From the NCBI GenBank assembly GCA_017534445.1, contig JAFXWC010000064.1:14769-78768 (forward strand): a stretch of DNA of 64,000 nucleotides. Reading direction: 5' to 3'. A model generated the notes under the pieces. It worked only from the letters and a program-made list of their open reading frames with translations. It was not told the origin of the DNA and ran no database searches. Source of the stretch: Treponema sp. Lineage in GTDB: Bacteria; Spirochaetota; Spirochaetia; Treponematales; Treponemataceae. Position 1 is the stretch's first letter, and each line of letters begins with the position of its first letter. Positions 1 to 64,000 of this stretch are shown one piece after another. The position numbers were made by a program, and so were the translations under genes.

Positions 1-1
1 T

Positions 2-2173
2 GAGTCTTCTGCAAGACGCAGGATTTCAAACCTTGATTCCCTTTATTCCATAACATATACGCTGAATGGCGGTAGCAATACAGGAACATTGCAGGGAAGG
101 TACACACCCTATGATGCAGACATTGCCCTTGCCACATCACCCATAATCAGCAAGACAGGCGCAACGTTTGTCGGATGGTATGAGGCAAGTAACTACAGCG
201 GGAACGTGCTTTCTACGATTGCTACGGGAACTACAGGCAATAAGCAGCTCTATGCAAAATGGGGCTACGAAATGGACGTGAATGCAAAAGTGATTTCTGC
301 AAACGGGGCAAACCTCATCGTCCAGCAAGAAGGCCCTGCCACCAGAATCTACTTTGACGAGGACCATGATGGTGTTGCGGATGCAGACGAGGTTATCCTT
401 GATGACAATGGTCAGTCAATGGACTTTACCGGATGGACCATTTACGGTGGAAGCCAGGGTGGAAACTACAGCGGCAACACAAGCGTTACTGTAAACGGAG
501 GAAACCTTAGCGCAGTTTATGGCGGAAACGGAAACGGCAATGTTTCCGGCACGCACGTAGCAATCAACGGCGGTACAATCGGCACTGTATACGGCGGAGG
601 CAGCTCTGGAGGAGTAAGCGGAAACACTGTCGTAGACGTAAACGGCGGTAATGTTGGAAAGGTTGTCGGTGGAAGCCAGGCCGGAACAACTGCAGGCAGC
701 TCCGTAATCAACATCTCCGGCGGAAGCGTGACAGAGGTTAGCGGCAACAAGGATAATGTTACAGGCAATTCTTCCGTAAACATAAGCGGAAACCCCACAA
801 TCGGAAGCCCGTCTTCAGAAAAGGGCATAGACCTTGACTCAGTTGACGGCGGATTCGTAACTGCTACCGGCAATGTTACCGGAGAAGTAACCGTTGTGAC
901 AACGGACAATGATAAGCTTGCAACAGGTACGGTAATCGTAAGGGCTAATGACAACGTAAATGTTGGTGATGACGTAACAATCATTGATACGGAAAACCAC
1001 ATACGCATTGATGATATTGGCAGGGGCGTGGACGGAAACTATTCCGTAGGAAACAGCCCGCTCCGTGGCATAACGATGAACCAGTACGGCCAGCGCAATG
1101 CCGTAAGCGGTGAATGCTACAATATTACGGAAACGTACAGCCCATACACTGTTGACTATACAGGAATGAACCTTAAGACAAGCGTCAACTACGTAGGCAA
1201 CATAGTCGTAACGCCTGAATGGAACCCAGACTATTTTGTTAGCGTAAGTGCAACGCTTTCTGGCACCCTTGCAGATGCATCAAGGGCACCTGCTTATCCT
1301 TCAAAGACAATAGGGGAAATTGTCCTTGACGCTAACGGCTCATGCTCCATCCCCGTGGGAACATACGGCTACTATTCACAGCTTGTTCTGACCTATGTCG
1401 TGCAGGCCAAGGATCCGGCACAGACCGTAACTTACACCTTCCCGGTTGAGGTTTCCCAGCTTGAAACCCTTGCCGCAACGGAAGTGCAGTCAAACGGATA
1501 TTATTCTGTCCCCAATGCGACAGAATATGACAACATGACTTCATTCAAGTTTAGCAACGGTGGCGTGGACTTCCAGGGACGCATAAGCGGTGTAAACAAC
1601 GGAAACTGGACAAATACAACGTATCATGGTATGGATTCTGCTATATGGCACTACTACCTTAAGATTGACAATGTTAATAAGGGTATGATAAACATTACTC
1701 CATCCGGTGACGGTTCTTATGCCACATACAGGGGCAACGGTATTACGCTTACCGTAAGGGCAGAGGTTCAGATGGCAGACGGTATTTCCTATACCACGCT
1801 CATCCACCAGATAGACAATCCAAACGGAAAAACTGTCTCTCTGGGTGTTTGTTCCGACACGGAAGTACTTAGGGCAGACGATGTTCCGATTGTGGAGACA
1901 GATTATGGCTACTATCTTTACGGGCCTGGTTCGGAAAGCAATGCAGTTGACATGATTCTTGTCATGTACCTAAGGAATTCAACAGGTGTAGATGACGTAA
2001 CAGGCTTGTGGTATGGAAACTACGACGATGGAACCTATATGAACCATGTATGGGATAGTGCTCCATATAAAGGAATAATAGATGACTCGACGGCGGCTTT
2101 CCACTGGGACAACATAACGGGCAGGTCCGAAACAAGGACAATCCGCATGGCTTTGAGAAAGAATCTTGAGTAA
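2..2173 (+). CDS. Large surface protein, 5'-partial; InlB B-repeat (Flg_new-like) module, Gly-rich beta-solenoid repeats, unknown C-terminal domain
   Basis: Frame is open from base 2 (ESSARRRISNLDSLYSITYTLNGG...). Contains F.GWY...LYAKW B-repeat motif and repeated V.GG...SG.T.V..NGG units. Paralogous to 2944..5841. Confidence 0.7.
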   Translation, partial: ESSARRRISNLDSLYSITYTLNGGSNTGTLQGRYTPYDADIALATSPIISKTGATFVGWYEASNYSGNVLSTIATGTTGNKQLYAKWGYEMDVNAKVISANGANLIVQQEGPATRIYFDEDHDGVADADEVILDDNGQSMDFTGWTIYGGSQGGNYSGNTSVTVNGGNLSAVYGGNGNGNVSGTHVAINGGTIGTVYGGGSSGGVSGNTVVDVNGGNVGKVVGGSQAGTTAGSSVINISGGSVTEVSGNKDNVTGNSSVNISGNPTIGSPSSEKGIDLDSVDGGFVTATGNVTGEVTVVTTDNDKLATGTVIVRANDNVNVGDDVTIIDTENHIRIDDIGRGVDGNYSVGNSPLRGITMNQYGQRNAVSGECYNITETYSPYTVDYTGMNLKTSVNYVGNIVVTPEWNPDYFVSVSATLSGTLADASRAPAYPSKTIGEIVLDANGSCSIPVGTYGYYSQLVLTYVVQAKDPAQTVTYTFPVEVSQLETLAATEVQSNGYYSVPNATEYDNMTSFKFSNGGVDFQGRISGVNNGNWTNTTYHGMDSAIWHYYLKIDNVNKGMINITPSGDGSYATYRGNGITLTVRAEVQMADGISYTTLIHQIDNPNGKTVSLGVCSDTEVLRADDVPIVETDYGYYLYGPGSESNAVDMILVMYLRNSTGVDDVTGLWYGNYDDGTYMNHVWDSAPYKGIIDDSTAAFHWDNITGRSETRTIRMALRKNLE

Positions 2174-2223
2174 TTCGTAAACCTTTGGAATGAAATAAAG
2201 CCCTGTTTGCGAACTTTTCTTAC

Positions 2224-2264
2224 AAAAAACCCGCTTGAATTTGTTCAGGCGGGTAATTTTTTTT
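2224..2264 (+). terminator. Intrinsic terminator, possibly bidirectional
   Basis: acccgcttgaa-tttg-ttcaggcgggt hairpin with an upstream A-run and a downstream T-run. Confidence 0.75.
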
Positions 2265-2411
2265 GGATTTTTTAGAGATTTTACTTGACTTTTTGGACAT
2301 TTATGCCGTAATATATAAGTAGATAGAAACGTAAACCATATTAAAAGTAGTAAGAAATTTATTGAAAAAAGTGTCGGCTTTTTTGCCCTGGGAGGGAAAG
2401 GAGGTTGGCAT

Positions 2412-2932
2412 ATGAAAAAGCTACTTTTGACTTTGGTTGAATTTTTGTCGGTTTTCACTTTTGCTCTTCTTATCGCATCTTGCGGTGGTGGAGGAGGCGG
2501 CGGTGGCAGCGATTACAGCGAGCCCGAAGCTGTCCCGGAGCTGTCCCGGAGCCAGTGCTCGAACCAGAGCCTGAGCCAGAACTCGAACCGGAACCTTTGC
2601 TCGAGCCTGAGCCAGAACCGGAGCCCGAACCCGAGGTTCAGAATGAAAATTCTGTTCTGAACATGAGGGCACCAACTTACGCAGATGCAAATCTTGGCAT
2701 TACAAACACCCCGTCTGGAGACAGATTTACCGCTGGTACTTCTGTTACCTTTACAGCTGTGTCTGGCTACGAAAGCTATGCATGGTATGTTGACGGTAAT
2801 CCTGTTGGAACAGAAGATTCAGTTACATACACAGCATCCGGCTCTGGTCCCCACCAGCTTATGCTTATCGTGAGGAACGGAAACAGTTACTATGGCTCAA
2901 CAATGGGCTTTGCCGTTACTGCGGCTAACTAA
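2412..2932 (+). pseudogene. Frameshifted lipoprotein: lipobox, poly-Gly, (EP)n linker, small PKD/Ig-like domain
   Basis: GGAGG RBS, then MKK...LIASC in one frame; EP repeats and the YAWYVDG domain in another. The junction is the 11-bp tandem duplication agctgtcccgg x2 (2528-2549). Removing one copy restores the frame. Confidence 0.75.
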
Positions 2933-2943
2933 GGAGGTGCGTT

Positions 2944-5841
2944 ATGAAAACAATCAAGACAAATCTTTTGAATAACATTTTTAAGGCTGTCCTTTTCTTG
3001 TTCTGTGCTTCTTTGCTTGCATGTTCAGGACTGAATGGTGTTTCTGATTCTGGAGATGAAAGTTACACATCTTCTTCCGGTGTTTCTTCTGGTGTATCTT
3101 CATCCAGCGGAATGGCGTATATTTCTTCTGTCTCTTTTGGCAATGGTGAGCGCACGATTCTTCCGGGCAGCAGCTTTGACCTTAAGGGTGAAGGAATCTA
3201 CAAATTTGTTCTTAAAAGAAGGGCAGAAGGTGGGGAGGAAGAATCTTTCACTCCTTGGACTCCTTCAACAGATGAAGACGGATATTTTGTCTCTGCATAC
3301 GACAACATGGACAATGCCTTGCGTGATGGAAGTGTATCGCTTGGTCCTGGCGCATATATTTTTACCATCCAGGTATATGTCCTTCCGGAAGGTGTTTCCT
3401 ATACGGATGAAAATGCAGACTCACAGGCATTCCCTGTTCTTGAAAAGACGACGGAAGAACCTGTAACACTTGTAAGCGGTAACAACAGAATTAGATTTGG
3501 CGTATTGAATGAGGCTTCTGGAAACGGAAAGCTGTCATTAAGGCTTAGATTCCCTGATGAAGGTGTAACTAATGTAAAGGTACGCATGGATCCTCAGGGT
3601 GACAACAACACATATTCTGTTGCAGAAAAGTCTCTTACAATTGCCGAAGCAGTTGGTGGTTACAGAAGTGTTTTGTTCAGCGATGAGCAGCCCAGGAACG
3701 GTTGGTATATTGTAAAGTTTACATTTACGATAAACAACGGTGCAGGGGAAACTACACAGGTTTACAATGAGTTTGTGCAGATTGCAACAGGCAGAAAGAC
3801 CGAAGCAGAACGTACAATAGACAGCTTGAATGCACTTTTCCCGATTACATACAACTATAAGGGTGGTAGACCTGTAAGCAACGACATACCAGGGTCATAT
3901 TCTCCGTATCAGGGCTCAATTCCAATGCCGGAACTTCAGCCAAGAAACGGAGCAACATTTGACGGTTGGTACTCAGACTCTCAGTACAGAAACAGGGTTT
4001 CAGAACTTGCTTCTGGTTCAACAGGCGCAAAGACTTTCTATGCAAAATGGAAGTATAACGTAGAGGGTGGAGTTCTTTATGCTGGCGGTGCAAAGGTAAT
4101 TGTACAGGAAGAGAATGATACTGTTACTCGTGCATACTTTGACAGTGTGAACGATGACAATGTTGTTCTTGCCGCAGACGGAGGTCCTATTAACATTCTT
4201 GGCTATAAAATTTATGGCTCTAAAAAGGATGGCACGTATCCAGATGGTACTACGGATGACATAACGGTTAATAGCGGCCGTGTTAGCAACATCTATGCAA
4301 GTGGTGATGACAGAGGCCACGTTACTGTTAATGGAGGAACTGTTGCATACATAGAATATAGCGGAAACGGCGGAAGTGTTAATATCAACGGAGGAACAAT
4401 TGTCGGAGACATAGTAGACTCAAGCAGTAATAAATATGCAATTTATACTAAGTCTACTAACAGCAGCTTGAATTTAACAGGTGGAACAATTACCGGAATA
4501 ATAGACGGTGATGTTGACGGCAGTGCTCTCATAAGGGTTAGCGGAGACCCTGTTATTGGAAACGGAAAAACTACCGGTATAGACCTTACAGTTGCAAGGA
4601 ACTCAAAACTTCTTGCAGGAAACTTGAACGATGCGGGAGATGAATCCATTACCCTTCTTGCCCCGAGCGCAGAGGATGGAACCATACTCGCAACTTTCGA
4701 CGGAACTGCTTATACAAAGTTCTTTGTAATAATTAACTCTGGCCGTAAGCGTATCGCTAAAGTTGATGGAAAGAACATTAAGGTTGAAGGAGGTCTTTCT
4801 TTGCCTTCACTGTTCACGGCAGACGAATTCGAAGAAAATACATTCTACGTATCTGGTCAGAATGTAACAAAAGACGGAACAATATTCTCTGTCTTTGCCG
4901 AAGGAGGATGCTTTACCCTTACCCATACAGATCTTGCAGAAGGTGTCAACTTTGACATGGGTATTCCTGTGGATACAAATGGTAAGGAAAAGACGTTTGT
5001 GTACGGAAGAGATGCCAATACAATGGAATCCTACCGTTACATACAGTTTACATCCAAGAATGGAATGATTTCATCTACGGATGCAAACAACTTCCTTACT
5101 AGCATTAAGTTCCACAAGATAAACAACAAGCCGATAAAGATTCGTATTAATCTTGAGACGGTTCCGTTTACAGGAACTTATAAAAATGCCTCGGGAAGCT
5201 CAGTCGCTTATGAATTGAATAAGGACGTGTTCTATCTTGACGGTAGCTTCTATCTGGCTGTTCTTCAGCATAAGAAATGGAGCGAGTCCTACAATCTTGC
5301 GAAAAAGCACAAATTCAATGGACTTGACGGTTATCTTATGACAATTACATCAGAGGCTGAAAATAAGTTCATCTATGACCAGTTGTTTAAGAACAAGGGC
5401 ATAGATGCGAATTATGCTTCTGCATGGCTTGGCGCAAGCCGCAGCATAAACCAGAGTGGAACCTATGATTCTGCTACATGGTCAATTAGTCCAGACTATT
5501 TGAATGATTACTGGAACTGGGTATGTGGCCCAGAGGCTGGTAAGATGTTCTATACAAAAGCGACGGCAGCTGATGGTGGTGTTGCGGCAGACAAAGAAGG
5601 CGGAGGAAAGTGGTACGTGTCTTGGAGCAGCGGTGAGCCTAACAGCAGCGGTACCGAATTCTGCGCCCAGTACTGTGGAACCTACATCTGGAACGACTTG
5701 AATAATGTTGGAAATGCTAGCGAAAGTAGCCAGTATTATGTTAAGTACTACGTTGTAGAGTTTACTCCGTATGAAACAACAACAGGTGTAAGCCAGGTAG
5801 CAACTAAACCTCGTTTGCACGCAGAGCAGATCTACGAATAA
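2944..5841 (+). CDS. Surface lipoprotein with B-repeat, beta-solenoid region and C-terminal C-type lectin domain
   Basis: taaggagg RBS; lipobox LLAC; Ser-rich linker; FDGWY...FYAKW; CTLD motifs GYLMTITSEAEN, AWLG, WSSGEPN, WNDL. Confidence 0.75.
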   Translation: MKTIKTNLLNNIFKAVLFLFCASLLACSGLNGVSDSGDESYTSSSGVSSGVSSSSGMAYISSVSFGNGERTILPGSSFDLKGEGIYKFVLKRRAEGGEEESFTPWTPSTDEDGYFVSAYDNMDNALRDGSVSLGPGAYIFTIQVYVLPEGVSYTDENADSQAFPVLEKTTEEPVTLVSGNNRIRFGVLNEASGNGKLSLRLRFPDEGVTNVKVRMDPQGDNNTYSVAEKSLTIAEAVGGYRSVLFSDEQPRNGWYIVKFTFTINNGAGETTQVYNEFVQIATGRKTEAERTIDSLNALFPITYNYKGGRPVSNDIPGSYSPYQGSIPMPELQPRNGATFDGWYSDSQYRNRVSELASGSTGAKTFYAKWKYNVEGGVLYAGGAKVIVQEENDTVTRAYFDSVNDDNVVLAADGGPINILGYKIYGSKKDGTYPDGTTDDITVNSGRVSNIYASGDDRGHVTVNGGTVAYIEYSGNGGSVNINGGTIVGDIVDSSSNKYAIYTKSTNSSLNLTGGTITGIIDGDVDGSALIRVSGDPVIGNGKTTGIDLTVARNSKLLAGNLNDAGDESITLLAPSAEDGTILATFDGTAYTKFFVIINSGRKRIAKVDGKNIKVEGGLSLPSLFTADEFEENTFYVSGQNVTKDGTIFSVFAEGGCFTLTHTDLAEGVNFDMGIPVDTNGKEKTFVYGRDANTMESYRYIQFTSKNGMISSTDANNFLTSIKFHKINNKPIKIRINLETVPFTGTYKNASGSSVAYELNKDVFYLDGSFYLAVLQHKKWSESYNLAKKHKFNGLDGYLMTITSEAENKFIYDQLFKNKGIDANYASAWLGASRSINQSGTYDSATWSISPDYLNDYWNWVCGPEAGKMFYTKATAADGGVAADKEGGGKWYVSWSSGEPNSSGTEFCAQYCGTYIWNDLNNVGNASESSQYYVKYYVVEFTPYETTTGVSQVATKPRLHAEQIYE

Positions 5842-5900
5842 TGGTTTTAATGCCATCCTTAGAATCTTCCCAACCAAGATTCTAAGAATAGCGTGAAGAT

Positions 5901-5945
5901 AAAACCGGCAGTTTGGGTTTGTAGCTTCCCAGCTGCCGTTTTTTT
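5901..5945 (+). terminator. Intrinsic terminator
   Basis: cggcag...ctgccg stem followed by a T-run. A second hairpin (ttagaatctt/aagattctaa) lies just upstream. Confidence 0.6.
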
Positions 5946-6029
5946 ATGTCCTTTTCCTTCAATGGTGAATATTAGTTGAAAATTTATAAATTGTGGTCTA
6001 TAATTTAGAAAAAGGCTGGAATTGTGTAA

Positions 6030-6881
6030 ATGGCAAAAAAAGAAGAAGAAAAAGAAGAGAGCAAGACAGGTTCTTTTATTGCGCTTGTTATTTGGCTTAT
6101 TGCGGCAATAGCACTGTTTGCGCTTTTTGTTATAAATCAGAAAAAAATTGTCTCTAATCTTAAGTCCACGGGATTTTTTGGAAGGCTTTTTGGAAAGACA
6201 CCTGCTTTTGTGGAAAATGCGGAAGTGTCAGTTCAGGATCAGGCCGGTAAGAATGATGTTGACCCGGGTGTTGGCGTGGACATAGATTTGTCTAGCGGAC
6301 AGGGAAAGGGTGATTATTCTTATGAAAGCGGTATTCTTGCTGAAAACCAGGCCGCAAAGGATGCTCAAAATAATTTGTTGGAGCCAGCTACATTAAATTC
6401 AAATAAGGAAAACACAGGCACTAACGGTGAGCAAAAACCGCAGACCAATGAAGTGCCCCGCATGATAGACTTAAAGCTTTTCTTTATGGTAATCAACAGC
6501 GACGGTTCTGTTTCCCGCAGGGAAGTTACCCGCTCCATGAAAAAGACAGGTGGTCCTCTTGTGGATGCCATTAATGCTCTTATTCAAGGTCCTTCAGAAG
6601 AAGAAGAGGGCAAGGGCTGTGCAACGCTTGTTTCTACAGGCACAAGGCTTTTGGGCGCCTCTGTAAAAAATGGAATTGCAACCCTTAACTTTAGCGGCGA
6701 ATTTGAATTCAATCAGTGGGGAATTGAAGGCCTGCGCGGTCAGCTCCAGCAGATTGTCTATACAGCCACGGCCTTCCCAACGGTAGAAAGCGTTCAGTTC
6801 CTTGTGGACGGTGTGCAGAAAGACTACCTAGGCAGCGAAGGCGTCTGGATAGGCACCCCACTGAACCGCAACAGTTTCTAG
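6030..6881 (+). CDS. GerMN-domain membrane-anchored protein
   Basis: N-terminal TM helix; C-terminal A..ALI.GP...G....LNFS.EF...QIVYTAT.F..VESVQFLVDG GerMN pattern. Confidence 0.8.
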   Translation: MAKKEEEKEESKTGSFIALVIWLIAAIALFALFVINQKKIVSNLKSTGFFGRLFGKTPAFVENAEVSVQDQAGKNDVDPGVGVDIDLSSGQGKGDYSYESGILAENQAAKDAQNNLLEPATLNSNKENTGTNGEQKPQTNEVPRMIDLKLFFMVINSDGSVSRREVTRSMKKTGGPLVDAINALIQGPSEEEEGKGCATLVSTGTRLLGASVKNGIATLNFSGEFEFNQWGIEGLRGQLQQIVYTATAFPTVESVQFLVDGVQKDYLGSEGVWIGTPLNRNSF

Positions 6882-6894
6882 ATTCCATTAGATG

Positions 6895-6965
6895 TTGAAT
6901 TTTTTGAGAGTTCGTAGTATTCTTACACTACATATTATGCATAAATTATTATTTTGTAGTGTAAG
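6895..6965 (+). promoter_or_regulatory. sigma70-type promoter with overlapping/downstream inverted-repeat operator
   Basis: TTGAAT-N17-TATTCT (6895-6923); perfect 11-bp inverted repeat cttacactaca-N22-tgtagtgtaag (6922-6965). Confidence 0.55.
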
Positions 6966-6973
6966 GGTGCAAT

Positions 6974-7285
6974 ATGAAATCGGAAGTTATAAAATCGGTT
7001 TTCATTGATGAATTTGAACGTAACAAAAGACTCGTTGCCCGATATACGGAAGAACTGAATTCTTTGCCTAAGGGTGCTCTTTTTCTGCGGAGTATTGGAA
7101 ATCAGCGTTATTATTATCTTAATTTTCGCGAAGGAAAAAAGGTTGTCTCAAAGTTTTTAGGAAAAGAAGATTCTGTTGATGTTGAAAAATTGAAGGAACA
7201 ACTTGAACAACGAAAGAAGCTGAAAGACTTGCTAAAGAAAATAAAATTCGAGCAAAAAGAACTTGAAAAGGAATTAAAGAAATGA
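6974..7285 (+). CDS. Small basic coiled-coil protein, putative antitoxin/DNA-binding partner
   Basis: LPKG.L....IGNQRYYYL..REGKKV.SK.LG motif; ATGA overlap with the next gene. Confidence 0.55.
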   Translation: MKSEVIKSVFIDEFERNKRLVARYTEELNSLPKGALFLRSIGNQRYYYLNFREGKKVVSKFLGKEDSVDVEKLKEQLEQRKKLKDLLKKIKFEQKELEKELKK

Positions 7286-7962
7286 CGGAGGCTCAAGAAG
7301 AAGTATTTTGGACTACAATAAAAGCTTTTAATGAACTCGGAATACTTTCAAATATTATGATAATTGGGAGCTGGGCTGAGTATCTTTATACGGATTTGTT
7401 TAAAACAGATTTCTATCCAAATCTTCGTACTCGTGATGTTGATTTCTTTTATAGAAATATAAATGTCCCAAAAGAGAAAGTTCCACTTGTTAAAAAACTC
7501 AAAGAGCTGGGGTATGCTTATGATGAAGTTGACGGAATATCTAGGTTTTATAAAGAGGATTTGCTTGAGCTTGAATTTTTGACTCAAACTTTAGGCGCTG
7601 GAACAGAAGGGAAAATAACGATAGAACCTTTAGGGATTAAGTCAGAATGTCTTCGAGTAATAAACATTCTTTCAGATTTTGCCTGTACTGTTAATAAAGA
7701 GTTTGAAGACGGAACTTTATGTACGATAACAATTCCTGAACCTGCGGTATATGTGATTCAGAAAATAATTACAAATCCAATAAGACAGCCACAAGAAAAA
7801 AAGCTAAAGGATATATCTGCCGTTGAGGAACTTTTGTACCATATAAAAAAAGACATGTATCATTCTGAAAAGCTAAAAGAAGTATATGTCCGGCTTTCTA
7901 AGAAACAGCTAAAAACGGTAGAATCTGTATGTATGCAATATGGTATAAAACTATTTGATTAA
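7282..7962 (+). CDS. Nucleotidyltransferase-fold protein (GSU2403-like / AbiEii-related)
   Basis: IIGSWA...RTRDVDF, IPEP..Y...K and KKLKD Pol-beta-superfamily motifs. Confidence 0.7.
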   Translation: MTEAQEEVFWTTIKAFNELGILSNIMIIGSWAEYLYTDLFKTDFYPNLRTRDVDFFYRNINVPKEKVPLVKKLKELGYAYDEVDGISRFYKEDLLELEFLTQTLGAGTEGKITIEPLGIKSECLRVINILSDFACTVNKEFEDGTLCTITIPEPAVYVIQKIITNPIRQPQEKKLKDISAVEELLYHIKKDMYHSEKLKEVYVRLSKKQLKTVESVCMQYGIKLFD

Positions 7963-7979
7963 AAGCTTTTTAAATTAGG

Positions 7980-8024
7980 GGGCTTTACAAAGATACTTTT
8001 TGAGTACTAAGTAAAGCCCTTTTT
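7980..8024. terminator. Hairpin between convergent genes
   Basis: gggctttac...gtaaagccc followed by ttttt. Confidence 0.55.
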
Positions 8025-8032
8025 ATAGAGTT

Positions 8033-9085
8033 TTAGCGTGCCGCCTTTACGATTGTGTCAAAATATGCTTTGTTCTTTTGGTAGATGCTGTCGTAGACCG
8101 AAAGGGTTAGGCAGGCATAAGAGCCGTCTTTGCGGCATTTTAGCACTTTGAAGGTTCTTGTAACGGATGCTTCTGCCGGGCGGTAGTAGACAGACTCTAT
8201 GCTTGTGGTGCTTCCGCTTGTTGTTACGTTCTGAAAGGGCCACAAAGAAAAGGTGCAGTCTGAACCCTGGCAAGATTTTCTGATTATGAATTCCCTGTAT
8301 GCGTCTGCGTCTATGCCTGCTGCCGGAATTGATGCGATTGTTAGCACGGCGCTGTCTCCCAAGAGCCACATGTTGTCCATTGCCTTTTGCCAGGATGAAT
8401 CTACGGTAACGCTCATGTCGTCGCAGGATGCCTTTTGCGGTTTTGCCTTTGTGTCTTTTGCAAAGGTGCGGGCCTTGTCTTTGGGCAGTCCTTCTGTTCC
8501 CTTAAAGGATGTAAAGCTTGTGTCCGTGGAGTTGTAGAGCTGGCCGGTTGTTAGCAAAGAAAATATTTCCCTGCCGTCTTTTGCCTTTATTGATTCTATG
8601 CTAAAAATTGGGATGCGCTTGTTGTAAACGATGGAAACTTCTCCGCCAAACTGGGCAAAATCAGAGGAAAGGGTTACCCTTGTGTTCTTGCCAAATTCAA
8701 CGTTCTGCCTGCGGGCGGTAAATTCATAAAAAAGGTCGTGCAGGTAGTTTATGATGTCTGAATCGTTTGCCCCAGCACCGCGGATGTTTTCTCCTGTAAG
8801 CAAGAGCTTGTCTTTGGTTGGGTCTACGGAAAAATAGATTGTGATGTCTTTTTCTACAAGGGAATCTTTTGGGCTTGCGGGAGAGTAGTAGCGGAAGGCA
8901 TAAGTTGAATCATTGTAATAAATTATGCCAATGTAGGATGTTCTGTTAAAGCTAGAATCCTTGTAGAATGCGTATTCTCCCGATGTGTCTGCAATCTGCT
9001 GGGTTACGCCCGGTACTGCAAATGAGTAAGCTGCGCAAATCAATGCCAGTGAAAGGAAGGGTAAAAGCTTTTTTAAAAGATTCAT
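8033..9085 (-). CDS. Secreted hypothetical protein
   Basis: 350-aa ORF with a Sec signal peptide (AYSFA) and a GGAG RBS; no recognised domain. Confidence 0.65.
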   Translation of the reverse strand: MNLLKKLLPFLSLALICAAYSFAVPGVTQQIADTSGEYAFYKDSSFNRTSYIGIIYYNDSTYAFRYYSPASPKDSLVEKDITIYFSVDPTKDKLLLTGENIRGAGANDSDIINYLHDLFYEFTARRQNVEFGKNTRVTLSSDFAQFGGEVSIVYNKRIPIFSIESIKAKDGREIFSLLTTGQLYNSTDTSFTSFKGTEGLPKDKARTFAKDTKAKPQKASCDDMSVTVDSSWQKAMDNMWLLGDSAVLTIASIPAAGIDADAYREFIIRKSCQGSDCTFSLWPFQNVTTSGSTTSIESVYYRPAEASVTRTFKVLKCRKDGSYACLTLSVYDSIYQKNKAYFDTIVKAAR

Positions 9086-9112
9086 GGGTACTCCTATTTT
9101 AGCATAGGTATG

Positions 9113-9197
9113 CTAGCCCCGATTGGAAGGGCGGGCGTAAGCCCGTTGCCGCCAGGCAATGGAGGGGGATGGGGCCCCCGGAACCCTGGAAAGCGGG
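9113..9197 (+). repeat. Structured intergenic repeat family 1 (Flavo-1-like core), copy A
   Basis: CTAGCCCCG-ATTGG-AAGGG...[hairpins]...CGGAA-CCCT-GGAAAG-CGGG. Confidence 0.8.
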
Positions 9198-9294
9198 TAC
9201 TACGATTCCTATTCTGTTCTTAAAAAGAACGCTCCCTTTTACCAAGGAAGCGCTCCAAAAAATCAAACAACAGAAAATGCTTAAGGTAACAATT

Positions 9295-11112
9295 TTAGCC
9301 GTTCAGCTTTTCAAGTTCTGCTTTTACGATTTCTGCAACTTTTGCCGAGGCATTTTCCAGAGGGATAAGCTGGGCATCCTGTTCGCTGCGGAGCTTTACT
9401 TCCACGTTTGGAAGGTTTTTGTCGCCCACAGTGATGCGTACCGGGAAGCCAATCAAGTCCATGTCGTTGAATTTTACGCCCGGACGTTCAGCCCTGTCGT
9501 CAAGAAGCACTTCGATTCCTGCGTTTGTAAGCTCTGCGTAGAGGCGGTCGGCGGCTTCCTTCATCTGGCCGTCGTATTTGATTGGGACGATTGCTACCTG
9601 GAAAGGTGCGGTTGTCATTGGCCAGAGGATTCCCTTGTCGTCGTGGAAGGATTCGATGATGCTTGCCAGTACGCGGTCAACGCCTATTCCGTAGCACCCC
9701 ATTGTTGGTACTGCGGCCTTTCCGTTTTCGTCAAGGTAGGTTACGCCCATGCTCTGGGTGTATTTTTTGCCAAGCTTAAAGATGTGGCCAAGCTCGTTGC
9801 CCTTTGTTGTGTGGTACTTGCCACCGCAGCCCGGGGTGCAGCAGGTGTCGCCCTCTTTTGCGGTGCGAACGTCTGTGTTAATCCATGCTGTAAAGTCGCG
9901 GCCTGGTTCAACATGCTTTAGGTGGTAGCCAGCTTTTCCGGCTCCGGTGATTGCGTCGTGCATGTCGTTTACGCTAAGGTCCTGCACGATTGGGCAAAGT
10001 GATGTGAGCGGGCCAACAAAGCCGTGTGGTGCCTGGGCAATTTTAAGTATTTCTTCGTCGTCGGCAAGGCATACTTCGCTTGCTTTTAGTGCGCCTGCAA
10101 GTTTTGCCTCGTTTACGTCTAGGTCTGCGCGGATTATTACGCATACGTAAGAAAGCGGGTAGAAGGCAAAGTCTCCGTCTTTTGTCTGCTTAAGGTCTTT
10201 GCAGTGGGGAGCCTTGCTTAAGTCCAGGGTTGAATTTATTACGCGGTAGATGAGTGCCTTGATAAAGGTTTTTGGCGTGGACTTAAAGAATTTTTCCATG
10301 TCTTCTATAGAAAAGACATTGGGTGTTTCCACAAGCTCTGGCTTTAGGTCTGTTGGCTTCTGGGGATTGCCGTCGTTGTCTACAGCCGGGTCTGCAAAAG
10401 ATGCTGCTTTTTCCACGTTTGCCGCATAACCGCACTTGGAGCAGAGGATAAGGGTGTCGTCTCCAACTGTGCTTTCCACCATGAATTCTTCGCTTCCGCT
10501 TCCTCCCATTGCGCCTGTGTCTGCCTTTACAGGAATCACCTTAAGGCCAAGGCGCTTAAAGATTCTAAGGTAGGCTTTTGCATAAGCCTGGTAGGTTTCG
10601 TCCAGGGATGCATCGTCCTTGTTAAAGGAGTAACCGTCTGCCATATTGAATTCACGGCCACGCATAACACCGTATCTTGGGCGGATTTCGTCGCGGTACT
10701 TTGTGTTTATCTGGTACATGTTGATTGGAAGCTGCTTGTAGCTTGTAAGGCCTGCCGCTGATATTGCAGTGAATGCCTCTTCTGCGGTTGGGCTAACAAC
10801 CATGTCCTGTTCACCGCGGTTTTTTGCCTTGAGCATCTGTGGGCCCATCGTGTCCCAGCGGCCACTCTGCTTCCAAATTTCGCCTGGAACAATTACTGTT
10901 GGCTTAAATTCGCATGCGCCGCTTCTGTTCCATTCTTCCTTGATGATGTTTTCCACTTTGCGGTAGGCGCGGAGTCCCAAAGGCATATATGTGTAAAGTC
11001 CGTTGCCGAGTTTGCGGATTAAGTCTGCCCTCATCATAAGCTGATGGCTAGAGATTATGGCTTCTGCAGGAGCTTCCCGCAGCGTGTGTAAAGGTAATTG
11101 TGATGTTTTCAT
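9295..11112 (-). CDS. proS: Proline--tRNA ligase, bacterial type with editing insertion
   Basis: MKTSQL..TLREAP.EA...SH.LM.RA; YRDEIRPRYGVMRGREF; GHIFKLG; MGCYGIG. Confidence 0.97.
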   Translation of the reverse strand: MKTSQLPLHTLREAPAEAIISSHQLMMRADLIRKLGNGLYTYMPLGLRAYRKVENIIKEEWNRSGACEFKPTVIVPGEIWKQSGRWDTMGPQMLKAKNRGEQDMVVSPTAEEAFTAISAAGLTSYKQLPINMYQINTKYRDEIRPRYGVMRGREFNMADGYSFNKDDASLDETYQAYAKAYLRIFKRLGLKVIPVKADTGAMGGSGSEEFMVESTVGDDTLILCSKCGYAANVEKAASFADPAVDNDGNPQKPTDLKPELVETPNVFSIEDMEKFFKSTPKTFIKALIYRVINSTLDLSKAPHCKDLKQTKDGDFAFYPLSYVCVIIRADLDVNEAKLAGALKASEVCLADDEEILKIAQAPHGFVGPLTSLCPIVQDLSVNDMHDAITGAGKAGYHLKHVEPGRDFTAWINTDVRTAKEGDTCCTPGCGGKYHTTKGNELGHIFKLGKKYTQSMGVTYLDENGKAAVPTMGCYGIGVDRVLASIIESFHDDKGILWPMTTAPFQVAIVPIKYDGQMKEAADRLYAELTNAGIEVLLDDRAERPGVKFNDMDLIGFPVRITVGDKNLPNVEVKLRSEQDAQLIPLENASAKVAEIVKAELEKLNG

Positions 11113-11269
11113 GCAAGGTATTATATAGAAAAGAATGGTTTTAGTTAATAGGGGGTGTCGGCATGTTTTTTGGGATTAAGTTCTTTGGACGATAGTCCTT
11201 TGGACGAAGTCCTGCTTGCTCTACCATTTTATTCTTTGGCTTAATTCGAGCGGACATTTCTTTGCGCCA

Positions 11270-11350
11270 CCCGCTTTCCGGGGTTCCGGGGGGCCCTACC
11301 CCCTCCATTGCTGTCGCAACGGCTGCGCCGCCCCTCCAATCGGGCGTAGG
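11270..11350 (-). repeat. Repeat family 1, copy B
   Basis: Reverse complement: CCTACGCCCG-ATTGG-AGGGG...CCCC-GGAAAG-CGGG. Confidence 0.8.
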
Positions 11351-11395
11351 AGGCAAGTGCATGTTTTCAATAATTGTATTGCAAAAATATGTTAA

Positions 11396-11525
11396 GAAAG
11401 CACTGGAATGGAGGCAGGAAACGCGGCAAAAAAGCATTTGCGCGGTGCGAGCGCAGCGAGTCAGATACCTTATATCCGCGCTCGGCTTTTTTGACGCGGT
11501 TCCTGCCGGGAATGGAAGTGCTTTC
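11396..11525 (+). repeat. Long interrupted hairpin, repeat family 2
   Basis: Nested stems gaaagcac/gtgctttc, gcaggaa/ttcctgc and caaaaaagc/gcttttttg with GGAATGGA and ACGCG internal loops. Confidence 0.65.
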
Positions 11526-11631
11526 GTGTTAATATTTATATTTACTAAGTTTCATTAAGATTTACATTTGCCTTCTACAGAGCTATCTCGCACACTGTAC
11601 TAGAAGAGTTTTTTTCTATATACTAGAGAAC

Positions 11632-12585
11632 ATGAATCTTAGGACAAAAGTTGTTTTTATTGTATATACTGTACTTGCCGCTTTTTTGCCAGCCTTTGCC
11701 GCAGAAAAGGGTGGTGAACAAAAGGCTGCTTTGGAAACAAAGGCACCAGAAGGAATCGTTTATGCAAACCTAATTCTAAGCGAAGACGGAAAAACCGTAA
11801 CCGGTACCGTGGACAAGGGAATTGCCACTGCCGAAATCCCGGAAGGTGTTACCGCTATTGCTCCCAAGGCCTTCTTTCACTGCGAAAACCTGCGCTCAAT
11901 CGTAATCCCGGAAGGGGTTGTCTCTATTGGTTCATGGGCCTTTTCCCACTGCCGCGCCCTGTCCGAAGTTTCCCTGCCAAAAAGCCTTTCCCGCATAGAA
12001 GCCGGAGCCTTTAGCTGGTGCGACAAGCTCTTTTTTATAGAATTTCCTGCAAAGCTTGGCTACATTGGTGCAAATGCATTCTATTCCTGCGCTTCCCTAA
12101 AAAGCGTTACCCTGCCAAAAGGAATTGCAAAGATAAGAAATTCAACTTTCTACGGCTGCCTAAAACTAGAACAGGTAATTTTCCCCCAAAGCCTTACAGA
12201 AATAGAAGAGAATGCCTTTGTAAACTGCGCATTCAAAAGCCTGGACTTTCCGCCAACACTGGTTCAGATTGGAAAGAGTGCCTTTTACCACTGCCCCCAG
12301 CTGCAAAAGCTAAGCATTCCTGCCTCCGTTGCAGAAATAGGTGCCAAGGCCTTTGCCCACTGCGAGTCTCTTGAAAAAGTTGAATGGAGCAGCCACAGCT
12401 GGCTAAAAGAAGTTGACGCGGATATATTCAGCAAGTCACCAGTCTACAAAAAGCTTAGCCTTCCAGATTCAATCAGCCTTGTAAACTACAATGCTCCGGA
12501 AGAAGAGGAACTTCCCCAAGAAGAACCTGTTCCCCCGGAACTGATGGGTGAGCAGGAAGAAGTCCCTGCAAAAAAGAAAAAGTAA
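11632..12585 (+). CDS. BspA-type (TpLRR/LRR_5) leucine-rich repeat exported protein
   Basis: Signal peptide; about 8 repeats of IP.GV..IG..AF..C..L. Confidence 0.9.
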   Translation: MNLRTKVVFIVYTVLAAFLPAFAAEKGGEQKAALETKAPEGIVYANLILSEDGKTVTGTVDKGIATAEIPEGVTAIAPKAFFHCENLRSIVIPEGVVSIGSWAFSHCRALSEVSLPKSLSRIEAGAFSWCDKLFFIEFPAKLGYIGANAFYSCASLKSVTLPKGIAKIRNSTFYGCLKLEQVIFPQSLTEIEENAFVNCAFKSLDFPPTLVQIGKSAFYHCPQLQKLSIPASVAEIGAKAFAHCESLEKVEWSSHSWLKEVDADIFSKSPVYKKLSLPDSISLVNYNAPEEEELPQEEPVPPELMGEQEEVPAKKKK

Positions 12586-12593
12586 GCCTTAGT

Positions 12594-12640
12594 GTGTCCC
12601 GCCCCTTATTTCGGGGTACAAGGGCCCCCCCCTTGAAAAT
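12594..12640 (-). repeat. Repeat family 3, partial copy
   Basis: Reverse complement ttttcaaggg...cccttgtaccccgaaataaggggcggg matches 14655-14696. Confidence 0.6.
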
Positions 12641-12653
12641 AGTTTTTAAAACA

Positions 12654-13349
12654 TCACATTCGGCTCTTAAGTTCCTGAACAAGGTCCTTAATGTTGTCCG
12701 TGTTGTCAACAGCCTGGCCGTTTACAATGTTAAAGTATAGCCCCGAATTATAATAGTAGATTTTGTATTCAACGGAATCTGTCTTTGGGTCAGGATTCAA
12801 AGGGCTCTTGTAAGTTGTAGATTCGCAGACAAGAACAAAGTTTGTGCCGGAAACCTTGTAAAGGGTTGCCACGTATTTTCCCATTTCTCCGCAAAGGTTC
12901 ATCTCCGCATAAAGGCTTTCCGAATCTGATTTGTAAACGCAGATTTCTCCGCCTTCCGCAGAATGGCCGTTGTAGTCGTAAGTCTTTCGTGAAAGGTCCA
13001 GCTTTGGATAGTAATTTATTTGGTTCAGTTCGTTAAGGTAGGTCTGCATAACATTGCCGCTTTTTTGCTTAACAAGCAGGTCGTAAACATCTTTGTTAAC
13101 AACGCCGTTCACAGAAAATCCCGCAAGCTTTTGGAATGCCTTTACGCCTTTTTCCGTCTTTGGACCAAACCATCCGTCCGCTTCCCCAACTTCCGTAAAG
13201 CCAAGATTGTTAAGCGCAACCTGAACAGCACGGACATCTTCTCCGTTCATGCGGGATTTTTTTAGCATCAAAAGCCTGGAATAATTCTGGGCAGTGGCAA
13301 AAAATGCCGCAAATAAAACCAACAGTGTAAGAATTGAAAAACGCTTCAT
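12654..13349 (-). CDS. Secreted peptidoglycan-binding (PG_binding_1) domain protein
   Basis: Signal peptide; GEDV..VQ.AL..LGF...ADGWFGPKTE.GVKAFQ. Confidence 0.85.
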   Translation of the reverse strand: MKRFSILTLLVLFAAFFATAQNYSRLLMLKKSRMNGEDVRAVQVALNNLGFTEVGEADGWFGPKTEKGVKAFQKLAGFSVNGVVNKDVYDLLVKQKSGNVMQTYLNELNQINYYPKLDLSRKTYDYNGHSAEGGEICVYKSDSESLYAEMNLCGEMGKYVATLYKVSGTNFVLVCESTTYKSPLNPDPKTDSVEYKIYYYNSGLYFNIVNGQAVDNTDNIKDLVQELKSRM

Positions 13350-13483
13350 AATTTACCTCTTGGCTTAATCATAAATCCAATCAGCGCAGAATTCAAGATT
13401 CTGTTTGTCTTTTGCATTATTTTTTGGACGGCAGCTTTTTGTAAATGAATTATGCCTTTTGCAAACAAGAGTTCATCGTGGAA

Positions 13484-13564
13484 CGGCTTTCCAGGGTTCC
13501 GCCTTTCGGCTCCATTCCTCCGCTGCGCTCCGGAATGGCTTCGCCACCCTTCCAATCCGGCCTC
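13484..13564 (-). repeat. Repeat family 1, copy C
   Basis: Reverse complement: GCCGG-ATTGG-AAGGG...CCCT-GGAAAG-CCG, with a compensatory outer stem. Confidence 0.8.
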
Positions 13565-13581
13565 ATGCCTTTTGCAAAAAA

Positions 13582-14625
13582 TTACATCAGAGCCATTTTA
13601 ATTTCTTCCAGAACGGCAAGGGCATTCATTCCTGTTTGCAATGTTGAGCGAAGTTCCGCCTTTCCGTCCAAGAAGTCCACTGCATTCTGAATCATGTTTG
13701 CAAAGTAGAGCGTCTTTTTTGGCCTTTTGAATTTTATTTCTTCCAGCGATTTGAATCCCGTGTAGAGCTTTGATTCCTTTGACATATAAATATTGAAGAA
13801 TCCGTTTCCAATCAGTATGCGGCCTTTTGTTCCTCGGATGTCCACCTCAAAGCCAAAGTATTTGCTTCTTCCGCTTATGCTTATTGTTACGCAGGGGACG
13901 CTTGGCAAAGAGTAGCTGGCGCTTACGTTGCGCACTGCTCCCTTTTCGTCCCGCCAGATTCCGCTTACACTTGGCGAGCTTAGAATTGCTTTACCTTCAT
14001 TTAGCTTTTCATTTTTTTGCAGGGCTTCAAGAAAGAAAAGTACAATGTCCACAAGATGGGTTCCGTCGTGAATAAGGCTGTAGGCACCTGTAGCTTCTTC
14101 GCTTTTGTCGTAGACTTTCATTCCAGAATAAAGGCTTGCGTTTATGCTTTGTATTTCCCCAATTTGCGTAAGGTATTCTGCTGCAAGCTTGTAGTCCAGG
14201 GCAAAGCGGCGCTCGTGGTTTACAAGGACGGGCACCTTGTTTTCTTCTGCGGCATTTTTTAGCTGCAAGGCTTCTTCTGTGTTAAGGGCAACAGGTTTTT
14301 CCAGAATTAAAAGGCGGGGTTTGTTCTTTATGGCTTCCAGTGCAATTTTTATGTGGGCATCTTCGTTTACCGCAACGGTAACAATGTCTGTCTTGCATTC
14401 AGAAAAAAGCTTTTGTGCGCTTAAAAAAAGTTTGCATCCTTTGTTTGCCTTTCCCCACTTTTGCAAGGCTTCTTCGTCCGTGTCGCATCCGGCAATAAGC
14501 TGAATTCTTTTGTTTGCATTAAGAGCCATTGTGTGCGATGCAGGCTGTTCACGCAATTTGTCGTAGCCCAGGGTCCAACCAATTCTTCCGCAGCCTACAA
14601 GCGAGGCAGTGTATTTGTTCTGCAT
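13582..14625 (-). CDS. Gfo/Idh/MocA family oxidoreductase
   Basis: VGCGRIG Rossmann motif, LEKPVA, VNHERRF, HDGTH..D. Confidence 0.9.
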   Translation of the reverse strand: MQNKYTASLVGCGRIGWTLGYDKLREQPASHTMALNANKRIQLIAGCDTDEEALQKWGKANKGCKLFLSAQKLFSECKTDIVTVAVNEDAHIKIALEAIKNKPRLLILEKPVALNTEEALQLKNAAEENKVPVLVNHERRFALDYKLAAEYLTQIGEIQSINASLYSGMKVYDKSEEATGAYSLIHDGTHLVDIVLFFLEALQKNEKLNEGKAILSSPSVSGIWRDEKGAVRNVSASYSLPSVPCVTISISGRSKYFGFEVDIRGTKGRILIGNGFFNIYMSKESKLYTGFKSLEEIKFKRPKKTLYFANMIQNAVDFLDGKAELRSTLQTGMNALAVLEEIKMALM

Positions 14626-14654
14626 AAGCAAATTATATAGTAAGGATTAATTAT

Positions 14655-14776
14655 TTTTCAAGGGAGACCCTTGCACCCCAAACTAAGGGGAGGGGAAACC
14701 CCCTACTCCGAAGCGAGGGTTTTCCCTCACCTTAAACCCCTCCCTTTCCCGGCACGGTTTAGGGGCATGGCCCCTA
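14655..14776 (+). repeat. Repeat family 3, longer copy with multiple GC hairpins
   Basis: caagggagacccttg, ccccaaac...gtttagggg and taggggcatggccccta stems. Confidence 0.6.
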
Positions 14777-14866
14777 AAAAACCCAATTACGATTAGAAGT
14801 AATAATTAGAACAGAGAGACTCTGGAACTTGACAAATGAAAAAAATTGTCTTGTAATAAAAATACG

Positions 14867-15862
14867 ATGATTTATACAGTTACTTTGAATCCTTCTTTGG
14901 ATTATATTGTTGGGATAAAAAATTTTGTGGCGGGAAGTCTTAACCGTAGTGAGTCGGAAAAGATTACGGCTGGCGGAAAGGGAATAAATGTTTCCATTGT
15001 TTTGCACAATCTTGGAATGGAAAGCACAGCTCTTGGTTTTACGGCTGGCTTTACCGGCAGGCAGATAGAATCCATTCTTAGGCGGGATGGAATAAAGACC
15101 GACTTTATAAATGTGGAACAGGGGCTTTCCAGAATAAACGTAAAAATCCTTCACAATGAGTCTGGGATGGGCGAGACGGAAATAAACGGCAGCGGGCCTG
15201 TAATTTCTAAGGACGACATTGCCATGCTTTTCCAAAAGTTTGGTTCTATTGACTCCGGCTGCACGGTTGTTCTTGCGGGCAGCGTTCCTTCTTCCCTGCC
15301 AAAAAATTTTTATGTCCAAGTTATGGATTCCCTAAAAACCAAAAACATAAAATTTATTGTTGACGCTTCTGGCGAACTTTTAAAGACAGCCCTTCCTTAC
15401 CACCCATTTTTGGTAAAGCCAAATCTTTCGGAGCTGGAAGAGATATTCGAGGTAAAAATAAATTCTATGCAGGATGCCTTTGGCTATGCAAAAAAACTGC
15501 TTGGTCTTGGTGCGCAGAATGCCCTTGTTTCTCTTGGCAAGGACGGTGCAATTCTTGCCGCTTCTGACGGATGCAATTACTACGCAAAGGCCCCTTCTGG
15601 AAAGCCCGTCAACACGGTTGGCTCTGGGGACAGCATGGTTGCAGGCTTTATTGCGGGCTACGAAAGCTCGCGGTCGTTTAAGTGCGCTTTGGAAAGGGGC
15701 GTTTGCTCTGGAAGCGCAGCAGCATTTTCTTCTTCTCTTGCAAGTAAAGATGATGTTGAGCTTTTGCTAAAAAAAATCCCCGGCACTGTGGAGTACCGGG
15801 GTGGCGAAATGCCTTTTGGTGAAAAAGATTTTGGCTCTGCGTTAGATGGCGTAACGCTGTAA
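14867..15862 (+). CDS. fruK: 1-phosphofructokinase (PfkB family)
   Basis: MIYTVTLNPSLD, AGGKGINVS, KPNLSEL, NTVGSGDSMVAGF. Confidence 0.85.
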   Translation: MIYTVTLNPSLDYIVGIKNFVAGSLNRSESEKITAGGKGINVSIVLHNLGMESTALGFTAGFTGRQIESILRRDGIKTDFINVEQGLSRINVKILHNESGMGETEINGSGPVISKDDIAMLFQKFGSIDSGCTVVLAGSVPSSLPKNFYVQVMDSLKTKNIKFIVDASGELLKTALPYHPFLVKPNLSELEEIFEVKINSMQDAFGYAKKLLGLGAQNALVSLGKDGAILAASDGCNYYAKAPSGKPVNTVGSGDSMVAGFIAGYESSRSFKCALERGVCSGSAAAFSSSLASKDDVELLLKKIPGTVEYRGGEMPFGEKDFGSALDGVTL

Positions 15863-15864
15863 AA

Positions 15865-16437
15865 TTATTTTACCTTCTTTTCACCTGCATCTTTTGGGGC
15901 CTCCTTTGGCGCTACCGGCTTGGGAGCTGGAACTTCTCCTTCTTTAACTTCTCCCTTCTTGAATTCTCCTCCTGGGAATTTTCTGCCGGGGAGATTCTTG
16001 CCGTCAAATTTTTTATTGCCATCTTTTGGCATTGGCATCATTTTTTTGCCGTCCATCTTTCCGTTTGGTCTTGCAAATTTTCTGTTTCCGCCTGCGCAGC
16101 ATCCGCAGTTGCACTTGCAGCCCATGTTGCCCCTTGGCTTTCTGAATCCCTTTCCATTTATCTTGCCTCTTGGCTTTGGCATTACCTTGCCCTTGTCTCC
16201 AGGCTGGGCTACCGGGGGCATCTTTTTTGCCTTTGAAGGAAGGTCTTTCTTAAGCTTCTTTTCGCCGGCATTTTCTTTTGGTGCAACTTCCTTTGGGGCT
16301 GGGCGAACAACTTCTGCCGGAGCCTTTGCTTCTGGAGCTGCTTTTGAAGAACCTGCCTCCTGTGCAAAAGCAATTCCGCTCATTGCAAAGGCTGCAAAAA
16401 CAAAACCAAGACCGCTTACCATAATTTTCTTATTCAT
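15865..16437 (-). CDS. Secreted Lys/Pro-rich low-complexity protein with a CKCNCGCC cluster
   Basis: Signal peptide ending AFA; GAGG RBS; disordered composition; central Cys cluster. Confidence 0.7.
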   Translation of the reverse strand: MNKKIMVSGLGFVFAAFAMSGIAFAQEAGSSKAAPEAKAPAEVVRPAPKEVAPKENAGEKKLKKDLPSKAKKMPPVAQPGDKGKVMPKPRGKINGKGFRKPRGNMGCKCNCGCCAGGNRKFARPNGKMDGKKMMPMPKDGNKKFDGKNLPGRKFPGGEFKKGEVKEGEVPAPKPVAPKEAPKDAGEKKVK

Positions 16438-16618
16438 AACAATACCTCTCTATAAAAAAAATATTTGAACGTCTCTCGCTCATTACGCCCTTAATATAGC
16501 ATTTCCGTTTCTGCAGAACATGAATCTTTGCTAAGAGAAAGATAAGAAAACTCTTATTCAAAAAACTCTTACTTTTTTGTTTAATAGATAGTAGAATGAA
16601 GTGTGAAGGAGAAGCGCC

Positions 16619-17116
16619 ATGAATAGGAAAATATGCATTTTGTTTTTTCTGCTGGCAATTTTTTGCGGACAGGGGTTTTGTAAGGAAGACAAGGGGCCTG
16701 TTCCCATGCATCAGAATTTTCCGGCAAGAAGATTTGAAAATTTCCGCGGAAGAAGAAAACCCTTGAGAAAGGAAAGCTGCCGCCTTATAAGAATAAATGT
16801 AATTCCTGTTACGGAAGACAGAAAGGAATTTGTTGCGCTTGAACTTTTTTTTACACAGAGCATAGATCCGCGTTCCGTTCACAATAAGAATATTCTTGTA
16901 AATTCTACAGCTCTTAGCCCAAGGCATAAAATATTGTTCAACAAGTCGGCTACATGTATGCGCATTGTTTTGGAAAGGGATGATTTTTTTTCGCTTAGCG
17001 TGGACGGAATCCGTTCCTACAATGCAAGCCCTGTTCCAAAAGCCCAGATTGAATCTATGGAATGTGGCCACAAGTATTTTTTTGACAAGGAAGAAAAGGT
17101 ATGGAAAAAGTTTTAA
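16619..17116 (+). CDS. Exported hypothetical protein co-transcribed with the two-component system
   Basis: AGGAG RBS; signal peptide; overlaps the response-regulator start. Confidence 0.6.
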   Translation: MNRKICILFFLLAIFCGQGFCKEDKGPVPMHQNFPARRFENFRGRRKPLRKESCRLIRINVIPVTEDRKEFVALELFFTQSIDPRSVHNKNILVNSTALSPRHKILFNKSATCMRIVLERDDFFSLSVDGIRSYNASPVPKAQIESMECGHKYFFDKEEKVWKKF

Positions 17117-17790
17117 TTGTAGAAGACGATGAGGGCATAAGCGACTTTGTAAAGCTTGAGCTTGAGCATGAAGGATATTCAACCTGCCTGGCAAGTACCG
17201 GTCGCATGGCTCTGGAAGTTTTTGTAGCAGAAAAACCGGACCTTATTCTCTTGGACATAATGCTTCCCGAACTTAGCGGGCTTGAAGTTTTGCGCAGAAT
17301 CAGAAAGGAATCCAATGTTCCTGTTATAATTTTGACTGCACGCGGAGAAACTTACGACAAGGTTAACGGTCTTAATGCCGGGGCTGACGACTATCTTGCA
17401 AAGCCCTTTAGCATAGAAGAGCTTATTGCCAGAATGAGTGCTGTCCTAAGAAGGAGTTCTGCTCCAGCCGCTGCATCTTTGGGCAGCCTAAAGATTCGTG
17501 GCCTTGAACTTTCGCCTGAAAGTATGAGTGCAAGTCTTAACGGAAGTCCAATCGAATTTTCCAAGACCGAGTTTTTGATGCTAAAGAATTTTATGGAGCA
17601 CAAGGGGCAGGTCTTGAGCCGCGACAGCATAATAACAGCCGTCTGGGGAGAAAATCATTTTATAGACGAAAACAACGTGGATGTCTATGTGGGCTACCTT
17701 CGCGCAAAAATTGATCAGGTTGCAAAAGAGGAATACATAAAGACTGTGCGTGGTGCAGGCTACATGATGGTGGAGGAAAGCAAAAAATGA
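17101..17790 (+). CDS. OmpR/PhoB-family response regulator
   Basis: LIVEDD, LLDIMLP, GADDYLAKPF, TVRG.GY winged helix. Confidence 0.95.
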   Translation: MEKVLIVEDDEGISDFVKLELEHEGYSTCLASTGRMALEVFVAEKPDLILLDIMLPELSGLEVLRRIRKESNVPVIILTARGETYDKVNGLNAGADDYLAKPFSIEELIARMSAVLRRSSAPAAASLGSLKIRGLELSPESMSASLNGSPIEFSKTEFLMLKNFMEHKGQVLSRDSIITAVWGENHFIDENNVDVYVGYLRAKIDQVAKEEYIKTVRGAGYMMVEESKK

Positions 17791-19202
17791 GTCTTGGCCT
17801 TGCCGTAAGAAAAAAAGCTCCTTCCGTAACATTTACGCTTGCGCTAAGATTTTCTCTTGTGCTTGCACTTGCAGTCCTTTCGCTTGCGGTTTTGTTTACA
17901 TTTGCCCTTAAGCGCTACATTTACAATTCGCAAAGCCGTGAGCTAAAAGATTCAGCGGAGGAACTTGCACTTTCCCTAAAGACCAATGCCCAGCCTGAAC
18001 AAAAAGAAAAAATTCCCTACTACATAACTTATGCCGTTTACCAAAAACAAAGCCAGGAAATTTTGGAAACAAACGATCCCTTTCTTCCTCTTTTGGAAGC
18101 AACAAAGGGAAAGACAAAAAAATTTGTAAGCAAGAATTATTTTATAGACGGTGACCTTAGGATTTTATATTTTGCAATGGAAGAAGAAAGTGATGAATAC
18201 GGATGTCTTGTGATTCAGACTGCGCTGAACCTGGACACTGATTCTTCCAGCCTGTTCTTGCGGGGAATACCTGTAATTGTTTTGCTTGCATTTTTGCCTG
18301 TTCTGTTTGTCTCTTTTTTGACGGCACTTCTTATTGCCAAGAGAAGTCTTGCTCCTGTGGTAAAGATGACCGAGGCCGCAAAAAAAATTAGCAGTACAAA
18401 CTTGGGTGAACTTTTGCCTGTAAAACAAAAGGATTCTTCTGCAGAAAATATTTCCTCTGGAAATTTGGATGAACTGGGCAAGCTTGCCGTAACATTCAAC
18501 GATTTGTTTGTAAGGCTAAAAAAAGATTTTGACCGTGAGCGCGGTTTTACCAGTGATGTTTCGCACGAGCTAAAGACACCGCTTGCCGTAATCTTGGGGC
18601 AGGCAAACCTTCTGCGCCGCTGGGGAAAGGACGACAAGGCCCAGCTGGAAAAATCCCTGGGAATAATTGTGGAAGAAGCTGAATCAATGAATGCGGTGAT
18701 TACAAATTTGCTCCATATAACAAGGCTGGAAAACAAAAAGCTGCTTCCGCAAAAAGAAAAGTTTTTTCTTGCCGATTTTTTTGCAAGGCTAAAGGAAGAA
18801 GTGCAAAGCCTTAGCCCTGATGCAAAAGTTTCTGCCATCGTTAGCAAGGACTTGAACCTTTTTACCGACAAGGAAATGCTGCACCAAATATTTTTGGCAT
18901 TAATTTCCAACAGCATAAAATTCTGCAAGGAAAAAAATCTTGAGCTTACTTTTTCTGCTTTGCAAAAAGAGGCAAAGACGGAACTTTGCATTGTGGACAA
19001 CGGTCCCGGTTTTAAGGCGCAAGACCTGGAGCATGTATTTGACCGCTTTTACCGGGGAGACGAGTCGCATACAAGAAGTGCAGGCGGGGCAGGACTTGGG
19101 CTTTCCATTGCAAAGGCCCTGACACAATCCCTTGGCGGCACAATTGTGGCCTTTAACGCAGAGGCAAGCGGGGCAGGTGTGCGGCTGGAACTTGATAACT
19201 AG
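17787..19202 (+). CDS. HAMP-domain sensor histidine kinase
   Basis: Two TM helices, HAMP, SHELKTPL H-box, DNGPG, FDRFYR, GAGLGLSI. Confidence 0.95.
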   Translation: MSLGLAVRKKAPSVTFTLALRFSLVLALAVLSLAVLFTFALKRYIYNSQSRELKDSAEELALSLKTNAQPEQKEKIPYYITYAVYQKQSQEILETNDPFLPLLEATKGKTKKFVSKNYFIDGDLRILYFAMEEESDEYGCLVIQTALNLDTDSSSLFLRGIPVIVLLAFLPVLFVSFLTALLIAKRSLAPVVKMTEAAKKISSTNLGELLPVKQKDSSAENISSGNLDELGKLAVTFNDLFVRLKKDFDRERGFTSDVSHELKTPLAVILGQANLLRRWGKDDKAQLEKSLGIIVEEAESMNAVITNLLHITRLENKKLLPQKEKFFLADFFARLKEEVQSLSPDAKVSAIVSKDLNLFTDKEMLHQIFLALISNSIKFCKEKNLELTFSALQKEAKTELCIVDNGPGFKAQDLEHVFDRFYRGDESHTRSAGGAGLGLSIAKALTQSLGGTIVAFNAEASGAGVRLELDN

Positions 19203-19221
19203 TTCAATTTATTGTTTGCAT

Positions 19222-19448
19222 AGCGGGGGGCGTTACGGGGGGCTTGCCACCCGTAGAGGGGGTAGCGGAAGACACGACAAAGCGGAGCAAATGACGGAAG
19301 AGGCTTGTTTTGAAAAAAAAATGTATTTGGGTATTGGCACAGACTCTGAAACTAGTTCAGGGTGACGGTTGTTTGTTTTTAAATTTTTGCCTCTTACGGC
19401 ATTTGTGGAGCGACTCGTGGCTGTAGCGAGGGGGAGACTTCCCCCTCC
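19222..19448 (+). repeat. Composite structured element: long hairpin related to family 2, with a GTCA-type REP nested at 19342-19366
   Basis: Pairs cacga/tcgtg, caaatg/catttg and aagaggc/gcctctt; the loop contains gactctgaaactagttcagggtgac. Confidence 0.55.
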
Positions 19449-19512
19449 TTGGATGCGAGTATTAAAGGCGTGCGCTATTGCAAGTGTATGCTTTTTTCTA
19501 TAAAATAAGCGT

Positions 19513-20385
19513 ATGGAAAAATTGAAGATTTTGCTGGCTAAGGGCCGCATTTATGAATCGGTATACGAACTTTTAAGCGATGTTGGAATTTCTATTTATC
19601 TTCCGGACAGGACTTATTTTCCCATAACGAATCAGGCAGACTTGGCATTCCAGGTTGTAAAGCCACAGATTGTAAGCAACTTGCTTGCGGGCAACAAGGC
19701 AGACGTTGGCTTTAGCGGAAAGGACTGGGTTTACGAAAACGGCGTACAGGATTCAGTTGAGGAAATCATGGACTTGGGCTTTGACGGAGTGCGCATTGTT
19801 GCTGCTGTTCCCGATACGGTTGACTACGAAAAGCTTATAAAGTCTCCTGTTACGATTGCAACTGAATACCAGACTTTGAGCCGCAAATGGGTTGAAGACA
19901 AAAAGATTCAGGGAACGATTTTCCGCACCTGGGGAACGAGCGAAGGTTTTGTTCAGGATACGCCGGATTCAATCGCACAGATTTTGATAGACAACACAAG
20001 CACTGGTTCTTCCCTGCATGCAAACCACCTAAAGATTGTGGACACTCTTATGGAGTCTTCCACAAGGATGTATGCCAGCAAGGAAGCCTTGAAGGATCCG
20101 GAAAAGAAGCAGAAGATTATGGAGCTTAAGATGCTTTTCCAGACGGTTCTTAACGCAAGAAACCGCGTAATGCTAGAAATGAATGTTTCCAAGGACAAGT
20201 TTGATGCTTTGGTTAAGGGGCTTCCTTCCATGAAGAGTCCGACCGTTAGCACACTCTTTGGTGGAGACGGCTACGCTATAAAGATTGCCGTAAAGAAGAG
20301 CGAGGTTCCAACCCTTTTGCCAAAGCTGCAGAGCCTTGGTGCATGCGACATTGTGGAATATGAGCTTCGCAAAGTGATGATTTGA
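19513..20385 (+). CDS. hisG: ATP phosphoribosyltransferase, long form
   Basis: KGR, ADVGFSGKD, IATEY, STGSSL..NHL, C-terminal LPSMKSPTV regulatory domain. Confidence 0.92.
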   Translation: MEKLKILLAKGRIYESVYELLSDVGISIYLPDRTYFPITNQADLAFQVVKPQIVSNLLAGNKADVGFSGKDWVYENGVQDSVEEIMDLGFDGVRIVAAVPDTVDYEKLIKSPVTIATEYQTLSRKWVEDKKIQGTIFRTWGTSEGFVQDTPDSIAQILIDNTSTGSSLHANHLKIVDTLMESSTRMYASKEALKDPEKKQKIMELKMLFQTVLNARNRVMLEMNVSKDKFDALVKGLPSMKSPTVSTLFGGDGYAIKIAVKKSEVPTLLPKLQSLGACDIVEYELRKVMI

Positions 20386-20408
20386 TGCGGGCAAGGGGTG
20401 ATGCGGAT

Positions 20409-21029
20409 ATGGATAGAATCGCAACTGTAGAACGCAATACAAAAGAAACCCAGATAAAGCTTACGCTTAATTTGGACGGAAGCGGCAAGTATAATGTAAA
20501 GAATCCAATCGGTTTTTTTGAACACATGCTTAGTGCTTTTTGCAAGCACGGAATGTTTGACTTGAGCGGAGAAATAAGCGGTGATCTTAACGTGGACCAG
20601 CACCACTTGATAGAAGACACGGGAATTGTTCTTGGGCTTTTGTTTGCAAAGGCTTTGGGCGACTGTGCAGGCATTTACCGCTCCGGTTTTTTTGTATACC
20701 CAATGGACGAAAGTCTTTTACAGGTAAGCGTAGATTTTGGCGGTCGTCCTTTCTGCGTTTGCAATGCGGCTTTAACAGGCGTTCCCCTTGTTTCTATTTC
20801 GCCAGAGGGAAAGTCTTCTAGCTTCCAGACTGACTGTTTTGAAGACTTTTGGCAGGGCTTTGCAAACGGGGCAAAGTGCAACATCCACTTGGATACAATC
20901 CGTGGCCGTAGTGACCACCACAAGATGGAAGGGCTTTTTAAGGCTGCATCCCGCGCAATTCGTGCCGCTGTGGAAATAGACGGGCGCCGTAATGGAGATG
21001 TTCCTTCTACAAAAGGCGTGATTGTCTAA
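20409..21029 (+). CDS. hisB: Imidazoleglycerol-phosphate dehydratase
   Basis: R.TKET.I, GFFEHML, DQHH.IED, PMDE, DHHK.E, PSTKG. Confidence 0.95.
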   Translation: MDRIATVERNTKETQIKLTLNLDGSGKYNVKNPIGFFEHMLSAFCKHGMFDLSGEISGDLNVDQHHLIEDTGIVLGLLFAKALGDCAGIYRSGFFVYPMDESLLQVSVDFGGRPFCVCNAALTGVPLVSISPEGKSSSFQTDCFEDFWQGFANGAKCNIHLDTIRGRSDHHKMEGLFKAASRAIRAAVEIDGRRNGDVPSTKGVIV

Positions 21030-21034
21030 GCAAA

Positions 21035-21691
21035 TTATTTTTTGGTTTTAATTTTGCAGTATTCTTCTATACTGATTCGGTCAGTCCCATTAAGGACGCT
21101 AAGCCCTTTTTGGATGCACTGGCCTTTTTTGTCTACGTAGAGCGAGAGTATGGGCTTTAGGGCATTGAAGTCTTCCCACTGTATGGTGTCCATGTACTGT
21201 GCGTAGTTTTCCTGCATGTAGTATTCCGAGAAGGGAAAGCTTGCGGAAATGCTATCTGTGGCGTAAGGGTAAAGCATGTAGGGGTAGGTTTTTCCCTTGA
21301 TATAAATTCCTTTTGACTTACCGCTTGCCTGTTCAGAATCTTCACTTGGAAGTTCTTTTCGTATGCCGCGAACAGTCCAAAGGGAATTTGCCCCTTCTTC
21401 CATGCGGAAGTAATACCGTTCACCGTGTTTTGTGTGCTTTTGGAAGCTTTCCGAATCCAAGTTTTTTGAGCTTATGCTTTCTTCTTCAAAAGAAAGGCGT
21501 ATGTATCTTCCCTTGAATGGACTGTAGGGGTCGTATGCTTTGCATGCAAGGTTTATTATGCGTCCATTTTTTTCTGCATAGACTTTTGTCCTGTAGCTGT
21601 AGGTAAGCAAAGAGACTGCTGTTACAAGCTGAACAAAAATGGCTAAGGCTAAAGATGCAAGCCCTATTTTTTTTGTGTCCAATTTAATCAT
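21035..21691 (-). CDS. GDYXXLXY-family membrane-anchored protein
   Basis: YDPYSPFKGRYIRLSF and EYYMQE motifs; directly downstream of the DUF2157-type gene. Confidence 0.8.
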   Translation of the reverse strand: MIKLDTKKIGLASLALAIFVQLVTAVSLLTYSYRTKVYAEKNGRIINLACKAYDPYSPFKGRYIRLSFEEESISSKNLDSESFQKHTKHGERYYFRMEEGANSLWTVRGIRKELPSEDSEQASGKSKGIYIKGKTYPYMLYPYATDSISASFPFSEYYMQENYAQYMDTIQWEDFNALKPILSLYVDKKGQCIQKGLSVLNGTDRISIEEYCKIKTKK

Positions 21692-24600
21692 TTTTTGCCT
21701 CGCTTTCGCCACTGCTTGCATTAAGGCGCAAGAGGAACATATTTAGTATTAGCATAAGGATTCCAAGGACTATAAAAACTACGCCCTTTACCACAAAGCC
21801 AAAGTCATCGCTAAAGAATTTGATGATTATTGAAAGGCATGCAAGTCCACCCGCCGCATTTGCCAAGGCAAGATTTTTTGTGCGGTAGGCCTTAACGATG
21901 TAATAGCCCGAATTGACAAAGATTGTTACAAAGCTAAGCAGGATGAATATTAGGCTTACAGTTCCAGGGACCAGCTCATAGCCAAAGAGGGGAACTGTCT
22001 CGCAGATTGCAAGCAGAACAAATATTGCCAGTGCGTAAAATGCTATAAAGTAATTGCAGAAGACTTTTTGCCTGAGCTTTTGAATTGGGGGCAGCAATAC
22101 TATGGATGCAAAAAGAAGTGTGTGCAGCAGGCAGCAAATCAAATAGGGGTAATCCTTTTGCCCACAGGCGTTTATGAAAGGGAGCCGTTGGCAGCCAATT
22201 TCTATAAAGGCGGCAGCAAATATTGTTGCTGTAAAAATTGCTTCGGAAACACTTGCCAGCGGGGAATATTTTTCTTTGTCGTGGGTGTAGTAGTAGGTTA
22301 GGGCGCACAAAGGAAGCGCTATGATAATAAAGTTCCCTGCGAAGAAAAGGTAATTCTGGGCAAAGAACTGGTTTACCGCCAAGAGCAGCAGGTAGGGCAG
22401 GCAGAGGAGGCTCTTCTTTTTCTTCCACAGGTAAAGTCCGTATAAGCTTGCAAACAAAGAAAGCGCGTAGTACACAGAAGAAAAGAGCAGACTGGAATGA
22501 ACTTTGGGCTTGCCAAGAGCAAGACTGTTGCTGGCCACAAGACTTGCATCTTCTGCAGAAGACTTGTCCAAGACAAATACCATAAAGGCCATTATTGCCA
22601 TAAAGATTATTGCGTCCAATGATTCACGCCAGCGTCTGGAAAGCAGAAGCAGAACAAGAGCCGCAAGGGCATAGAAGGCATAGACCGCCATTTGGAATGG
22701 AAGTGTTTCTTTGGAAGATACGTATTTTAATATTGGTCTTGCATCCTCAAAGGCTGTTGCAATAAAGAGCATTACCAGTGCCATTCTTACAAAGAAGTAG
22801 GCCGCTTTACCTTCTGATTCGCAATGCTTTGAACGGTAGCGTCCCAGGCTTTCAAAGAGCAGAAGGAATGCAAAGGCTGCAAGAAGCGGATAGTTAAAGC
22901 TTAGGTTTGCCCAGAAATAATATGCCGCTATAAAAGCAAAGGGTGCCCAAAAGTAAACTGGGCCTGAAACCTTTTCTTTTTGATTCAGGAAGAAGACGTA
23001 TGCACATGCGGTAAATTCTATGCAGAAGAGGACAAAGCACAAAGTCTGCTCATTTATTTTTACGAATGCGTTCACAATAAAAAGCAGGAATATTGCTGCG
23101 GAAACAAATATTATGTCCAGTGAACGCCTTGCAAAAGATGCTTTTGTTATAAGGTATAAAGCCCCCGCTGCACACAAGGAGTATAGTGCAAAGTGGGATA
23201 CCGGCAGAATAAATCCCTTTGTGCTAAAATCAAGCCAGGAAGAATTGTATGCAATCAGGGCAAGGGCAATAAAGAAAAAGACGCGGACGGAAAGATAATA
23301 GAATCCAGACTTACTTACATCCTTGTCTTCTTTGCTGGCAGAAAAAACTTGGTACTGAAGGAATGCTTCAAGCAAAAGCAGAAGAACAAGAGATGCCAGT
23401 ATGAGGTTTGAAAAATTGGCAATAAAAACAGATGCCGCTAAACATACCAAAAAAGCCGCCGCCGCTGAATTCTTTGAAAAGAATACATGCACAAAAAACA
23501 AAAGCGCAAGCAGATAGACTATTGCTGTTGGTGCAAGAAAAGACGACTCCTGCATGGACCTGTTCATAAAGGCGTAGCTTACATACAAAATGGCAACAAG
23601 CAGTGCGCAGAAAGAATATGCAAGTTCAAAAGAAACCTTTTTTACTTTCTTTAGCACAGGAATTAATGGATAGGAAACAGCCGCAATGGTAAGGCCAAGA
23701 GCCAAGATGCAGTCCATTATTGAACCCAAAAGATTGTAATCGCTTCGCAAATACTTCCAGCCTATTCCTTCCCAGAATACGTTTACAGTCAAAAGCGAAA
23801 GAAGAATACAAAGACCCGCAAAGGAAAGCCGCTCTATAAACCTGTCGCCGTGGGCAATTGCGTATTCAAGACACAGCACCGCAAAAGAAACTCCGCAAAC
23901 AATCCAAAGACCCGGAATTCCTTTTTCCAGAACAAAGCAAAGCATTAAAGCCGCCAAGCAAAGCATTATGCGAAGACCGTATTTTTTTTGCCGTGCAAAT
24001 GGGAAGATGGCCGCAAACAAAAGGTAGAATCCAAACGCCCCACCGCCAGCGCTATTGTAAGAAAGGGCATAGGCTACAGATTGGGCAAGCGCAAAAAAGA
24101 AAACCCCGGTGGAATTCATTGCATACATTATTAATATGGAAGAAATTGACCACACAAAGAAAAAGCCGCTTGTGTTTCCTGGCAGACGGCATATTTGCGA
24201 GATAAAGGCAACGGCTCCTCCAAATAGCAGGGACCAAAGAACAGCGCCGCCTTCTCTCCAGTGCTTTTTGCAAATCAAATTTTTCTTAAAAAATACAAAG
24301 CAGCCCAAAGCCTGAACAGCAAGAAGCATTACAAATGCCGCAACTGCTTTTGCAAAGCGGGGAATGGCATTCCAGTTGTAGGCAATGAGCGAAATGACTC
24401 CCGCCGCAATAAGTATTGATGCCATTACGCTTAGAACAACGGGAATCTGTTCCGTGGTAAGGGCAGGAATAGTTGGCGCAGACTTTTTGTTTCTTTCGTT
24501 GATTAGTTTGTATATGTTATCGCCATCTTTCTTTTTGCCCGCAGCGGTAACAGATTCTTTTGCGGATGGGGCCTCTTCTTCCACCGCATTGCTTTGCGCA

Positions 24601-24728
24601 GGTGTAGCAGAAGATTCCGCATTTTTGTAGTAGTCAGAAATCTTTGTGGAGACTTCGCTTGAGACAACGCCTTTTTCTACTAAGACTTTCAGTTCGCCCA
24701 AAAGCCAGTCTACATGAACTTTTTCCAT
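21684..24728 (-). CDS. DUF2157-domain polytopic membrane protein
   Basis: WL..EL..LVEKGVVS; AGVISLIAYNW..IPR.AK; GA...ISQI; more than 20 hydrophobic segments. Confidence 0.8.
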   Translation of the reverse strand: MEKVHVDWLLGELKVLVEKGVVSSEVSTKISDYYKNAESSATPAQSNAVEEEAPSAKESVTAAGKKKDGDNIYKLINERNKKSAPTIPALTTEQIPVVLSVMASILIAAGVISLIAYNWNAIPRFAKAVAAFVMLLAVQALGCFVFFKKNLICKKHWREGGAVLWSLLFGGAVAFISQICRLPGNTSGFFFVWSISSILIMYAMNSTGVFFFALAQSVAYALSYNSAGGGAFGFYLLFAAIFPFARQKKYGLRIMLCLAALMLCFVLEKGIPGLWIVCGVSFAVLCLEYAIAHGDRFIERLSFAGLCILLSLLTVNVFWEGIGWKYLRSDYNLLGSIMDCILALGLTIAAVSYPLIPVLKKVKKVSFELAYSFCALLVAILYVSYAFMNRSMQESSFLAPTAIVYLLALLFFVHVFFSKNSAAAAFLVCLAASVFIANFSNLILASLVLLLLLEAFLQYQVFSASKEDKDVSKSGFYYLSVRVFFFIALALIAYNSSWLDFSTKGFILPVSHFALYSLCAAGALYLITKASFARRSLDIIFVSAAIFLLFIVNAFVKINEQTLCFVLFCIEFTACAYVFFLNQKEKVSGPVYFWAPFAFIAAYYFWANLSFNYPLLAAFAFLLLFESLGRYRSKHCESEGKAAYFFVRMALVMLFIATAFEDARPILKYVSSKETLPFQMAVYAFYALAALVLLLLSRRWRESLDAIIFMAIMAFMVFVLDKSSAEDASLVASNSLALGKPKVHSSLLFSSVYYALSLFASLYGLYLWKKKKSLLCLPYLLLLAVNQFFAQNYLFFAGNFIIIALPLCALTYYYTHDKEKYSPLASVSEAIFTATIFAAAFIEIGCQRLPFINACGQKDYPYLICCLLHTLLFASIVLLPPIQKLRQKVFCNYFIAFYALAIFVLLAICETVPLFGYELVPGTVSLIFILLSFVTIFVNSGYYIVKAYRTKNLALANAAGGLACLSIIIKFFSDDFGFVVKGVVFIVLGILMLILNMFLLRLNASSGESEAKND

Positions 24729-24835
24729 AGTTTAAACTATAGCATGATGTCTTTCTTTTGGAAAGGGCATTTTTCTTGAATAGTTTTCTGGAGCGTATTG
24801 CTTTTTTTACTGCCCCTTCGGGATGCCTCGTGTTA

Positions 24836-24907
24836 CGGGCTTTTCGGGGCTTGCCCTCGCGGCCGGTGCTACGCACGCACTTCGTGCCCCCTACAATCCC
24901 GGCTAGG
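24836..24907 (-). repeat. Repeat family 1, copy D
   Basis: Reverse complement: CCTAGCCGGG-ATTGT-AGGGG-GCAC(GAA)GTGC-GTGC(GTA)GCAC...CCCC-GAAAAG-CCCG. Confidence 0.75.
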
Positions 24908-24949
24908 ATTTCTTTGCTTTAGGATTTGTTCAAGAAAGAATTCTTTTGT

Positions 24950-25735
24950 TCAGAGGCAATGTTTTTCTATCCACTTTGCAAGACCGTCGTTTTCGTTGGA
25001 AGGGCAAATTTCATCTGCAATGTCCTTTACCTGTTGAATGGCATTTTCCATGGCAATGCCTTTTCCGCACAGCTTTAGCATTCCAATGTCGTTAAAGTCG
25101 TCACCAAAGGCAACCATATTTTCGGTTGGAATTTTTAGCGCTTTGCTTACCGCAAGAATTGCCTTTTCCTTTGTGGCGTTTTTGTTTGTTAGCTTGTACC
25201 AGGGAATGTCGGAGAAGGGAAGGTAGTCTACGTTTTCTATTCCTATGGAACTTGCAATTTTTTCCACGGCATTTTTATCCTGTGTTTGGATGCAAACCTT
25301 CATTGCGGCTTCATGGAAATTTTTAAAGTCAACTTTTGTCCAGAATTTGTCGCCAAAGTCATCTTCGCCTGCATTTGAATAAAGGCCCTTTTCGTTGTCT
25401 ATAGAAATTATGGTTTCTTTGCCAAGCACTTGGAAAGTCTTTTCTATTAAGGTCTGCGTCTCTTCTTTTGTAAACTCAGAGTCGTAAATCTTTTCTTGGC
25501 TTCCGTCTTTTGTGCGGTGGAATGCAAGAGCGCCGCCGTTTGAAATTACAAGGTCGGGATTTATTCCGTCAAGAAATTTAACCGCATTCACCAGTGCGCG
25601 CGAAGTTGAAATGCCAAAGAGTATTCCTCTTTCTTGCGCCTTAATGATTGTCTCTTTTGTGTGATTAGAAACCGATTTGTCGTTGCGGAAAAGTGTTCCG
25701 TCCAAGTCTGAAAGAATTAATGATATGTGTTCCAT
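24950..25735 (-). CDS. Cof-type HAD-IIB hydrolase
   Basis: SDLDGTL, K..A, AFGDDFND..ML, AMENA. Confidence 0.93.
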   Translation of the reverse strand: MEHISLILSDLDGTLFRNDKSVSNHTKETIIKAQERGILFGISTSRALVNAVKFLDGINPDLVISNGGALAFHRTKDGSQEKIYDSEFTKEETQTLIEKTFQVLGKETIISIDNEKGLYSNAGEDDFGDKFWTKVDFKNFHEAAMKVCIQTQDKNAVEKIASSIGIENVDYLPFSDIPWYKLTNKNATKEKAILAVSKALKIPTENMVAFGDDFNDIGMLKLCGKGIAMENAIQQVKDIADEICPSNENDGLAKWIEKHCL

Positions 25736-25783
25736 AAATGATTATGGAAGAATTGTTTGCTTTAGTCAATACATTAGCAAACA

Positions 25784-25955
25784 GGAAATCTGTTTTATGT
25801 TCCGCTCCCAGTCAAAGCCGTCTGAGAAACCCGCGGTGTCGCGGAATAGGAAATTAAACTCGCTTCGCGGCTTGAAGCTACGCTGCCGGGTACGTTCCGC
25901 TCCAATGCGGGTTTTCAGCCGTCTTTGACTTCCGCTGCACATAAAACTGATTTCC
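25784..25955 (-). repeat. Long interrupted hairpin, repeat family 2
   Basis: Nested stems ggaaatc/gatttcc, ttttatg/cataaaa, gtcaaag/ctttgac and aaacccgc/gcgggttt. Confidence 0.65.
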
Positions 25956-25974
25956 AGTTGTGTTGCATAAGGGA

Positions 25975-26493
25975 TTACCAGGATGATTCTGATTCTATGT
26001 TTGTTTTTATTGCAGAACAGATGTTTTCAAAATGGCTTTCCAATTCTTTTTGAACAATTTCATAAGATGCCGTGTAGTGGGTTTCTGCATTTTTGTTCAT
26101 TAATGCACCTACCCAGCCGCCCCAGAAGGCTCCCTTTTTGGATTTATCCATATAGAAAACTGTTGATTCCATTAGGACGCGAACCTTTCCGTCTTTTGTT
26201 GAAATTGAAACAAAAAGAGGAATGCGGTAGTTGACCATTTTCTTTGTAAAGTCGTACATGTACTTTCCGGTAAGCTGGCATGTGTTTGCGTCAGAAGATT
26301 CCTTCTGGACTTCTGGATAGTTGAAGACCCTTGAAAATGAGCTGTCAACAGAGGAATAAAGCGATTTCTGGCTTTTGCCGGAAAATTCAATTACTTTTTC
26401 ATAGCGCACAACGTCTTTTACTTTGTCGCTTGATGCGCATGATGAAAAACCGAATGCAAGAGCGATGATAAGCATAAAAGCAAATCTTTTCAT
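25975..26493 (-). CDS. Lipoprotein, DUF4468-like
   Basis: Lipobox FSSC; YEKVIE..GKS...LY...KDGK.R pattern. Confidence 0.65.
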   Translation of the reverse strand: MKRFAFMLIIALAFGFSSCASSDKVKDVVRYEKVIEFSGKSQKSLYSSVDSSFSRVFNYPEVQKESSDANTCQLTGKYMYDFTKKMVNYRIPLFVSISTKDGKVRVLMESTVFYMDKSKKGAFWGGWVGALMNKNAETHYTASYEIVQKELESHFENICSAIKTNIESESSW

Positions 26494-26629
26494 ACAAAAA
26501 CCTCGAAAAAATTTAATTGTATAGGCTGAATTGATATAATTTCTGCCTATATAGATTATGTGATTTTATCAAATCTGCCTATAGAATTCAAGTAAAATTT
26601 AATCTTATAGGCATAAAGGTAAGCTGCGG

Positions 26630-26950
26630 ATGGATTACATAAAAATCGGTCAGAGGATAAGGGATTTCCGCAAAGAGAAAAAAATGTCTCAGGAACAGCT
26701 GGCTGAACAAATTGGAATTTCACCCACTCACATGAGTCATATTGAAACTGGAAGCACAAAATTGAGTTTGCCGGTTCTGGTAAAATTGTCGCAGTCTCTA
26801 AAAGTAAAAACCGACAGACTGCTTTTTGATGCACCCCAAGTTGACTGTAGCGGGATTATGGCTCTTCTTTCGGACTGTTCTGAAGAACAAATTGGCATTA
26901 TGGAATCCATTATTGCCGCTGCAAAAAAATCTACGGATAAATATTTTTAA
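26630..26950 (+). CDS. XRE-family HTH regulator
   Basis: IGQRIR..RK...MSQEQLAE.IGIS..HMS.IE.G. Confidence 0.92.
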   Translation: MDYIKIGQRIRDFRKEKKMSQEQLAEQIGISPTHMSHIETGSTKLSLPVLVKLSQSLKVKTDRLLFDAPQVDCSGIMALLSDCSEEQIGIMESIIAAAKKSTDKYF

Positions 26951-27046
26951 AAACTTTTTATACGGCGGCTTGTCCTGCTTTTTTTTGCAAGATTCTATAT
27001 TTTTTATGGAGTTTATGATATAATTATAGCAAAGAAGGGGGTCAAT

Positions 27047-27259
27047 ATGCCTTATGCAGTTTTAGAAAAGGAAATCGAAACGCTTCCTCATGCCGCTATA
27101 AGTGAAGTAATTGATTTTATCCGCTTGATAAAGTTGAAGTTCCCCGAGGAAAATACTGTTCCTGAAAAGAAATCAATGTATGGCGTTTGGAAGAATGAGC
27201 CGTTTTATATGTCTCCAGATTTTGACGAACCTCTCGAAGATTTTGCGGAGTACATGTAA
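27047..27259 (+). CDS. Antitoxin, DUF2281-like VapB
   Basis: LP.....EV.DFI and MSPDFDEPLEDF.EYM; TAATG coupling to the PIN gene. Confidence 0.85.
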   Translation: MPYAVLEKEIETLPHAAISEVIDFIRLIKLKFPEENTVPEKKSMYGVWKNEPFYMSPDFDEPLEDFAEYM

Positions 27260-27648
27260 TGAAATGTCTTCTTGATACTCATACAATTCTCTGGTATTTG
27301 TTCGGGGATTCCCGATTGTCAGAAAGTGCAAAAGACATAATTGAATCAAATATTTGTTTTTACAGCTATGCTTCATTCTGGGAAATTTCTATAAAGCAAA
27401 GCAAGAAAAAATTGGAAATTACCCACTCGGTATATGAAATTGACGAAATGTGCAGACAGGCCGGATTCAGAAAACTTCCGGTTTCGCTTGATGACTTAAA
27501 CCGAGTCCGAAATTTGCCTTTCCTAGAAGATGTAAAGCATAATGACCCATTTGATAGAATTTTAATTTCACAGGCAATAGAAAACGATTTGACAATCGTA
27601 ACGACTGACGGAAATATTCCCTTGTATGATGTAAAAACTATTTGGTAA
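27259..27648 (+). CDS. vapC: VapC PIN-domain toxin
   Basis: LLDTH..LW, SFWEISIK, H.DPFDRILISQA, VT.D. Confidence 0.92.
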   Translation: MKCLLDTHTILWYLFGDSRLSESAKDIIESNICFYSYASFWEISIKQSKKKLEITHSVYEIDEMCRQAGFRKLPVSLDDLNRVRNLPFLEDVKHNDPFDRILISQAIENDLTIVTTDGNIPLYDVKTIW

Positions 27649-27666
27649 TAGACAGAGCAAAAACAA

Positions 27667-27776
27667 CCTACGCCACCGTGGAGGGGCGGGCTTTGCCCGT
27701 TGCCGTAGGCAATGGAGCCGAAGGGCGGAACCCCGGAAGGGTGGTGACGCAAAGCCGGGGGTGAGGACACCCCCGG
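27667..27776 (+). repeat. Repeat family 1, copy E, plus 3' hairpin
   Basis: CCTACGCCACC-GTGG-AGGGG...CCCC-GGAAG-GGTGG, then ccgggggtg/cacccccgg. Confidence 0.75.
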
Positions 27777-27848
27777 TGCTTGTCGAGTTAGTCAATTAAT
27801 GAATGGTAGAGCCTATAAAAGCACCGTCCAAATTCAAAAGATGAAAGG

Positions 27849-28820
27849 CTATTTTTCCATGCCGTCCATGGTGATGATGTTGCCGTTGGAGTCAAAGTTG
27901 AGTTCGCGGAATTTTACGTTGCGCTTTTGGTTTATGCCGCCGGAGCGTTCGCAGTCGTGGTAGAAGAGGTACCACTTTCCGTTGTACTGCATGATGGAGT
28001 GGTGGGTTGTCCAGCCAAGTACGGGGGTGAGGATTTTGCCGCCGTAGGTATAGGGGCCGTATACGTTCTTTGATGTTGAGTAGCAAAGAAGGTGGGTTGT
28101 TCCTGTTGAGTAGGTGAAGTAGTAGGTGTCGCCTTTTTTAAAGAGCCAGGGGTCTTCAAAGTAGCGGCGCTCTTCGTCTCCTCCGGTGAGTGGCTTTCCG
28201 TTTTCGTCAAGGATTACGAGGTCGCGGGGTTCTTCGGAGAGTTCTTTCATGTTGTCTTTCATTAGGGCAATTTTTGGGGTGCAGGCAAGTTCTTCGCCTT
28301 TGGGTTCCTTGTTGTCTTTGCTCCATTTGTTGTTGCGGTACTGGTCAAGCTGGCCGCCCCAGATTCCGCCGAAGGTGAGGTAGTATTTGTTGTCTGTGTC
28401 CTGGAAGAGGCAGGGGTCTATTGAGTAGGTTCCCTGGATGTAGTTGTCTTCTGGTTTGAATGGGCCCTGGGGTTTGTCGCCGATTGCCATTCCTATGCGG
28501 AACATTCCCTCTTTGTCGCGGGCGGGGAATACAAAGTAATATTTTCCGTCTTTTTCTGCGCAGTCTGGTGCCCAAAGCTGCTTGCTTGCCCACTTTATGT
28601 CTTCCAGTTTAAGGACGCAGCCGCAGTCTTTTGGCAAGGTGTTTTCGTCCTGCATTTCGTAGACGTGGTAGTCTTTCATGTTGTACTGGTCGCCGTTGTC
28701 GTTGTTTTCTACGTCTTCATCTTCGTCGTGGGAAGGGTAGATGTAGATTTTTCCGTTGAAGGCGTGGGCAGATGGGTCTGCTGTGTAAAGGTCGTTTACC
28801 AGGGGTTTTTTCTGAATCAT
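27849..28820 (-). CDS. GH43 beta-xylosidase/arabinofuranosidase, cytoplasmic
   Basis: TADPSAH, LWAPD, SIDP, WGGQL, YFED, WTTHHS. Confidence 0.92.
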   Translation of the reverse strand: MIQKKPLVNDLYTADPSAHAFNGKIYIYPSHDEDEDVENNDNGDQYNMKDYHVYEMQDENTLPKDCGCVLKLEDIKWASKQLWAPDCAEKDGKYYFVFPARDKEGMFRIGMAIGDKPQGPFKPEDNYIQGTYSIDPCLFQDTDNKYYLTFGGIWGGQLDQYRNNKWSKDNKEPKGEELACTPKIALMKDNMKELSEEPRDLVILDENGKPLTGGDEERRYFEDPWLFKKGDTYYFTYSTGTTHLLCYSTSKNVYGPYTYGGKILTPVLGWTTHHSIMQYNGKWYLFYHDCERSGGINQKRNVKFRELNFDSNGNIITMDGMEK

Positions 28821-29100
28821 TTTCTTCTCCTAAAGAATTGTTAGCCTGTAATGTGCTTGGAATGCTGATTGGCTTTTTGAAACTGGCGTTTCTTTTAGTG
28901 ATTATAATGCAGCGGGGAAATGGGACTATCAAATTTTTATTGTTTGTATAAAGATTCTTCGGGAAATTTTTTCTTTTGCGGGGGGGGGCTTGTGTGTGCG
29001 GGGGGACGGTATGCGACAGTGGTGCCAGTCTGCATAGAAGTGCCATCTGCGACAGGGGTATCAGCTGCATTGGGGTGCACTGTGCGCTTGTGAAGTAATT

Positions 29101-29850
29101 TTACTTGCTGTAAGGAGCCTTTATGCTTGCGGCCTTTTCCACGGCATCTTCCAGCGACATACCGTAAAATTCCCCGGCACCAAGCAGACGTCCGCTCTTT
29201 TTGTCGTCAACAAAAGCTTCAACCACCACTCCAGGCAAGGCGCTTTCCGGTGCGTTGGGAGCATTTGGCCCGCCAAGATCTGTCCTACACCAGCCCGGAT
29301 CCGTAAGGTTTATGCATACGTCCGTACCTTCCAGCTTATAGCCAATGTCTACCGTAACCTTGTTGAGTGCGGCTTTGCTTGCGGAATATCCAGCCTGCTC
29401 ACTTTCCAGCGCAATTCCGCTTGTTGTGTTCACGATGCGACCGAAACCCTTCTGAATCATCTTGGGAAGGAAGTGGTAGCAAATCATCATTGGGGCGGTA
29501 GTGTTAACAAGGAAGCTTTTTGTGTAATCATCTGCGGGGGTCTTAAGCCAGTCCTTTCTATAGGCAATCTGCATACCTGCGTTATTCAAAACAAGGTCCA
29601 CGCTAAGACCAAAAGAATCAATTTCCTGCAGCATTTTTTCTACGCTTGCAAGATCGGAAAGTTCAGCCTGAACAGCCTTGCATTCAAGGCCCTTTGCCCT
29701 TATTTCTGCAAGGGTTGAATCTGCATGTTCCACCTTGCGGCACTGAATAATTATGTTGCAACCACGCTCTGCCAAAAACAAAGCCGAAAGCCTTCCAATA
29801 CCGCGTGAACCTCCGGTTACCAAAGCCCAGCGACCCTTTACGTCTACCAT
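29101..29850 (-). CDS. SDR-family oxidoreductase
   Basis: TGGSRGIG, NNAG, YSASK, PGWCRTD.GG. Confidence 0.92.
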   Translation of the reverse strand: MVDVKGRWALVTGGSRGIGRLSALFLAERGCNIIIQCRKVEHADSTLAEIRAKGLECKAVQAELSDLASVEKMLQEIDSFGLSVDLVLNNAGMQIAYRKDWLKTPADDYTKSFLVNTTAPMMICYHFLPKMIQKGFGRIVNTTSGIALESEQAGYSASKAALNKVTVDIGYKLEGTDVCINLTDPGWCRTDLGGPNAPNAPESALPGVVVEAFVDDKKSGRLLGAGEFYGMSLEDAVEKAASIKAPYSK

Positions 29851-29916
29851 AAAAACCCCCATTTTACTAGCTAATAATTGCATTATAGCATGTCTTGTGC
29901 TATAAATAAAGAATCT

Positions 29917-30528
29917 ATGAATCATAAAGAACGCATGTTGGCGGGGCTTCCATATAAGCCTTGGTTAGACGGACTTGGTGAAGACAGGCTTGAGAACAAG
30001 AAGAAGATATTTGCCTTTAACAATCTGGAACCAGGTAATTTTGAAGAAAAGACAAGGATGCTAAAGGAGATATTGGGTAAGACTGGTGATTACATCAATA
30101 TTGAGGCACCTTTCCATTGCGACTACGGTTACAACATAGAAGTGGGCGAAGACTTTTTTGCAAACTACAATTTTGTCGTGCTGGATGTTGGCAAGGTTAA
30201 AATTGGAAACAGGGTTCAGATTGCGCCCAATGTCTCTCTCTACACGGCGGGTCATCCAGTTCATCCTGAATCCCGCAATTCAGGCTATGAGTACGGAATT
30301 GGAATTACAATCGGAGACAATGTTTGGATTGGCGGAAACACATGCGTTCTGCCCGGTGTTACGATTGGAAACAATGTAGTTATAGGTGCGGGAAGTGTTG
30401 TTACAAAGGATATTCCCGACAATGTGATTGCCCTTGGTAATCCTTGCAAGGTGGTCCGCGAGATTACTGAAGCAGACAGGGATTTTTATTACAAGGACAG
30501 AAAATTTGATGTTGAGGATTACAAGTAG
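29917..30528 (+). CDS. Sugar O-acetyltransferase (maltose/galactoside type)
   Basis: ERMLAG..Y, PFHCDYGYNI, hexapeptide repeats, GNPCKV. Confidence 0.92.
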   Translation: MNHKERMLAGLPYKPWLDGLGEDRLENKKKIFAFNNLEPGNFEEKTRMLKEILGKTGDYINIEAPFHCDYGYNIEVGEDFFANYNFVVLDVGKVKIGNRVQIAPNVSLYTAGHPVHPESRNSGYEYGIGITIGDNVWIGGNTCVLPGVTIGNNVVIGAGSVVTKDIPDNVIALGNPCKVVREITEADRDFYYKDRKFDVEDYK

Positions 30529-30534
30529 AACCTT

Positions 30535-30999
30535 ATGATAAAAGAGATTGTAGAAAAAGAAGAAAAGAGCAAAGTGGCCCGTGCTGTTTTGGAGTCGCTT
30601 ACCGAATGGTTTGAAGTTGAAGAAAACAGGGAACAATACATTAAAGACTGCAAGGACTGGATTACGGTTGCTTCTTATGATGATGAAAAGCCGCTTGGAT
30701 TTCTTTGCCTTAAGGAAACGGGAAGGGAAACCGTGGAGCTTGCCGTTATGGGAGTTGCAAAGGACTTTCACCGCAAGGGTATAGGAAAGGCTTTGTTCCT
30801 TAGGGCGAGGGATATTGCAGTTGAAAAGGGATATTCATTCATGCAGGTAAAAACTGTAAAGATGGGTGTCTACGAAGATTATGACAGGACAAATCTTTTT
30901 TACAAGTCTTTGGGATTTAAAGAATTTGAAGTAATGCCCTTGCTGTGGGATGAAGCTAATCCCTGCCAGATCTATGTGATGAGCATTTCCAAAAACTAA
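30535..30999 (+). CDS. GNAT N-acetyltransferase
   Basis: MGV..DFHRKGIGKAL motif A; FYKSLGF. Confidence 0.9.
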   Translation: MIKEIVEKEEKSKVARAVLESLTEWFEVEENREQYIKDCKDWITVASYDDEKPLGFLCLKETGRETVELAVMGVAKDFHRKGIGKALFLRARDIAVEKGYSFMQVKTVKMGVYEDYDRTNLFYKSLGFKEFEVMPLLWDEANPCQIYVMSISKN

Positions 31000-31046
31000 T
31001 TAAGCGAAACAATAATCTATATTCTATTCTCACCAAAAGATACCGT

Positions 31047-31163
31047 TATAGTTTTTTTCTATAGGTATGATAGGAAAATCGTATAAATAAACTTATTGAT
31101 TAAAATATTTGAAATATGTAATATCACTGGTAAAGGAAAAACCTATTACTGCACTAGGTATTT
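31047..31163 (+). promoter_or_regulatory. Promoter of the metNIQ/nif-like operon with candidate LysR boxes and a CymR/Rrf2-like box
   Basis: TATAG-N7-CTATA (31047-63); TGATA-N9-TATAA (31068-86); TTGATT-N17-TAATAT (31096-31124); AAAACCTATTACTGCACTAGGTATTT (31138-63). Confidence 0.55.
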
Positions 31164-31197
31164 ATAGCAGAAACGAAAAACTGAGAGGTGGTGCTGA

Positions 31198-31989
31198 ATG
31201 GCATACATACAGATTTCAGACCTTTACAAAACATTTCATCCTCACGGACAGAGTCTTCCTGTATTAAAGGGAATAAACCTTTCCATTTCAAAGGGTGAGA
31301 TTTTTGGAATCATAGGTTTTTCTGGTGCGGGAAAATCCACCCTTGCACGCTGCATAAATTGCCTGGAGACTCCTGACAGCGGAAGCATAAACATTGGCGG
31401 TACGGACATCCTTTCGCTTTCAAAAAAAGACTTGCGCCATGAACGCCGCCGCATTGGAATGATTTTCCAGACCTTCAACTTGTTTGAGTCAAAGACTGTT
31501 TACAAGAACATTGCCTATCCTCTTTTGATTGCGGGGGTTGGCAGGTCGGAAATAAAGGAGCGTGTTGAAAAGGTTGCGGAACTGGTAGGTCTTACGGACA
31601 AGCTTGGTGACTATCCCGGAGGACTTAGCGGTGGCCAGAAGCAGAGGGTTGGAATTGCGCGTGCCCTTATAAATAATCCAGACGTGCTTTTGAGTGACGA
31701 GGCAACAAGTGCACTTGACCCGCAGACCACTTTGCAGATTTTGGACTTGCTTAAGGAGATAAATCTTAAGACAGGAATTACGATCCTGATGATTACGCAC
31801 GAGCTTGAGGCCGTAAGGTATACCTGCGAGCGCATGGCGGTTCTTGAGGAAGGAAAGATTGTAGAAGAAGGTGATGTTCATACAATCTTTAACAATCCGG
31901 AAAGCAGGACCGGTGAGCTTTTTGCAAAGGTTTTCTACCGGCTCAACACTTCGGACAAGATGTATCAGAACGGTATGTACATTATTTAG
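31198..31989 (+). CDS. metN: MetN-type ABC ATPase lacking the C-terminal NIL domain
   Basis: GIIGFSGAGKSTL.RCIN.LE.P, LSGGQKQRVGIARAL, LLSDEATSALDP.TT; only 263 aa. Confidence 0.85.
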   Translation: MAYIQISDLYKTFHPHGQSLPVLKGINLSISKGEIFGIIGFSGAGKSTLARCINCLETPDSGSINIGGTDILSLSKKDLRHERRRIGMIFQTFNLFESKTVYKNIAYPLLIAGVGRSEIKERVEKVAELVGLTDKLGDYPGGLSGGQKQRVGIARALINNPDVLLSDEATSALDPQTTLQILDLLKEINLKTGITILMITHELEAVRYTCERMAVLEEGKIVEEGDVHTIFNNPESRTGELFAKVFYRLNTSDKMYQNGMYII

Positions 31990-32000
31990 GAGGTGCGAAA

Positions 32001-32711
32001 ATGAGTTTGCTTGACAACAGTCTTTGGGCGGTGCTGAAGTCTTCTGTCTCCGCTAAAATTTGGTCAGCTATATGGCCTTCGATTTTTGACACTCTTTACA
32101 TGACCGTGGTTGCAAGTCTTATAGTGCTGGTACTTGGCCTTGCCCTTGGCGTGATGCTTACGGTTACAAGCCCGGATGGTCTTTATCCGGTGAAAGGTCT
32201 TTATTCTGTTTTTGGTTGGCTAATCAACACCCTTCGCTCCCTGCCGCAGATGGTGATGATAATCCTTTTGATTCCGCTTGCAAGGTTCTTGTTTGGAAAA
32301 AGCTACGGTGCCAATCCCTGCATTGTTGCCATTGCCGCAAGCTGCATACCAATGTACGCGCGTGTCGTGGAAAGCAGCATCCTTGAAATTGGCAAGGGAA
32401 AGATTGAGGCCGCAAAGTCAATAGGAAGCTCCAACTTTCAGATTGTCTTTTATGTGCTTCTTCCAGAAACCCTGCCTTCTTTGGTAAGGGGCTTTACAAT
32501 AGCAGTGATTGCCGTTCTTTCCATGACGGCTCTTGCGGGAATGTTCGGTGCTGGTGGCATAGGAGACATTGCGGTGCGCTACGGCTACCAGCGCTTTCAA
32601 CATGACAAGCTTTTGGCCTGCATCTATGTCTTGGTTGCGATGGTTCAAATTGTTCAGTGGTCTGGGAATTTGATTTCAAACAAAATCTTAAAAAACAGGG
32701 CCTTGGTATAG
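32001..32711 (+). CDS. metI: MetI-type ABC permease
   Basis: TLYM, IN..RSLP, IEAAKSIG, LPE.LPSL, GAGGIGD.A.RYGYQRF. Confidence 0.88.
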   Translation: MSLLDNSLWAVLKSSVSAKIWSAIWPSIFDTLYMTVVASLIVLVLGLALGVMLTVTSPDGLYPVKGLYSVFGWLINTLRSLPQMVMIILLIPLARFLFGKSYGANPCIVAIAASCIPMYARVVESSILEIGKGKIEAAKSIGSSNFQIVFYVLLPETLPSLVRGFTIAVIAVLSMTALAGMFGAGGIGDIAVRYGYQRFQHDKLLACIYVLVAMVQIVQWSGNLISNKILKNRALV

Positions 32712-32754
32712 GTTCTGTTCAATATAAAAAACAAATTTAAGAGGAGAATCGATT

Positions 32755-33639
32755 ATGAAAAAAACATTGATTGCTGTTTTGGGAATTGGATTGGCTGTGC
32801 TCGCTCTTAGCTCTTGCTCCAAGAAAAACAAAAAGGTTGCAGACTGCTGCAAGGACGGTACTGCCGACTGTTGTAAAGACGGAAAGGCCGACTGCTGCAA
32901 GGAAGGCTCAGAGGAGGGTGTTGTTACCCTTAAGGGAATAATTGACCTTGTGCCTCATCAGGAAATAATTGATTATGCTGCCCCGGCTTTGTTAAAGGAA
33001 GGAATAAAGGTTGTTACCCTGCAGGATGCTTCCGACAACTTGGGAAACGAAAAGACATTCAACGGCGAAGCTGATTTTAACTACTTCCAGCACAAGCCTT
33101 ATTTGGATTCTGTAAACATTCAGAACGGCTGGGATTTGGTGAGCGTAGCTTCAATTCACGTGGAGCCTATTTCACTCTATTCCGACAAATACACAAGCCT
33201 TGCTGATGTTCCAGAAAATGCGGTTATAGCAGTTCCTGATGATGGAACCAATGAATACCGCGGACTCAAGCTTTTGAACGACAAGGGGTTCATCCGTCTG
33301 AGCGAGGATTCTTTGAGCGCACTTGATGCAAACACAGGCGACATCATTGAATACCTTAAGCCAATAAAAATCGTGGAAATCAACGCATTCCAGATTATTC
33401 CGACACGCGCAGACTACGATCTTTTTGTGAACAACACTAACAAGATTTTGGAAAGCGGAATAAAGACGAACATATTGGCTCAGGAATCACCTGATAGTCC
33501 TTATGGAAACATTATCGTAACAAAGGCCGGACGCGCAAACGATCCTGCCATTCAGAAACTTGTCAAGGTTCTGCTTAGCGATGATGTTCAGAAGTGGATA
33601 AAGGAAAAGTACAACGGAGCTGTAATTCCGGTAAAATAA
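32755..33639 (+). CDS. metQ: MetQ/NlpA-family substrate-binding lipoprotein with a Cys-rich repeat insert
   Basis: Lipobox LSSC; PH.EI, NYFQHKPYL, HVEP..LYS, TN..R.L, SPY.N, KYNGAVIP. Confidence 0.85.
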   Translation: MKKTLIAVLGIGLAVLALSSCSKKNKKVADCCKDGTADCCKDGKADCCKEGSEEGVVTLKGIIDLVPHQEIIDYAAPALLKEGIKVVTLQDASDNLGNEKTFNGEADFNYFQHKPYLDSVNIQNGWDLVSVASIHVEPISLYSDKYTSLADVPENAVIAVPDDGTNEYRGLKLLNDKGFIRLSEDSLSALDANTGDIIEYLKPIKIVEINAFQIIPTRADYDLFVNNTNKILESGIKTNILAQESPDSPYGNIIVTKAGRANDPAIQKLVKVLLSDDVQKWIKEKYNGAVIPVK

Positions 33640-33670
33640 TCGCCGGTCAAAAAATTGGAGGAAGAACAGT

Positions 33671-35131
33671 ATGTCAACAGTAAATTTAACTTTGCCCGAT
33701 GTGCAGATTAGGGAAGTCAGAATCAATTCCATTACCGGGTACTTGGGGGACGCGGGACAGCTGGTGAAGCTTTCGGAAAGTGGAATCAAAGACCACAACC
33801 GTAAGTTCACGCAATGCATCGGATGTTCCACTGCACGTGCCGGATGTATGGTTTCTATGATTACGGATGCAGCCGTAATTTCACACGGGCCCGTGGGCTG
33901 TTCTTCCTGCCTGCATGAATTCAACATGACCTATCGCGTTAATGCCCATCTTAGGAACAAGGAGAACCGCCGTCGCCGGATCTTTTCAACGAACCTCCAG
34001 GAGAAGGATACGGTTTACGGTGGAAACGCAAAGCTTGAGGCAACAATACGCGAGGTATTTGAAAGGGTAAAGCCTGCCGCAATTTTTGTCCTTACAACAT
34101 GTGCGGTTGGAATTGTTGGTGATGATGTTCAGAGTGTCTGTGACTCGCTGGAAGAGGAACTTGGAATTCCGATTGTCGGAATAACATGCGAAGGTTTCCG
34201 TTCAAAAGTTTGGACCACTGGATTTGATGCCGCATATCACGGCTTTGCAAGAAAGATTATCAAGAAGGCAAACAAGCACAGAAGTGACATGATAAACGTA
34301 ATCAACTTCTGGGGAAGCGATGCCTTTGCCGATTGGTTTGCTCCCTTTGGTGCAAAGCCAAATTATTTGTCTCCCTTTAACACTGTTGCAGAATTGAGCA
34401 GGGCTGGGGAAGCATGTGCAACAGTTCAGGCCTGTTCAACTTTAGGAACATACCTTGGTGCGGTTCTTGAACAGGAATTCGGTGTGCCGGAACTTGTTAG
34501 CGCACCACCATACGGTATTGCCCAGACTGACCGCTGGTTCAGGGCTTTGGGTAAGCTTCTTGGAAAGGAAGACGTTGCAGAGAAAGTTATTGCGGAGAAA
34601 AAGGAAAAATATCTTCCGCAGATAGAAGAGATAAGAAAAAAGCTTGCTGGAAAAACCGCTTATGTTGCGGCTGGTGCTGCACACGGACATGCTCTTTTGG
34701 ACATTATCGGAGAGCTTGGCCTTAAGGCAGTTGGAGCTTCCGTATTCCACCATGATGCGGAATTTGATTCCGGCCGCTTAGAGAACGACCAGCTTAAGCA
34801 GCGTATAAATGACTACGGCGACGTTCCTCATTTTAATGTTTGCAACAAGCAGGAGTTTGAGCTTGTGAACGCGCTTGTTAAGGTGCACCCGGACGTTATG
34901 CTTGCCCGCCACGGAGGCATGACCTTGTGGGGCGCAAAGCTTGGCATTCCCAGCCTGCTTGTTGGCGATGAGCATGCAGGTATGGGCTACGAGGGGCTTG
35001 TGCGCTACGGAAAGATGATTGTGGAAACAATAGAAAACGACGAGTTTGTGAAGAACTTCCAGAAGCACGCACTGAACCCCTACACAAAATGGTGGCTCAC
35101 GCAGCAGACTGATTTCTTCCAGGAAAAATAA
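33671..35131 (+). CDS. Nitrogenase-like component 1 alpha subunit (group IV, MarD/NfaD-like)
   Basis: P-cluster-type Cys in CIGC, HGPVGC and TTC; STNL.EKD.VYGG; cofactor-ligand equivalents QACSTLG and ARHGG; CEGFRSKVWTTGFD. Confidence 0.85.
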   Translation: MSTVNLTLPDVQIREVRINSITGYLGDAGQLVKLSESGIKDHNRKFTQCIGCSTARAGCMVSMITDAAVISHGPVGCSSCLHEFNMTYRVNAHLRNKENRRRRIFSTNLQEKDTVYGGNAKLEATIREVFERVKPAAIFVLTTCAVGIVGDDVQSVCDSLEEELGIPIVGITCEGFRSKVWTTGFDAAYHGFARKIIKKANKHRSDMINVINFWGSDAFADWFAPFGAKPNYLSPFNTVAELSRAGEACATVQACSTLGTYLGAVLEQEFGVPELVSAPPYGIAQTDRWFRALGKLLGKEDVAEKVIAEKKEKYLPQIEEIRKKLAGKTAYVAAGAAHGHALLDIIGELGLKAVGASVFHHDAEFDSGRLENDQLKQRINDYGDVPHFNVCNKQEFELVNALVKVHPDVMLARHGGMTLWGAKLGIPSLLVGDEHAGMGYEGLVRYGKMIVETIENDEFVKNFQKHALNPYTKWWLTQQTDFFQEK

Positions 35132-35171
35132 TTTAACCTTTTATATTAGTGTATTTATGTGAGGTGAGAAG

Positions 35172-36518
35172 ATGGCTAATTACACTGGTCCCATTGAACA
35201 GGAAAGATATACATGTGCTCTTGGAGCATTGCAGACAGTAGTTGCAATTCCCCATGCGGTTCCTATTTTGCATTCAGGTCCGGGCTGCGGCGAAATGATA
35301 AGCGGTTTCTTTGAGCGTTCAAAGGGATATGCCGGCGGTTCCACAAGTCCTTGTACCGCTTTTACCGAACGCGAAGTTGTTTTTGGCGGAGTTGCCCACT
35401 TAAGGGAAAACATCGAGAACACATACAAGGTTTTGGATACAGACCTTCAGGTTGTTATGACGGGCTGTACCGGAGGAATCGTAGGCGACGACATTCAGGG
35501 TGTTGTTGACGAATTTGCGGCACAAGGTAAGCCTATTGTTGCGGTTGACACCCCAGGCTTTAAGTCCAACAATTATGTTTCGCATTCGTCTGTTGTGAAC
35601 GCAATCATCAACCAGTATGTGTCACGCTATGAAGAAGACAATGAGCCAAGAAGCGAAAAGAACACCGTGAACTTGATTGCGAGCATCCCTTACCAAGATC
35701 CCTTCTGGAAAGGAAACCTTGCTGAATACCGCCGCCTCTTGAAGGGGCTTGGGCTAAAGGTTCACGTTTTGTTTGGTCCAGACTCTAAGGGTGTAAAAGA
35801 GTGGCAGCAGATTCCCCGCGCAAACTTTAACATTTTGGTTTCGCCTTGGTACGGAAAAACAATAGCTGACAACTTAAAGTCACGCTACGGACAGGAATAC
35901 TACTGGTACCATTCTGTTCCGATCGGAGACAATGCAACCACGGAATTCCTTAACGGAGTGCTGAACTTTGCCATTGAGCAGGGCGCAGAACTTGATGTTG
36001 AAAAGGCAAAGAAATTCATTCAGCATCAGATTGATTCCTATTACGAGGAAATAGACAACCTTGCCACTTTCCTTTTGGAATTCCGCTACGGACTTCCGCG
36101 CTTTGCCCACATCATTCACGATGCTGGCTACGTTGTGGGGCTTTCACGCTTTTTGCTGCACGAGACAGGAATCATTCCGGCAGAGCAGTTTATTGTAGAC
36201 AATACTCCTCCAAAATATCAGCAGGCAATTCTTGATGATTTGCTTTCGATAAGCGAAAAGAGGAAAATCTCCGCACAGTTCTTGCCGGATGCTGGAAAGG
36301 CTGCCGACATGATCCGTGAAATCAAACACGACGGAAAGGGTCTTATCATAGGTGCAGACTGGGACAGCGACTTGGCAAAGGAAAAAGATTACTGCTTTGT
36401 TCAGGCGGCACACCCTATGGCACTCAAGCTTGTGCTTACGACAAATTATGTTGGCTACACTGGAGCCTTGCGCGTAATAGAAGACGTGTACAACAACGCG
36501 CTTCAGAACTACCGCTAG
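35172..36518 (+). CDS. Nitrogenase-like component 1 beta subunit (MarK/NfaK-like)
   Basis: CALGA, HSGPGC, E.EVVFGG, MTGC...IVGDD, TPGFKSN, YVGY.GA...IED. Confidence 0.85.
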   Translation: MANYTGPIEQERYTCALGALQTVVAIPHAVPILHSGPGCGEMISGFFERSKGYAGGSTSPCTAFTEREVVFGGVAHLRENIENTYKVLDTDLQVVMTGCTGGIVGDDIQGVVDEFAAQGKPIVAVDTPGFKSNNYVSHSSVVNAIINQYVSRYEEDNEPRSEKNTVNLIASIPYQDPFWKGNLAEYRRLLKGLGLKVHVLFGPDSKGVKEWQQIPRANFNILVSPWYGKTIADNLKSRYGQEYYWYHSVPIGDNATTEFLNGVLNFAIEQGAELDVEKAKKFIQHQIDSYYEEIDNLATFLLEFRYGLPRFAHIIHDAGYVVGLSRFLLHETGIIPAEQFIVDNTPPKYQQAILDDLLSISEKRKISAQFLPDAGKAADMIREIKHDGKGLIIGADWDSDLAKEKDYCFVQAAHPMALKLVLTTNYVGYTGALRVIEDVYNNALQNYR

Positions 36519-36537
36519 AAAAGAGACAGAGGGTTTT

Positions 36538-36891
36538 ATGGAAGTAGAGAAAGCCTTGCCAGTAAAAGTCGGCTTTGCAAGCTTGGACGGTTTTTCTGTA
36601 GACGAGCATTTTGGACACGCACACGTTTGGCGGATTTACGAATTTTCTGATGACGCAGAGTTTTTGGAAATAAGAAAAATGCCGCCTGTTTGCGGGGGCT
36701 CCTGCAATGGGTCTTGCGACGACAACTTTGCCATAGCATACGAGCTTTTAAAAGACTGCAAGGCTTTGTTTGTTTCAAAAATTGGGGAACCAGCTGCGGC
36801 TTACATGATACAACGCGGAATAAAAGTGTTTGAAACGGCTGGAAGCATAGACAAGATTTCAGAGGCAATACTGACTTCTTCCATTTTGTAA
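36538..36891 (+). CDS. NifB/NifX-family cofactor-binding protein
   Basis: AS.DG..VDEHFGHA, L.DC..LFV.KIG..A. Confidence 0.88.
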   Translation: MEVEKALPVKVGFASLDGFSVDEHFGHAHVWRIYEFSDDAEFLEIRKMPPVCGGSCNGSCDDNFAIAYELLKDCKALFVSKIGEPAAAYMIQRGIKVFETAGSIDKISEAILTSSIL

Positions 36892-36910
36892 AGAATTGAT
36901 TTTGTGAGGA

Positions 36911-37792
36911 ATGGCGATGGCAAAAACATTTGATGAAATTTCAAAAAATCATCCCTGCTTTGCGCTCGGTCAAAAGTCAAACAAGGGACGCATTCACCTT
37001 CCGGTAAGCCCCGGATGCAACATTGGTTGCCGTTTTTGCCACCGCGACTTTAACGACGAACAGGTAAGGCCGGGAGTTGCCAGCTGCATAATCTCGCCGG
37101 ACGAGGCAATAGAAGCTATCCGCCGTGCAGTGAAGCTTTCTCCCGATTTGACCGTTGTTGGTGTTGCGGGACCTGGCGATACTTTGGCAACGGACTTTGC
37201 CCTTGAAACCTTTAGGAAAGTGCGCGATGAATTTCCTTCAATGATAAAGTGCATGAGTACCAACGGACTCCTTCTCCCGCAGAAGGCTGACCAGATTATT
37301 GACGCAGGAATTGACACTCTCACCGTAACAGTAAATGCGGTTGACCCGGAGATTCAGGCAAAGATAAATGAGTTCATTGTTTACGAGGGAAAGCGTTACG
37401 AAGGAGTTGAGGCTGCTCAAATCCTTATCCAGAACCAGCTTGCCGGCATAAAAAAAGTTTCGGCTGCGGGGGTGACCGTAAAGGTAAACACGGTTTTTGT
37501 TCCAGAGATAAACAGGGAGCATATTCCGCTTGTGGCAAAGACTGTCGCTGAGCATGGGGCCACAATCTACAACATAATTCCGCTTATTCCCCAGCATCAG
37601 TTTGACTGGTGTTCGGTTCCTTCATGCAAGGACTTGTCTTGGGCAAGGGGTGAGTGTGAAAAATACATAAAGGTTTTCCGCCACTGCCAGAGGTGCAGGG
37701 CAGATGCTGTTGGCGTTCCTGGTGGACAGGATTTTTCAAAAGAAGTGTATATAAAACCGGTGAGACTTGCTGACACCTTCTCTCACGGTTAA
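36911..37792 (+). CDS. nifB: Short-form NifB radical SAM protein (MarB-like)
   Basis: HPCF, RIHLPV.P.CNIGCRFC, VAGPGD, STNG, T.TVTVN, HCQRCRADA. Confidence 0.9.
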   Translation: MAMAKTFDEISKNHPCFALGQKSNKGRIHLPVSPGCNIGCRFCHRDFNDEQVRPGVASCIISPDEAIEAIRRAVKLSPDLTVVGVAGPGDTLATDFALETFRKVRDEFPSMIKCMSTNGLLLPQKADQIIDAGIDTLTVTVNAVDPEIQAKINEFIVYEGKRYEGVEAAQILIQNQLAGIKKVSAAGVTVKVNTVFVPEINREHIPLVAKTVAEHGATIYNIIPLIPQHQFDWCSVPSCKDLSWARGECEKYIKVFRHCQRCRADAVGVPGGQDFSKEVYIKPVRLADTFSHG

Positions 37793-37809
37793 AAATAAAA
37801 CGATAGTAA

Positions 37810-38697
<888 letters not shown>

Positions 38698-38711
38698 AAA
38701 CTAAAAAATCA

Positions 38712-38775
38712 GTCATCCTGAATGGCAGTGAAAAATCTATTCTTGCTTTTAGATGCTTCGCTGCCTTGGGATGAC
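38712..38775. repeat. GTCA-type REP-like inverted repeat, probably also a terminator between convergent genes
   Basis: gtcatcc...ggcagtgaa...atcta / tagat...ttcgctgcc...ggatgac. Confidence 0.6.
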
Positions 38776-38777
38776 AG

Positions 38778-39164
38778 TTACTTGTTATTCTTTTTTAAAA
38801 AACAGGCCAGCTTAAAAAAGGCTAGGCTTCCAAGTATGGCACCAAGAGTGTCCGCGCACCAGTCCCAGACAGAGCAGCTTCTTCCCGGCGTAAAACTCTG
38901 GTGAATCTCATCAATAAAACCGTAAAGACTTGTAAGCAGTATTGGCAAAAGAATTCTCCATTTGACAGGAAGTTTTGTTCCCACCCCAAAGGCAACCCAA
39001 AAGGCAAGCCCCCCAAAGCAGACCAGATGCACAAGCTTGTCCGCGTTCCAAAAATCCGGCATGTGTTCAATTGTTGGCTGGCTTGAAAGGTAGCAGCTGC
39101 AGGCCATGATGAAAATAGCCGGCAGCCATTTTGCAAATTTTATAAAAAATGTTTTTGTCTTCAT
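38778..39164 (-). CDS. VanZ-family membrane protein
   Basis: DKLVH...FG.L, YG..DE.HQ.FTPGR, D..AD..G. Confidence 0.9.
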   Translation of the reverse strand: MKTKTFFIKFAKWLPAIFIMACSCYLSSQPTIEHMPDFWNADKLVHLVCFGGLAFWVAFGVGTKLPVKWRILLPILLTSLYGFIDEIHQSFTPGRSCSVWDWCADTLGAILGSLAFFKLACFLKKNNK

Positions 39165-39218
39165 GTGCCAAGTATAGCGATTGTTGCACTAAATGCAAAG
39201 TAGCGGCTAAGCTAGTTG

Positions 39219-42200
39219 CTAATGCGTTACCGTTATTTTTCCTACAACTGACGGGTTGTAGTCGGTTATTAGGGACGTTTCTGCTGTTGCCGCACCAGCT
39301 GTGGTTGTGTTGTAAGTAATTTGCGTTATGGCGGGGCAATCCGTGAAAGTGTTCGAATACGTTGACGAATTTCTTGCTAGGCTGTTGGCTTCACTTCCGT
39401 CGTATTTTATTGTTACGGTTTTGAGTTTTGTGCAGCCGCTGAAACAGTTCCACAAAGTCCTTGTTGTTGCGGGAATGGTAGGTCCTGTAACAAGGTTTGT
39501 ACAGTCTTCGAAACAGTAGTTCATTTCTTCTACTCCGTATGGTATGTCCGGGGCAGTTGTGAGTCCCGTGCAGCCGGAGAATGTACTCCACATGTTTGTG
39601 ACGGAAGAGGGTATTGTGGGGGCTGAGGTAAGGCTTGAGCAACCATCAAAGGTTCCTAGTAGGCTAGTAATTCCGCTTGGCAGGGTTGGTGCAGTCTTTA
39701 GGTTGCTGCAACCCCTGAAACAGTTTTGCAAGTCGTCATCTGTCCAACCGATGAGTACTGGCGGGTACACTAGATTCGTGCAGTCTCTGAATAAGTCCTG
39801 TATATGGGACCAATCTTCCTTTGTATCATCGAGCGTTACATCTGAAAGGTCCACATATATGTTGGGGTGGTTTTTAAGGGCTGTCGCAACGGCTCTAGAT
39901 TTTTCTCCAGTATATTCTTCATAGCTTGGGAGCTGCAGTCTGAGAGGATTGTCAACCGTGTATTCTGTCGGGTCAAGCGTAGCAAGGTAGTCGTTAAGCC
40001 CACTGGGGCTAATGCAATCCTTCGCCTTGACGGTATAGAGCTTTACCGTAACTTCTTCCCCATCTATGGAAATCTTTACGCTTATATCTGCGGATTGACC
40101 GGGTTTTTGGGGGGTTGCCTTTATCCAGTTGTGAGCCGAATCCCAAGTTACAGTAACGTTTTCGGTATTGGAAGATATTGCTCCTGTAACACTGAGTGTG
40201 CAACCAGATATATCTGGCAGGGTTACCTTGCAGTATGAAGTTGCCATAGTTATAGGTTCTACTGTTTCTGGAAGGGGTGAATTAGACAAATCTTTAAGTG
40301 TTACTTCATTTACGCTTATTGGTCTTGCCGTTAGCGTAAGGGTTTCTGAGCCTATCTTGGCGCGGAAGGTGATGTTGGAGCTTCCGGCGGATTTTGCCGA
40401 GATTTTGCCGTTTGCTGCTATGCCTGCAACGCTAGTGGATGATGAATTCCAATTGTCATAGGTTATGCCATTTGAGCTATTTGCCGCAGGAGTTATGACA
40501 AGGCTGCGGGCTGTTTCCCCGGCAATAAATGTGGTACGTCCGCTTGTGCCAATTACATAAAGCTTCTTTTTTGCGGTGTAGCTTTTTGAATTGATGGTTG
40601 CGGTGACTGTCAGTTCAGTTCCTCCGGCTGCTATTGGGCTAATGGTTTTCGTCTGTTTGGTGCTGCCGGTAATAGAGACGATTCCTGTAGCTGGGGTTGA
40701 GCCCCAGACAAGCTCCATTGCACTTGGCGGGGTGTAGGAGTTAGAGCCGATTGTTGCGTATGCGGTGTAACTTCCGCCCGTTCCAAGTTCATCCAAAAGC
40801 TGCTTGCCGCTAATTTCTATGCCATACACAGTAACCGTCTTTTTTGAGCTGCCTACGTTCTCGCCGTCAATAGTTACTGTTGCGGTGATGTCTGATGTTC
40901 CGCTATTTGAATTGCTTGGCGTAACTATAACATTTGGACCTGTTGCAGGATTTGGTACTGTTGCAACTGACGGGCTGCCAGAAGTCCATGAATAGGAAGG
41001 TGTTCCTCCAAAGCCTTCTGGGGATGCCAAAGATGCAGATAGGCTTACTGTGTTTTCAGTACCAACCATTGTTTCGGTCTCGCCTGTTATGGTAAGGTTG
41101 TGCACAAAAATTTCTTTTTTGGCAGTGATTGTTTTTCCGTACATGTCTGCGCTTACGGTGATGGTTGTTTTTCCTGTTGACAGTGCATTAACATTTATAC
41201 TGTAACCGCCGGCGGAAATAGATGGGTTGATAGCAGTTGCAACGGCGGGGTTTGCAGAAGACCAAACTACATTTGATGCGGTGTCTGTTGGTGTTGCAGT
41301 AAGTACTTTTTCGTTTGAACCTGCAAGGAAGTTGCTGTTACCGCTGATTGCAAGACCAACGACATGGATTGTCTTGGTTATTTCCAATGTTCTGCCGTCT
41401 TCTAGGGTTGCCGTTACGGTAATGGTTTCCGTACCGGTAGCAGATGCTGTAACTGTTGCGTTGCTACTATTTTGTGGATCTTGGTTAATGGTTATTACGC
41501 TGGGTGATGCAGGTGTCCATGTGCAGCTAGCGATTACGCCAGAGTCCACGCTTGCGGTAAGAGTAGAACTGGTTTCTCCGTTTTCTGGACTGAGTGTAAG
41601 CACTTCGTTTCCGCTTACGGAAAGGTTTGCCGGGGTTACAATGGAATCTGCGTTTACATCATTTGATTTAAAGCCGTCATCGTCTTCCAGGTAAATGGTC
41701 CACCGGATGAATTTGCCTATGCTTGCTTGTATGCCAGTGTCGTAATATATGGCTGTGCCGTCTGCTGAAGTTCCTGTGAATGGAGCTGCCCCGGACTCTG
41801 GAATAACATCAAGGGTGGATGGCCTTGTGGTAGAGGCGCTTGGCGTTAGCATTGTCAGGTTGCCGTCTGAATCTCTGCTTGCAACTGCCTCTCCGTTTAT
41901 ATAGACGGTGTGCGAATCATTTGTGTGGGTGGGGCTGTCCAGCTGGCTTGTTGGAAGGTAGAAACAAACGATATAGTTGTTGCCGTCGGTCTGTACGCTC
42001 TGGCCGTTTACGCTTGGCGGCGGGGAGTTGCACTTTAAGCTAAAAGAGTAGGGATCAAATTCCCTGAGTGTTTCGGCTTCTGACAGGTAGATTGTGCCAC
42101 CTATCTGTTGACCGCCTTCGTGTTCTTGCAGGTAGGATTGCGAATAGGTTACCCTTATGATTGTTTTGTCCTGCATGTCTTGTTCAATTCGAATGTGGGG

Positions 42201-42485
42201 ATGAGAGTCGGGGTCGCTAAAAGAAGTGTTAAGGGTGTATTGGCGCGGGTTCCGCAAATAGAAGGTTACAGTTTTGTCACCGTCGCTTGTAATGCAAGTT
42301 GTGCCGGAGTTGTCTTTTTGGGTTGGAAAATTGATTTCTTGCTTTTCGATTGCGGCAGTATTTGTGTATTTGTCAAAGTAGTCGTTTACCGGCTCTTCCC
42401 ATGTTGAGGATGAAGAGTTGTTGCAAGCAGAAAACAACGTAATAACTGTTGCGGCAAAAATGGAAGTTATGGTTATCTTTTTCAT
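39219..42485 (-). CDS. Large surface lipoprotein: tandem Ig-like (Big_2-type) domains and C-terminal LRR (BspA-like) repeats
   Basis: Lipobox FSAC; repeated W.S.N.SVA.../G...ITVTA; 22-aa repeats AP.IP.GV..M...F.GC..L. Confidence 0.78.
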   Translation of the reverse strand: MKKITITSIFAATVITLFSACNNSSSSTWEEPVNDYFDKYTNTAAIEKQEINFPTQKDNSGTTCITSDGDKTVTFYLRNPRQYTLNTSFSDPDSHPHIRIEQDMQDKTIIRVTYSQSYLQEHEGGQQIGGTIYLSEAETLREFDPYSFSLKCNSPPPSVNGQSVQTDGNNYIVCFYLPTSQLDSPTHTNDSHTVYINGEAVASRDSDGNLTMLTPSASTTRPSTLDVIPESGAAPFTGTSADGTAIYYDTGIQASIGKFIRWTIYLEDDDGFKSNDVNADSIVTPANLSVSGNEVLTLSPENGETSSTLTASVDSGVIASCTWTPASPSVITINQDPQNSSNATVTASATGTETITVTATLEDGRTLEITKTIHVVGLAISGNSNFLAGSNEKVLTATPTDTASNVVWSSANPAVATAINPSISAGGYSINVNALSTGKTTITVSADMYGKTITAKKEIFVHNLTITGETETMVGTENTVSLSASLASPEGFGGTPSYSWTSGSPSVATVPNPATGPNVIVTPSNSNSGTSDITATVTIDGENVGSSKKTVTVYGIEISGKQLLDELGTGGSYTAYATIGSNSYTPPSAMELVWGSTPATGIVSITGSTKQTKTISPIAAGGTELTVTATINSKSYTAKKKLYVIGTSGRTTFIAGETARSLVITPAANSSNGITYDNWNSSSTSVAGIAANGKISAKSAGSSNITFRAKIGSETLTLTARPISVNEVTLKDLSNSPLPETVEPITMATSYCKVTLPDISGCTLSVTGAISSNTENVTVTWDSAHNWIKATPQKPGQSADISVKISIDGEEVTVKLYTVKAKDCISPSGLNDYLATLDPTEYTVDNPLRLQLPSYEEYTGEKSRAVATALKNHPNIYVDLSDVTLDDTKEDWSHIQDLFRDCTNLVYPPVLIGWTDDDLQNCFRGCSNLKTAPTLPSGITSLLGTFDGCSSLTSAPTIPSSVTNMWSTFSGCTGLTTAPDIPYGVEEMNYCFEDCTNLVTGPTIPATTRTLWNCFSGCTKLKTVTIKYDGSEANSLARNSSTYSNTFTDCPAITQITYNTTTAGAATAETSLITDYNPSVVGKITVTH

Positions 42486-42760
42486 GGCTCTCATCTCCGT
42501 GCTACCCTTAATTATCGTGCACTTTATACTGATTTTCAAGAATTGATTAAAATTTTGTTATTTTTGTGTTCGCTAACAGGTAAAGGTATGCAAAACTTTG
42601 CTTGAATAATAACAAAATTATTTTCAACATGCAAAATAGTTATTGAATAATGTAAAAATTATAATTTTCTTGTATTTTTGGATAATATATAATTGTGGCT
42701 ATGGAAGCAAAGTTTTTGGCGTGTAATGACAAAATGCGGAAAAAATATTATTGTTTTTCT

Positions 42761-44143
42761 ATGTTGAGCAAAAACAAGGCTAGTGGCCGGTCGGACTCTA
42801 AGGCCTACATTACCGAGGGCGCAATCTGGAAGAGCATCATCAAGTTTATGCTGCCCATTATGCTGGGAATGTTTTTTCAGCAGCTCTACAATACCGTGGA
42901 TGCGGTTGTCGTGGGGCGGTATGTTGGCAAGGAGGCTCTTGCGGCTGTTGGCGGCGGCACCATGTTTTTTATAAACTTGCTCATCGGTTTTTGTGGCGGC
43001 GTGGCTAACGGTGCGGCTATTATCATCTCGCAATTTTTTGGCGCAAAAAAGTTCCGTGAGCTTTCTTTGGCCCTTCACACCTTCATACTTCTTTCTATTA
43101 TAATGGGTTTTCTTGTGACCCTTGTGGGGATTTTTTTCTGTGAGTTTGCGCTTAACCTTATAAAGACTCCGCCAGAGATTTTTACAAATGCAGTTACGTA
43201 TTTGAAGATTTATTTTCTTGGTATGATACCCATGTTTTTGTACAACACAGGGGCTTCCATTCTGCGTTCAACCGGGGATTCCAAGACTCCCTTTGCGGTT
43301 CTTGTGATTGCGTGTTTTGCAAACATTTTCCTTGACTGCTTTTTTGTGATCGTTCTGCGCCTTGGGGTTGCGGGTGTTGCTTTTGCGACTATTACTTCGG
43401 AAGTTTTGAGCATGATTCTAATTTTCCTTCCGCTTACCAGGACCAGCGACGTGTACAAGGTTGAATTTGCCAAGGTAAGGCTGGATTTTTCCTTGCTTAA
43501 GAAGATGATTAGGCTGGGGCTTCCTTCCGGGCTTTGCACCATGATGTACCCAATATCAAACCTTACGCTCATGTCCTTTATAAACACCTTTCCTACCGAA
43601 TCGATTGCGGCTTGGACTGCTTGGGGAAAGCTGGATGCTCTCTTCTGGATGTCTGTTTCTTCAATGGGCATGGCTTTGAATACTTTTTCAGGGCAGAATT
43701 ACGGGGCTGGAAAGTATGACCGCATTAAGAAGGGTGCCTGGCAGGGGCTTTTGATAATGAATGCTATAACCCTTGTGCTTGTAATTGTCTTTAGGCTCTT
43801 TGGGCGCTTTTTCTACAATTTGTTTGTTCCCGGAGAAGAGGCCGTTATTGCCATGGGGCTAAAGATTCTCTTCTTTCTTACACCAGCCTTTTTCTTTTAC
43901 GTGCCTAATGAAGTTCTTGCGGGCATTATTGGCGGTGTGGGAAAGACTTATGTTTCCATGCTAGTTACCCTTTTTGGAATTTGCGGAATACGCTTGCTTT
44001 GGCTTTTTGCTTTCTGCCGGGGAACAGACAACTTTTTGAAGGTAATTACATGCTACCCCATTTCCTGGTCGGTTAGCGCGGTGATTTTCTTTGCTTATTT
44101 TAAGAGCAAGCGCTGGATGCCTAGGGATCTGCTTTCTGCTTGA
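42761..44143 (+). CDS. MATE-family efflux transporter
   Basis: FQQLYNTVD..VVG..VG..ALAAVG, GDSKTP, GQNYGA. Start codon uncertain. Confidence 0.92.
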   Translation: MLSKNKASGRSDSKAYITEGAIWKSIIKFMLPIMLGMFFQQLYNTVDAVVVGRYVGKEALAAVGGGTMFFINLLIGFCGGVANGAAIIISQFFGAKKFRELSLALHTFILLSIIMGFLVTLVGIFFCEFALNLIKTPPEIFTNAVTYLKIYFLGMIPMFLYNTGASILRSTGDSKTPFAVLVIACFANIFLDCFFVIVLRLGVAGVAFATITSEVLSMILIFLPLTRTSDVYKVEFAKVRLDFSLLKKMIRLGLPSGLCTMMYPISNLTLMSFINTFPTESIAAWTAWGKLDALFWMSVSSMGMALNTFSGQNYGAGKYDRIKKGAWQGLLIMNAITLVLVIVFRLFGRFFYNLFVPGEEAVIAMGLKILFFLTPAFFFYVPNEVLAGIIGGVGKTYVSMLVTLFGICGIRLLWLFAFCRGTDNFLKVITCYPISWSVSAVIFFAYFKSKRWMPRDLLSA

Positions 44144-44210
44144 ATCTTTGGTGTGCGCGGGATTTGCGTTATCTTGACTAAAAACCTTGAATCTTTTACT
44201 ATAAAACATT

Positions 44211-46052
44211 ATGAAAGTCAACGAGTTGCGTTCTAAGTACATTGAATTTTTCAAGTCAAAGAATCATGTGGAAATTAGCGGAAAGAGCCTTTTGCCAAAC
44301 AATGACCCTACGGTTTTGTTTACTACTGCGGGTATGCAGCCGCTCGTTCCTTATCTTTTGGGCGAAAAGCATCCGTCCGGTGACCGCCTTACCGATTACC
44401 AGAAGTGTGTGCGTACGGGAGACATTGATTCCGTTGGTGACGCAAGCCATCTTACTTTTTTTGAGATGCTGGGTAACTGGAGCCTTGGTTCTTATTTTAA
44501 GCAGGAGTCCATTGCCTATTCGTTTGAATTTTTGACTTCTCCAAAATACCTTGGAATTCCAAAGGAAAAGCTGAATGTTACCGTTTTTGCTGGCGAAAAG
44601 ACTGCTGACGGTACGGAAATTCCCCGCGATGAAGAGGCAGCTGCACGTTGGGAAGAAATGGGTATTGCAAAAGACCATATCTTCTTCCTTCCGCGCGAGG
44701 ATAACTGGTGGGGTCCGGCTGGTCAGACAGGCCCGTGTGGTCCGGATACAGAGATTTTCTATGACAACGGCCAGCCAAAGTGTGGTCCAGACTGCCGCCC
44801 CGGTTGCCACTGCGGTAAGTATCTTGAAATTTGGAACAACGTATTCATGGGCTACAACAAGGATGCCCAGGGTCACTATAACGAGATGGAGCGCAAGTGC
44901 GTAGACACAGGAATGGGTGTTGAGCGTACGGTTTCCGTTTTGAACGGCCAGAAGTCTGTTTACGAGACGGACGTTTTCCAGCCAATCATAAAGTCTATAG
45001 AAGAGCTTAGTGGCAAGAAGTACGGCGAGAACGAAGCAGACGATACTGCTATCCGCATTATTGCAGACCATGTGCGCACCGCAACCTTTATTCTTGGAGA
45101 CCCACAGGGTGTTACTCCGGCAAGAACTGGAGCTGGCTACATTCTCCGCAGAATCATCCGCCGCGCTGTACGTTACGGTCGCAAGCTTGGAATTGAAGGT
45201 TCTTTCCTTGCAAAACCGGCAGGTATTATAATAGAAGAATACAAAGAAGCTTACCCTGAATTGCCCGAACACGAGGCTTTTGTTAAGGAACAGCTTACTT
45301 TGGAAGAAGAGAAGTTTGGCAAGACCCTTAAGTCTGGAGAAAATGAATTCCAGAAGCTTTTGCCCAACCTTCAGAAGAATCCCAAGAAGATTATTCCTGG
45401 CCGCGTGGCATTCCGCCTTTACGACACCTTTGGCTTCCCAATAGAGATTACTGAGGAAATGGCCAAGGAAAACGGCATGTCCGTAGACATTGAAGGCTTT
45501 AAGGCAGAGGAAAAGAAGCATCAGGAGGAGTCACGCTCGCTTAGTGCAGGTACCTTTAAGGGCGGTCTTGTTGACCACAGCGAGATTACCACAAAGTACC
45601 ACACTGCAACCCACCTCTTGCAGCAGGCTCTTGTTAACGTTCTTGGTGATGAGGTTGCCCAGAAGGGTTCAAATATTACTGCCGAGCGTATGCGCTTTGA
45701 CTTTAGCTTCCACCGTGCAATGACTAAGGAAGAGATTGCCCAGGTAGAGGCTATTGTTAACGAGCAGATTCAGAAGGATTTGCCAGTTTCCATGGAGGTT
45801 ATGCCTCTTGAACAGGCCAGGGCTGAAGGTGCACGCGCTTTGTTTGGCGAAAAGTACGAAAGCCAGGTTAAGGTTTACACAATTGGTCCAAAGGAAGGCT
45901 GGTTCAGCAAGGAAGTTTGCGGTGGCCCACATGTTCAGCATACGGCCCAGATTGGCAAATTCAAGATTGTAAAGGAACAGTCTTCTTCTGCCGGCGTACG
46001 CAGAATCCGTGCAACTATTGAAGGCGGTCTTCCGCTGGAAAATCAGGCATAA
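44211..46052 (+). CDS. alaS: Alanine--tRNA ligase, short spirochaete type
   Basis: DPTVLFTTAGMQP, HLTFFEMLGNWS, DTGMGVER, HTATHLL, EVCGGPH. Confidence 0.97.
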   Translation: MKVNELRSKYIEFFKSKNHVEISGKSLLPNNDPTVLFTTAGMQPLVPYLLGEKHPSGDRLTDYQKCVRTGDIDSVGDASHLTFFEMLGNWSLGSYFKQESIAYSFEFLTSPKYLGIPKEKLNVTVFAGEKTADGTEIPRDEEAAARWEEMGIAKDHIFFLPREDNWWGPAGQTGPCGPDTEIFYDNGQPKCGPDCRPGCHCGKYLEIWNNVFMGYNKDAQGHYNEMERKCVDTGMGVERTVSVLNGQKSVYETDVFQPIIKSIEELSGKKYGENEADDTAIRIIADHVRTATFILGDPQGVTPARTGAGYILRRIIRRAVRYGRKLGIEGSFLAKPAGIIIEEYKEAYPELPEHEAFVKEQLTLEEEKFGKTLKSGENEFQKLLPNLQKNPKKIIPGRVAFRLYDTFGFPIEITEEMAKENGMSVDIEGFKAEEKKHQEESRSLSAGTFKGGLVDHSEITTKYHTATHLLQQALVNVLGDEVAQKGSNITAERMRFDFSFHRAMTKEEIAQVEAIVNEQIQKDLPVSMEVMPLEQARAEGARALFGEKYESQVKVYTIGPKEGWFSKEVCGGPHVQHTAQIGKFKIVKEQSSSAGVRRIRATIEGGLPLENQA

Positions 46053-46176
46053 GAACTGCAAATAAGCTAGTTGGCTTGTAACGAATTTTATTATTGATTT
46101 GTTATATTTTTAGAAAGGGGTTAGGCCTCTGCACCGGTATTTCGGTTGATTTTTATAGATTAAAGAGGAAAGTTAT

Positions 46177-47271
46177 ATGAAACGTTTAGCAATTGGTTTT
46201 ACAATGTTGCTTTCTGCGGCTGGTTTTTTGTTTGCACAGAATGAGTTGCAGCCCCTCGCCGTGGTAAAACTGCACAAATCAGAAACTATTACCCTGAAGC
46301 AGCTTAAGGCTCGTGCCGGTGTTGCGGAAAAACAGTACGAGGCTTACGGCATGAAGATGACCGATGCCCAGAAGGCAGAGCTTAGGAAGGCAACGCTTGA
46401 AAGCATGATTGCCAACAAGCTTATTGCCCAGCAGGCAGCAAAGGAAGGTCTTGCTATTACTGACTCACAGGTAAATGCCGCTTTTGTAAGCTCATTCAGC
46501 CAGGGTGGACAGCAGATTACCGAAGCCCAGCTTGAACAGGCTGTAAAGAAGTCTACAGGCAAGTCTTTGGCCCAGTACATTCAGGAGACAACCGGAATGT
46601 CAATGGCTGACTACAAGGCCTATATCAAGGAATCAATCACCGTCCAGCAGTATGTCGTAAGCAAAAAGCAGGACGAAGCAAAGAAGATTACTGCCACGGA
46701 CAAGGAAATCAATGAGTTCTACGACATGAACAAGACCAAGTTTGTCTGGGACGACATGGCAAAGCTTTTCCTTTATGTTATTCCAAAGGGAAAGGATGCT
46801 GACGGAACAAAGGCAAAGGCTAATGCTGCCCTTAAGCAGGTTTCCGCAAAGCAGGCTTCCAGAACAGACATAATGAAATCTTCTGATAACGGCAAGGTTT
46901 TCCAGGCCGGAGAAATCATGGTTCACAACAATGCCCAGACGGCTCAGGCCCAGGGTTGGACAATGGATAAGATGAAGGAGCTTTTTGACCGCAACGTTGG
47001 CTTTACAAGCGAATTGATTGACGGTGGCAACAACTGGCAGTTCTATTCTGTTCTTGGCAAGTACAGCGCAAAGATGCTTAAGCTTTCCGATCCTGTTGAA
47101 CCGGAATCAAAGCTCACTGTAAAAGAATATATTAAGGGTACTTTAACAAGTCAGAAGCAGGGTCAGTTCCTTCAGAAGTCTGCCAGTGACATTGTTAAGA
47201 ATCTTGACAATGCGGCTAACGTAGACCGCAAGAAGACAGGTGACGCCCTTACAAAACTTTTAAGCTGGTAG
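46177..47271 (+). CDS. SurA/PrsA-like periplasmic chaperone
   Basis: Signal peptide; L..MI..KLI.Q.A.K.G..ITD..V; FY..NK..F; position between alaS and nusB. Confidence 0.75.
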   Translation: MKRLAIGFTMLLSAAGFLFAQNELQPLAVVKLHKSETITLKQLKARAGVAEKQYEAYGMKMTDAQKAELRKATLESMIANKLIAQQAAKEGLAITDSQVNAAFVSSFSQGGQQITEAQLEQAVKKSTGKSLAQYIQETTGMSMADYKAYIKESITVQQYVVSKKQDEAKKITATDKEINEFYDMNKTKFVWDDMAKLFLYVIPKGKDADGTKAKANAALKQVSAKQASRTDIMKSSDNGKVFQAGEIMVHNNAQTAQAQGWTMDKMKELFDRNVGFTSELIDGGNNWQFYSVLGKYSAKMLKLSDPVEPESKLTVKEYIKGTLTSQKQGQFLQKSASDIVKNLDNAANVDRKKTGDALTKLLSW

Positions 47272-47278
47272 GTTTGCA

Positions 47279-47707
47279 GTGTCTCGTCGGAAAGGAAGAA
47301 TTCTGGCATTTCAGGCTCTGTACTCATACGATGTGGGTAAGAAGAGCCTGGATGACCTTTTAAAACTTGATTGGGTAGATAATAATACTGAAAGTGAAGC
47401 AAAAAATGCCGATACTGAAAAGGACGATTTTGCCCGTATTCTCATTTCCGGTACAATAAATCATCTAGAAGAGATTGATGTGCTTATAAAAGAGCATTTG
47501 TCCGAACGATGGGAATTTGACCGTGTTAACAAGGTGTCTTTGGCGATTTTGCGAATGAGCATTTTCCAGCTTCTGTACCAAAAGGAAACGCCCGGGTCTG
47601 TGGTTATTGATGAAGCCATAGCCATTGCAAAAGAATTCGACACAGACATTTCCTTTAAATTCATTAATGCTGTTCTGGACAAAATTCGTAAAGAGATAGC
47701 AACTTGA
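47279..47707 (+). CDS. nusB: Transcription antitermination factor NusB
   Basis: SRRKGR..AFQALY, AILR....L, VIDEAI.IAK.F, FINAVLD. Confidence 0.95.
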   Translation: MSRRKGRILAFQALYSYDVGKKSLDDLLKLDWVDNNTESEAKNADTEKDDFARILISGTINHLEEIDVLIKEHLSERWEFDRVNKVSLAILRMSIFQLLYQKETPGSVVIDEAIAIAKEFDTDISFKFINAVLDKIRKEIAT

Positions 47708-49728
47708 ACACAAAGACTAAAACTTTAGGATTTTCCTCATTTCTTGCGCATGGACTTGCAAGGCCCCTTGCTTTGCTTGCTCTTTGCGCGGTTTTGTTTT
47801 CGTCCCTCTTTGTTTTTGCGGGATGTTCCTCTCATTCAGAAGGTGCCGCAATAAGTACGGAACTTGGTTTCGTGGACATTTTGATTGGCCAGGGCAAGAC
47901 CAAGGAAGCCATGGAGCTTTTGCATCAGACGGAAAAGCTTGCTTCTACGCCATTGGAGAGCATGGGTGTTTACAAGAGGTATGTTACCCTTGGTGAAGCT
48001 GACCGTGCGGAAAAGACGCTTAAAAAGGCCTTGAGAAAGCATAAGAAGGACAAGCAGTTGCTTGCGGTCTACGGAAATTTCCTTCTGGACCAGAACAAGA
48101 CAAAAAAGGCAATGAAGGTAACAAAGCCCCTTTCCGGTACCGAATACGGCTCCATATATGCGGAGGCCTTCCTTTCCTATGCGCTCGAGACAGGCTGGAG
48201 TGCGGACGACTTGTTTGGAAAGACCTTCTTTTTGTTCAGGGGAAAAAAGAAAAATCCCGACCATACTGCCACTGCAAAGGAAAAGTTTGAGGTCTTTTAT
48301 GATTCCCGCTTTGTGCCCATTTATCTTGATGCTGCCCGAAGCACAAAACTTTCCCGCTGGGCTCGTAATGCCGCCGCCCTTTGCATGAAAGAAGGCAATT
48401 TTGCAAAGGCTTCCGAGGCTTATACTGGCACGGTTGACTCTTTGGAAGATTCCCTTTTCTGGGGTTCTGTCTTTTATGATGCAGGTCTTTACACGGAAAG
48501 TCTTGAGGCCCTTGTTGAGGGAGACTCTTTCCCCGGCCCAGTGGCACTAAAGATTGAACACAAGGCTTTGGAGGCAGATGACTACTACCTTCTTGAAGAA
48601 GATGCGGCTGCAGAAAAAATCCGCAGTGAGCTTATAGATGTTATTTTGGCTGAATCGGCAAATGAAAACGCCGGTTTGACTTCTTATGCCAAGCAGGTTC
48701 TTCCTGTGGTTTATGTTAACAGCGCAATGTACTTAAAGAGCAAGAACGATCTTGCTAAGGAATTCAGCAGGCTGGACACCCTTGTTACAAAGTTCCCGGA
48801 TTATGTGCCGGGTCTTGCAACTTACGGTGACTATGCCCTTTACCTCTTGCGCCGTCCGCCGGAGGATAAGCTTTCCCAGGATTTGCGCATGGCGGGGCTT
48901 AGAACCAAGGCCATGGAAGAAGAGGACAGGATTCCCAAGATTTCTTTGGAAGATGCGCTTGTAAAGATTGACGAGTCACTTGAGCGCACCCAGAATCCCC
49001 GCCTTATAATTATCCGCGAGCAGCTTTTGGCAGAGCTCCACCGCGAGTGGGAAACAGAGCACAAGGCAAGCCGTGTTTGGCCGCTTTTGGAAAAGAATGC
49101 ACTTGATAAGCCATCACTCTACCCAGATGATGTCGTTCACTATTCGGTGGTTGTTCTTTTGAACAATGGGCACGAGCAGGACGCAAGGGATTTGTTCATA
49201 AAATATGAGCAGTCCAAGCACGAGGAAGCCCTTGGCAAAAAGAAGAAGTCGGGAGAGGATGATGACGGTCTTCCGCCAAAGTTTGAGCCTTCCGAGCATG
49301 CAGAGCTTTTGAACCTTTGGGAAAAGGAAGCGGCGGCATGGTTCTACGTTAAGGACGGCCGTATAGACGAAGGTCTTGCAATGTACGGCAGCATACTGGA
49401 AAACTTTTCCAAGAGGACTCCTGTTATGAATTCAGGCGGGCAGAGTGAATCTGTTACGAATGCCTATATTAATATTGCCAACATCTATGCCGGTCGTGGA
49501 CAGGGTGCTTTGGCCTTGGACAGCCTAAAGAAGGCTTTGCCGCGCACTTTGGACGAGGGCCTTAAGGCTGATGTTTTGTACCGCATTGGAAAGGAATACT
49601 ACTATCTGGGTGACTACAAGAATGCAATCCGTTCCCTCCAGTATTCGCTTAACCAGAATGAGGGGCAGAACAAGGTGCGTAACCGTGCAAGGCTTATTCT
49701 AAAGCAGGCGCAAGACAAGAATAAATAA
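47704..49728 (+). CDS. TPR-repeat protein, possible lipoprotein
   Basis: FAGC lipobox-like motif; C-terminal TPR helices. Confidence 0.7.
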   Translation: MNTKTKTLGFSSFLAHGLARPLALLALCAVLFSSLFVFAGCSSHSEGAAISTELGFVDILIGQGKTKEAMELLHQTEKLASTPLESMGVYKRYVTLGEADRAEKTLKKALRKHKKDKQLLAVYGNFLLDQNKTKKAMKVTKPLSGTEYGSIYAEAFLSYALETGWSADDLFGKTFFLFRGKKKNPDHTATAKEKFEVFYDSRFVPIYLDAARSTKLSRWARNAAALCMKEGNFAKASEAYTGTVDSLEDSLFWGSVFYDAGLYTESLEALVEGDSFPGPVALKIEHKALEADDYYLLEEDAAAEKIRSELIDVILAESANENAGLTSYAKQVLPVVYVNSAMYLKSKNDLAKEFSRLDTLVTKFPDYVPGLATYGDYALYLLRRPPEDKLSQDLRMAGLRTKAMEEEDRIPKISLEDALVKIDESLERTQNPRLIIIREQLLAELHREWETEHKASRVWPLLEKNALDKPSLYPDDVVHYSVVVLLNNGHEQDARDLFIKYEQSKHEEALGKKKKSGEDDDGLPPKFEPSEHAELLNLWEKEAAAWFYVKDGRIDEGLAMYGSILENFSKRTPVMNSGGQSESVTNAYINIANIYAGRGQGALALDSLKKALPRTLDEGLKADVLYRIGKEYYYLGDYKNAIRSLQYSLNQNEGQNKVRNRARLILKQAQDKNK

Positions 49729-49737
49729 AAATTAATG

Positions 49738-49786
49738 AAAAAACCGGGTCATTTTTACCCTTTGGGGGTAGTGCCCGGTTTTTTTT
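49738..49786. terminator. Bidirectional intrinsic terminator
   Basis: aaaaaaccggg...cccggtttttttt between convergent genes. Confidence 0.75.
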
Positions 49787-49861
49787 GTGTCATTTTGACC
49801 CACAAATTATTTTGTCTGCATATCTTTAATCCAAAAATACGCAGTTTGGACAATTTTTTTG

Positions 49862-50134
49862 CTATTCGATGACGGCGATGATGTCTGAATTCTTAAGGAT
49901 AAGATAGTCTTCACCGTCAATTTTGATTCCTGTTCCGGAATACTTGTCGTAAAGGATTTTTTCTCCTGGTTTTACGGTGATTTTTTCTTTTTCTGTGCCC
50001 GGACCGACAGCTTCTACTGTTGCCTGCTGGGTCTTTTCCTGTGAAGTTTCAGGAATGATGATTCCGCCTGCTGATTTTGTCTCTGCAGCTACCTGCTTTA
50101 CCAATACGCGGTCTGCCAAAGGTCTGATTTTCAT
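49862..50134 (-). CDS. groES: Co-chaperonin GroES
   Basis: IRPLADRVLV, GGIIIP, VGPG, KYSGT.IK.DG. Confidence 0.97.
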   Translation of the reverse strand: MKIRPLADRVLVKQVAAETKSAGGIIIPETSQEKTQQATVEAVGPGTEKEKITVKPGEKILYDKYSGTGIKIDGEDYLILKNSDIIAVIE

Positions 50135-50258
50135 TATATTTCCTCCAAATGTATGTTATTAAAAGCTTGTATAACTAGAATATAATAAATTTTGTGCTTG
50201 GGCGTCAAATAAATTCGGCAGGGAATTTTTTTGTAATTTTTTTGTGGCGTTTGAAAAG

Positions 50259-50275
50259 TTGGCATGAAAGTTGCT
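50259..50275 (+). promoter_or_regulatory. sigma54 (-24/-12) promoter
   Basis: TTGGCAT-GAAAG-TTGCT, about 40 nt before the sigma factor ATG. Confidence 0.7.
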
Positions 50276-50313
50276 ATTTCTTTATTGAAACTATTTAGCG
50301 AGGAGTGGCAATT

Positions 50314-51180
50314 ATGGAAGCTGCAAAGACTTTTACACCTGTTTATGATGACGAAAATGTTTTGAACCTCTATCTTAAGGAAATCAACAAGATTCCGCTG
50401 CTTTCTCGCGAAGAAGAAAATGAGCTTGCGCTAAAGGCTAAGGCTGGCGACAAGGCTGCAAAAGACAAGATTGTTAGTGCAAACTTGCGCTTTGTTGTGA
50501 ATGTTGCAAAGAAGTACCAGAGCCACGGTCTTGACCTTACGGATTTGATAAGCGAAGGAAACATTGGCCTTTTGACTGCAATAGACCACTTTGACGTGGA
50601 AAAGGGCTACCACTTTATTTCTTATGCTGTTTGGTGGATTCGCCAGGCAATTCTTAAGGCCATCTGCGAAAAGAGCCGTGCCATCCGCTTGCCGCTCAAC
50701 AGGGCAAACGAGCTTGTTCAGATAGAAAAGACCCGCAAGGCTATTGGCCACAAAAAGAACGAGGACAGTGAATTCCGTGAGATTGGCAAGATGCTGGGAA
50801 TGTCTCCAAGCCATGTACGTGAGCTTGTAAACCTGGGCCGCGACATGATAAGCCTTGATGCCCGCATTGCTGGGGATGACACCGGCAGGAATACCGTTGC
50901 TGATTTTATAGAAGACACATATTACGCTTCTCCTGACTACCAGGCAATCAACAATTCCATGAAGGATGACATAGACAGCGTTCTTAACACGCTTAAGCCA
51001 AAGGAAGCAAAGGTTTTGCGTCTGCGCTACGGTCTTGGCGGCGGTCGTCCAATGTCTCTTAAGGAAGTGGGTGATGCCTGCAACCTTACCAAAGAAAGGA
51101 TCCGCCAGATAGAAAAGCGTGCCCTTGTGCGTATGCAGAACCCAGCCCGCATGAGTAGACTCGAATCCTACGTGGCTTAA
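50314..51180 (+). CDS. Short RpoD/RpoS-family sigma factor lacking region 1.1
   Basis: YLKEI..IPLL, NLRFVV.VAKKY, F.SYAVWWIRQ, IRLP, ERIRQIE; AGGAG RBS favours the ATG at 50314. Confidence 0.9.
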   Translation: MEAAKTFTPVYDDENVLNLYLKEINKIPLLSREEENELALKAKAGDKAAKDKIVSANLRFVVNVAKKYQSHGLDLTDLISEGNIGLLTAIDHFDVEKGYHFISYAVWWIRQAILKAICEKSRAIRLPLNRANELVQIEKTRKAIGHKKNEDSEFREIGKMLGMSPSHVRELVNLGRDMISLDARIAGDDTGRNTVADFIEDTYYASPDYQAINNSMKDDIDSVLNTLKPKEAKVLRLRYGLGGGRPMSLKEVGDACNLTKERIRQIEKRALVRMQNPARMSRLESYVA

Positions 51181-51214
51181 AAAAAATTCCTCTTTGCAGG
51201 GTGCTTGAGACAGA

Positions 51215-51424
51215 GCCTAGCCCCGATTGGAAGGGCCGCGAAGCGGTTGCCGTTAGGCAATGGAGCGCTAGCGGAACCCTGGAAAGCGGGTAAAAATGCC
51301 CTCCTTGGCATTTTTACCCGCAAGTTTTCTTCCGAAAACTTGCCCATGTAAATGGAAAACAGATGACGCACCCTCCATGGTGCTGCTTGTTTGCGGTATA
51401 TTGAAAATGCCAAGGAGTTTACCC
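51215..51424 (+). repeat. Repeat family 1, copy F with a 3' extension of about 130 bp
   Basis: Core 51215-51290; extension homologous to the reverse complement of 59237-59366. Confidence 0.8.
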
Positions 51425-51558
51425 GGACACGGAGTGACGGGTACAGTTTTACCATTAAGCTTGCTCCAAAAGAAAAAAATATTTACCCTCAATAGAATAG
51501 AAAGAAAAGCCGCTTTCTGATATAATGAATCCGCTGATTTTATTAACAGGAGACAGAT

Positions 51559-54500
51559 TTGGCGGACATACATATTTTTCCGGAAGCCCCGGAAGGAACA
51601 CCGGAGAGTGACTTTGTTCACCTGCACGTGCATTCGGACTATTCGCTTTTGGACGGTGCTTCAAAGCTGGACACGCTGATTGCAAAGGCAAAGCGGCTGA
51701 ACATGAAGGCCCTTGCGCTTACAGACCACGGCAACATGTTTGGCGTTCTGAACTTTGAGCATATCTGTCATGCTAATGGCATAAACCCTGTGTGCGGCGA
51801 GGAATTTTACGTTGCATACAAGGACCACACGGAAAAAACAGACATTCCTTTTGGCCGGAACGGTCATCATGCCCACAACTTTCACCTTATCCTGCTTTGC
51901 AAAAATCAGACCGGCTACAAGAACATGTGCTGGCTTTCTTCCATTGCTTTTCAGGAAGGCCTTTACTACGGCAAACCCCGCATAGACTTTGAGCTTTTAA
52001 AGCGCTACCACGAAGGTATAATCTGCCTTTCTGCCTGTATTCAGGGGGAAATTCCCCAGCTTTTGATGAACGGACGCACGGAAGAGGCCTACCAGGTTGC
52101 AAAGGAATACAAGGAACTTTTTGGGGCGGACCATTACTATATAGAAATCCAGAGCCACGGTTTGGAAGACCAGATTAAGGTTGCGCCTCTTTTGGTAAAG
52201 CTTGCAAAGGACCTGGACATCCCCATTGTCCTTACAAACGACGTTCACTATGCAAACCAGGATGATGCCGAAGCCCAGGATGCCCTGCGCTGCATTGGAT
52301 TCAAGAAGCTTTTGGATGAACCCCACCAAAAGATGGGCGGTGACCAGAACATTGCAGAATGGTACCTTAAAACTGCGGACGAGATGAAGAAAATCTTTCC
52401 CCAGTGGCCAGAGGCTGTTGAAAATACAAAGAAAATCGCGGCCATGTGCGACCTTACGATTCACCAGTACAAGACCCAGGAACTTAAGGACTGCCTTCCC
52501 CGCTTTGAGCTGCCTGCCGAATTCCGCACCCATGGTGATGACTACAAATCCGACCAAGATGACTACATGCGCTACATCGTAGAAGAGGGGCTTAAGAAGC
52601 GCTACAAGGAGATTACCCCGGAAATCCGTGAGCGTGTTGAATATGAACTTGGAATCATCTTTAAGATGGGTTTTTCCGGCTACTTTTTGATTGTTTGGGA
52701 ATTCATCAACTGGTCCAAGTCTACCTATGACAATGTGAACAAAATTCCCAAGCCTTACATTCCTATTGGGCCGGGACGTGGTTCGGGTGCAGGTTCCGTA
52801 GTTGCCTACTGCATGACCATTACGGACATTGACCCCTTCCGCTACAAGCTGATTTTTGAACGCTTTTTGAATCCTGAACGCGTTTCCATGCCGGACTTTG
52901 ACGTTGACATGGACTTCGACTACAGGCAGGACATTATCCAGCATACCCGTGATCTTTACGGTGACCCCCAGGTTGGCCACATTGTTACATTTGGAACCCT
53001 AAAGCCAAAGAACTGTATTGCAGACGTTGGACGCGTGCTTAACATTCCGCTTAACGAAGTTGCAATGCTAAAGAAGTGCATTCCCGACAACCCCAAGGCC
53101 AAGCTTAAGGATGCCTTTACTCCGCCGGACGAAAAACACCCGGACAACGGGCAGCTTATTCCCTACAAGGACGACCCAAAGTACAAGAGGCTTTTTGAAC
53201 TTGCGTCCAAGCTTGAGGGCGTTAACCGCAACACGGGTCTCCATGCTTCGGGTATGGTAATTGGTCTTACCGCCTTGCCGGACTGGGCACCTGTATTCAA
53301 GGACCCAAAGACCGGGGAAGTTGGCGTTCAGTATACAATGGATATAATTGAGCCCTGCGGTCTTGTAAAGATGGACTACCTTGGGCTAAAGACGCTTTCC
53401 CTTATCCGCTATGCAGAGAACATAATCAACAAGCACAAGAAGGAAGGGGAGCCTGATTTTGTTACCGCAAACGTAAGCGAGTCTGACGAAAAGACCTTTG
53501 ACCTTTTCTGCCGGGGAGACACGGTTGCAGTCTTCCAGTTTGAATCTCCGGGTATGCAGAAGATTTTGCGCCAGGCACAGCCCAGACGCTTGGAAGAACT
53601 TGTCGCCTTGAACGCGCTTTACCGCCCCGGCCCAATGGATTACATTCCCCAGTATATTGAAGGAAAGTGGCATCCGGAGACAATCCATTACCCGGACCCC
53701 TGCCTTGAGGATATCCTAAAGGAAACATACGGTGTTATGGTTTACCAGGAGCAGATTATGCAGGTAAGCCAGAAGATTGCAGGGTTCAGCCTGGGTGCGG
53801 CAGACATGCTCCGACGCGCCATGGGTAAGAAGAAGCCTGAAGTCCTTATGGGAAAAAAGAAGGACTTTGAAGAAGGTGCAATCAAGAACGGCTTTACCAA
53901 GGAACACGCAGACGAAATTTTTGAAATAATGGTTCCTTTTGCGGGCTACGGCTTTAACAAGAGCCATGCGGCGGCGTATTCTGTTGTTGCATACCGCACC
54001 GGTTACCTAAAGGCCCACAAGCCTGCTGAATTTATGGCGGCAAACCTTACCAACGAAATTACTTCTACGGATACGCTGCCTGTTTATATTGAAGAAGCTC
54101 GCAAGATGGGCATTCCGGTGGACGCTCCTGATGTTAACCGCTCAGACGTAATATTTGACGTAGTCAACGGACACATAGTCTTTGGCCTTAAGGGAATCAA
54201 GGGCATGGGAGAGGGTGCTGCAAGTGCTATTGTAAAGGAGCGTGAGGCAAACGGCCCTTTCAAGTCTTTTGACGACTTTATTTCGCGCATAAGTTTCCAG
54301 GAAGTTAACAAGAGGGCAATAGAAGTTCTTATAAAAACCGGTGGATTTGACAAGCTGGACAAGAACAGGGCAACCCTAATCCTTAACTACGAAAAAGCCA
54401 TTCAGTATGAAGAAAAGAAGCGTCTTGGCAGCGACAGCGGTCAGGCTTCTCTCTTTGAAGATGCCGGCATAAAGGAATTTGCTGACTTTAAGTATGAAGA

Positions 54501-55212
54501 AGTTGAAGAAATGCCCAAGATGGAGCTTCTTAATATAGAAAAGGAACTGATTGGCTGCTACGTTTCGGGGCATCCACTGGACGAATGGAGGCACGCCATA
54601 GAAAAATGTGCTACAATCTCCAGCGAGAACATAGAAAAGGCTGGCAAGGAAGACAAGGCGGAAAAAGCAGCTCTTGAAGCTAGCGGAAGAAAGCCCTGGC
54701 AGATGAAGAACACAGGAAGAAGCTATGTTGCCATTGGAATGATTCAGGGTCTTAGGCAGATACTTACAAAGAAGGGCGACCAGATGTGCTTTGCCAAGCT
54801 TGCAGACTTTAAGGGTACAATAGACATTACCTTCTTCCCAAAGACATGGGAGCAGCTAAAGGACAAGATTCAGGATGAAGGTGTATACGCCTTTAAGGGC
54901 AAGGTTGACGGTTCTAGGGAAACACCAAGCCTGCTTGTGGACACAATGGAAGACCCCAAGGCTCTTGAAGCAAAGTCTATTTCTGCCGTACACATAAAGA
55001 TGCGGGAGGATTTTTCTTCCATGAAAGAAATAAGCCCTTTGCGGGATTTTTTATTTGGCGCAAACGGCAATTGTGTAGTATATTTTCATATAAGCGTAAA
55101 TGGGGCTCCTTTTACGGTAAAAGCAAACCAGCAGATGCAGGTTCCTTCCAATTCTGATTTTATACAGTCTTTGAAGGATCAAAACCTTGTGGAAGATGTC
55201 TGGTGTGAATAA
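51559..55212 (+). CDS. dnaE: DNA polymerase III alpha subunit
   Basis: FVHLHVHSDYSLLDG PHP domain, GPGRGSGAGS, PDFDVD, YGFNKSHAAAY; TTG start with AGGAG RBS. Confidence 0.97.
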   Translation: MADIHIFPEAPEGTPESDFVHLHVHSDYSLLDGASKLDTLIAKAKRLNMKALALTDHGNMFGVLNFEHICHANGINPVCGEEFYVAYKDHTEKTDIPFGRNGHHAHNFHLILLCKNQTGYKNMCWLSSIAFQEGLYYGKPRIDFELLKRYHEGIICLSACIQGEIPQLLMNGRTEEAYQVAKEYKELFGADHYYIEIQSHGLEDQIKVAPLLVKLAKDLDIPIVLTNDVHYANQDDAEAQDALRCIGFKKLLDEPHQKMGGDQNIAEWYLKTADEMKKIFPQWPEAVENTKKIAAMCDLTIHQYKTQELKDCLPRFELPAEFRTHGDDYKSDQDDYMRYIVEEGLKKRYKEITPEIRERVEYELGIIFKMGFSGYFLIVWEFINWSKSTYDNVNKIPKPYIPIGPGRGSGAGSVVAYCMTITDIDPFRYKLIFERFLNPERVSMPDFDVDMDFDYRQDIIQHTRDLYGDPQVGHIVTFGTLKPKNCIADVGRVLNIPLNEVAMLKKCIPDNPKAKLKDAFTPPDEKHPDNGQLIPYKDDPKYKRLFELASKLEGVNRNTGLHASGMVIGLTALPDWAPVFKDPKTGEVGVQYTMDIIEPCGLVKMDYLGLKTLSLIRYAENIINKHKKEGEPDFVTANVSESDEKTFDLFCRGDTVAVFQFESPGMQKILRQAQPRRLEELVALNALYRPGPMDYIPQYIEGKWHPETIHYPDPCLEDILKETYGVMVYQEQIMQVSQKIAGFSLGAADMLRRAMGKKKPEVLMGKKKDFEEGAIKNGFTKEHADEIFEIMVPFAGYGFNKSHAAAYSVVAYRTGYLKAHKPAEFMAANLTNEITSTDTLPVYIEEARKMGIPVDAPDVNRSDVIFDVVNGHIVFGLKGIKGMGEGAASAIVKEREANGPFKSFDDFISRISFQEVNKRAIEVLIKTGGFDKLDKNRATLILNYEKAIQYEEKKRLGSDSGQASLFEDAGIKEFADFKYEEVEEMPKMELLNIEKELIGCYVSGHPLDEWRHAIEKCATISSENIEKAGKEDKAEKAALEASGRKPWQMKNTGRSYVAIGMIQGLRQILTKKGDQMCFAKLADFKGTIDITFFPKTWEQLKDKIQDEGVYAFKGKVDGSRETPSLLVDTMEDPKALEAKSISAVHIKMREDFSSMKEISPLRDFLFGANGNCVVYFHISVNGAPFTVKANQQMQVPSNSDFIQSLKDQNLVEDVWCE

Positions 55213-55244
55213 AAATTAAATAAAAATTGATTTAAGAGGTTTGT

Positions 55245-55838
55245 ATGCCAAGAACAATATTTTCTATAGTATCCTTTGTTGTTTCTGTTTATGCGCTAAT
55301 GTGCTTTTTGCGCATACTGCTAACATGGGTTCCATCCCTTTCCTACAGCCGCTTTTCGCGCTTTTTGGGTAAGATTTGCGACCCTTACCTGAACATTTTC
55401 CGTGGAATCAAGTGGCTAAGGCTGGGCAGCTTTGACTTTTCTGCCGCACTGGGCTTGTGCATACTGGGTGTTCTTGCCACCATGCTTTCAAGTTTTGCGG
55501 GAAGGACTGCAATCACACCGGCTCATGTAGTTCAGATGATTCTTCAGCTTGCATGGTCAGTCATTACTTCAATCATAACCTTCCTTATCATCATCCTTGC
55601 GGTAAGGCTTATAGTTCTTTTTGTGCGTAAGGGTCAGTATTATTCAAGCCCCATACTTGACCAGATAGACGCTTCAATTTCTCCCCTTGTCTACAACATA
55701 GCTAGAACCTTTACCGCCGGAAAGAAAGTTAGCTACACAACGGCACTTATAATAGCGATAATTGCCCTGGCCGCAATAATTATCCTTGGTTCCATAGCAG
55801 TTTTCCTTATTTCTGGAATACTGGCAGGTATTTCCTGA
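55245..55838 (+). CDS. YggT-family membrane protein
   Basis: RILLTW.P, I.DPYL..FR, DFS. Confidence 0.85.
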   Translation: MPRTIFSIVSFVVSVYALMCFLRILLTWVPSLSYSRFSRFLGKICDPYLNIFRGIKWLRLGSFDFSAALGLCILGVLATMLSSFAGRTAITPAHVVQMILQLAWSVITSIITFLIIILAVRLIVLFVRKGQYYSSPILDQIDASISPLVYNIARTFTAGKKVSYTTALIIAIIALAAIIILGSIAVFLISGILAGIS

Positions 55839-55847
55839 TAAAAACGG

Positions 55848-58088
55848 ATGAAGCTTTCCGAACTGGGAATTCCGCTAGAAAGTCTTGCGGGTGTTGGAAA
55901 ATCAAAGGCATCTCTTTTTAGCCGGTTGAACATCTTTACCGTTGGCGACCTTTTGGGAACCTATCCCCGTGACTGGGAAGACAGGACAAAGGCATGCACC
56001 CTTAGCCAATACGCCCAGAACTACGGAAAGGTTCACACTGTATGCAAGGTTATTGCCCACGACTTTTTTGGCTACGGCAAGATGAAGACCCTAAAAATAG
56101 CCGTGACCGATGGAAGTTCAAACGCATTCCTTATTGCATTTAACCGTCCATTTTTGCAAAAATCACTGCCGGAAGGAAGCATAATAAGCGTAACAGGCAA
56201 ATTTGAACTTAGGTACAATACGCTGCAGGCATCATCTTTTGAAGCAGAACGGCTTGCCTATTCGGGGGAACTTGCAGACTGGCAGGACAAACCCATACCC
56301 GGAAGCGGAGTTTTGCCGGTTTACCCGCTCACAGAAGGCATAACGCAAAAAATTTACCGCAAGATTGTTGCATCAGCATTGCAGCAGTACGGAAAGTCTT
56401 TGGAAGATGATTTACCCGCTTTGATAATCCAGGAGCGGAAGCTTTTGCACAAGACACAAGCGCTGGCTTTTATTCATCAGCCCAAGGACATAAGCCAGGT
56501 TCTTCTTGCAAGGCGTACCCTCATTTACGAAGAGCTTTATTTTTTTGAATACAAGATGGCAGAGCACACCCTTCGCCACAGGGGCAGCCTTCCTTCTATA
56601 GAACAAGCGGCGGTTTTTGATGCTGCCAAGAATTCTTCTGCGGAAGAAAAAGCAGGTCTTGCACAAGGCATTCCAAGCGCAGCCTCTTATTTTTCAACAC
56701 CGGATGTAAGCAAAAGTGAATTTATGGAATCCCTTTCCCCCAAGCAAAAGCTGCTTGTAGAAAGGCTTCCCTTTGAATTTACCCAGGGGCAGATGGCGGC
56801 AATTTTCCAGATGAACCGCGACATAGACAAAAGCCAGGACGAACTTAACACCCTAAAAAACAGACCGGACGCTTTGGAAAAACAACCATTTTCCATGCAG
56901 AGGCTCTTGCAGGGAGATGTTGGTTCTGGAAAGACCCTAGTTTCCTTTATGCTTTGCCTTAGAACCATAGACTACGGCGGACAGTGCGCACTTATGGCAC
57001 CAACGGAACTTCTTGCAAGACAGCATGCCGAAAACGCAGCCAGCTTGCTTGAGCCAATCGGAGTAAAAGTTGCCTTTCTTACCGGAAACCTTAAGGCGGC
57101 AGGAAGACAGGCTTTGCTTAACGCCCTAAAAGACGGAAGCGTAAACTTTGTAGTGGGAACACACGCGCTTTTTAGCCGCAACATCCAGTACGCAAACCTT
57201 CAGCTTGCGGTAATAGACGAGCAGCACCGCTTTGGAGTTACCCAGAGGGAATCAATACTTGCAAAGGGACGCATCTCTTCTGGCGAATACAGCCACACGC
57301 CAGACCTTCTTATGATGAGCGCAACACCTATCCCGCAGACGCTTGCCCTAACCGCATTTGGAGACTTGGACGTAAGCACAATACACAGCATGCCGCAGGG
57401 AAGGCTTCCGGTAAAGACCTACCTTAGCGTTATGGGAAACGAAAGGAATGCCTACGAAGCAGTACGCAAAGAGCTTATGGCTGGCCACCAGGCATATTTT
57501 GTATACCCAAGAATCGGGGAAGACGAGCCTTTGGAGCAAAATGGAACAGAAAACCAGGGCAACCTAAAGTCCGCACAGGAAATGTTCAATTTTCTTTCCA
57601 AAGAAGTCTATCCTACATTCAAGTGTGCGCTTGTGCACAGCAAGGTGGAAGAAGAAGAAAGCCGTCAGATTCTTGAAGACTTTAGGCAGAACAAGATACA
57701 GGTTCTGGTTGCAACAACGGTTGTGGAAGTTGGCGTGGACGTGCCGAATGCAACATGCATCGTAATAGAGCACGCAGACAGGTTTGGGCTTGCAGAACTT
57801 CACCAGCTTAGGGGTAGGGTTGGAAGAAACAGTCTGCAAAGCTATTGTTTCCTTATCTACGGAAAAAACATTACCCAAGTAGGAATTGAGCGTCTAAAAG
57901 CCCTGCACCAGACAAACGACGGCTTTAAAATAGCAGAAGAAGACCTAAGGCTCCGTGGCCCGGGAGAAGTTTCGGGAACAGCCCAGTCAGGCTACCTGAC
58001 GCTTGGAATTGCAGATTTGGCCCGCGACAAAGACATTCTTATGCAGGCCCGTTACGATTCGTTTGAAATGCTAAGGCGTTCAAGCTAA
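55848..58088 (+). CDS. recG: ATP-dependent DNA helicase RecG
   Basis: RLLQGDVGSGKT, MAPTELLA.QH, IDEQHRFG, MSATPIP, LHQLRGRVGR, DLRLRGPG. Confidence 0.97.
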   Translation: MKLSELGIPLESLAGVGKSKASLFSRLNIFTVGDLLGTYPRDWEDRTKACTLSQYAQNYGKVHTVCKVIAHDFFGYGKMKTLKIAVTDGSSNAFLIAFNRPFLQKSLPEGSIISVTGKFELRYNTLQASSFEAERLAYSGELADWQDKPIPGSGVLPVYPLTEGITQKIYRKIVASALQQYGKSLEDDLPALIIQERKLLHKTQALAFIHQPKDISQVLLARRTLIYEELYFFEYKMAEHTLRHRGSLPSIEQAAVFDAAKNSSAEEKAGLAQGIPSAASYFSTPDVSKSEFMESLSPKQKLLVERLPFEFTQGQMAAIFQMNRDIDKSQDELNTLKNRPDALEKQPFSMQRLLQGDVGSGKTLVSFMLCLRTIDYGGQCALMAPTELLARQHAENAASLLEPIGVKVAFLTGNLKAAGRQALLNALKDGSVNFVVGTHALFSRNIQYANLQLAVIDEQHRFGVTQRESILAKGRISSGEYSHTPDLLMMSATPIPQTLALTAFGDLDVSTIHSMPQGRLPVKTYLSVMGNERNAYEAVRKELMAGHQAYFVYPRIGEDEPLEQNGTENQGNLKSAQEMFNFLSKEVYPTFKCALVHSKVEEEESRQILEDFRQNKIQVLVATTVVEVGVDVPNATCIVIEHADRFGLAELHQLRGRVGRNSLQSYCFLIYGKNITQVGIERLKALHQTNDGFKIAEEDLRLRGPGEVSGTAQSGYLTLGIADLARDKDILMQARYDSFEMLRRSS

Positions 58089-58090
58089 AA

Positions 58091-59128
58091 TCATATTGTC
58101 CAGTCAAAGTCACCGCTTACAATAACATCCTTGTGCCCCTTAACAATCTGCCCAATCACGTAAGCGTTTATCTTGTTTTTCTTCATGTGCTTGATTATGT
58201 CTTCTGCATGTTCCTTCTTTGCAACAACCGTAAGGCCAACCCCAAGGTTAAAGGTTCTGAGCATTTCTTTTTCCGAAACATTTGCAGTCTTTTTTATCAA
58301 TTTAAAAATATCCAGAATCTGGTATTTTGAAGCATCAATGCTTGCAGAAAGATTGTCCGGCAGAATGCGGTTAAGGTTTTCGCAAATACCGCCGCCTGTA
58401 ATGTGGGCAAGACCCGTTATCCAGTTTGTAGGGAACAAATCCTTTAGTGCCTTGTAGTAGCACCTGTGCGGTTCCAAAATAACATCGATGAATTTTTTCT
58501 TCCCGATTTTTGCATCCATAATCTGGGGGTATTTTTTCATCACCTTTCTTACAAGAGTGTAACCGTTCGTGTGGATTCCGCTTGATTCAAGAGAAATTAC
58601 TACGTTGCCTTCTTTGATTTTTGAACCGTCTATGATTTTGCTTTTTTCTACAATGCCAACAATGCTGGAGGTTAGAATATATGTGCCTGCTTTTAGAACG
58701 CCGGGCTGCTCAGAAGTTTCGCCTCCTGTAAGCACACATTCCTGCTTCTTGCATGCGTCTGCAACAGACTTTACAATTTTGTTTATGTCTTCCTTATTCA
58801 TCTTTCCGCAGATGATTGCATCCTGAACCGTAAGCGGTCTTGCACCCATAACGATGCAGTCGTTTATAAGATGATTTATCATGTCGTAGGAAACGTTTTC
58901 CAGCTTACCGTATTGGGCTGCCAAAAGCTGCTTTGAACCTGGCTCCTCTGTCTTTAAAACAAGAACCGGATTTTTGTACTCCTTAAATTTGATGTCGTAC
59001 AAAGAAGAAAATGCGCCAATTTTATTCAGCACCCTTTCGTTGTCTGTATTCAAGGCCTTAGCCATTGCTTTTTTTGTCTCGTTTGCCAAGTCAATGTTAA
59101 CATCATACTTAAGATTTTTTTTCATCAT
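58091..59128 (-). CDS. purM: Phosphoribosylformylglycinamidine cyclo-ligase
   Basis: NDC...GA.PL, GGETSE.PG, SSG.HTNGY, AHITGGG..ENL.R, TFNLGVG. Confidence 0.93.
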   Translation of the reverse strand: MMKKNLKYDVNIDLANETKKAMAKALNTDNERVLNKIGAFSSLYDIKFKEYKNPVLVLKTEEPGSKQLLAAQYGKLENVSYDMINHLINDCIVMGARPLTVQDAIICGKMNKEDINKIVKSVADACKKQECVLTGGETSEQPGVLKAGTYILTSSIVGIVEKSKIIDGSKIKEGNVVISLESSGIHTNGYTLVRKVMKKYPQIMDAKIGKKKFIDVILEPHRCYYKALKDLFPTNWITGLAHITGGGICENLNRILPDNLSASIDASKYQILDIFKLIKKTANVSEKEMLRTFNLGVGLTVVAKKEHAEDIIKHMKKNKINAYVIGQIVKGHKDVIVSGDFDWTI

Positions 59129-59236
59129 TCGTCTCCATTTGCGGTCTTAGGCTTAATTTCCATTATACAATAATTTAAAGCTCTTGCAAGCTAAAGCACA
59201 TTCTTCTTTAAATCCTTCTCTGGAGCAGTCTGAATG

Positions 59237-59438
59237 GTTAAACTGCCCTTGCCATTTTTTCCGTCAAACAAGCAGCGCCATGGAGGGCGCGTCGTTTGTT
59301 AGCATAAGAGGTTGCGGATTTTCGGCAGAAAACCGTGATAAAAAATGGCAGGGAGGCCATTTTTATCGGGCTTTCCGGGGCTTGCCCTCTCGGCCGGTGC
59401 TGCGCACGCGCTACGCGCCCCCTCCAATCCCGGCTAGG
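59237..59438 (-). repeat. Repeat family 1, copy G with 3' extension
   Basis: Reverse-complement core CCTAGCCGGG-ATTGG-AGGGG...CCCC-GGAAAG-CCCG, plus an extension like copy F. Confidence 0.8.
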
Positions 59439-59507
59439 CTTTATTTGCAGAATATAGAAAACTCGGTGCGTAAACTTGCGGTTGAGGTTTATATATTTCA
59501 GTTCATC

Positions 59508-59773
59508 TCATACTGCCAGTACACAAGATTCGTTATAGTAAGGAATCAAAGAGTCATGTGTCATCTTCATAAATAATCCTCAAACATATCGCTCACGTCA
59601 TCATCAAACGCATTGATGTCCTTGGGGTACTGCCACTTCCCTTCGGCAAGCCCCGGTGTGATTTTTCTATTTGAAGGCAGATTTTCTGTGGAAAGAGCGT
59701 TTACCTTGTAAGAAAGTAAATCGAAGAAAGCATTGATTTCGTCAAAGTTTTCCCCGGATTTGCCCATTTCCAA
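59508..59773 (-). pseudogene. Decayed vapBC: 5'-truncated antitoxin (59567-59773) plus a 20-codon PIN toxin remnant (59508-59570)
   Basis: Antitoxin C-terminus PGLAEGK...FDDDVSDMFEDYL overlaps (ATGA) MKMTHDSLIPYYNESCVLAV, which resembles a VapC C-terminus. Confidence 0.65.
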
Positions 59774-59876
59774 AAATCGGTGCGTAAACTCACCGAAATT
59801 TGCTCAAATTCGTAAATTTTCCTTAAAATTGGTGGGTAAAACTCACTGGAATTGTTTTTGGGGACGGGGGTATAAT
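59770..59876 (+). repeat. 106/107-bp promoter-bearing direct repeat, copy 1
   Basis: Near-identical to 61399-61504; ends in TATAAT. Confidence 0.9.
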
Positions 59877-59909
59877 TAGGCTTAAGATTAATTCAACAAG
59901 GAGCAATTT

Positions 59910-61151
59910 ATGAAAAAGATTAAGACAATCGCTTTTCTTGCCGCACTTGCCTGTTCCGTTACAGCAGTAACTGCACAAACAAAACTCGATGTCTGGGGCT
60001 ACAATGTCGAATTTAAGAATGCAATTTACGAAAAAGGCTACGGCTACAAAGCTACTCATCCAAACGTAAAAGTTGACTATAAAATGTGGGGCATTGACTA
60101 TTACAAATGGTATTTGGATAAACCATCTTTGATTAGAAAAGACGGAACACTACCGGACGTAATGTTCCTTGAAGAGCCTGAGCTAAGAAAATATGCAGAG
60201 GCCGGACTTCTTCTTGAACTCGATGACTTGTATGCAAAGGTAAAGGACAAGACAGAAAACTATCCTGTAAAGGTTGCCACCCACAATGGCCACGTCTATG
60301 CCATGTCCTATAAAGTTTATTCCGGAGCAATCTTCTACCGCAGAAGCCTTGCAAAGAAGTACTGGGGAACAGATGACCCTGCAGAAGTCCAGAAAAAGTT
60401 CAAGGATCTAGACACATTTCTTGCAACAGCCCGTGAACTCAAGGAAAAGTCCGACGGCAAATGCAAAGCCGTTGCCACAACGGATGACCTTTTCTATGCA
60501 TACAAGGGTGCCCGAAAGCAGCCCTGGGTTGTGGACTACAGCCTAACGATAGACCCGGCAATGGAAAAATACATGGATGTCTGCAAGATTATGGAGGATG
60601 AAGGACTAGTCTTAAGCGGAGCCAATCAGTGGTCTCAGGAATGGTTTGACGGAATGCAAAAAGGGAAAGTCATGTGCTACTTCCTTCCGGAATGGGGTTT
60701 CACCTATGCTCTTAAGGCAAACGCTCCCGGCACAGCAGGCGACTGGGCTATGTGCCAGGGACCTTCCGCATGGTTCTGGGGCGGAACATGGATTGCCGCA
60801 AGCAAGAAAACAAAGGTCCAGGCTGCTGCCAAGGAAATGATTCAGTATTTAGCAACAGATGAAAAATTCCTTGAGGGATTTTCTAAAGACAACTCCGTAG
60901 TAGTAACCAACATCAATGTTCAGAACAAGTTAAAAAATAATTTCTCAGATCCATTTATTGGAGGCCAGAACTGGTACAAAGAATTCTGCGATTACGCAAA
61001 GAAAGTGGACGGCTCTCTTTCTCAAGCAAGTGATAATCAGATTGATGATTTTTGGAAGAAAGCCGTAAAAGCCTATGCAAATGGCGGAGAAACAAAGTCG
61101 CAGGCAATAGGTGAGTTTAAGTACAATGTCCAAAAAACTCTGGGATTCTAA
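59910..61151 (+). CDS. Carbohydrate ABC transporter substrate-binding protein (family 1), orphan
   Basis: Signal peptide; HPNVKV, PDV, LL.LDD, G.VYA, FYRR.LA..Y.G, GDW.....P...WGG.W. Confidence 0.85.
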   Translation: MKKIKTIAFLAALACSVTAVTAQTKLDVWGYNVEFKNAIYEKGYGYKATHPNVKVDYKMWGIDYYKWYLDKPSLIRKDGTLPDVMFLEEPELRKYAEAGLLLELDDLYAKVKDKTENYPVKVATHNGHVYAMSYKVYSGAIFYRRSLAKKYWGTDDPAEVQKKFKDLDTFLATARELKEKSDGKCKAVATTDDLFYAYKGARKQPWVVDYSLTIDPAMEKYMDVCKIMEDEGLVLSGANQWSQEWFDGMQKGKVMCYFLPEWGFTYALKANAPGTAGDWAMCQGPSAWFWGGTWIAASKKTKVQAAAKEMIQYLATDEKFLEGFSKDNSVVVTNINVQNKLKNNFSDPFIGGQNWYKEFCDYAKKVDGSLSQASDNQIDDFWKKAVKAYANGGETKSQAIGEFKYNVQKTLGF

Positions 61152-61171
61152 ATTCCGACTTTCTTAAACTA

Positions 61172-61205
61172 GAGGCACCCTGATTTTCTTCGGGGTGCCT
61201 TTTTT
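61172..61205 (+). terminator. Intrinsic terminator
   Basis: aggcaccc...gggtgcct followed by a T-run. Confidence 0.85.
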
Positions 61206-61282
61206 GTTGGCCTTGGACTTTTGCATTTCCGAAACAATTTTCAAGCTTCGTCATTTTCAGTTCCCCCACATTTAAAACCACC

Positions 61283-61310
61283 GTCATTCCCGCGCACCGA
61301 CGCGGGAATC
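61283..61310. repeat. GTCA-type REP-like palindrome
   Basis: gtcattcccgcg-caccga-cgcgggaatc. Confidence 0.6.
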
Positions 61311-61398
61311 CCTTTTATTAACTTTTACTAAAAATCATCATCTACAATCAAAATCTACAGCATAAATTCCCCAAAAATTGCCAGAATTCCTTTTTTTC

Positions 61399-61504
61399 CC
61401 AAAAATCGGTGCGTAAACTCACCGAAATTTGCTCAAATTCGTAAATTTTCCTTAAAATTGGTGGGTAAAACTCACTGGAATTGGTTTTGGGGCGGGGGTA
61501 CAAT
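61399..61504 (+). repeat. 106/107-bp promoter-bearing direct repeat, copy 2
   Basis: Near-identical to 59770-59876; ends in TACAAT. Confidence 0.9.
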
Positions 61505-61537
61505 GAAATCACAAAATAACTTTTTAAGGAGTCTTTT

Positions 61538-61954
61538 ATGAGAAAGATTTTGATTTCATTATTGATTGGATGCTGTGTGCTGTTCAGCTTGATGGCTTGC
61601 GAAACATTAGAAAGTATCACAAATACTTTTATCGGATCGTCAAGTAAACTGCAAGATGGTAATTATGCTACCAGCGCTCCAGGTTCAAGTTTTCCAGGTT
61701 TCGCTTCAGGTTATGGAAACGCTTTCTTTGAAATACATGATAACAAGTTCAGAATTATTTGCGGTGAAGTTCAGGCTGAAGGGGTTATACGTGTGAAAGG
61801 CGATAATTTAGAATTTGAAACGGTCAAAGCATACAACAAAGGTACCCCTACTGGAATAATTGGGAAAGGTAAAATCCTCGGTAGTAATGAGTTTACTTTG
61901 GAGGGTATAGAGTTTTTCTTCTGGACTCCATATAATCCCGATGGAACACTCTAA
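61538..61954 (+). CDS. Small hypothetical lipoprotein
   Basis: TAAGGAG RBS; lipobox LMAC. Confidence 0.75.
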   Translation: MRKILISLLIGCCVLFSLMACETLESITNTFIGSSSKLQDGNYATSAPGSSFPGFASGYGNAFFEIHDNKFRIICGEVQAEGVIRVKGDNLEFETVKAYNKGTPTGIIGKGKILGSNEFTLEGIEFFFWTPYNPDGTL

Positions 61955-62087
61955 AAACTAAAGTAAAAAAACAACATTGCTTGGCTTGGCAAATTTTATT
62001 ATTCCAAGTCAAGCAATCTGACAAGAAGGGCTTTTGCCGAGTAAGTAATCATTAAAATCCATAAACAATTTGTGGAGGAAAAATATC

Positions 62088-62399
62088 ATGACGGAAGCAA
62101 CAGGAATAATAATCGGTGCTGGAATAGCGTTTGTTTCTTCGGTGCTGACAACTTTTTTGCAGAATATGATTGTAAGCAGAAAGAAGCGGATAATTGATTT
62201 TATAGAGCAGTTCAAAAGCTTTTACAATTTGGAAAAACTGTATGTGGCAGAAATCTCCCGTCTTAGAGAAAAAAACAATGAGGAATCCACAAAAGAAAAG
62301 ACTATAAAAGAAGAGTTTAGAAACAAAAACGAAGAAGCAGAATACTGTCATATAGATCTTACAGAAAAAAAAGCAATCGCGTTTTTAAAAACGCTATGA
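62088..62399 (+). CDS. Hypothetical protein with an N-terminal TM helix, possibly truncated
   Basis: GGAGG RBS before the ATG at 62088; AT-rich. Confidence 0.5.
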   Translation: MTEATGIIIGAGIAFVSSVLTTFLQNMIVSRKKRIIDFIEQFKSFYNLEKLYVAEISRLREKNNEESTKEKTIKEEFRNKNEEAEYCHIDLTEKKAIAFLKTL

Positions 62400-62463
62400 A
62401 ATAAATTCTGTATATAACAGGATTGTTGTTCTCCTGCTAAAATAAATTTTTTAGGAGTTTCTT

Positions 62464-62766
62464 ATGAAGAAATTTGTTGCTGCTATGGCAGTTCTTGCCA
62501 TGTTTGCTGTTGTTACTTTTACCTCATGCGCTAAAAGTAAAGTATCAAAAGCTTTGGATGCCTATGAAAAGGTTGTCGTTCAAATGGAAAAAACATCCTT
62601 AAAAGATACTGCCTCTTTGAAAAAACTAGGCAAGGACGCAGCAGCAGCTGCTGATGAGATTGACGACCTTGAGGATTCTGAAACTTGGACAAAGTCAGAA
62701 GAAAAGCGTTACGAAAAGCTGACGGAGCGTTTTGAAAAAGCCTCTGCTAAAATGCTTGGAAAGTAA
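62464..62766 (+). CDS. Small helical lipoprotein
   Basis: AGGAG RBS; lipobox FTSC; terminator hairpin follows. Confidence 0.8.
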   Translation: MKKFVAAMAVLAMFAVVTFTSCAKSKVSKALDAYEKVVVQMEKTSLKDTASLKKLGKDAAAAADEIDDLEDSETWTKSEEKRYEKLTERFEKASAKMLGK

Positions 62767-62776
62767 AATCATTTTG

Positions 62777-62805
62777 TCCGCCTGATTGTTTTCGGGCGGA
62801 TTTTT
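62777..62805 (+). terminator. Intrinsic terminator
   Basis: tccgcctga...tcgggcgga followed by ttttt. Confidence 0.75.
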
Positions 62806-62854
62806 CATTTGGACTATCTGCGACAACTAACCTCCTCCAGGCTTGTGTCCATAC

Positions 62855-62980
62855 AATTTACTCTATAGTAAATAACTTTGGGGTAAAATCTGGATAAGAA
62901 AAATAAATGTGGTTCTAAATCTTGAAAGAAAATTTCCCTTGCTGTATAATTTACTCTAGAGTAAATAACTTTGGAGTAAA
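62855..62980 (+). promoter_or_regulatory. sigma70 promoter flanked by duplicated 33-bp operator-like repeats
   Basis: TTGAAA-N17-TATAAT (62922-50); repeats at 62855-87 and 62948-80, the second with the perfect palindrome TTTACTCTAGAGTAAA. Confidence 0.7.
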
Positions 62981-62982
62981 TA

Positions 62983-64000
62983 ATGGATAAGGAAAATGAA
63001 ATATTCATTGGCAGGACGGCTGAACTCAGTTTTTTGGAAAAGCTTTATAATTCCAGGAATTTTGAGATGCTCATTCTGCATGGCCGCCGCAGGGTTGGTA
63101 AGTCTTATCTTCTAGGCCATTTTGCAGGTCTTCACTCAAAGAACACAGTTTATTTTACAGGCGACAAATCCTCAGAAAAAACAAACGTAAAAAATTTTTG
63201 TGACGAGCTGAATAAAGTTCTAAAAGCGGGAGATTTTCTTGATTCATTTGAAAAATGGAGTGATGTTTATTCCTTTATCAAGAATACCCAAATAAAAGAG
63301 CGTCTTGTAATCATAATCGATGAGTTCACTTATCTTTACAGCTCAAATCCTGCTTATGATTCAGGGCTTCAGATTGCAATAGACACAATCCTCAAAAAGA
63401 AAAATATTTTCCTTATTCTCTGCGGATCGGAGGTGTCTGTAATAGAGGACATAATCGACAATTCCTCAAAGCCCCTTTATGGCCGCAAGACAGCCGAGCT
63501 TAAGCTTTGTCCTTTTACATACAGGGAGTCACGTGAGTTCTTTCCCAAATACAATGACGAGCAGGCATTGTGCGCATATTCAATCCTTGGGGGGATTCCT
63601 TTTTACCTTACGCTTTTTGACGACAGCCGTTCAATCAGGGAGAACATCATCACGCACTGTCTTTCTACTACGGGAGTCCTCTTTAATGAGATAGAGACAC
63701 TTCTTAGGATGGAACTTAAGGAAACATATTTTTACAAGAGCATCATGCTTGCCATAAATGCAGGGGCATCGACATTTGAAAAAATAAGGGACAAAGTGGG
63801 AGAGGAGCCTGCAAAAATCGCAAAGTATCTGAGTGTCCTGTCCAATCTGGGGTTTATCAAAAGGGAAATTCCGTGCGGAGAAAAGCAGACCAGCCGCAAT
63901 ACGCTTTACTCAATCTGCGACAACTATTTTGCATTTTATTTTATGTTCATTTTCAAGAAGCAGAACATGCTGAACGGACTTATCTCTCCCAGGCTGTTTT
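62983..64000 (+). CDS. AAA ATPase (archaeal-ATPase/DEXX-box, DUF234-type), 3'-partial; absent from the ORF track
   Basis: MDKENEIFIGRTAEL..., Walker A GRRRVGKS, Walker B IIIDEF, LCGS, PLYGR; frame is open to the window end. Confidence 0.88.
   Translation, partial: MDKENEIFIGRTAELSFLEKLYNSRNFEMLILHGRRRVGKSYLLGHFAGLHSKNTVYFTGDKSSEKTNVKNFCDELNKVLKAGDFLDSFEKWSDVYSFIKNTQIKERLVIIIDEFTYLYSSNPAYDSGLQIAIDTILKKKNIFLILCGSEVSVIEDIIDNSSKPLYGRKTAELKLCPFTYRESREFFPKYNDEQALCAYSILGGIPFYLTLFDDSRSIRENIITHCLSTTGVLFNEIETLLRMELKETYFYKSIMLAINAGASTFEKIRDKVGEEPAKIAKYLSVLSNLGFIKREIPCGEKQTSRNTLYSICDNYFAFYFMFIFKKQNMLNGLISPRLF

Follow-up and report, generated by a model that had tools for sequence, protein, structure and literature searches.

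A 64,000-nt stretch of a Treponema genome (hereafter the window) carries seven diverged copies of a short structured intergenic element, family 1. Its presence raises the question of whether the element acts as RNA or as folded single-stranded DNA, and of how it came to be spread. An earlier note had located the copies and proposed a common multi-branched fold for them.

Copies in the window and their fold

A hidden Markov model built from the seven sequences and a covariance model (R1), each used alone, recovered exactly the seven copies that the note had placed in the window and no further ones, with R1 E-values from 1.7e-14 to 9.5e-23. Copy 1 (9108..9205, plus strand; R1 69.1 bits, E 3.9e-17) lies in the spacer of two minus-strand genes (8033-9085 and 9295-11112) and is antisense to both. 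Copy 2 (11262..11354, minus; 77.3 bits) is upstream of a gene of 605 aa, and copy 3 (13475..13570, minus; 70.3 bits, E 1.7e-17) combines a CGG/CCG P1 with a long H2. The CTA lead that the note had ascribed to six of the seven copies is indeed missing only from this one, at 13484. Copy 5 (27663..27752, plus; 87.9 bits, E 9.5e-23) has a CCACC/GGTGG P1 and the loop GTGGAG/GGAAGG, and copy 6 (51212..51298, plus; 80.0 bits, E 2.2e-20) is canonical. Copies 4 (24828..24911, minus; 60.2 bits, E 1.7e-14) and 7 (59359..59442, minus; 61.3 bits, E 8.3e-15) are of sub-type B, which in copy 4 has GTGC/GCAC as H2 and CG..AAG at the base of H3 in place of TGGA..GGAA.

The proposed plan holds in the window copies. 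Three hairpins (H1, H2 and H3) and a long irregular closing stem meet in a linker-free four-way junction. The stem runs from P1 through T-A, G·A, G|G and A·G to P2 (RGGG/CCCY); P1 occurs as CCCG/CGGG, CGGG/CCCG, CGG/CCG or CCACC/GGTGG, the internal loop between P1 and P2 is ATTGGA/GGAAAG, and the TGGA/GGAA motif returns at the base of hairpin 3. The H1-H2 linker has zero bases in 146 of 147 genome copies, and the terminal inverted pairing is the 4-bp P1 alone. Lead and tail classes are linked (mutual information z 10.3), but no single consistent pairing could be written for an outer P0 helix, which we rejected. ARAGORN found 0 tRNA-like genes in the window, and the junction, which lacks linkers as well as any T- or D-loop signature, is not that of a tRNA-like element.

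Pairing is kept while stem sequences vary freely, in line with the note's view that structure rather than sequence is selected. In the 147-copy alignment, which was fitted to the covariance model and so leans towards structure, 76.2% of cells were paired as against 56.7% after shuffling (the observed value was reached by 0 of 500 shuffles), 27 of 30 pairs showed double changes, and the covariation score was 0.394 as against 0.084 or less in slid controls. A plain MAFFT alignment of 34 copies led to the same result (0.277, compared with 0.080 after shuffling and 0.065 or less after sliding). Covariation is very strong both within the genome and across species. The 147 copies hold 70 distinct H1, 98 H2 and 90 H3 sequences, and the hairpins assort independently (mutual-information z 0.6 for H1-H3 and 0.2 for H2-H3, with 14 to 22 for the outer parts).

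Two copies adjoin a further repeat, family 2. One family-2 repeat of about 160 nt (51292..51452, plus; nhmmer 166 bits, alignment of four long copies) adjoins copy 6 at its 3' end, matches it in orientation and takes the 3' strand of P1 into its first hairpin; another (59236..59364, minus; nhmmer 70.6 bits, adjacency rule) abuts the 3' end of copy 7, again in the same orientation. Family 2 joins family 1 in one orientation, forming a mosaic of repeat types. It also gives a sub-threshold Rfam TD-2 match at 51284-51377 (minus; 35.1 bits, gathering threshold 48.7).

Strand-specific motifs

Most hairpin tips take the form of C(GNA)G or C(GNNA)G mini-hairpins. The note had remarked on many GNA triloops, and genome-wide such a triloop caps H1 in 96 of 147 copies; of the 139 simple H1 loops, 115 have C as the closing base. 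Among the 147 copies GNYA loops number 4 in H1, 33 in H2 and 18 in H3, and GNRA loops 13, 19 and 45, respectively. The motif GCGNAGC is found on the top strand in 141 of 228 copies and on the bottom strand in 0; GCGNNAGC is found on the top strand in 127 and on the bottom strand in 1. In the first zipper, the columns are conserved as T-A in 144 of 147 copies, G·A in 145, G|G in 96 and A·G in 146, and the second zipper (TGGA/GGAA at the base of hairpin 3) is conserved in like manner. Among 3206 helix cells there were 3084 Watson-Crick, 17 G·T and 19 A·C combinations, that is, no G·T excess. Under DNA parameters the top, purine-rich strand folded more stably than the bottom one in every one of 144 copies.

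Both motifs are described as unusually stable single-stranded DNA folds in the available parts of PMC13037366 and PMC11014236. The former gives melting temperatures of 76.5 C for d(GCGAAAGC) and 39 C for r(GCGAAAGC), and places GCGNAGC and GCGNNAGC mini-hairpins at single-strand phage and plasmid priming sites, those of phage G4 and plasmid ssiA among them, and at a phage N4 promoter; the latter describes a guanine zipper formed by TGGAA·TGGAA, with folding by the purine strand only. Judged by sequence and predicted pairing, the H1 and H3 tips of family 1 carry the same mini-hairpin motifs, on one strand only, and its two internal loops the zipper motif of human satellite III d(TGGAA)n. Mini-hairpins and zippers are known as isolated oligonucleotides or from eukaryotic satellite arrays, whereas family 1 is a dispersed bacterial repeat with a junction; the portions of the mini-hairpin and zipper literature available to us contain no description of this motif combination around a four-way junction in such a repeat. 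Mini-hairpins confined to one strand, two zipper loops, no G·T excess and no orientation bias together point to single-stranded DNA as more likely than a non-coding RNA for the folded element, and so favour the DNA fold that the note had offered as one option.

Placement, distribution and variation among strains

The 3.08-Mb genome contains about 254 copies (124 plus, 130 minus) of an element of about 90 bases (range 85-130 nt), totalling 23,028 bp, with 236 of the 254 near full length. The genome-wide family that the note had predicted is therefore real; its density of about one copy per 9 kb fits the window (7 per 64 kb), but the genome has about one per 12 kb. Spacing is even, with at most 6 copies in any 20 kb. 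Family 1 is effectively all intergenic, the 12 copies 'inside' crude ORFs of at least 250 aa all lying at ORF extremities. Placement is indifferent to the neighbouring genes: 60 copies in tandem spacers are sense and 59 antisense, and 62 lie in convergent and 61 in divergent spacers. Orientation relative to GC skew (125 versus 101) reveals no clear replication-strand bias. Of the 147 copies from this genome, 105 bear a CCTAC/CCTAG lead (complement GTAGG/CTAGG) at one end; copies in other species do not have it and begin GCG..AGG.

Family 1 is found in 18 of 24 same-genus genomes, at 1 to 56 or more copies, and is absent from six, four of which are 92-94% complete. Of 150 Treponemataceae genomes sampled, 78 have it, as do 15 of the 24 genera; copy number ranges from 1 to hundreds and varies more than 100-fold. 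In other families of the order 1 of 16 genomes matches, weakly. A conserved 'master' locus was sought at 18 sites of low-copy genomes and rejected, the neighbours being unrelated (TetR, amylase, ABC exporters, Trep_Strep, pyruvate kinase, hsdS/hsdM, groES and others). Phage carriage was likewise rejected, a viral collection giving 1 match.

The spacer after the 605-aa gene is occupied by family 1 in the source species and in 0 of 29 relatives. In the 10 relatives whose flanks were read, a spacer followed by the same downstream gene measures 16 to about 120 nt and carries a plain hairpin or other repeats. Presence is thus lineage-specific, and we read it as gain. Within the species, copy 2 differs among five loci whose neighbouring protein is 99-100% identical: the variants comprise loop changes, a 46-nt module that replaces the H2 loop and another H1/H2/H3 set, and the new H2 module separates strains with a 100% identical neighbouring protein. 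In one of the five, copy 2 is missing and the upstream region is wholly different. Strains of the species differ by the exchange of entire hairpins. Copy 1 was unchanged in all four conspecific metagenome loci that reach that far. Orthologous copies in low-copy genomes of sister species are identical or 1 nt apart.

No precise empty site with target duplication was seen among the conspecific loci or in contigs from public sequencing runs. DNA contigs from these runs often end at family-1 copies and no contig of any kind cleanly skips an element, stretches without coverage not being counted as evidence. Two joints (11341>27725 and 13516>11316) connect different copies, look like repeat-induced assembly joins and were set aside.

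Candidate mobilisers, known repeats and competing readings

The note had stated that the mobiliser is not in the window, and this extends to every family searched in the source assembly: Y1_Tnp (PF01797), RVT_1 and TnpB (PF07282) gave no match, although at 89.8% completeness, and with repeats often missing from assemblies, absence is not proof. Y2_Tnp (PF04986) had no match in the source genome either, but its control gave none in any genome, so that this blank carries no information. Y1 (PF01797) genes occur in 7 of 24 relatives but in none of three high-copy relatives, and R1 found nothing better than E 0.036 near six of them; since they do not follow copy number and the element does not flank them, we rejected them, and the REP/RAYT route that the note had suggested for checking finds no support. 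The one IS110 transposase gene, at a contig end, adjoins no family-1 copy. The multi-copy proteins found in the genome are FGE-sulfatase, PD-(D/E)XK_2, flagellin and one unassigned family. Four of the 10 PD-(D/E)XK_2 loci lie within 600 nt of a copy (compared with 19% of genes), two of these four being one duplicated upstream unit. This link is not significant and the counts in the 24 relatives are discordant (for example, 23 loci and 0 elements, 1 and 56, 1 and 38), so these 'transposases' were also rejected as the mobiliser.

The Flavo-1 likeness drawn by the note found no support in Rfam 15: cmscan of the whole window gave 0 matches at gathering and 8 at E<=10, none overlapping any copy. 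Literature on Treponema REP, MITE, REPIN, RAYT, intergenic repeats and the core strings yielded no description of family 1; the candidate lists of PMC8040213, whose available part names Treponema motifs adjoining ribosomal protein genes, may contain one. Family 1 resembles REP, BIME and REPIN sequences in comprising hundreds of short, GC-rich, structured extragenic repeats in both orientations that form mosaics with other repeats, and likewise in its very unequal numbers between related species. REPs, however, are single imperfect palindromes of 20-40 bp (PMC3733652, available part), whereas family 1 measures 85-130 nt, arranges four helices about a junction and has purine-purine loops that are conserved. 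REPs carry an unpaired GTAG or CGTC tag at one end; the lead of family 1 in this genome, with its complement GTAGG/CTAGG, recalls such a tag, but copies in other species do not share it. Family 1 lies in divergent spacers as often as in convergent ones, and, unlike REPIN-RAYT systems, it has no RAYT in the source genome and flanks none in relatives.

TD-1 and TD-2 of T. denticola (28 and 36 copies) are listed as probable RNAs in the available text of Weinberg et al. 2007 (PMC1950547), where they appear, like family 1, as multi-copy structured Treponema motifs with covariation, modular stems and no coherent gene association. Family 1 differs from them in architecture, matches neither model at E<=10, and occurs in 15 of 24 sampled genera, whereas TD-1 and TD-2 are, as far as that source goes, genus-restricted and from one species. 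The ends of IS200/IS605 elements, PATEs and phage or plasmid initiation signals share with family 1 a strand-specific DNA fold and a short conserved motif 5' of it, but they depend on a Y1 HUH transposase or on the context of a replicon, neither of which was found here, and they are simple hairpins, not a junction. They show lagging-strand bias, which is not seen in family 1. Integron attC sites form arrays in one orientation beside intI, whereas family 1 is dispersed over the contigs on both strands.

We give about an even chance to the reading of family 1 as a REP-like repeat that folds as a single strand and, being non-autonomous, would rely on a putative mobiliser. The top strand would fold as single-stranded DNA, the element would spread via a single-stranded intermediate, and a putative protein would recognise the two zipper loops; as a selfish repeat it would be inserted in spacers of any type and tolerated there. 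Diversification may proceed by whole-hairpin replacement, through recombination of copies across the conserved junction sequences and/or arm-to-arm correction by template switching while the strand is unpaired, which would leave every arm Watson-Crick with no wobble intermediates. Several observations weigh against a selfish repeat: the failure of the mobiliser search in an 89.8%-complete assembly, the lack of a precise empty site with target duplication, the invariance of copy 1 in four strains, and an intact proportion (236/254) that is unusual for junk. The near-identical copies at orthologous sites in sister species would fit a conserved host function too, and contigs from two RNA libraries run through copy 1 and its neighbour genes, so that this copy at least is present in RNA preparations, though DNA carry-over is possible.

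Those contigs bear on the main rival, a structured RNA, which we consider rather unlikely: either a small non-coding RNA gene family or an mRNA element acting wherever it is transcribed, for example as an exonuclease block or processing-site mark, as REP in E. coli operons. Covariation, internal loops that are conserved and stems that are modular and vary in length count as classic RNA criteria, which also placed TD-1 and TD-2 among probable RNAs (PMC1950547, available part), and among the simple loops of H3 the GNRA type is the most frequent. Some copies sit within operons (between two ABC-3 permease genes; between hsdS and hsdM), a T-run forms a terminator-like 3' tail in several low-copy genomes, and a terminator-like family-2 hairpin directly follows 56 copies. 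Yet with no gene-orientation preference half of the copies would be read as the weaker, pyrimidine-loop strand, and divergent spacers are as frequent as convergent ones. Independent low-copy tandem sites are similarly divided (about 6 sense, about 4 antisense), and a dedicated terminator was rejected for want of any orientation rule in source or low-copy genomes. No conserved promoter-like block lies upstream, information being at background about 10 nt before P1; H1 and H2 are dominated by GNA triloops and GNYA tetraloops; and no Rfam family matches. G·U does not exceed A·C in frequency (17 versus 19 of 3206 cells), but, against the DNA reading, RNA helices that are short and GC-rich may lack G·U pairs as well. 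A host-domesticated DNA site, where a structure-specific protein would bind at many places on the chromosome to the folded strand or to a cruciform extruded there, seems distinctly improbable to us; its roles might include priming or replication restart on exposed single strands, single-strand binding protein exclusion, nucleoid organisation or stalled-fork protection. The near-perfect maintenance of 236 of 254 copies, the even spacing and the persistence at orthologous sites and in 15 of 24 genera would suit it, as would two same zipper motifs per element (for a dimeric binder) and the mini-hairpin type known from G4, ssiA and N4 (PMC13037366, available part). However, six of 24 same-genus genomes do without the element, which is thus dispensable, and others have 1 to 5 copies; copy number varies more than 100-fold, the GC-skew bias that lagging-strand priming predicts is missing, and with hypervariable hairpins only the scaffold could be recognised. 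Least probable of all, in our judgement, is that the copies are inactive relics of an extinct element, their arms complementary only through a mutation bias (arm-to-arm correction in quasi-palindromes) and inter-copy gene conversion. The lack of a mobiliser among the families searched, helices that are Watson-Crick only and the mosaic assortment of hairpins agree with this, but correction would erase the non-Watson-Crick zipper positions and G...A loop ends, which 96 to 146 of the 147 copies retain on one strand; the species-specific expansions and the new H2 module between strains with a 100% identical neighbouring protein also speak against relics.

Building on the reading as a single-strand-folding repeat, we tentatively propose, as a possibility well short of even, that family 1 represents a new class of single-stranded-DNA-based mobile or protein-loading element of Treponemataceae with a putative structure-specific partner protein. 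It would be a natural 'DNA origami' module that brings a linker-free four-way junction together with GNA/GNNA mini-hairpins and a pair of guanine zippers, copied or maintained without Y1/HUH, reverse transcriptase or TnpB and exchanging its hairpins as cassettes.

Many bacteria have small interspersed repeats. Family 1 is unusually informative on their spread and function because of its complex and very well-supported fold, its vocabulary of stable single-stranded DNA motifs and the lack of a RAYT or IS partner among those sought. It breaks gut Treponema assemblies and makes spacers strain-variable, so annotation pipelines should mask or label it. Its presence in cultured oral species, one with a complete genome, makes direct tests possible; if it acts as folded DNA, it would allow guanine zippers and mini-hairpins to be studied in a natural setting in vivo and could lead to a new structure-specific protein or route of transposition.

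Copy number, placement and fold

Family 1, the folded intergenic element described in the earlier note, is a real repeat of ~90 nt. Its seven stretches in the window, which we number by position as copies 1–7 (9108–9205(+), 11262–11354(−), 13475–13570(−), 24828–24911(−), 27663–27752(+), 51212–51298(+) and 59359–59442(−)), are mutually alike, and an HMM built from them recovers exactly those seven in the window. The same HMM marks 228 places in the window's assembly (3.08 Mb, 77 contigs), and a second HMM, from 147 aligned copies, brings the total to 254, comprising 236 near full length and 18 partial. These sum to 23,028 bp, a density of ~1 copy per 12 kb, with six copies in the densest 20 kb.

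In effect every copy is intergenic; 12 lie within crude ORFs of at least 250 aa, each of them at an ORF extremity. With ORFs of at least 120 aa taken as genes, 62 copies occupy convergent, 61 divergent and 119 tandem spacers, compared with a background of 353, 356 and 1630 by the same criterion. The plus strand holds 124 copies and the minus strand 130. Orientation is indifferent to transcription and replication: in tandem spacers 60 copies share the direction of the genes and 59 oppose it, and with respect to local GC skew the counts are 125 and 101. Sequence conservation stops ~10 nt before the outermost helix, P1 (lead GCCTAC/G), and no promoter-like block was seen upstream of that limit.

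The structure had been described correctly. From the outside inward, the outer stem consists of P1 (4 bp), the series A·G, T-A, T-A, G·A, G|G, A·G, and a second helix, P2 (4 bp), the irregular stretch between the two helices being continuous. Because the three hairpins, H1, H2 and H3, adjoin P2 directly without an unpaired base, family 1 amounts to a single long stem that closes a perfect four-way junction; the H1–H2 joint has zero bases in 146 of 147 copies, and at the remaining three joints the model columns adjoin each other. The series T-A, G·A, G|G, A·G recurs at the base of H3.

Covariation is strong against shuffled and slid controls in both larger alignments that we built, as the earlier note had anticipated. 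In a MAFFT alignment of 34 copies of similar length, with the structure written by hand, 75.8% of cells pair versus 62.8% when shuffled (none of 500 shuffles reached the observed value), and the covariation score is 0.277 versus 0.080 shuffled and at most 0.065 with a slid partner. A scan of the window and 40 genome stretches (814,496 bases) with a family-1 covariance model, R1, yielded 147 copies, with 76.2% of cells paired versus 56.7% shuffled, double changes in 27 of 30 pairs and a score of 0.394, the controls giving 0.111 (shuffled) and no more than 0.084 (slid); H1 pairs in 98.9% and its four pairs all covary. The 147-copy alignment is fitted to R1 and so leans towards the model, and the MAFFT alignment agrees with it; since copies in one genome are related, alignment cells are not independent events.

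Several sub-types share this plan. P1 occurs as CCCG/CGGG, CGGG/CCCG, CCGCC/GGCGG or AGGG/CCCT, and the loop positions beside it change together with it (column 16/79, for example, is T-A, C-G, G·G or A·C). Type B, to which copies 4 and 7 belong, has a different H3 base. A module, ..TGAGC..TCGAA.., lies inside H2 of 18 copies, on the same strand every time, and has 36 further genome occurrences outside family 1. Written ..GGT(C)CCTGAGC NNN GTCGAAGG.., it also stands alone in a spacer of a relative (L198, genome G066), and on account of these outside and solitary occurrences we regard it as a nested mini-element.

Known RNA families and an adjoining repeat

Family 1 is neither Flavo-1 nor in Rfam. 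The likeness to Flavo-1 suggested in the earlier note fails, as the window gives no Rfam 15 match at gathering level and none of the eight matches at E≤10 overlaps a copy; ARAGORN found nothing. A weak TD-2 match (35.1 bits versus a gathering score of 48.7) lies just 3' of copy 6, outside family 1, in DNA belonging to a second repeat. This family 2 (~160 nt, 93 nhmmer hits genome-wide) is represented in the window at 51292–51452(+), abutting copy 6, and at 59236–59364(−). In 56 cases it directly follows a family-1 copy on the 3' side, both oriented alike; in 5 it lies on the 5' side of one, and opposite orientations never occur. It contains several hairpins together with a long-range pairing that covaries (CTCCTTGGCATTTT ... 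AAAATGCCAAGGAG), and its first hairpin re-uses the P1 3' strand of family 1. TD-1 and TD-2 occur in multiple copies, have no assigned function and are described from Treponema denticola alone (PMC1950547); family 1 does not belong with them. Elsewhere in the window, an Ysr141 match at 56881–57068(−) (36 bits, E 3.8e-6, far under the gathering score of 196) lies inside a 746-aa ORF (55848–58088) and is probably conserved coding sequence rather than an sRNA.

The probable folding strand

Several independent features point to one particular strand of family 1, and to DNA. Helix cells are Watson–Crick in 3084 of 3206 cases, with 17 G·T and 19 A·C, and the wobble excess usual in RNA families is absent. 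On one and the same strand, all three hairpins (H1, H2 and H3) have loops whose first base is G and whose last is A: GNA triloops cap H1 in 96 of 147 copies, a C-G pair closes 115 of 139 simple H1 loops, and GNYA tetraloops (4/33/18 in H1/H2/H3) are nearly as common as GNRA (13/19/45). Of 228 copies, 141 carry GCGNAGC and 127 carry GCGNNAGC on the top, purine-rich strand; the bottom strand has 0 and 1, respectively. Both are 'mini-hairpin DNA' sequences, a class known at the phage G4 priming origin, plasmid ssiA and a phage N4 promoter, and d(GCGAAAGC) is given as melting at 76.5 °C and its RNA counterpart at 39 °C (PMC13037366). The d(GNA) loops are reported to depend on the closing pair (PMC3201870).

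Two conserved internal loops set 5'-TGGA-3' opposite 5'-GGAA-3'. In the first (n=147) we counted T-A in 144, G·A in 145, A·G in 146 and G opposite G in 96, the last position otherwise holding T·G (19), G-C (18) or T-A (9); the second loop is alike. This pairing scheme matches the one known from d(TGGAA) repeats as the 'guanine zipper', where the purine strand alone folds (PMC11014236), a likeness of sequence and inferred pairing. Predicted stability with DNA parameters is higher for the top strand than for its complement in every one of 144 copies (−17.5 versus −14.5 kcal/mol); with RNA parameters the same holds in 137 of 144. The indifferent orientation of the copies and the lack of a promoter-like block beyond the lead count among these features too.

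Distribution, strain variation and possible origin

A scan by exact pattern, covering prokaryotes with a single genome for each species, returned at least 119 stretches, and R1 confirmed all 81 pattern matches in 80 of those loci. Cross-species covariation is 0.305 versus 0.082 shuffled, informative for the hairpins only because the search pattern fixed the core letters. Titles among the matches listed are Treponema, Spirochaetaceae, Spirochaetia or Treponemataceae, bar two, and named carriers among them are T. zioleckii, T. socranskii subsp. paredis ATCC 35535, T. pectinovorum ATCC 33768 and T. parvum ATCC 700773 (complete genome). The two exceptions, L071 and L148, are bins of one 'cleanbin' series with the titles Parabacteroides distasonis and Anaerovoracaceae; mis-binning of Treponema contigs seems a likelier cause than transfer. 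By R1, family 1 is present in 18 of 24 same-genus genomes (1 to at least 56 copies each; six had none) and in 78 of 150 sampled genomes and 15 of 24 genera of the host's bacterial family, with a weak match in one of 16 genomes from other families of the order; R1 genome counts are lower bounds, because only 29–150 candidates were scored per genome. A viral collection gave one match. The window stretch itself is present in animal gut metagenome runs, bovine and sheep among them (20 rows, 11 studies), one of which may be its source, and its genome has flagellin genes.

Strain variation could be followed around a 605-aa gene (9295–11112), flanked by copy 1 on its downstream side and by copy 2 on its upstream side. 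In 29 same-genus relatives, R1 found no family-1 copy in the spacer that separates this gene from the next one downstream; among 10 whose flanks were inspected, those with the same downstream gene have a spacer of 16 to ~120 nt with a plain terminator-like hairpin or other repeats. Upstream of the gene, G066 has a shorter variant without H3, oriented as copy 2, with different flanks. In five metagenome loci the protein is 99–100% identical, and copy 1 is identical in all four that reach it. Copy 2 varies by strain: one has a single loop change; another has the H2 loop GACA changed to GCTA together with an H3 loop change; a third has a 46-nt module in place of the 3-nt H2 loop and an H2 stem longer by 6 bp; a fourth differs in the loops of all three hairpins, the H2 stem, the tail and the 5' flank; and in a fifth the upstream region is wholly different and without family 1. 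The 147 copies hold 70 distinct H1, 98 H2 and 90 H3 sequences. Hairpins assort independently (z 0.6 for H1–H3, 0.2 for H2–H3), and the outer parts are tightly linked (z 14 for lead–P1, 21.9 between the two loop strands). Hairpins may thus be swapped or re-formed whole while the scaffold stays conserved, which would also explain covariation without wobble intermediates. In low-copy complete genomes, copies share a site between sister species, identical or 1 nt apart, and their neighbours are unrelated.

Other repeats were noted as well. At 11165–11215, ~17-nt tandem units (GGACT.TCGTCC.A..) differ in number among conspecific strains. A long inverted repeat at 11400–11520 (GCACTGGAATGGAGGCAGGAAACGCGGC ... 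GCGGTTCCTGCCGGGAATGGAAGTGC) has high depth in a sheep-gut DNA run and a 23-nt insertion at its centre in one conspecific strain. The conspecific metagenome locus L244 carries an insertion of 71 nt (L244:3320–3390) that the window lacks, immediately behind the stop codon of the 605-aa gene; its hairpin, CATTCCCGC..GCGGGAATC, has a similar counterpart in the same spacer of another species (L203) and probably represents another small repeat family. At 19220–19450, a GC-rich repeat has conserved ends (~19250–19270 and ~19425–19445) and a hypervariable middle, and contigs of all four public runs compared bridge the ends over 145–154 nt; their short inserts differ, and the summed depth is very high.

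Among the families searched in the 89.8%-complete assembly and in relatives, no mobiliser of family 1 was found. The assembly gave no match to Y1_Tnp, RVT_1 or TnpB, and the Y1 genes of relatives are not flanked by family 1, so the HUH/RAYT linkage that the earlier note had suggested looking for did not emerge. Those Y1 genes occur in 7 of 24 relatives, are missing from three high-copy genomes and have counts that do not follow family-1 counts. The assembly's only IS110 gene (C21:104114–104560(−), on the window's contig, outside the window) lies at the contig end, away from any copy. PD-(D/E)XK_2 'transposase' genes occupy ten loci whose linkage to copies is not significant, and their counts in the 24 relatives do not follow family-1 counts. 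Two near-identical ones (C1:5270–6525 and C29:34950–36290 of the window's assembly) have a common upstream unit of ~100-nt tandem repeats and an inverted type-B copy.

That family 1 is a structured RNA we consider doubtful. Contigs of two RNA libraries cross copy 1 and its neighbour genes (X15 8000–9813, X16 8472–9292); we count these contigs against a pure DNA reading, noting that DNA may be present there and that they show neither strand nor ends. Against an RNA stand the helices, which show none of its customary wobble excess. A domesticated DNA-binding site, as a third account, strikes us as improbable.

Literature searches, whose scope excluded the supplements of PMC8040213, found no published description of family 1. 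By the tests applied it belongs neither to REP/RAYT nor to the IS200/IS605 derivatives, and it works most like interspersed repeats of the REP/BIME type. We hold it an even prospect that this repeat is non-autonomous and folds as single-stranded DNA, with a putative partner and with turnover of its hairpin cassettes still going on.
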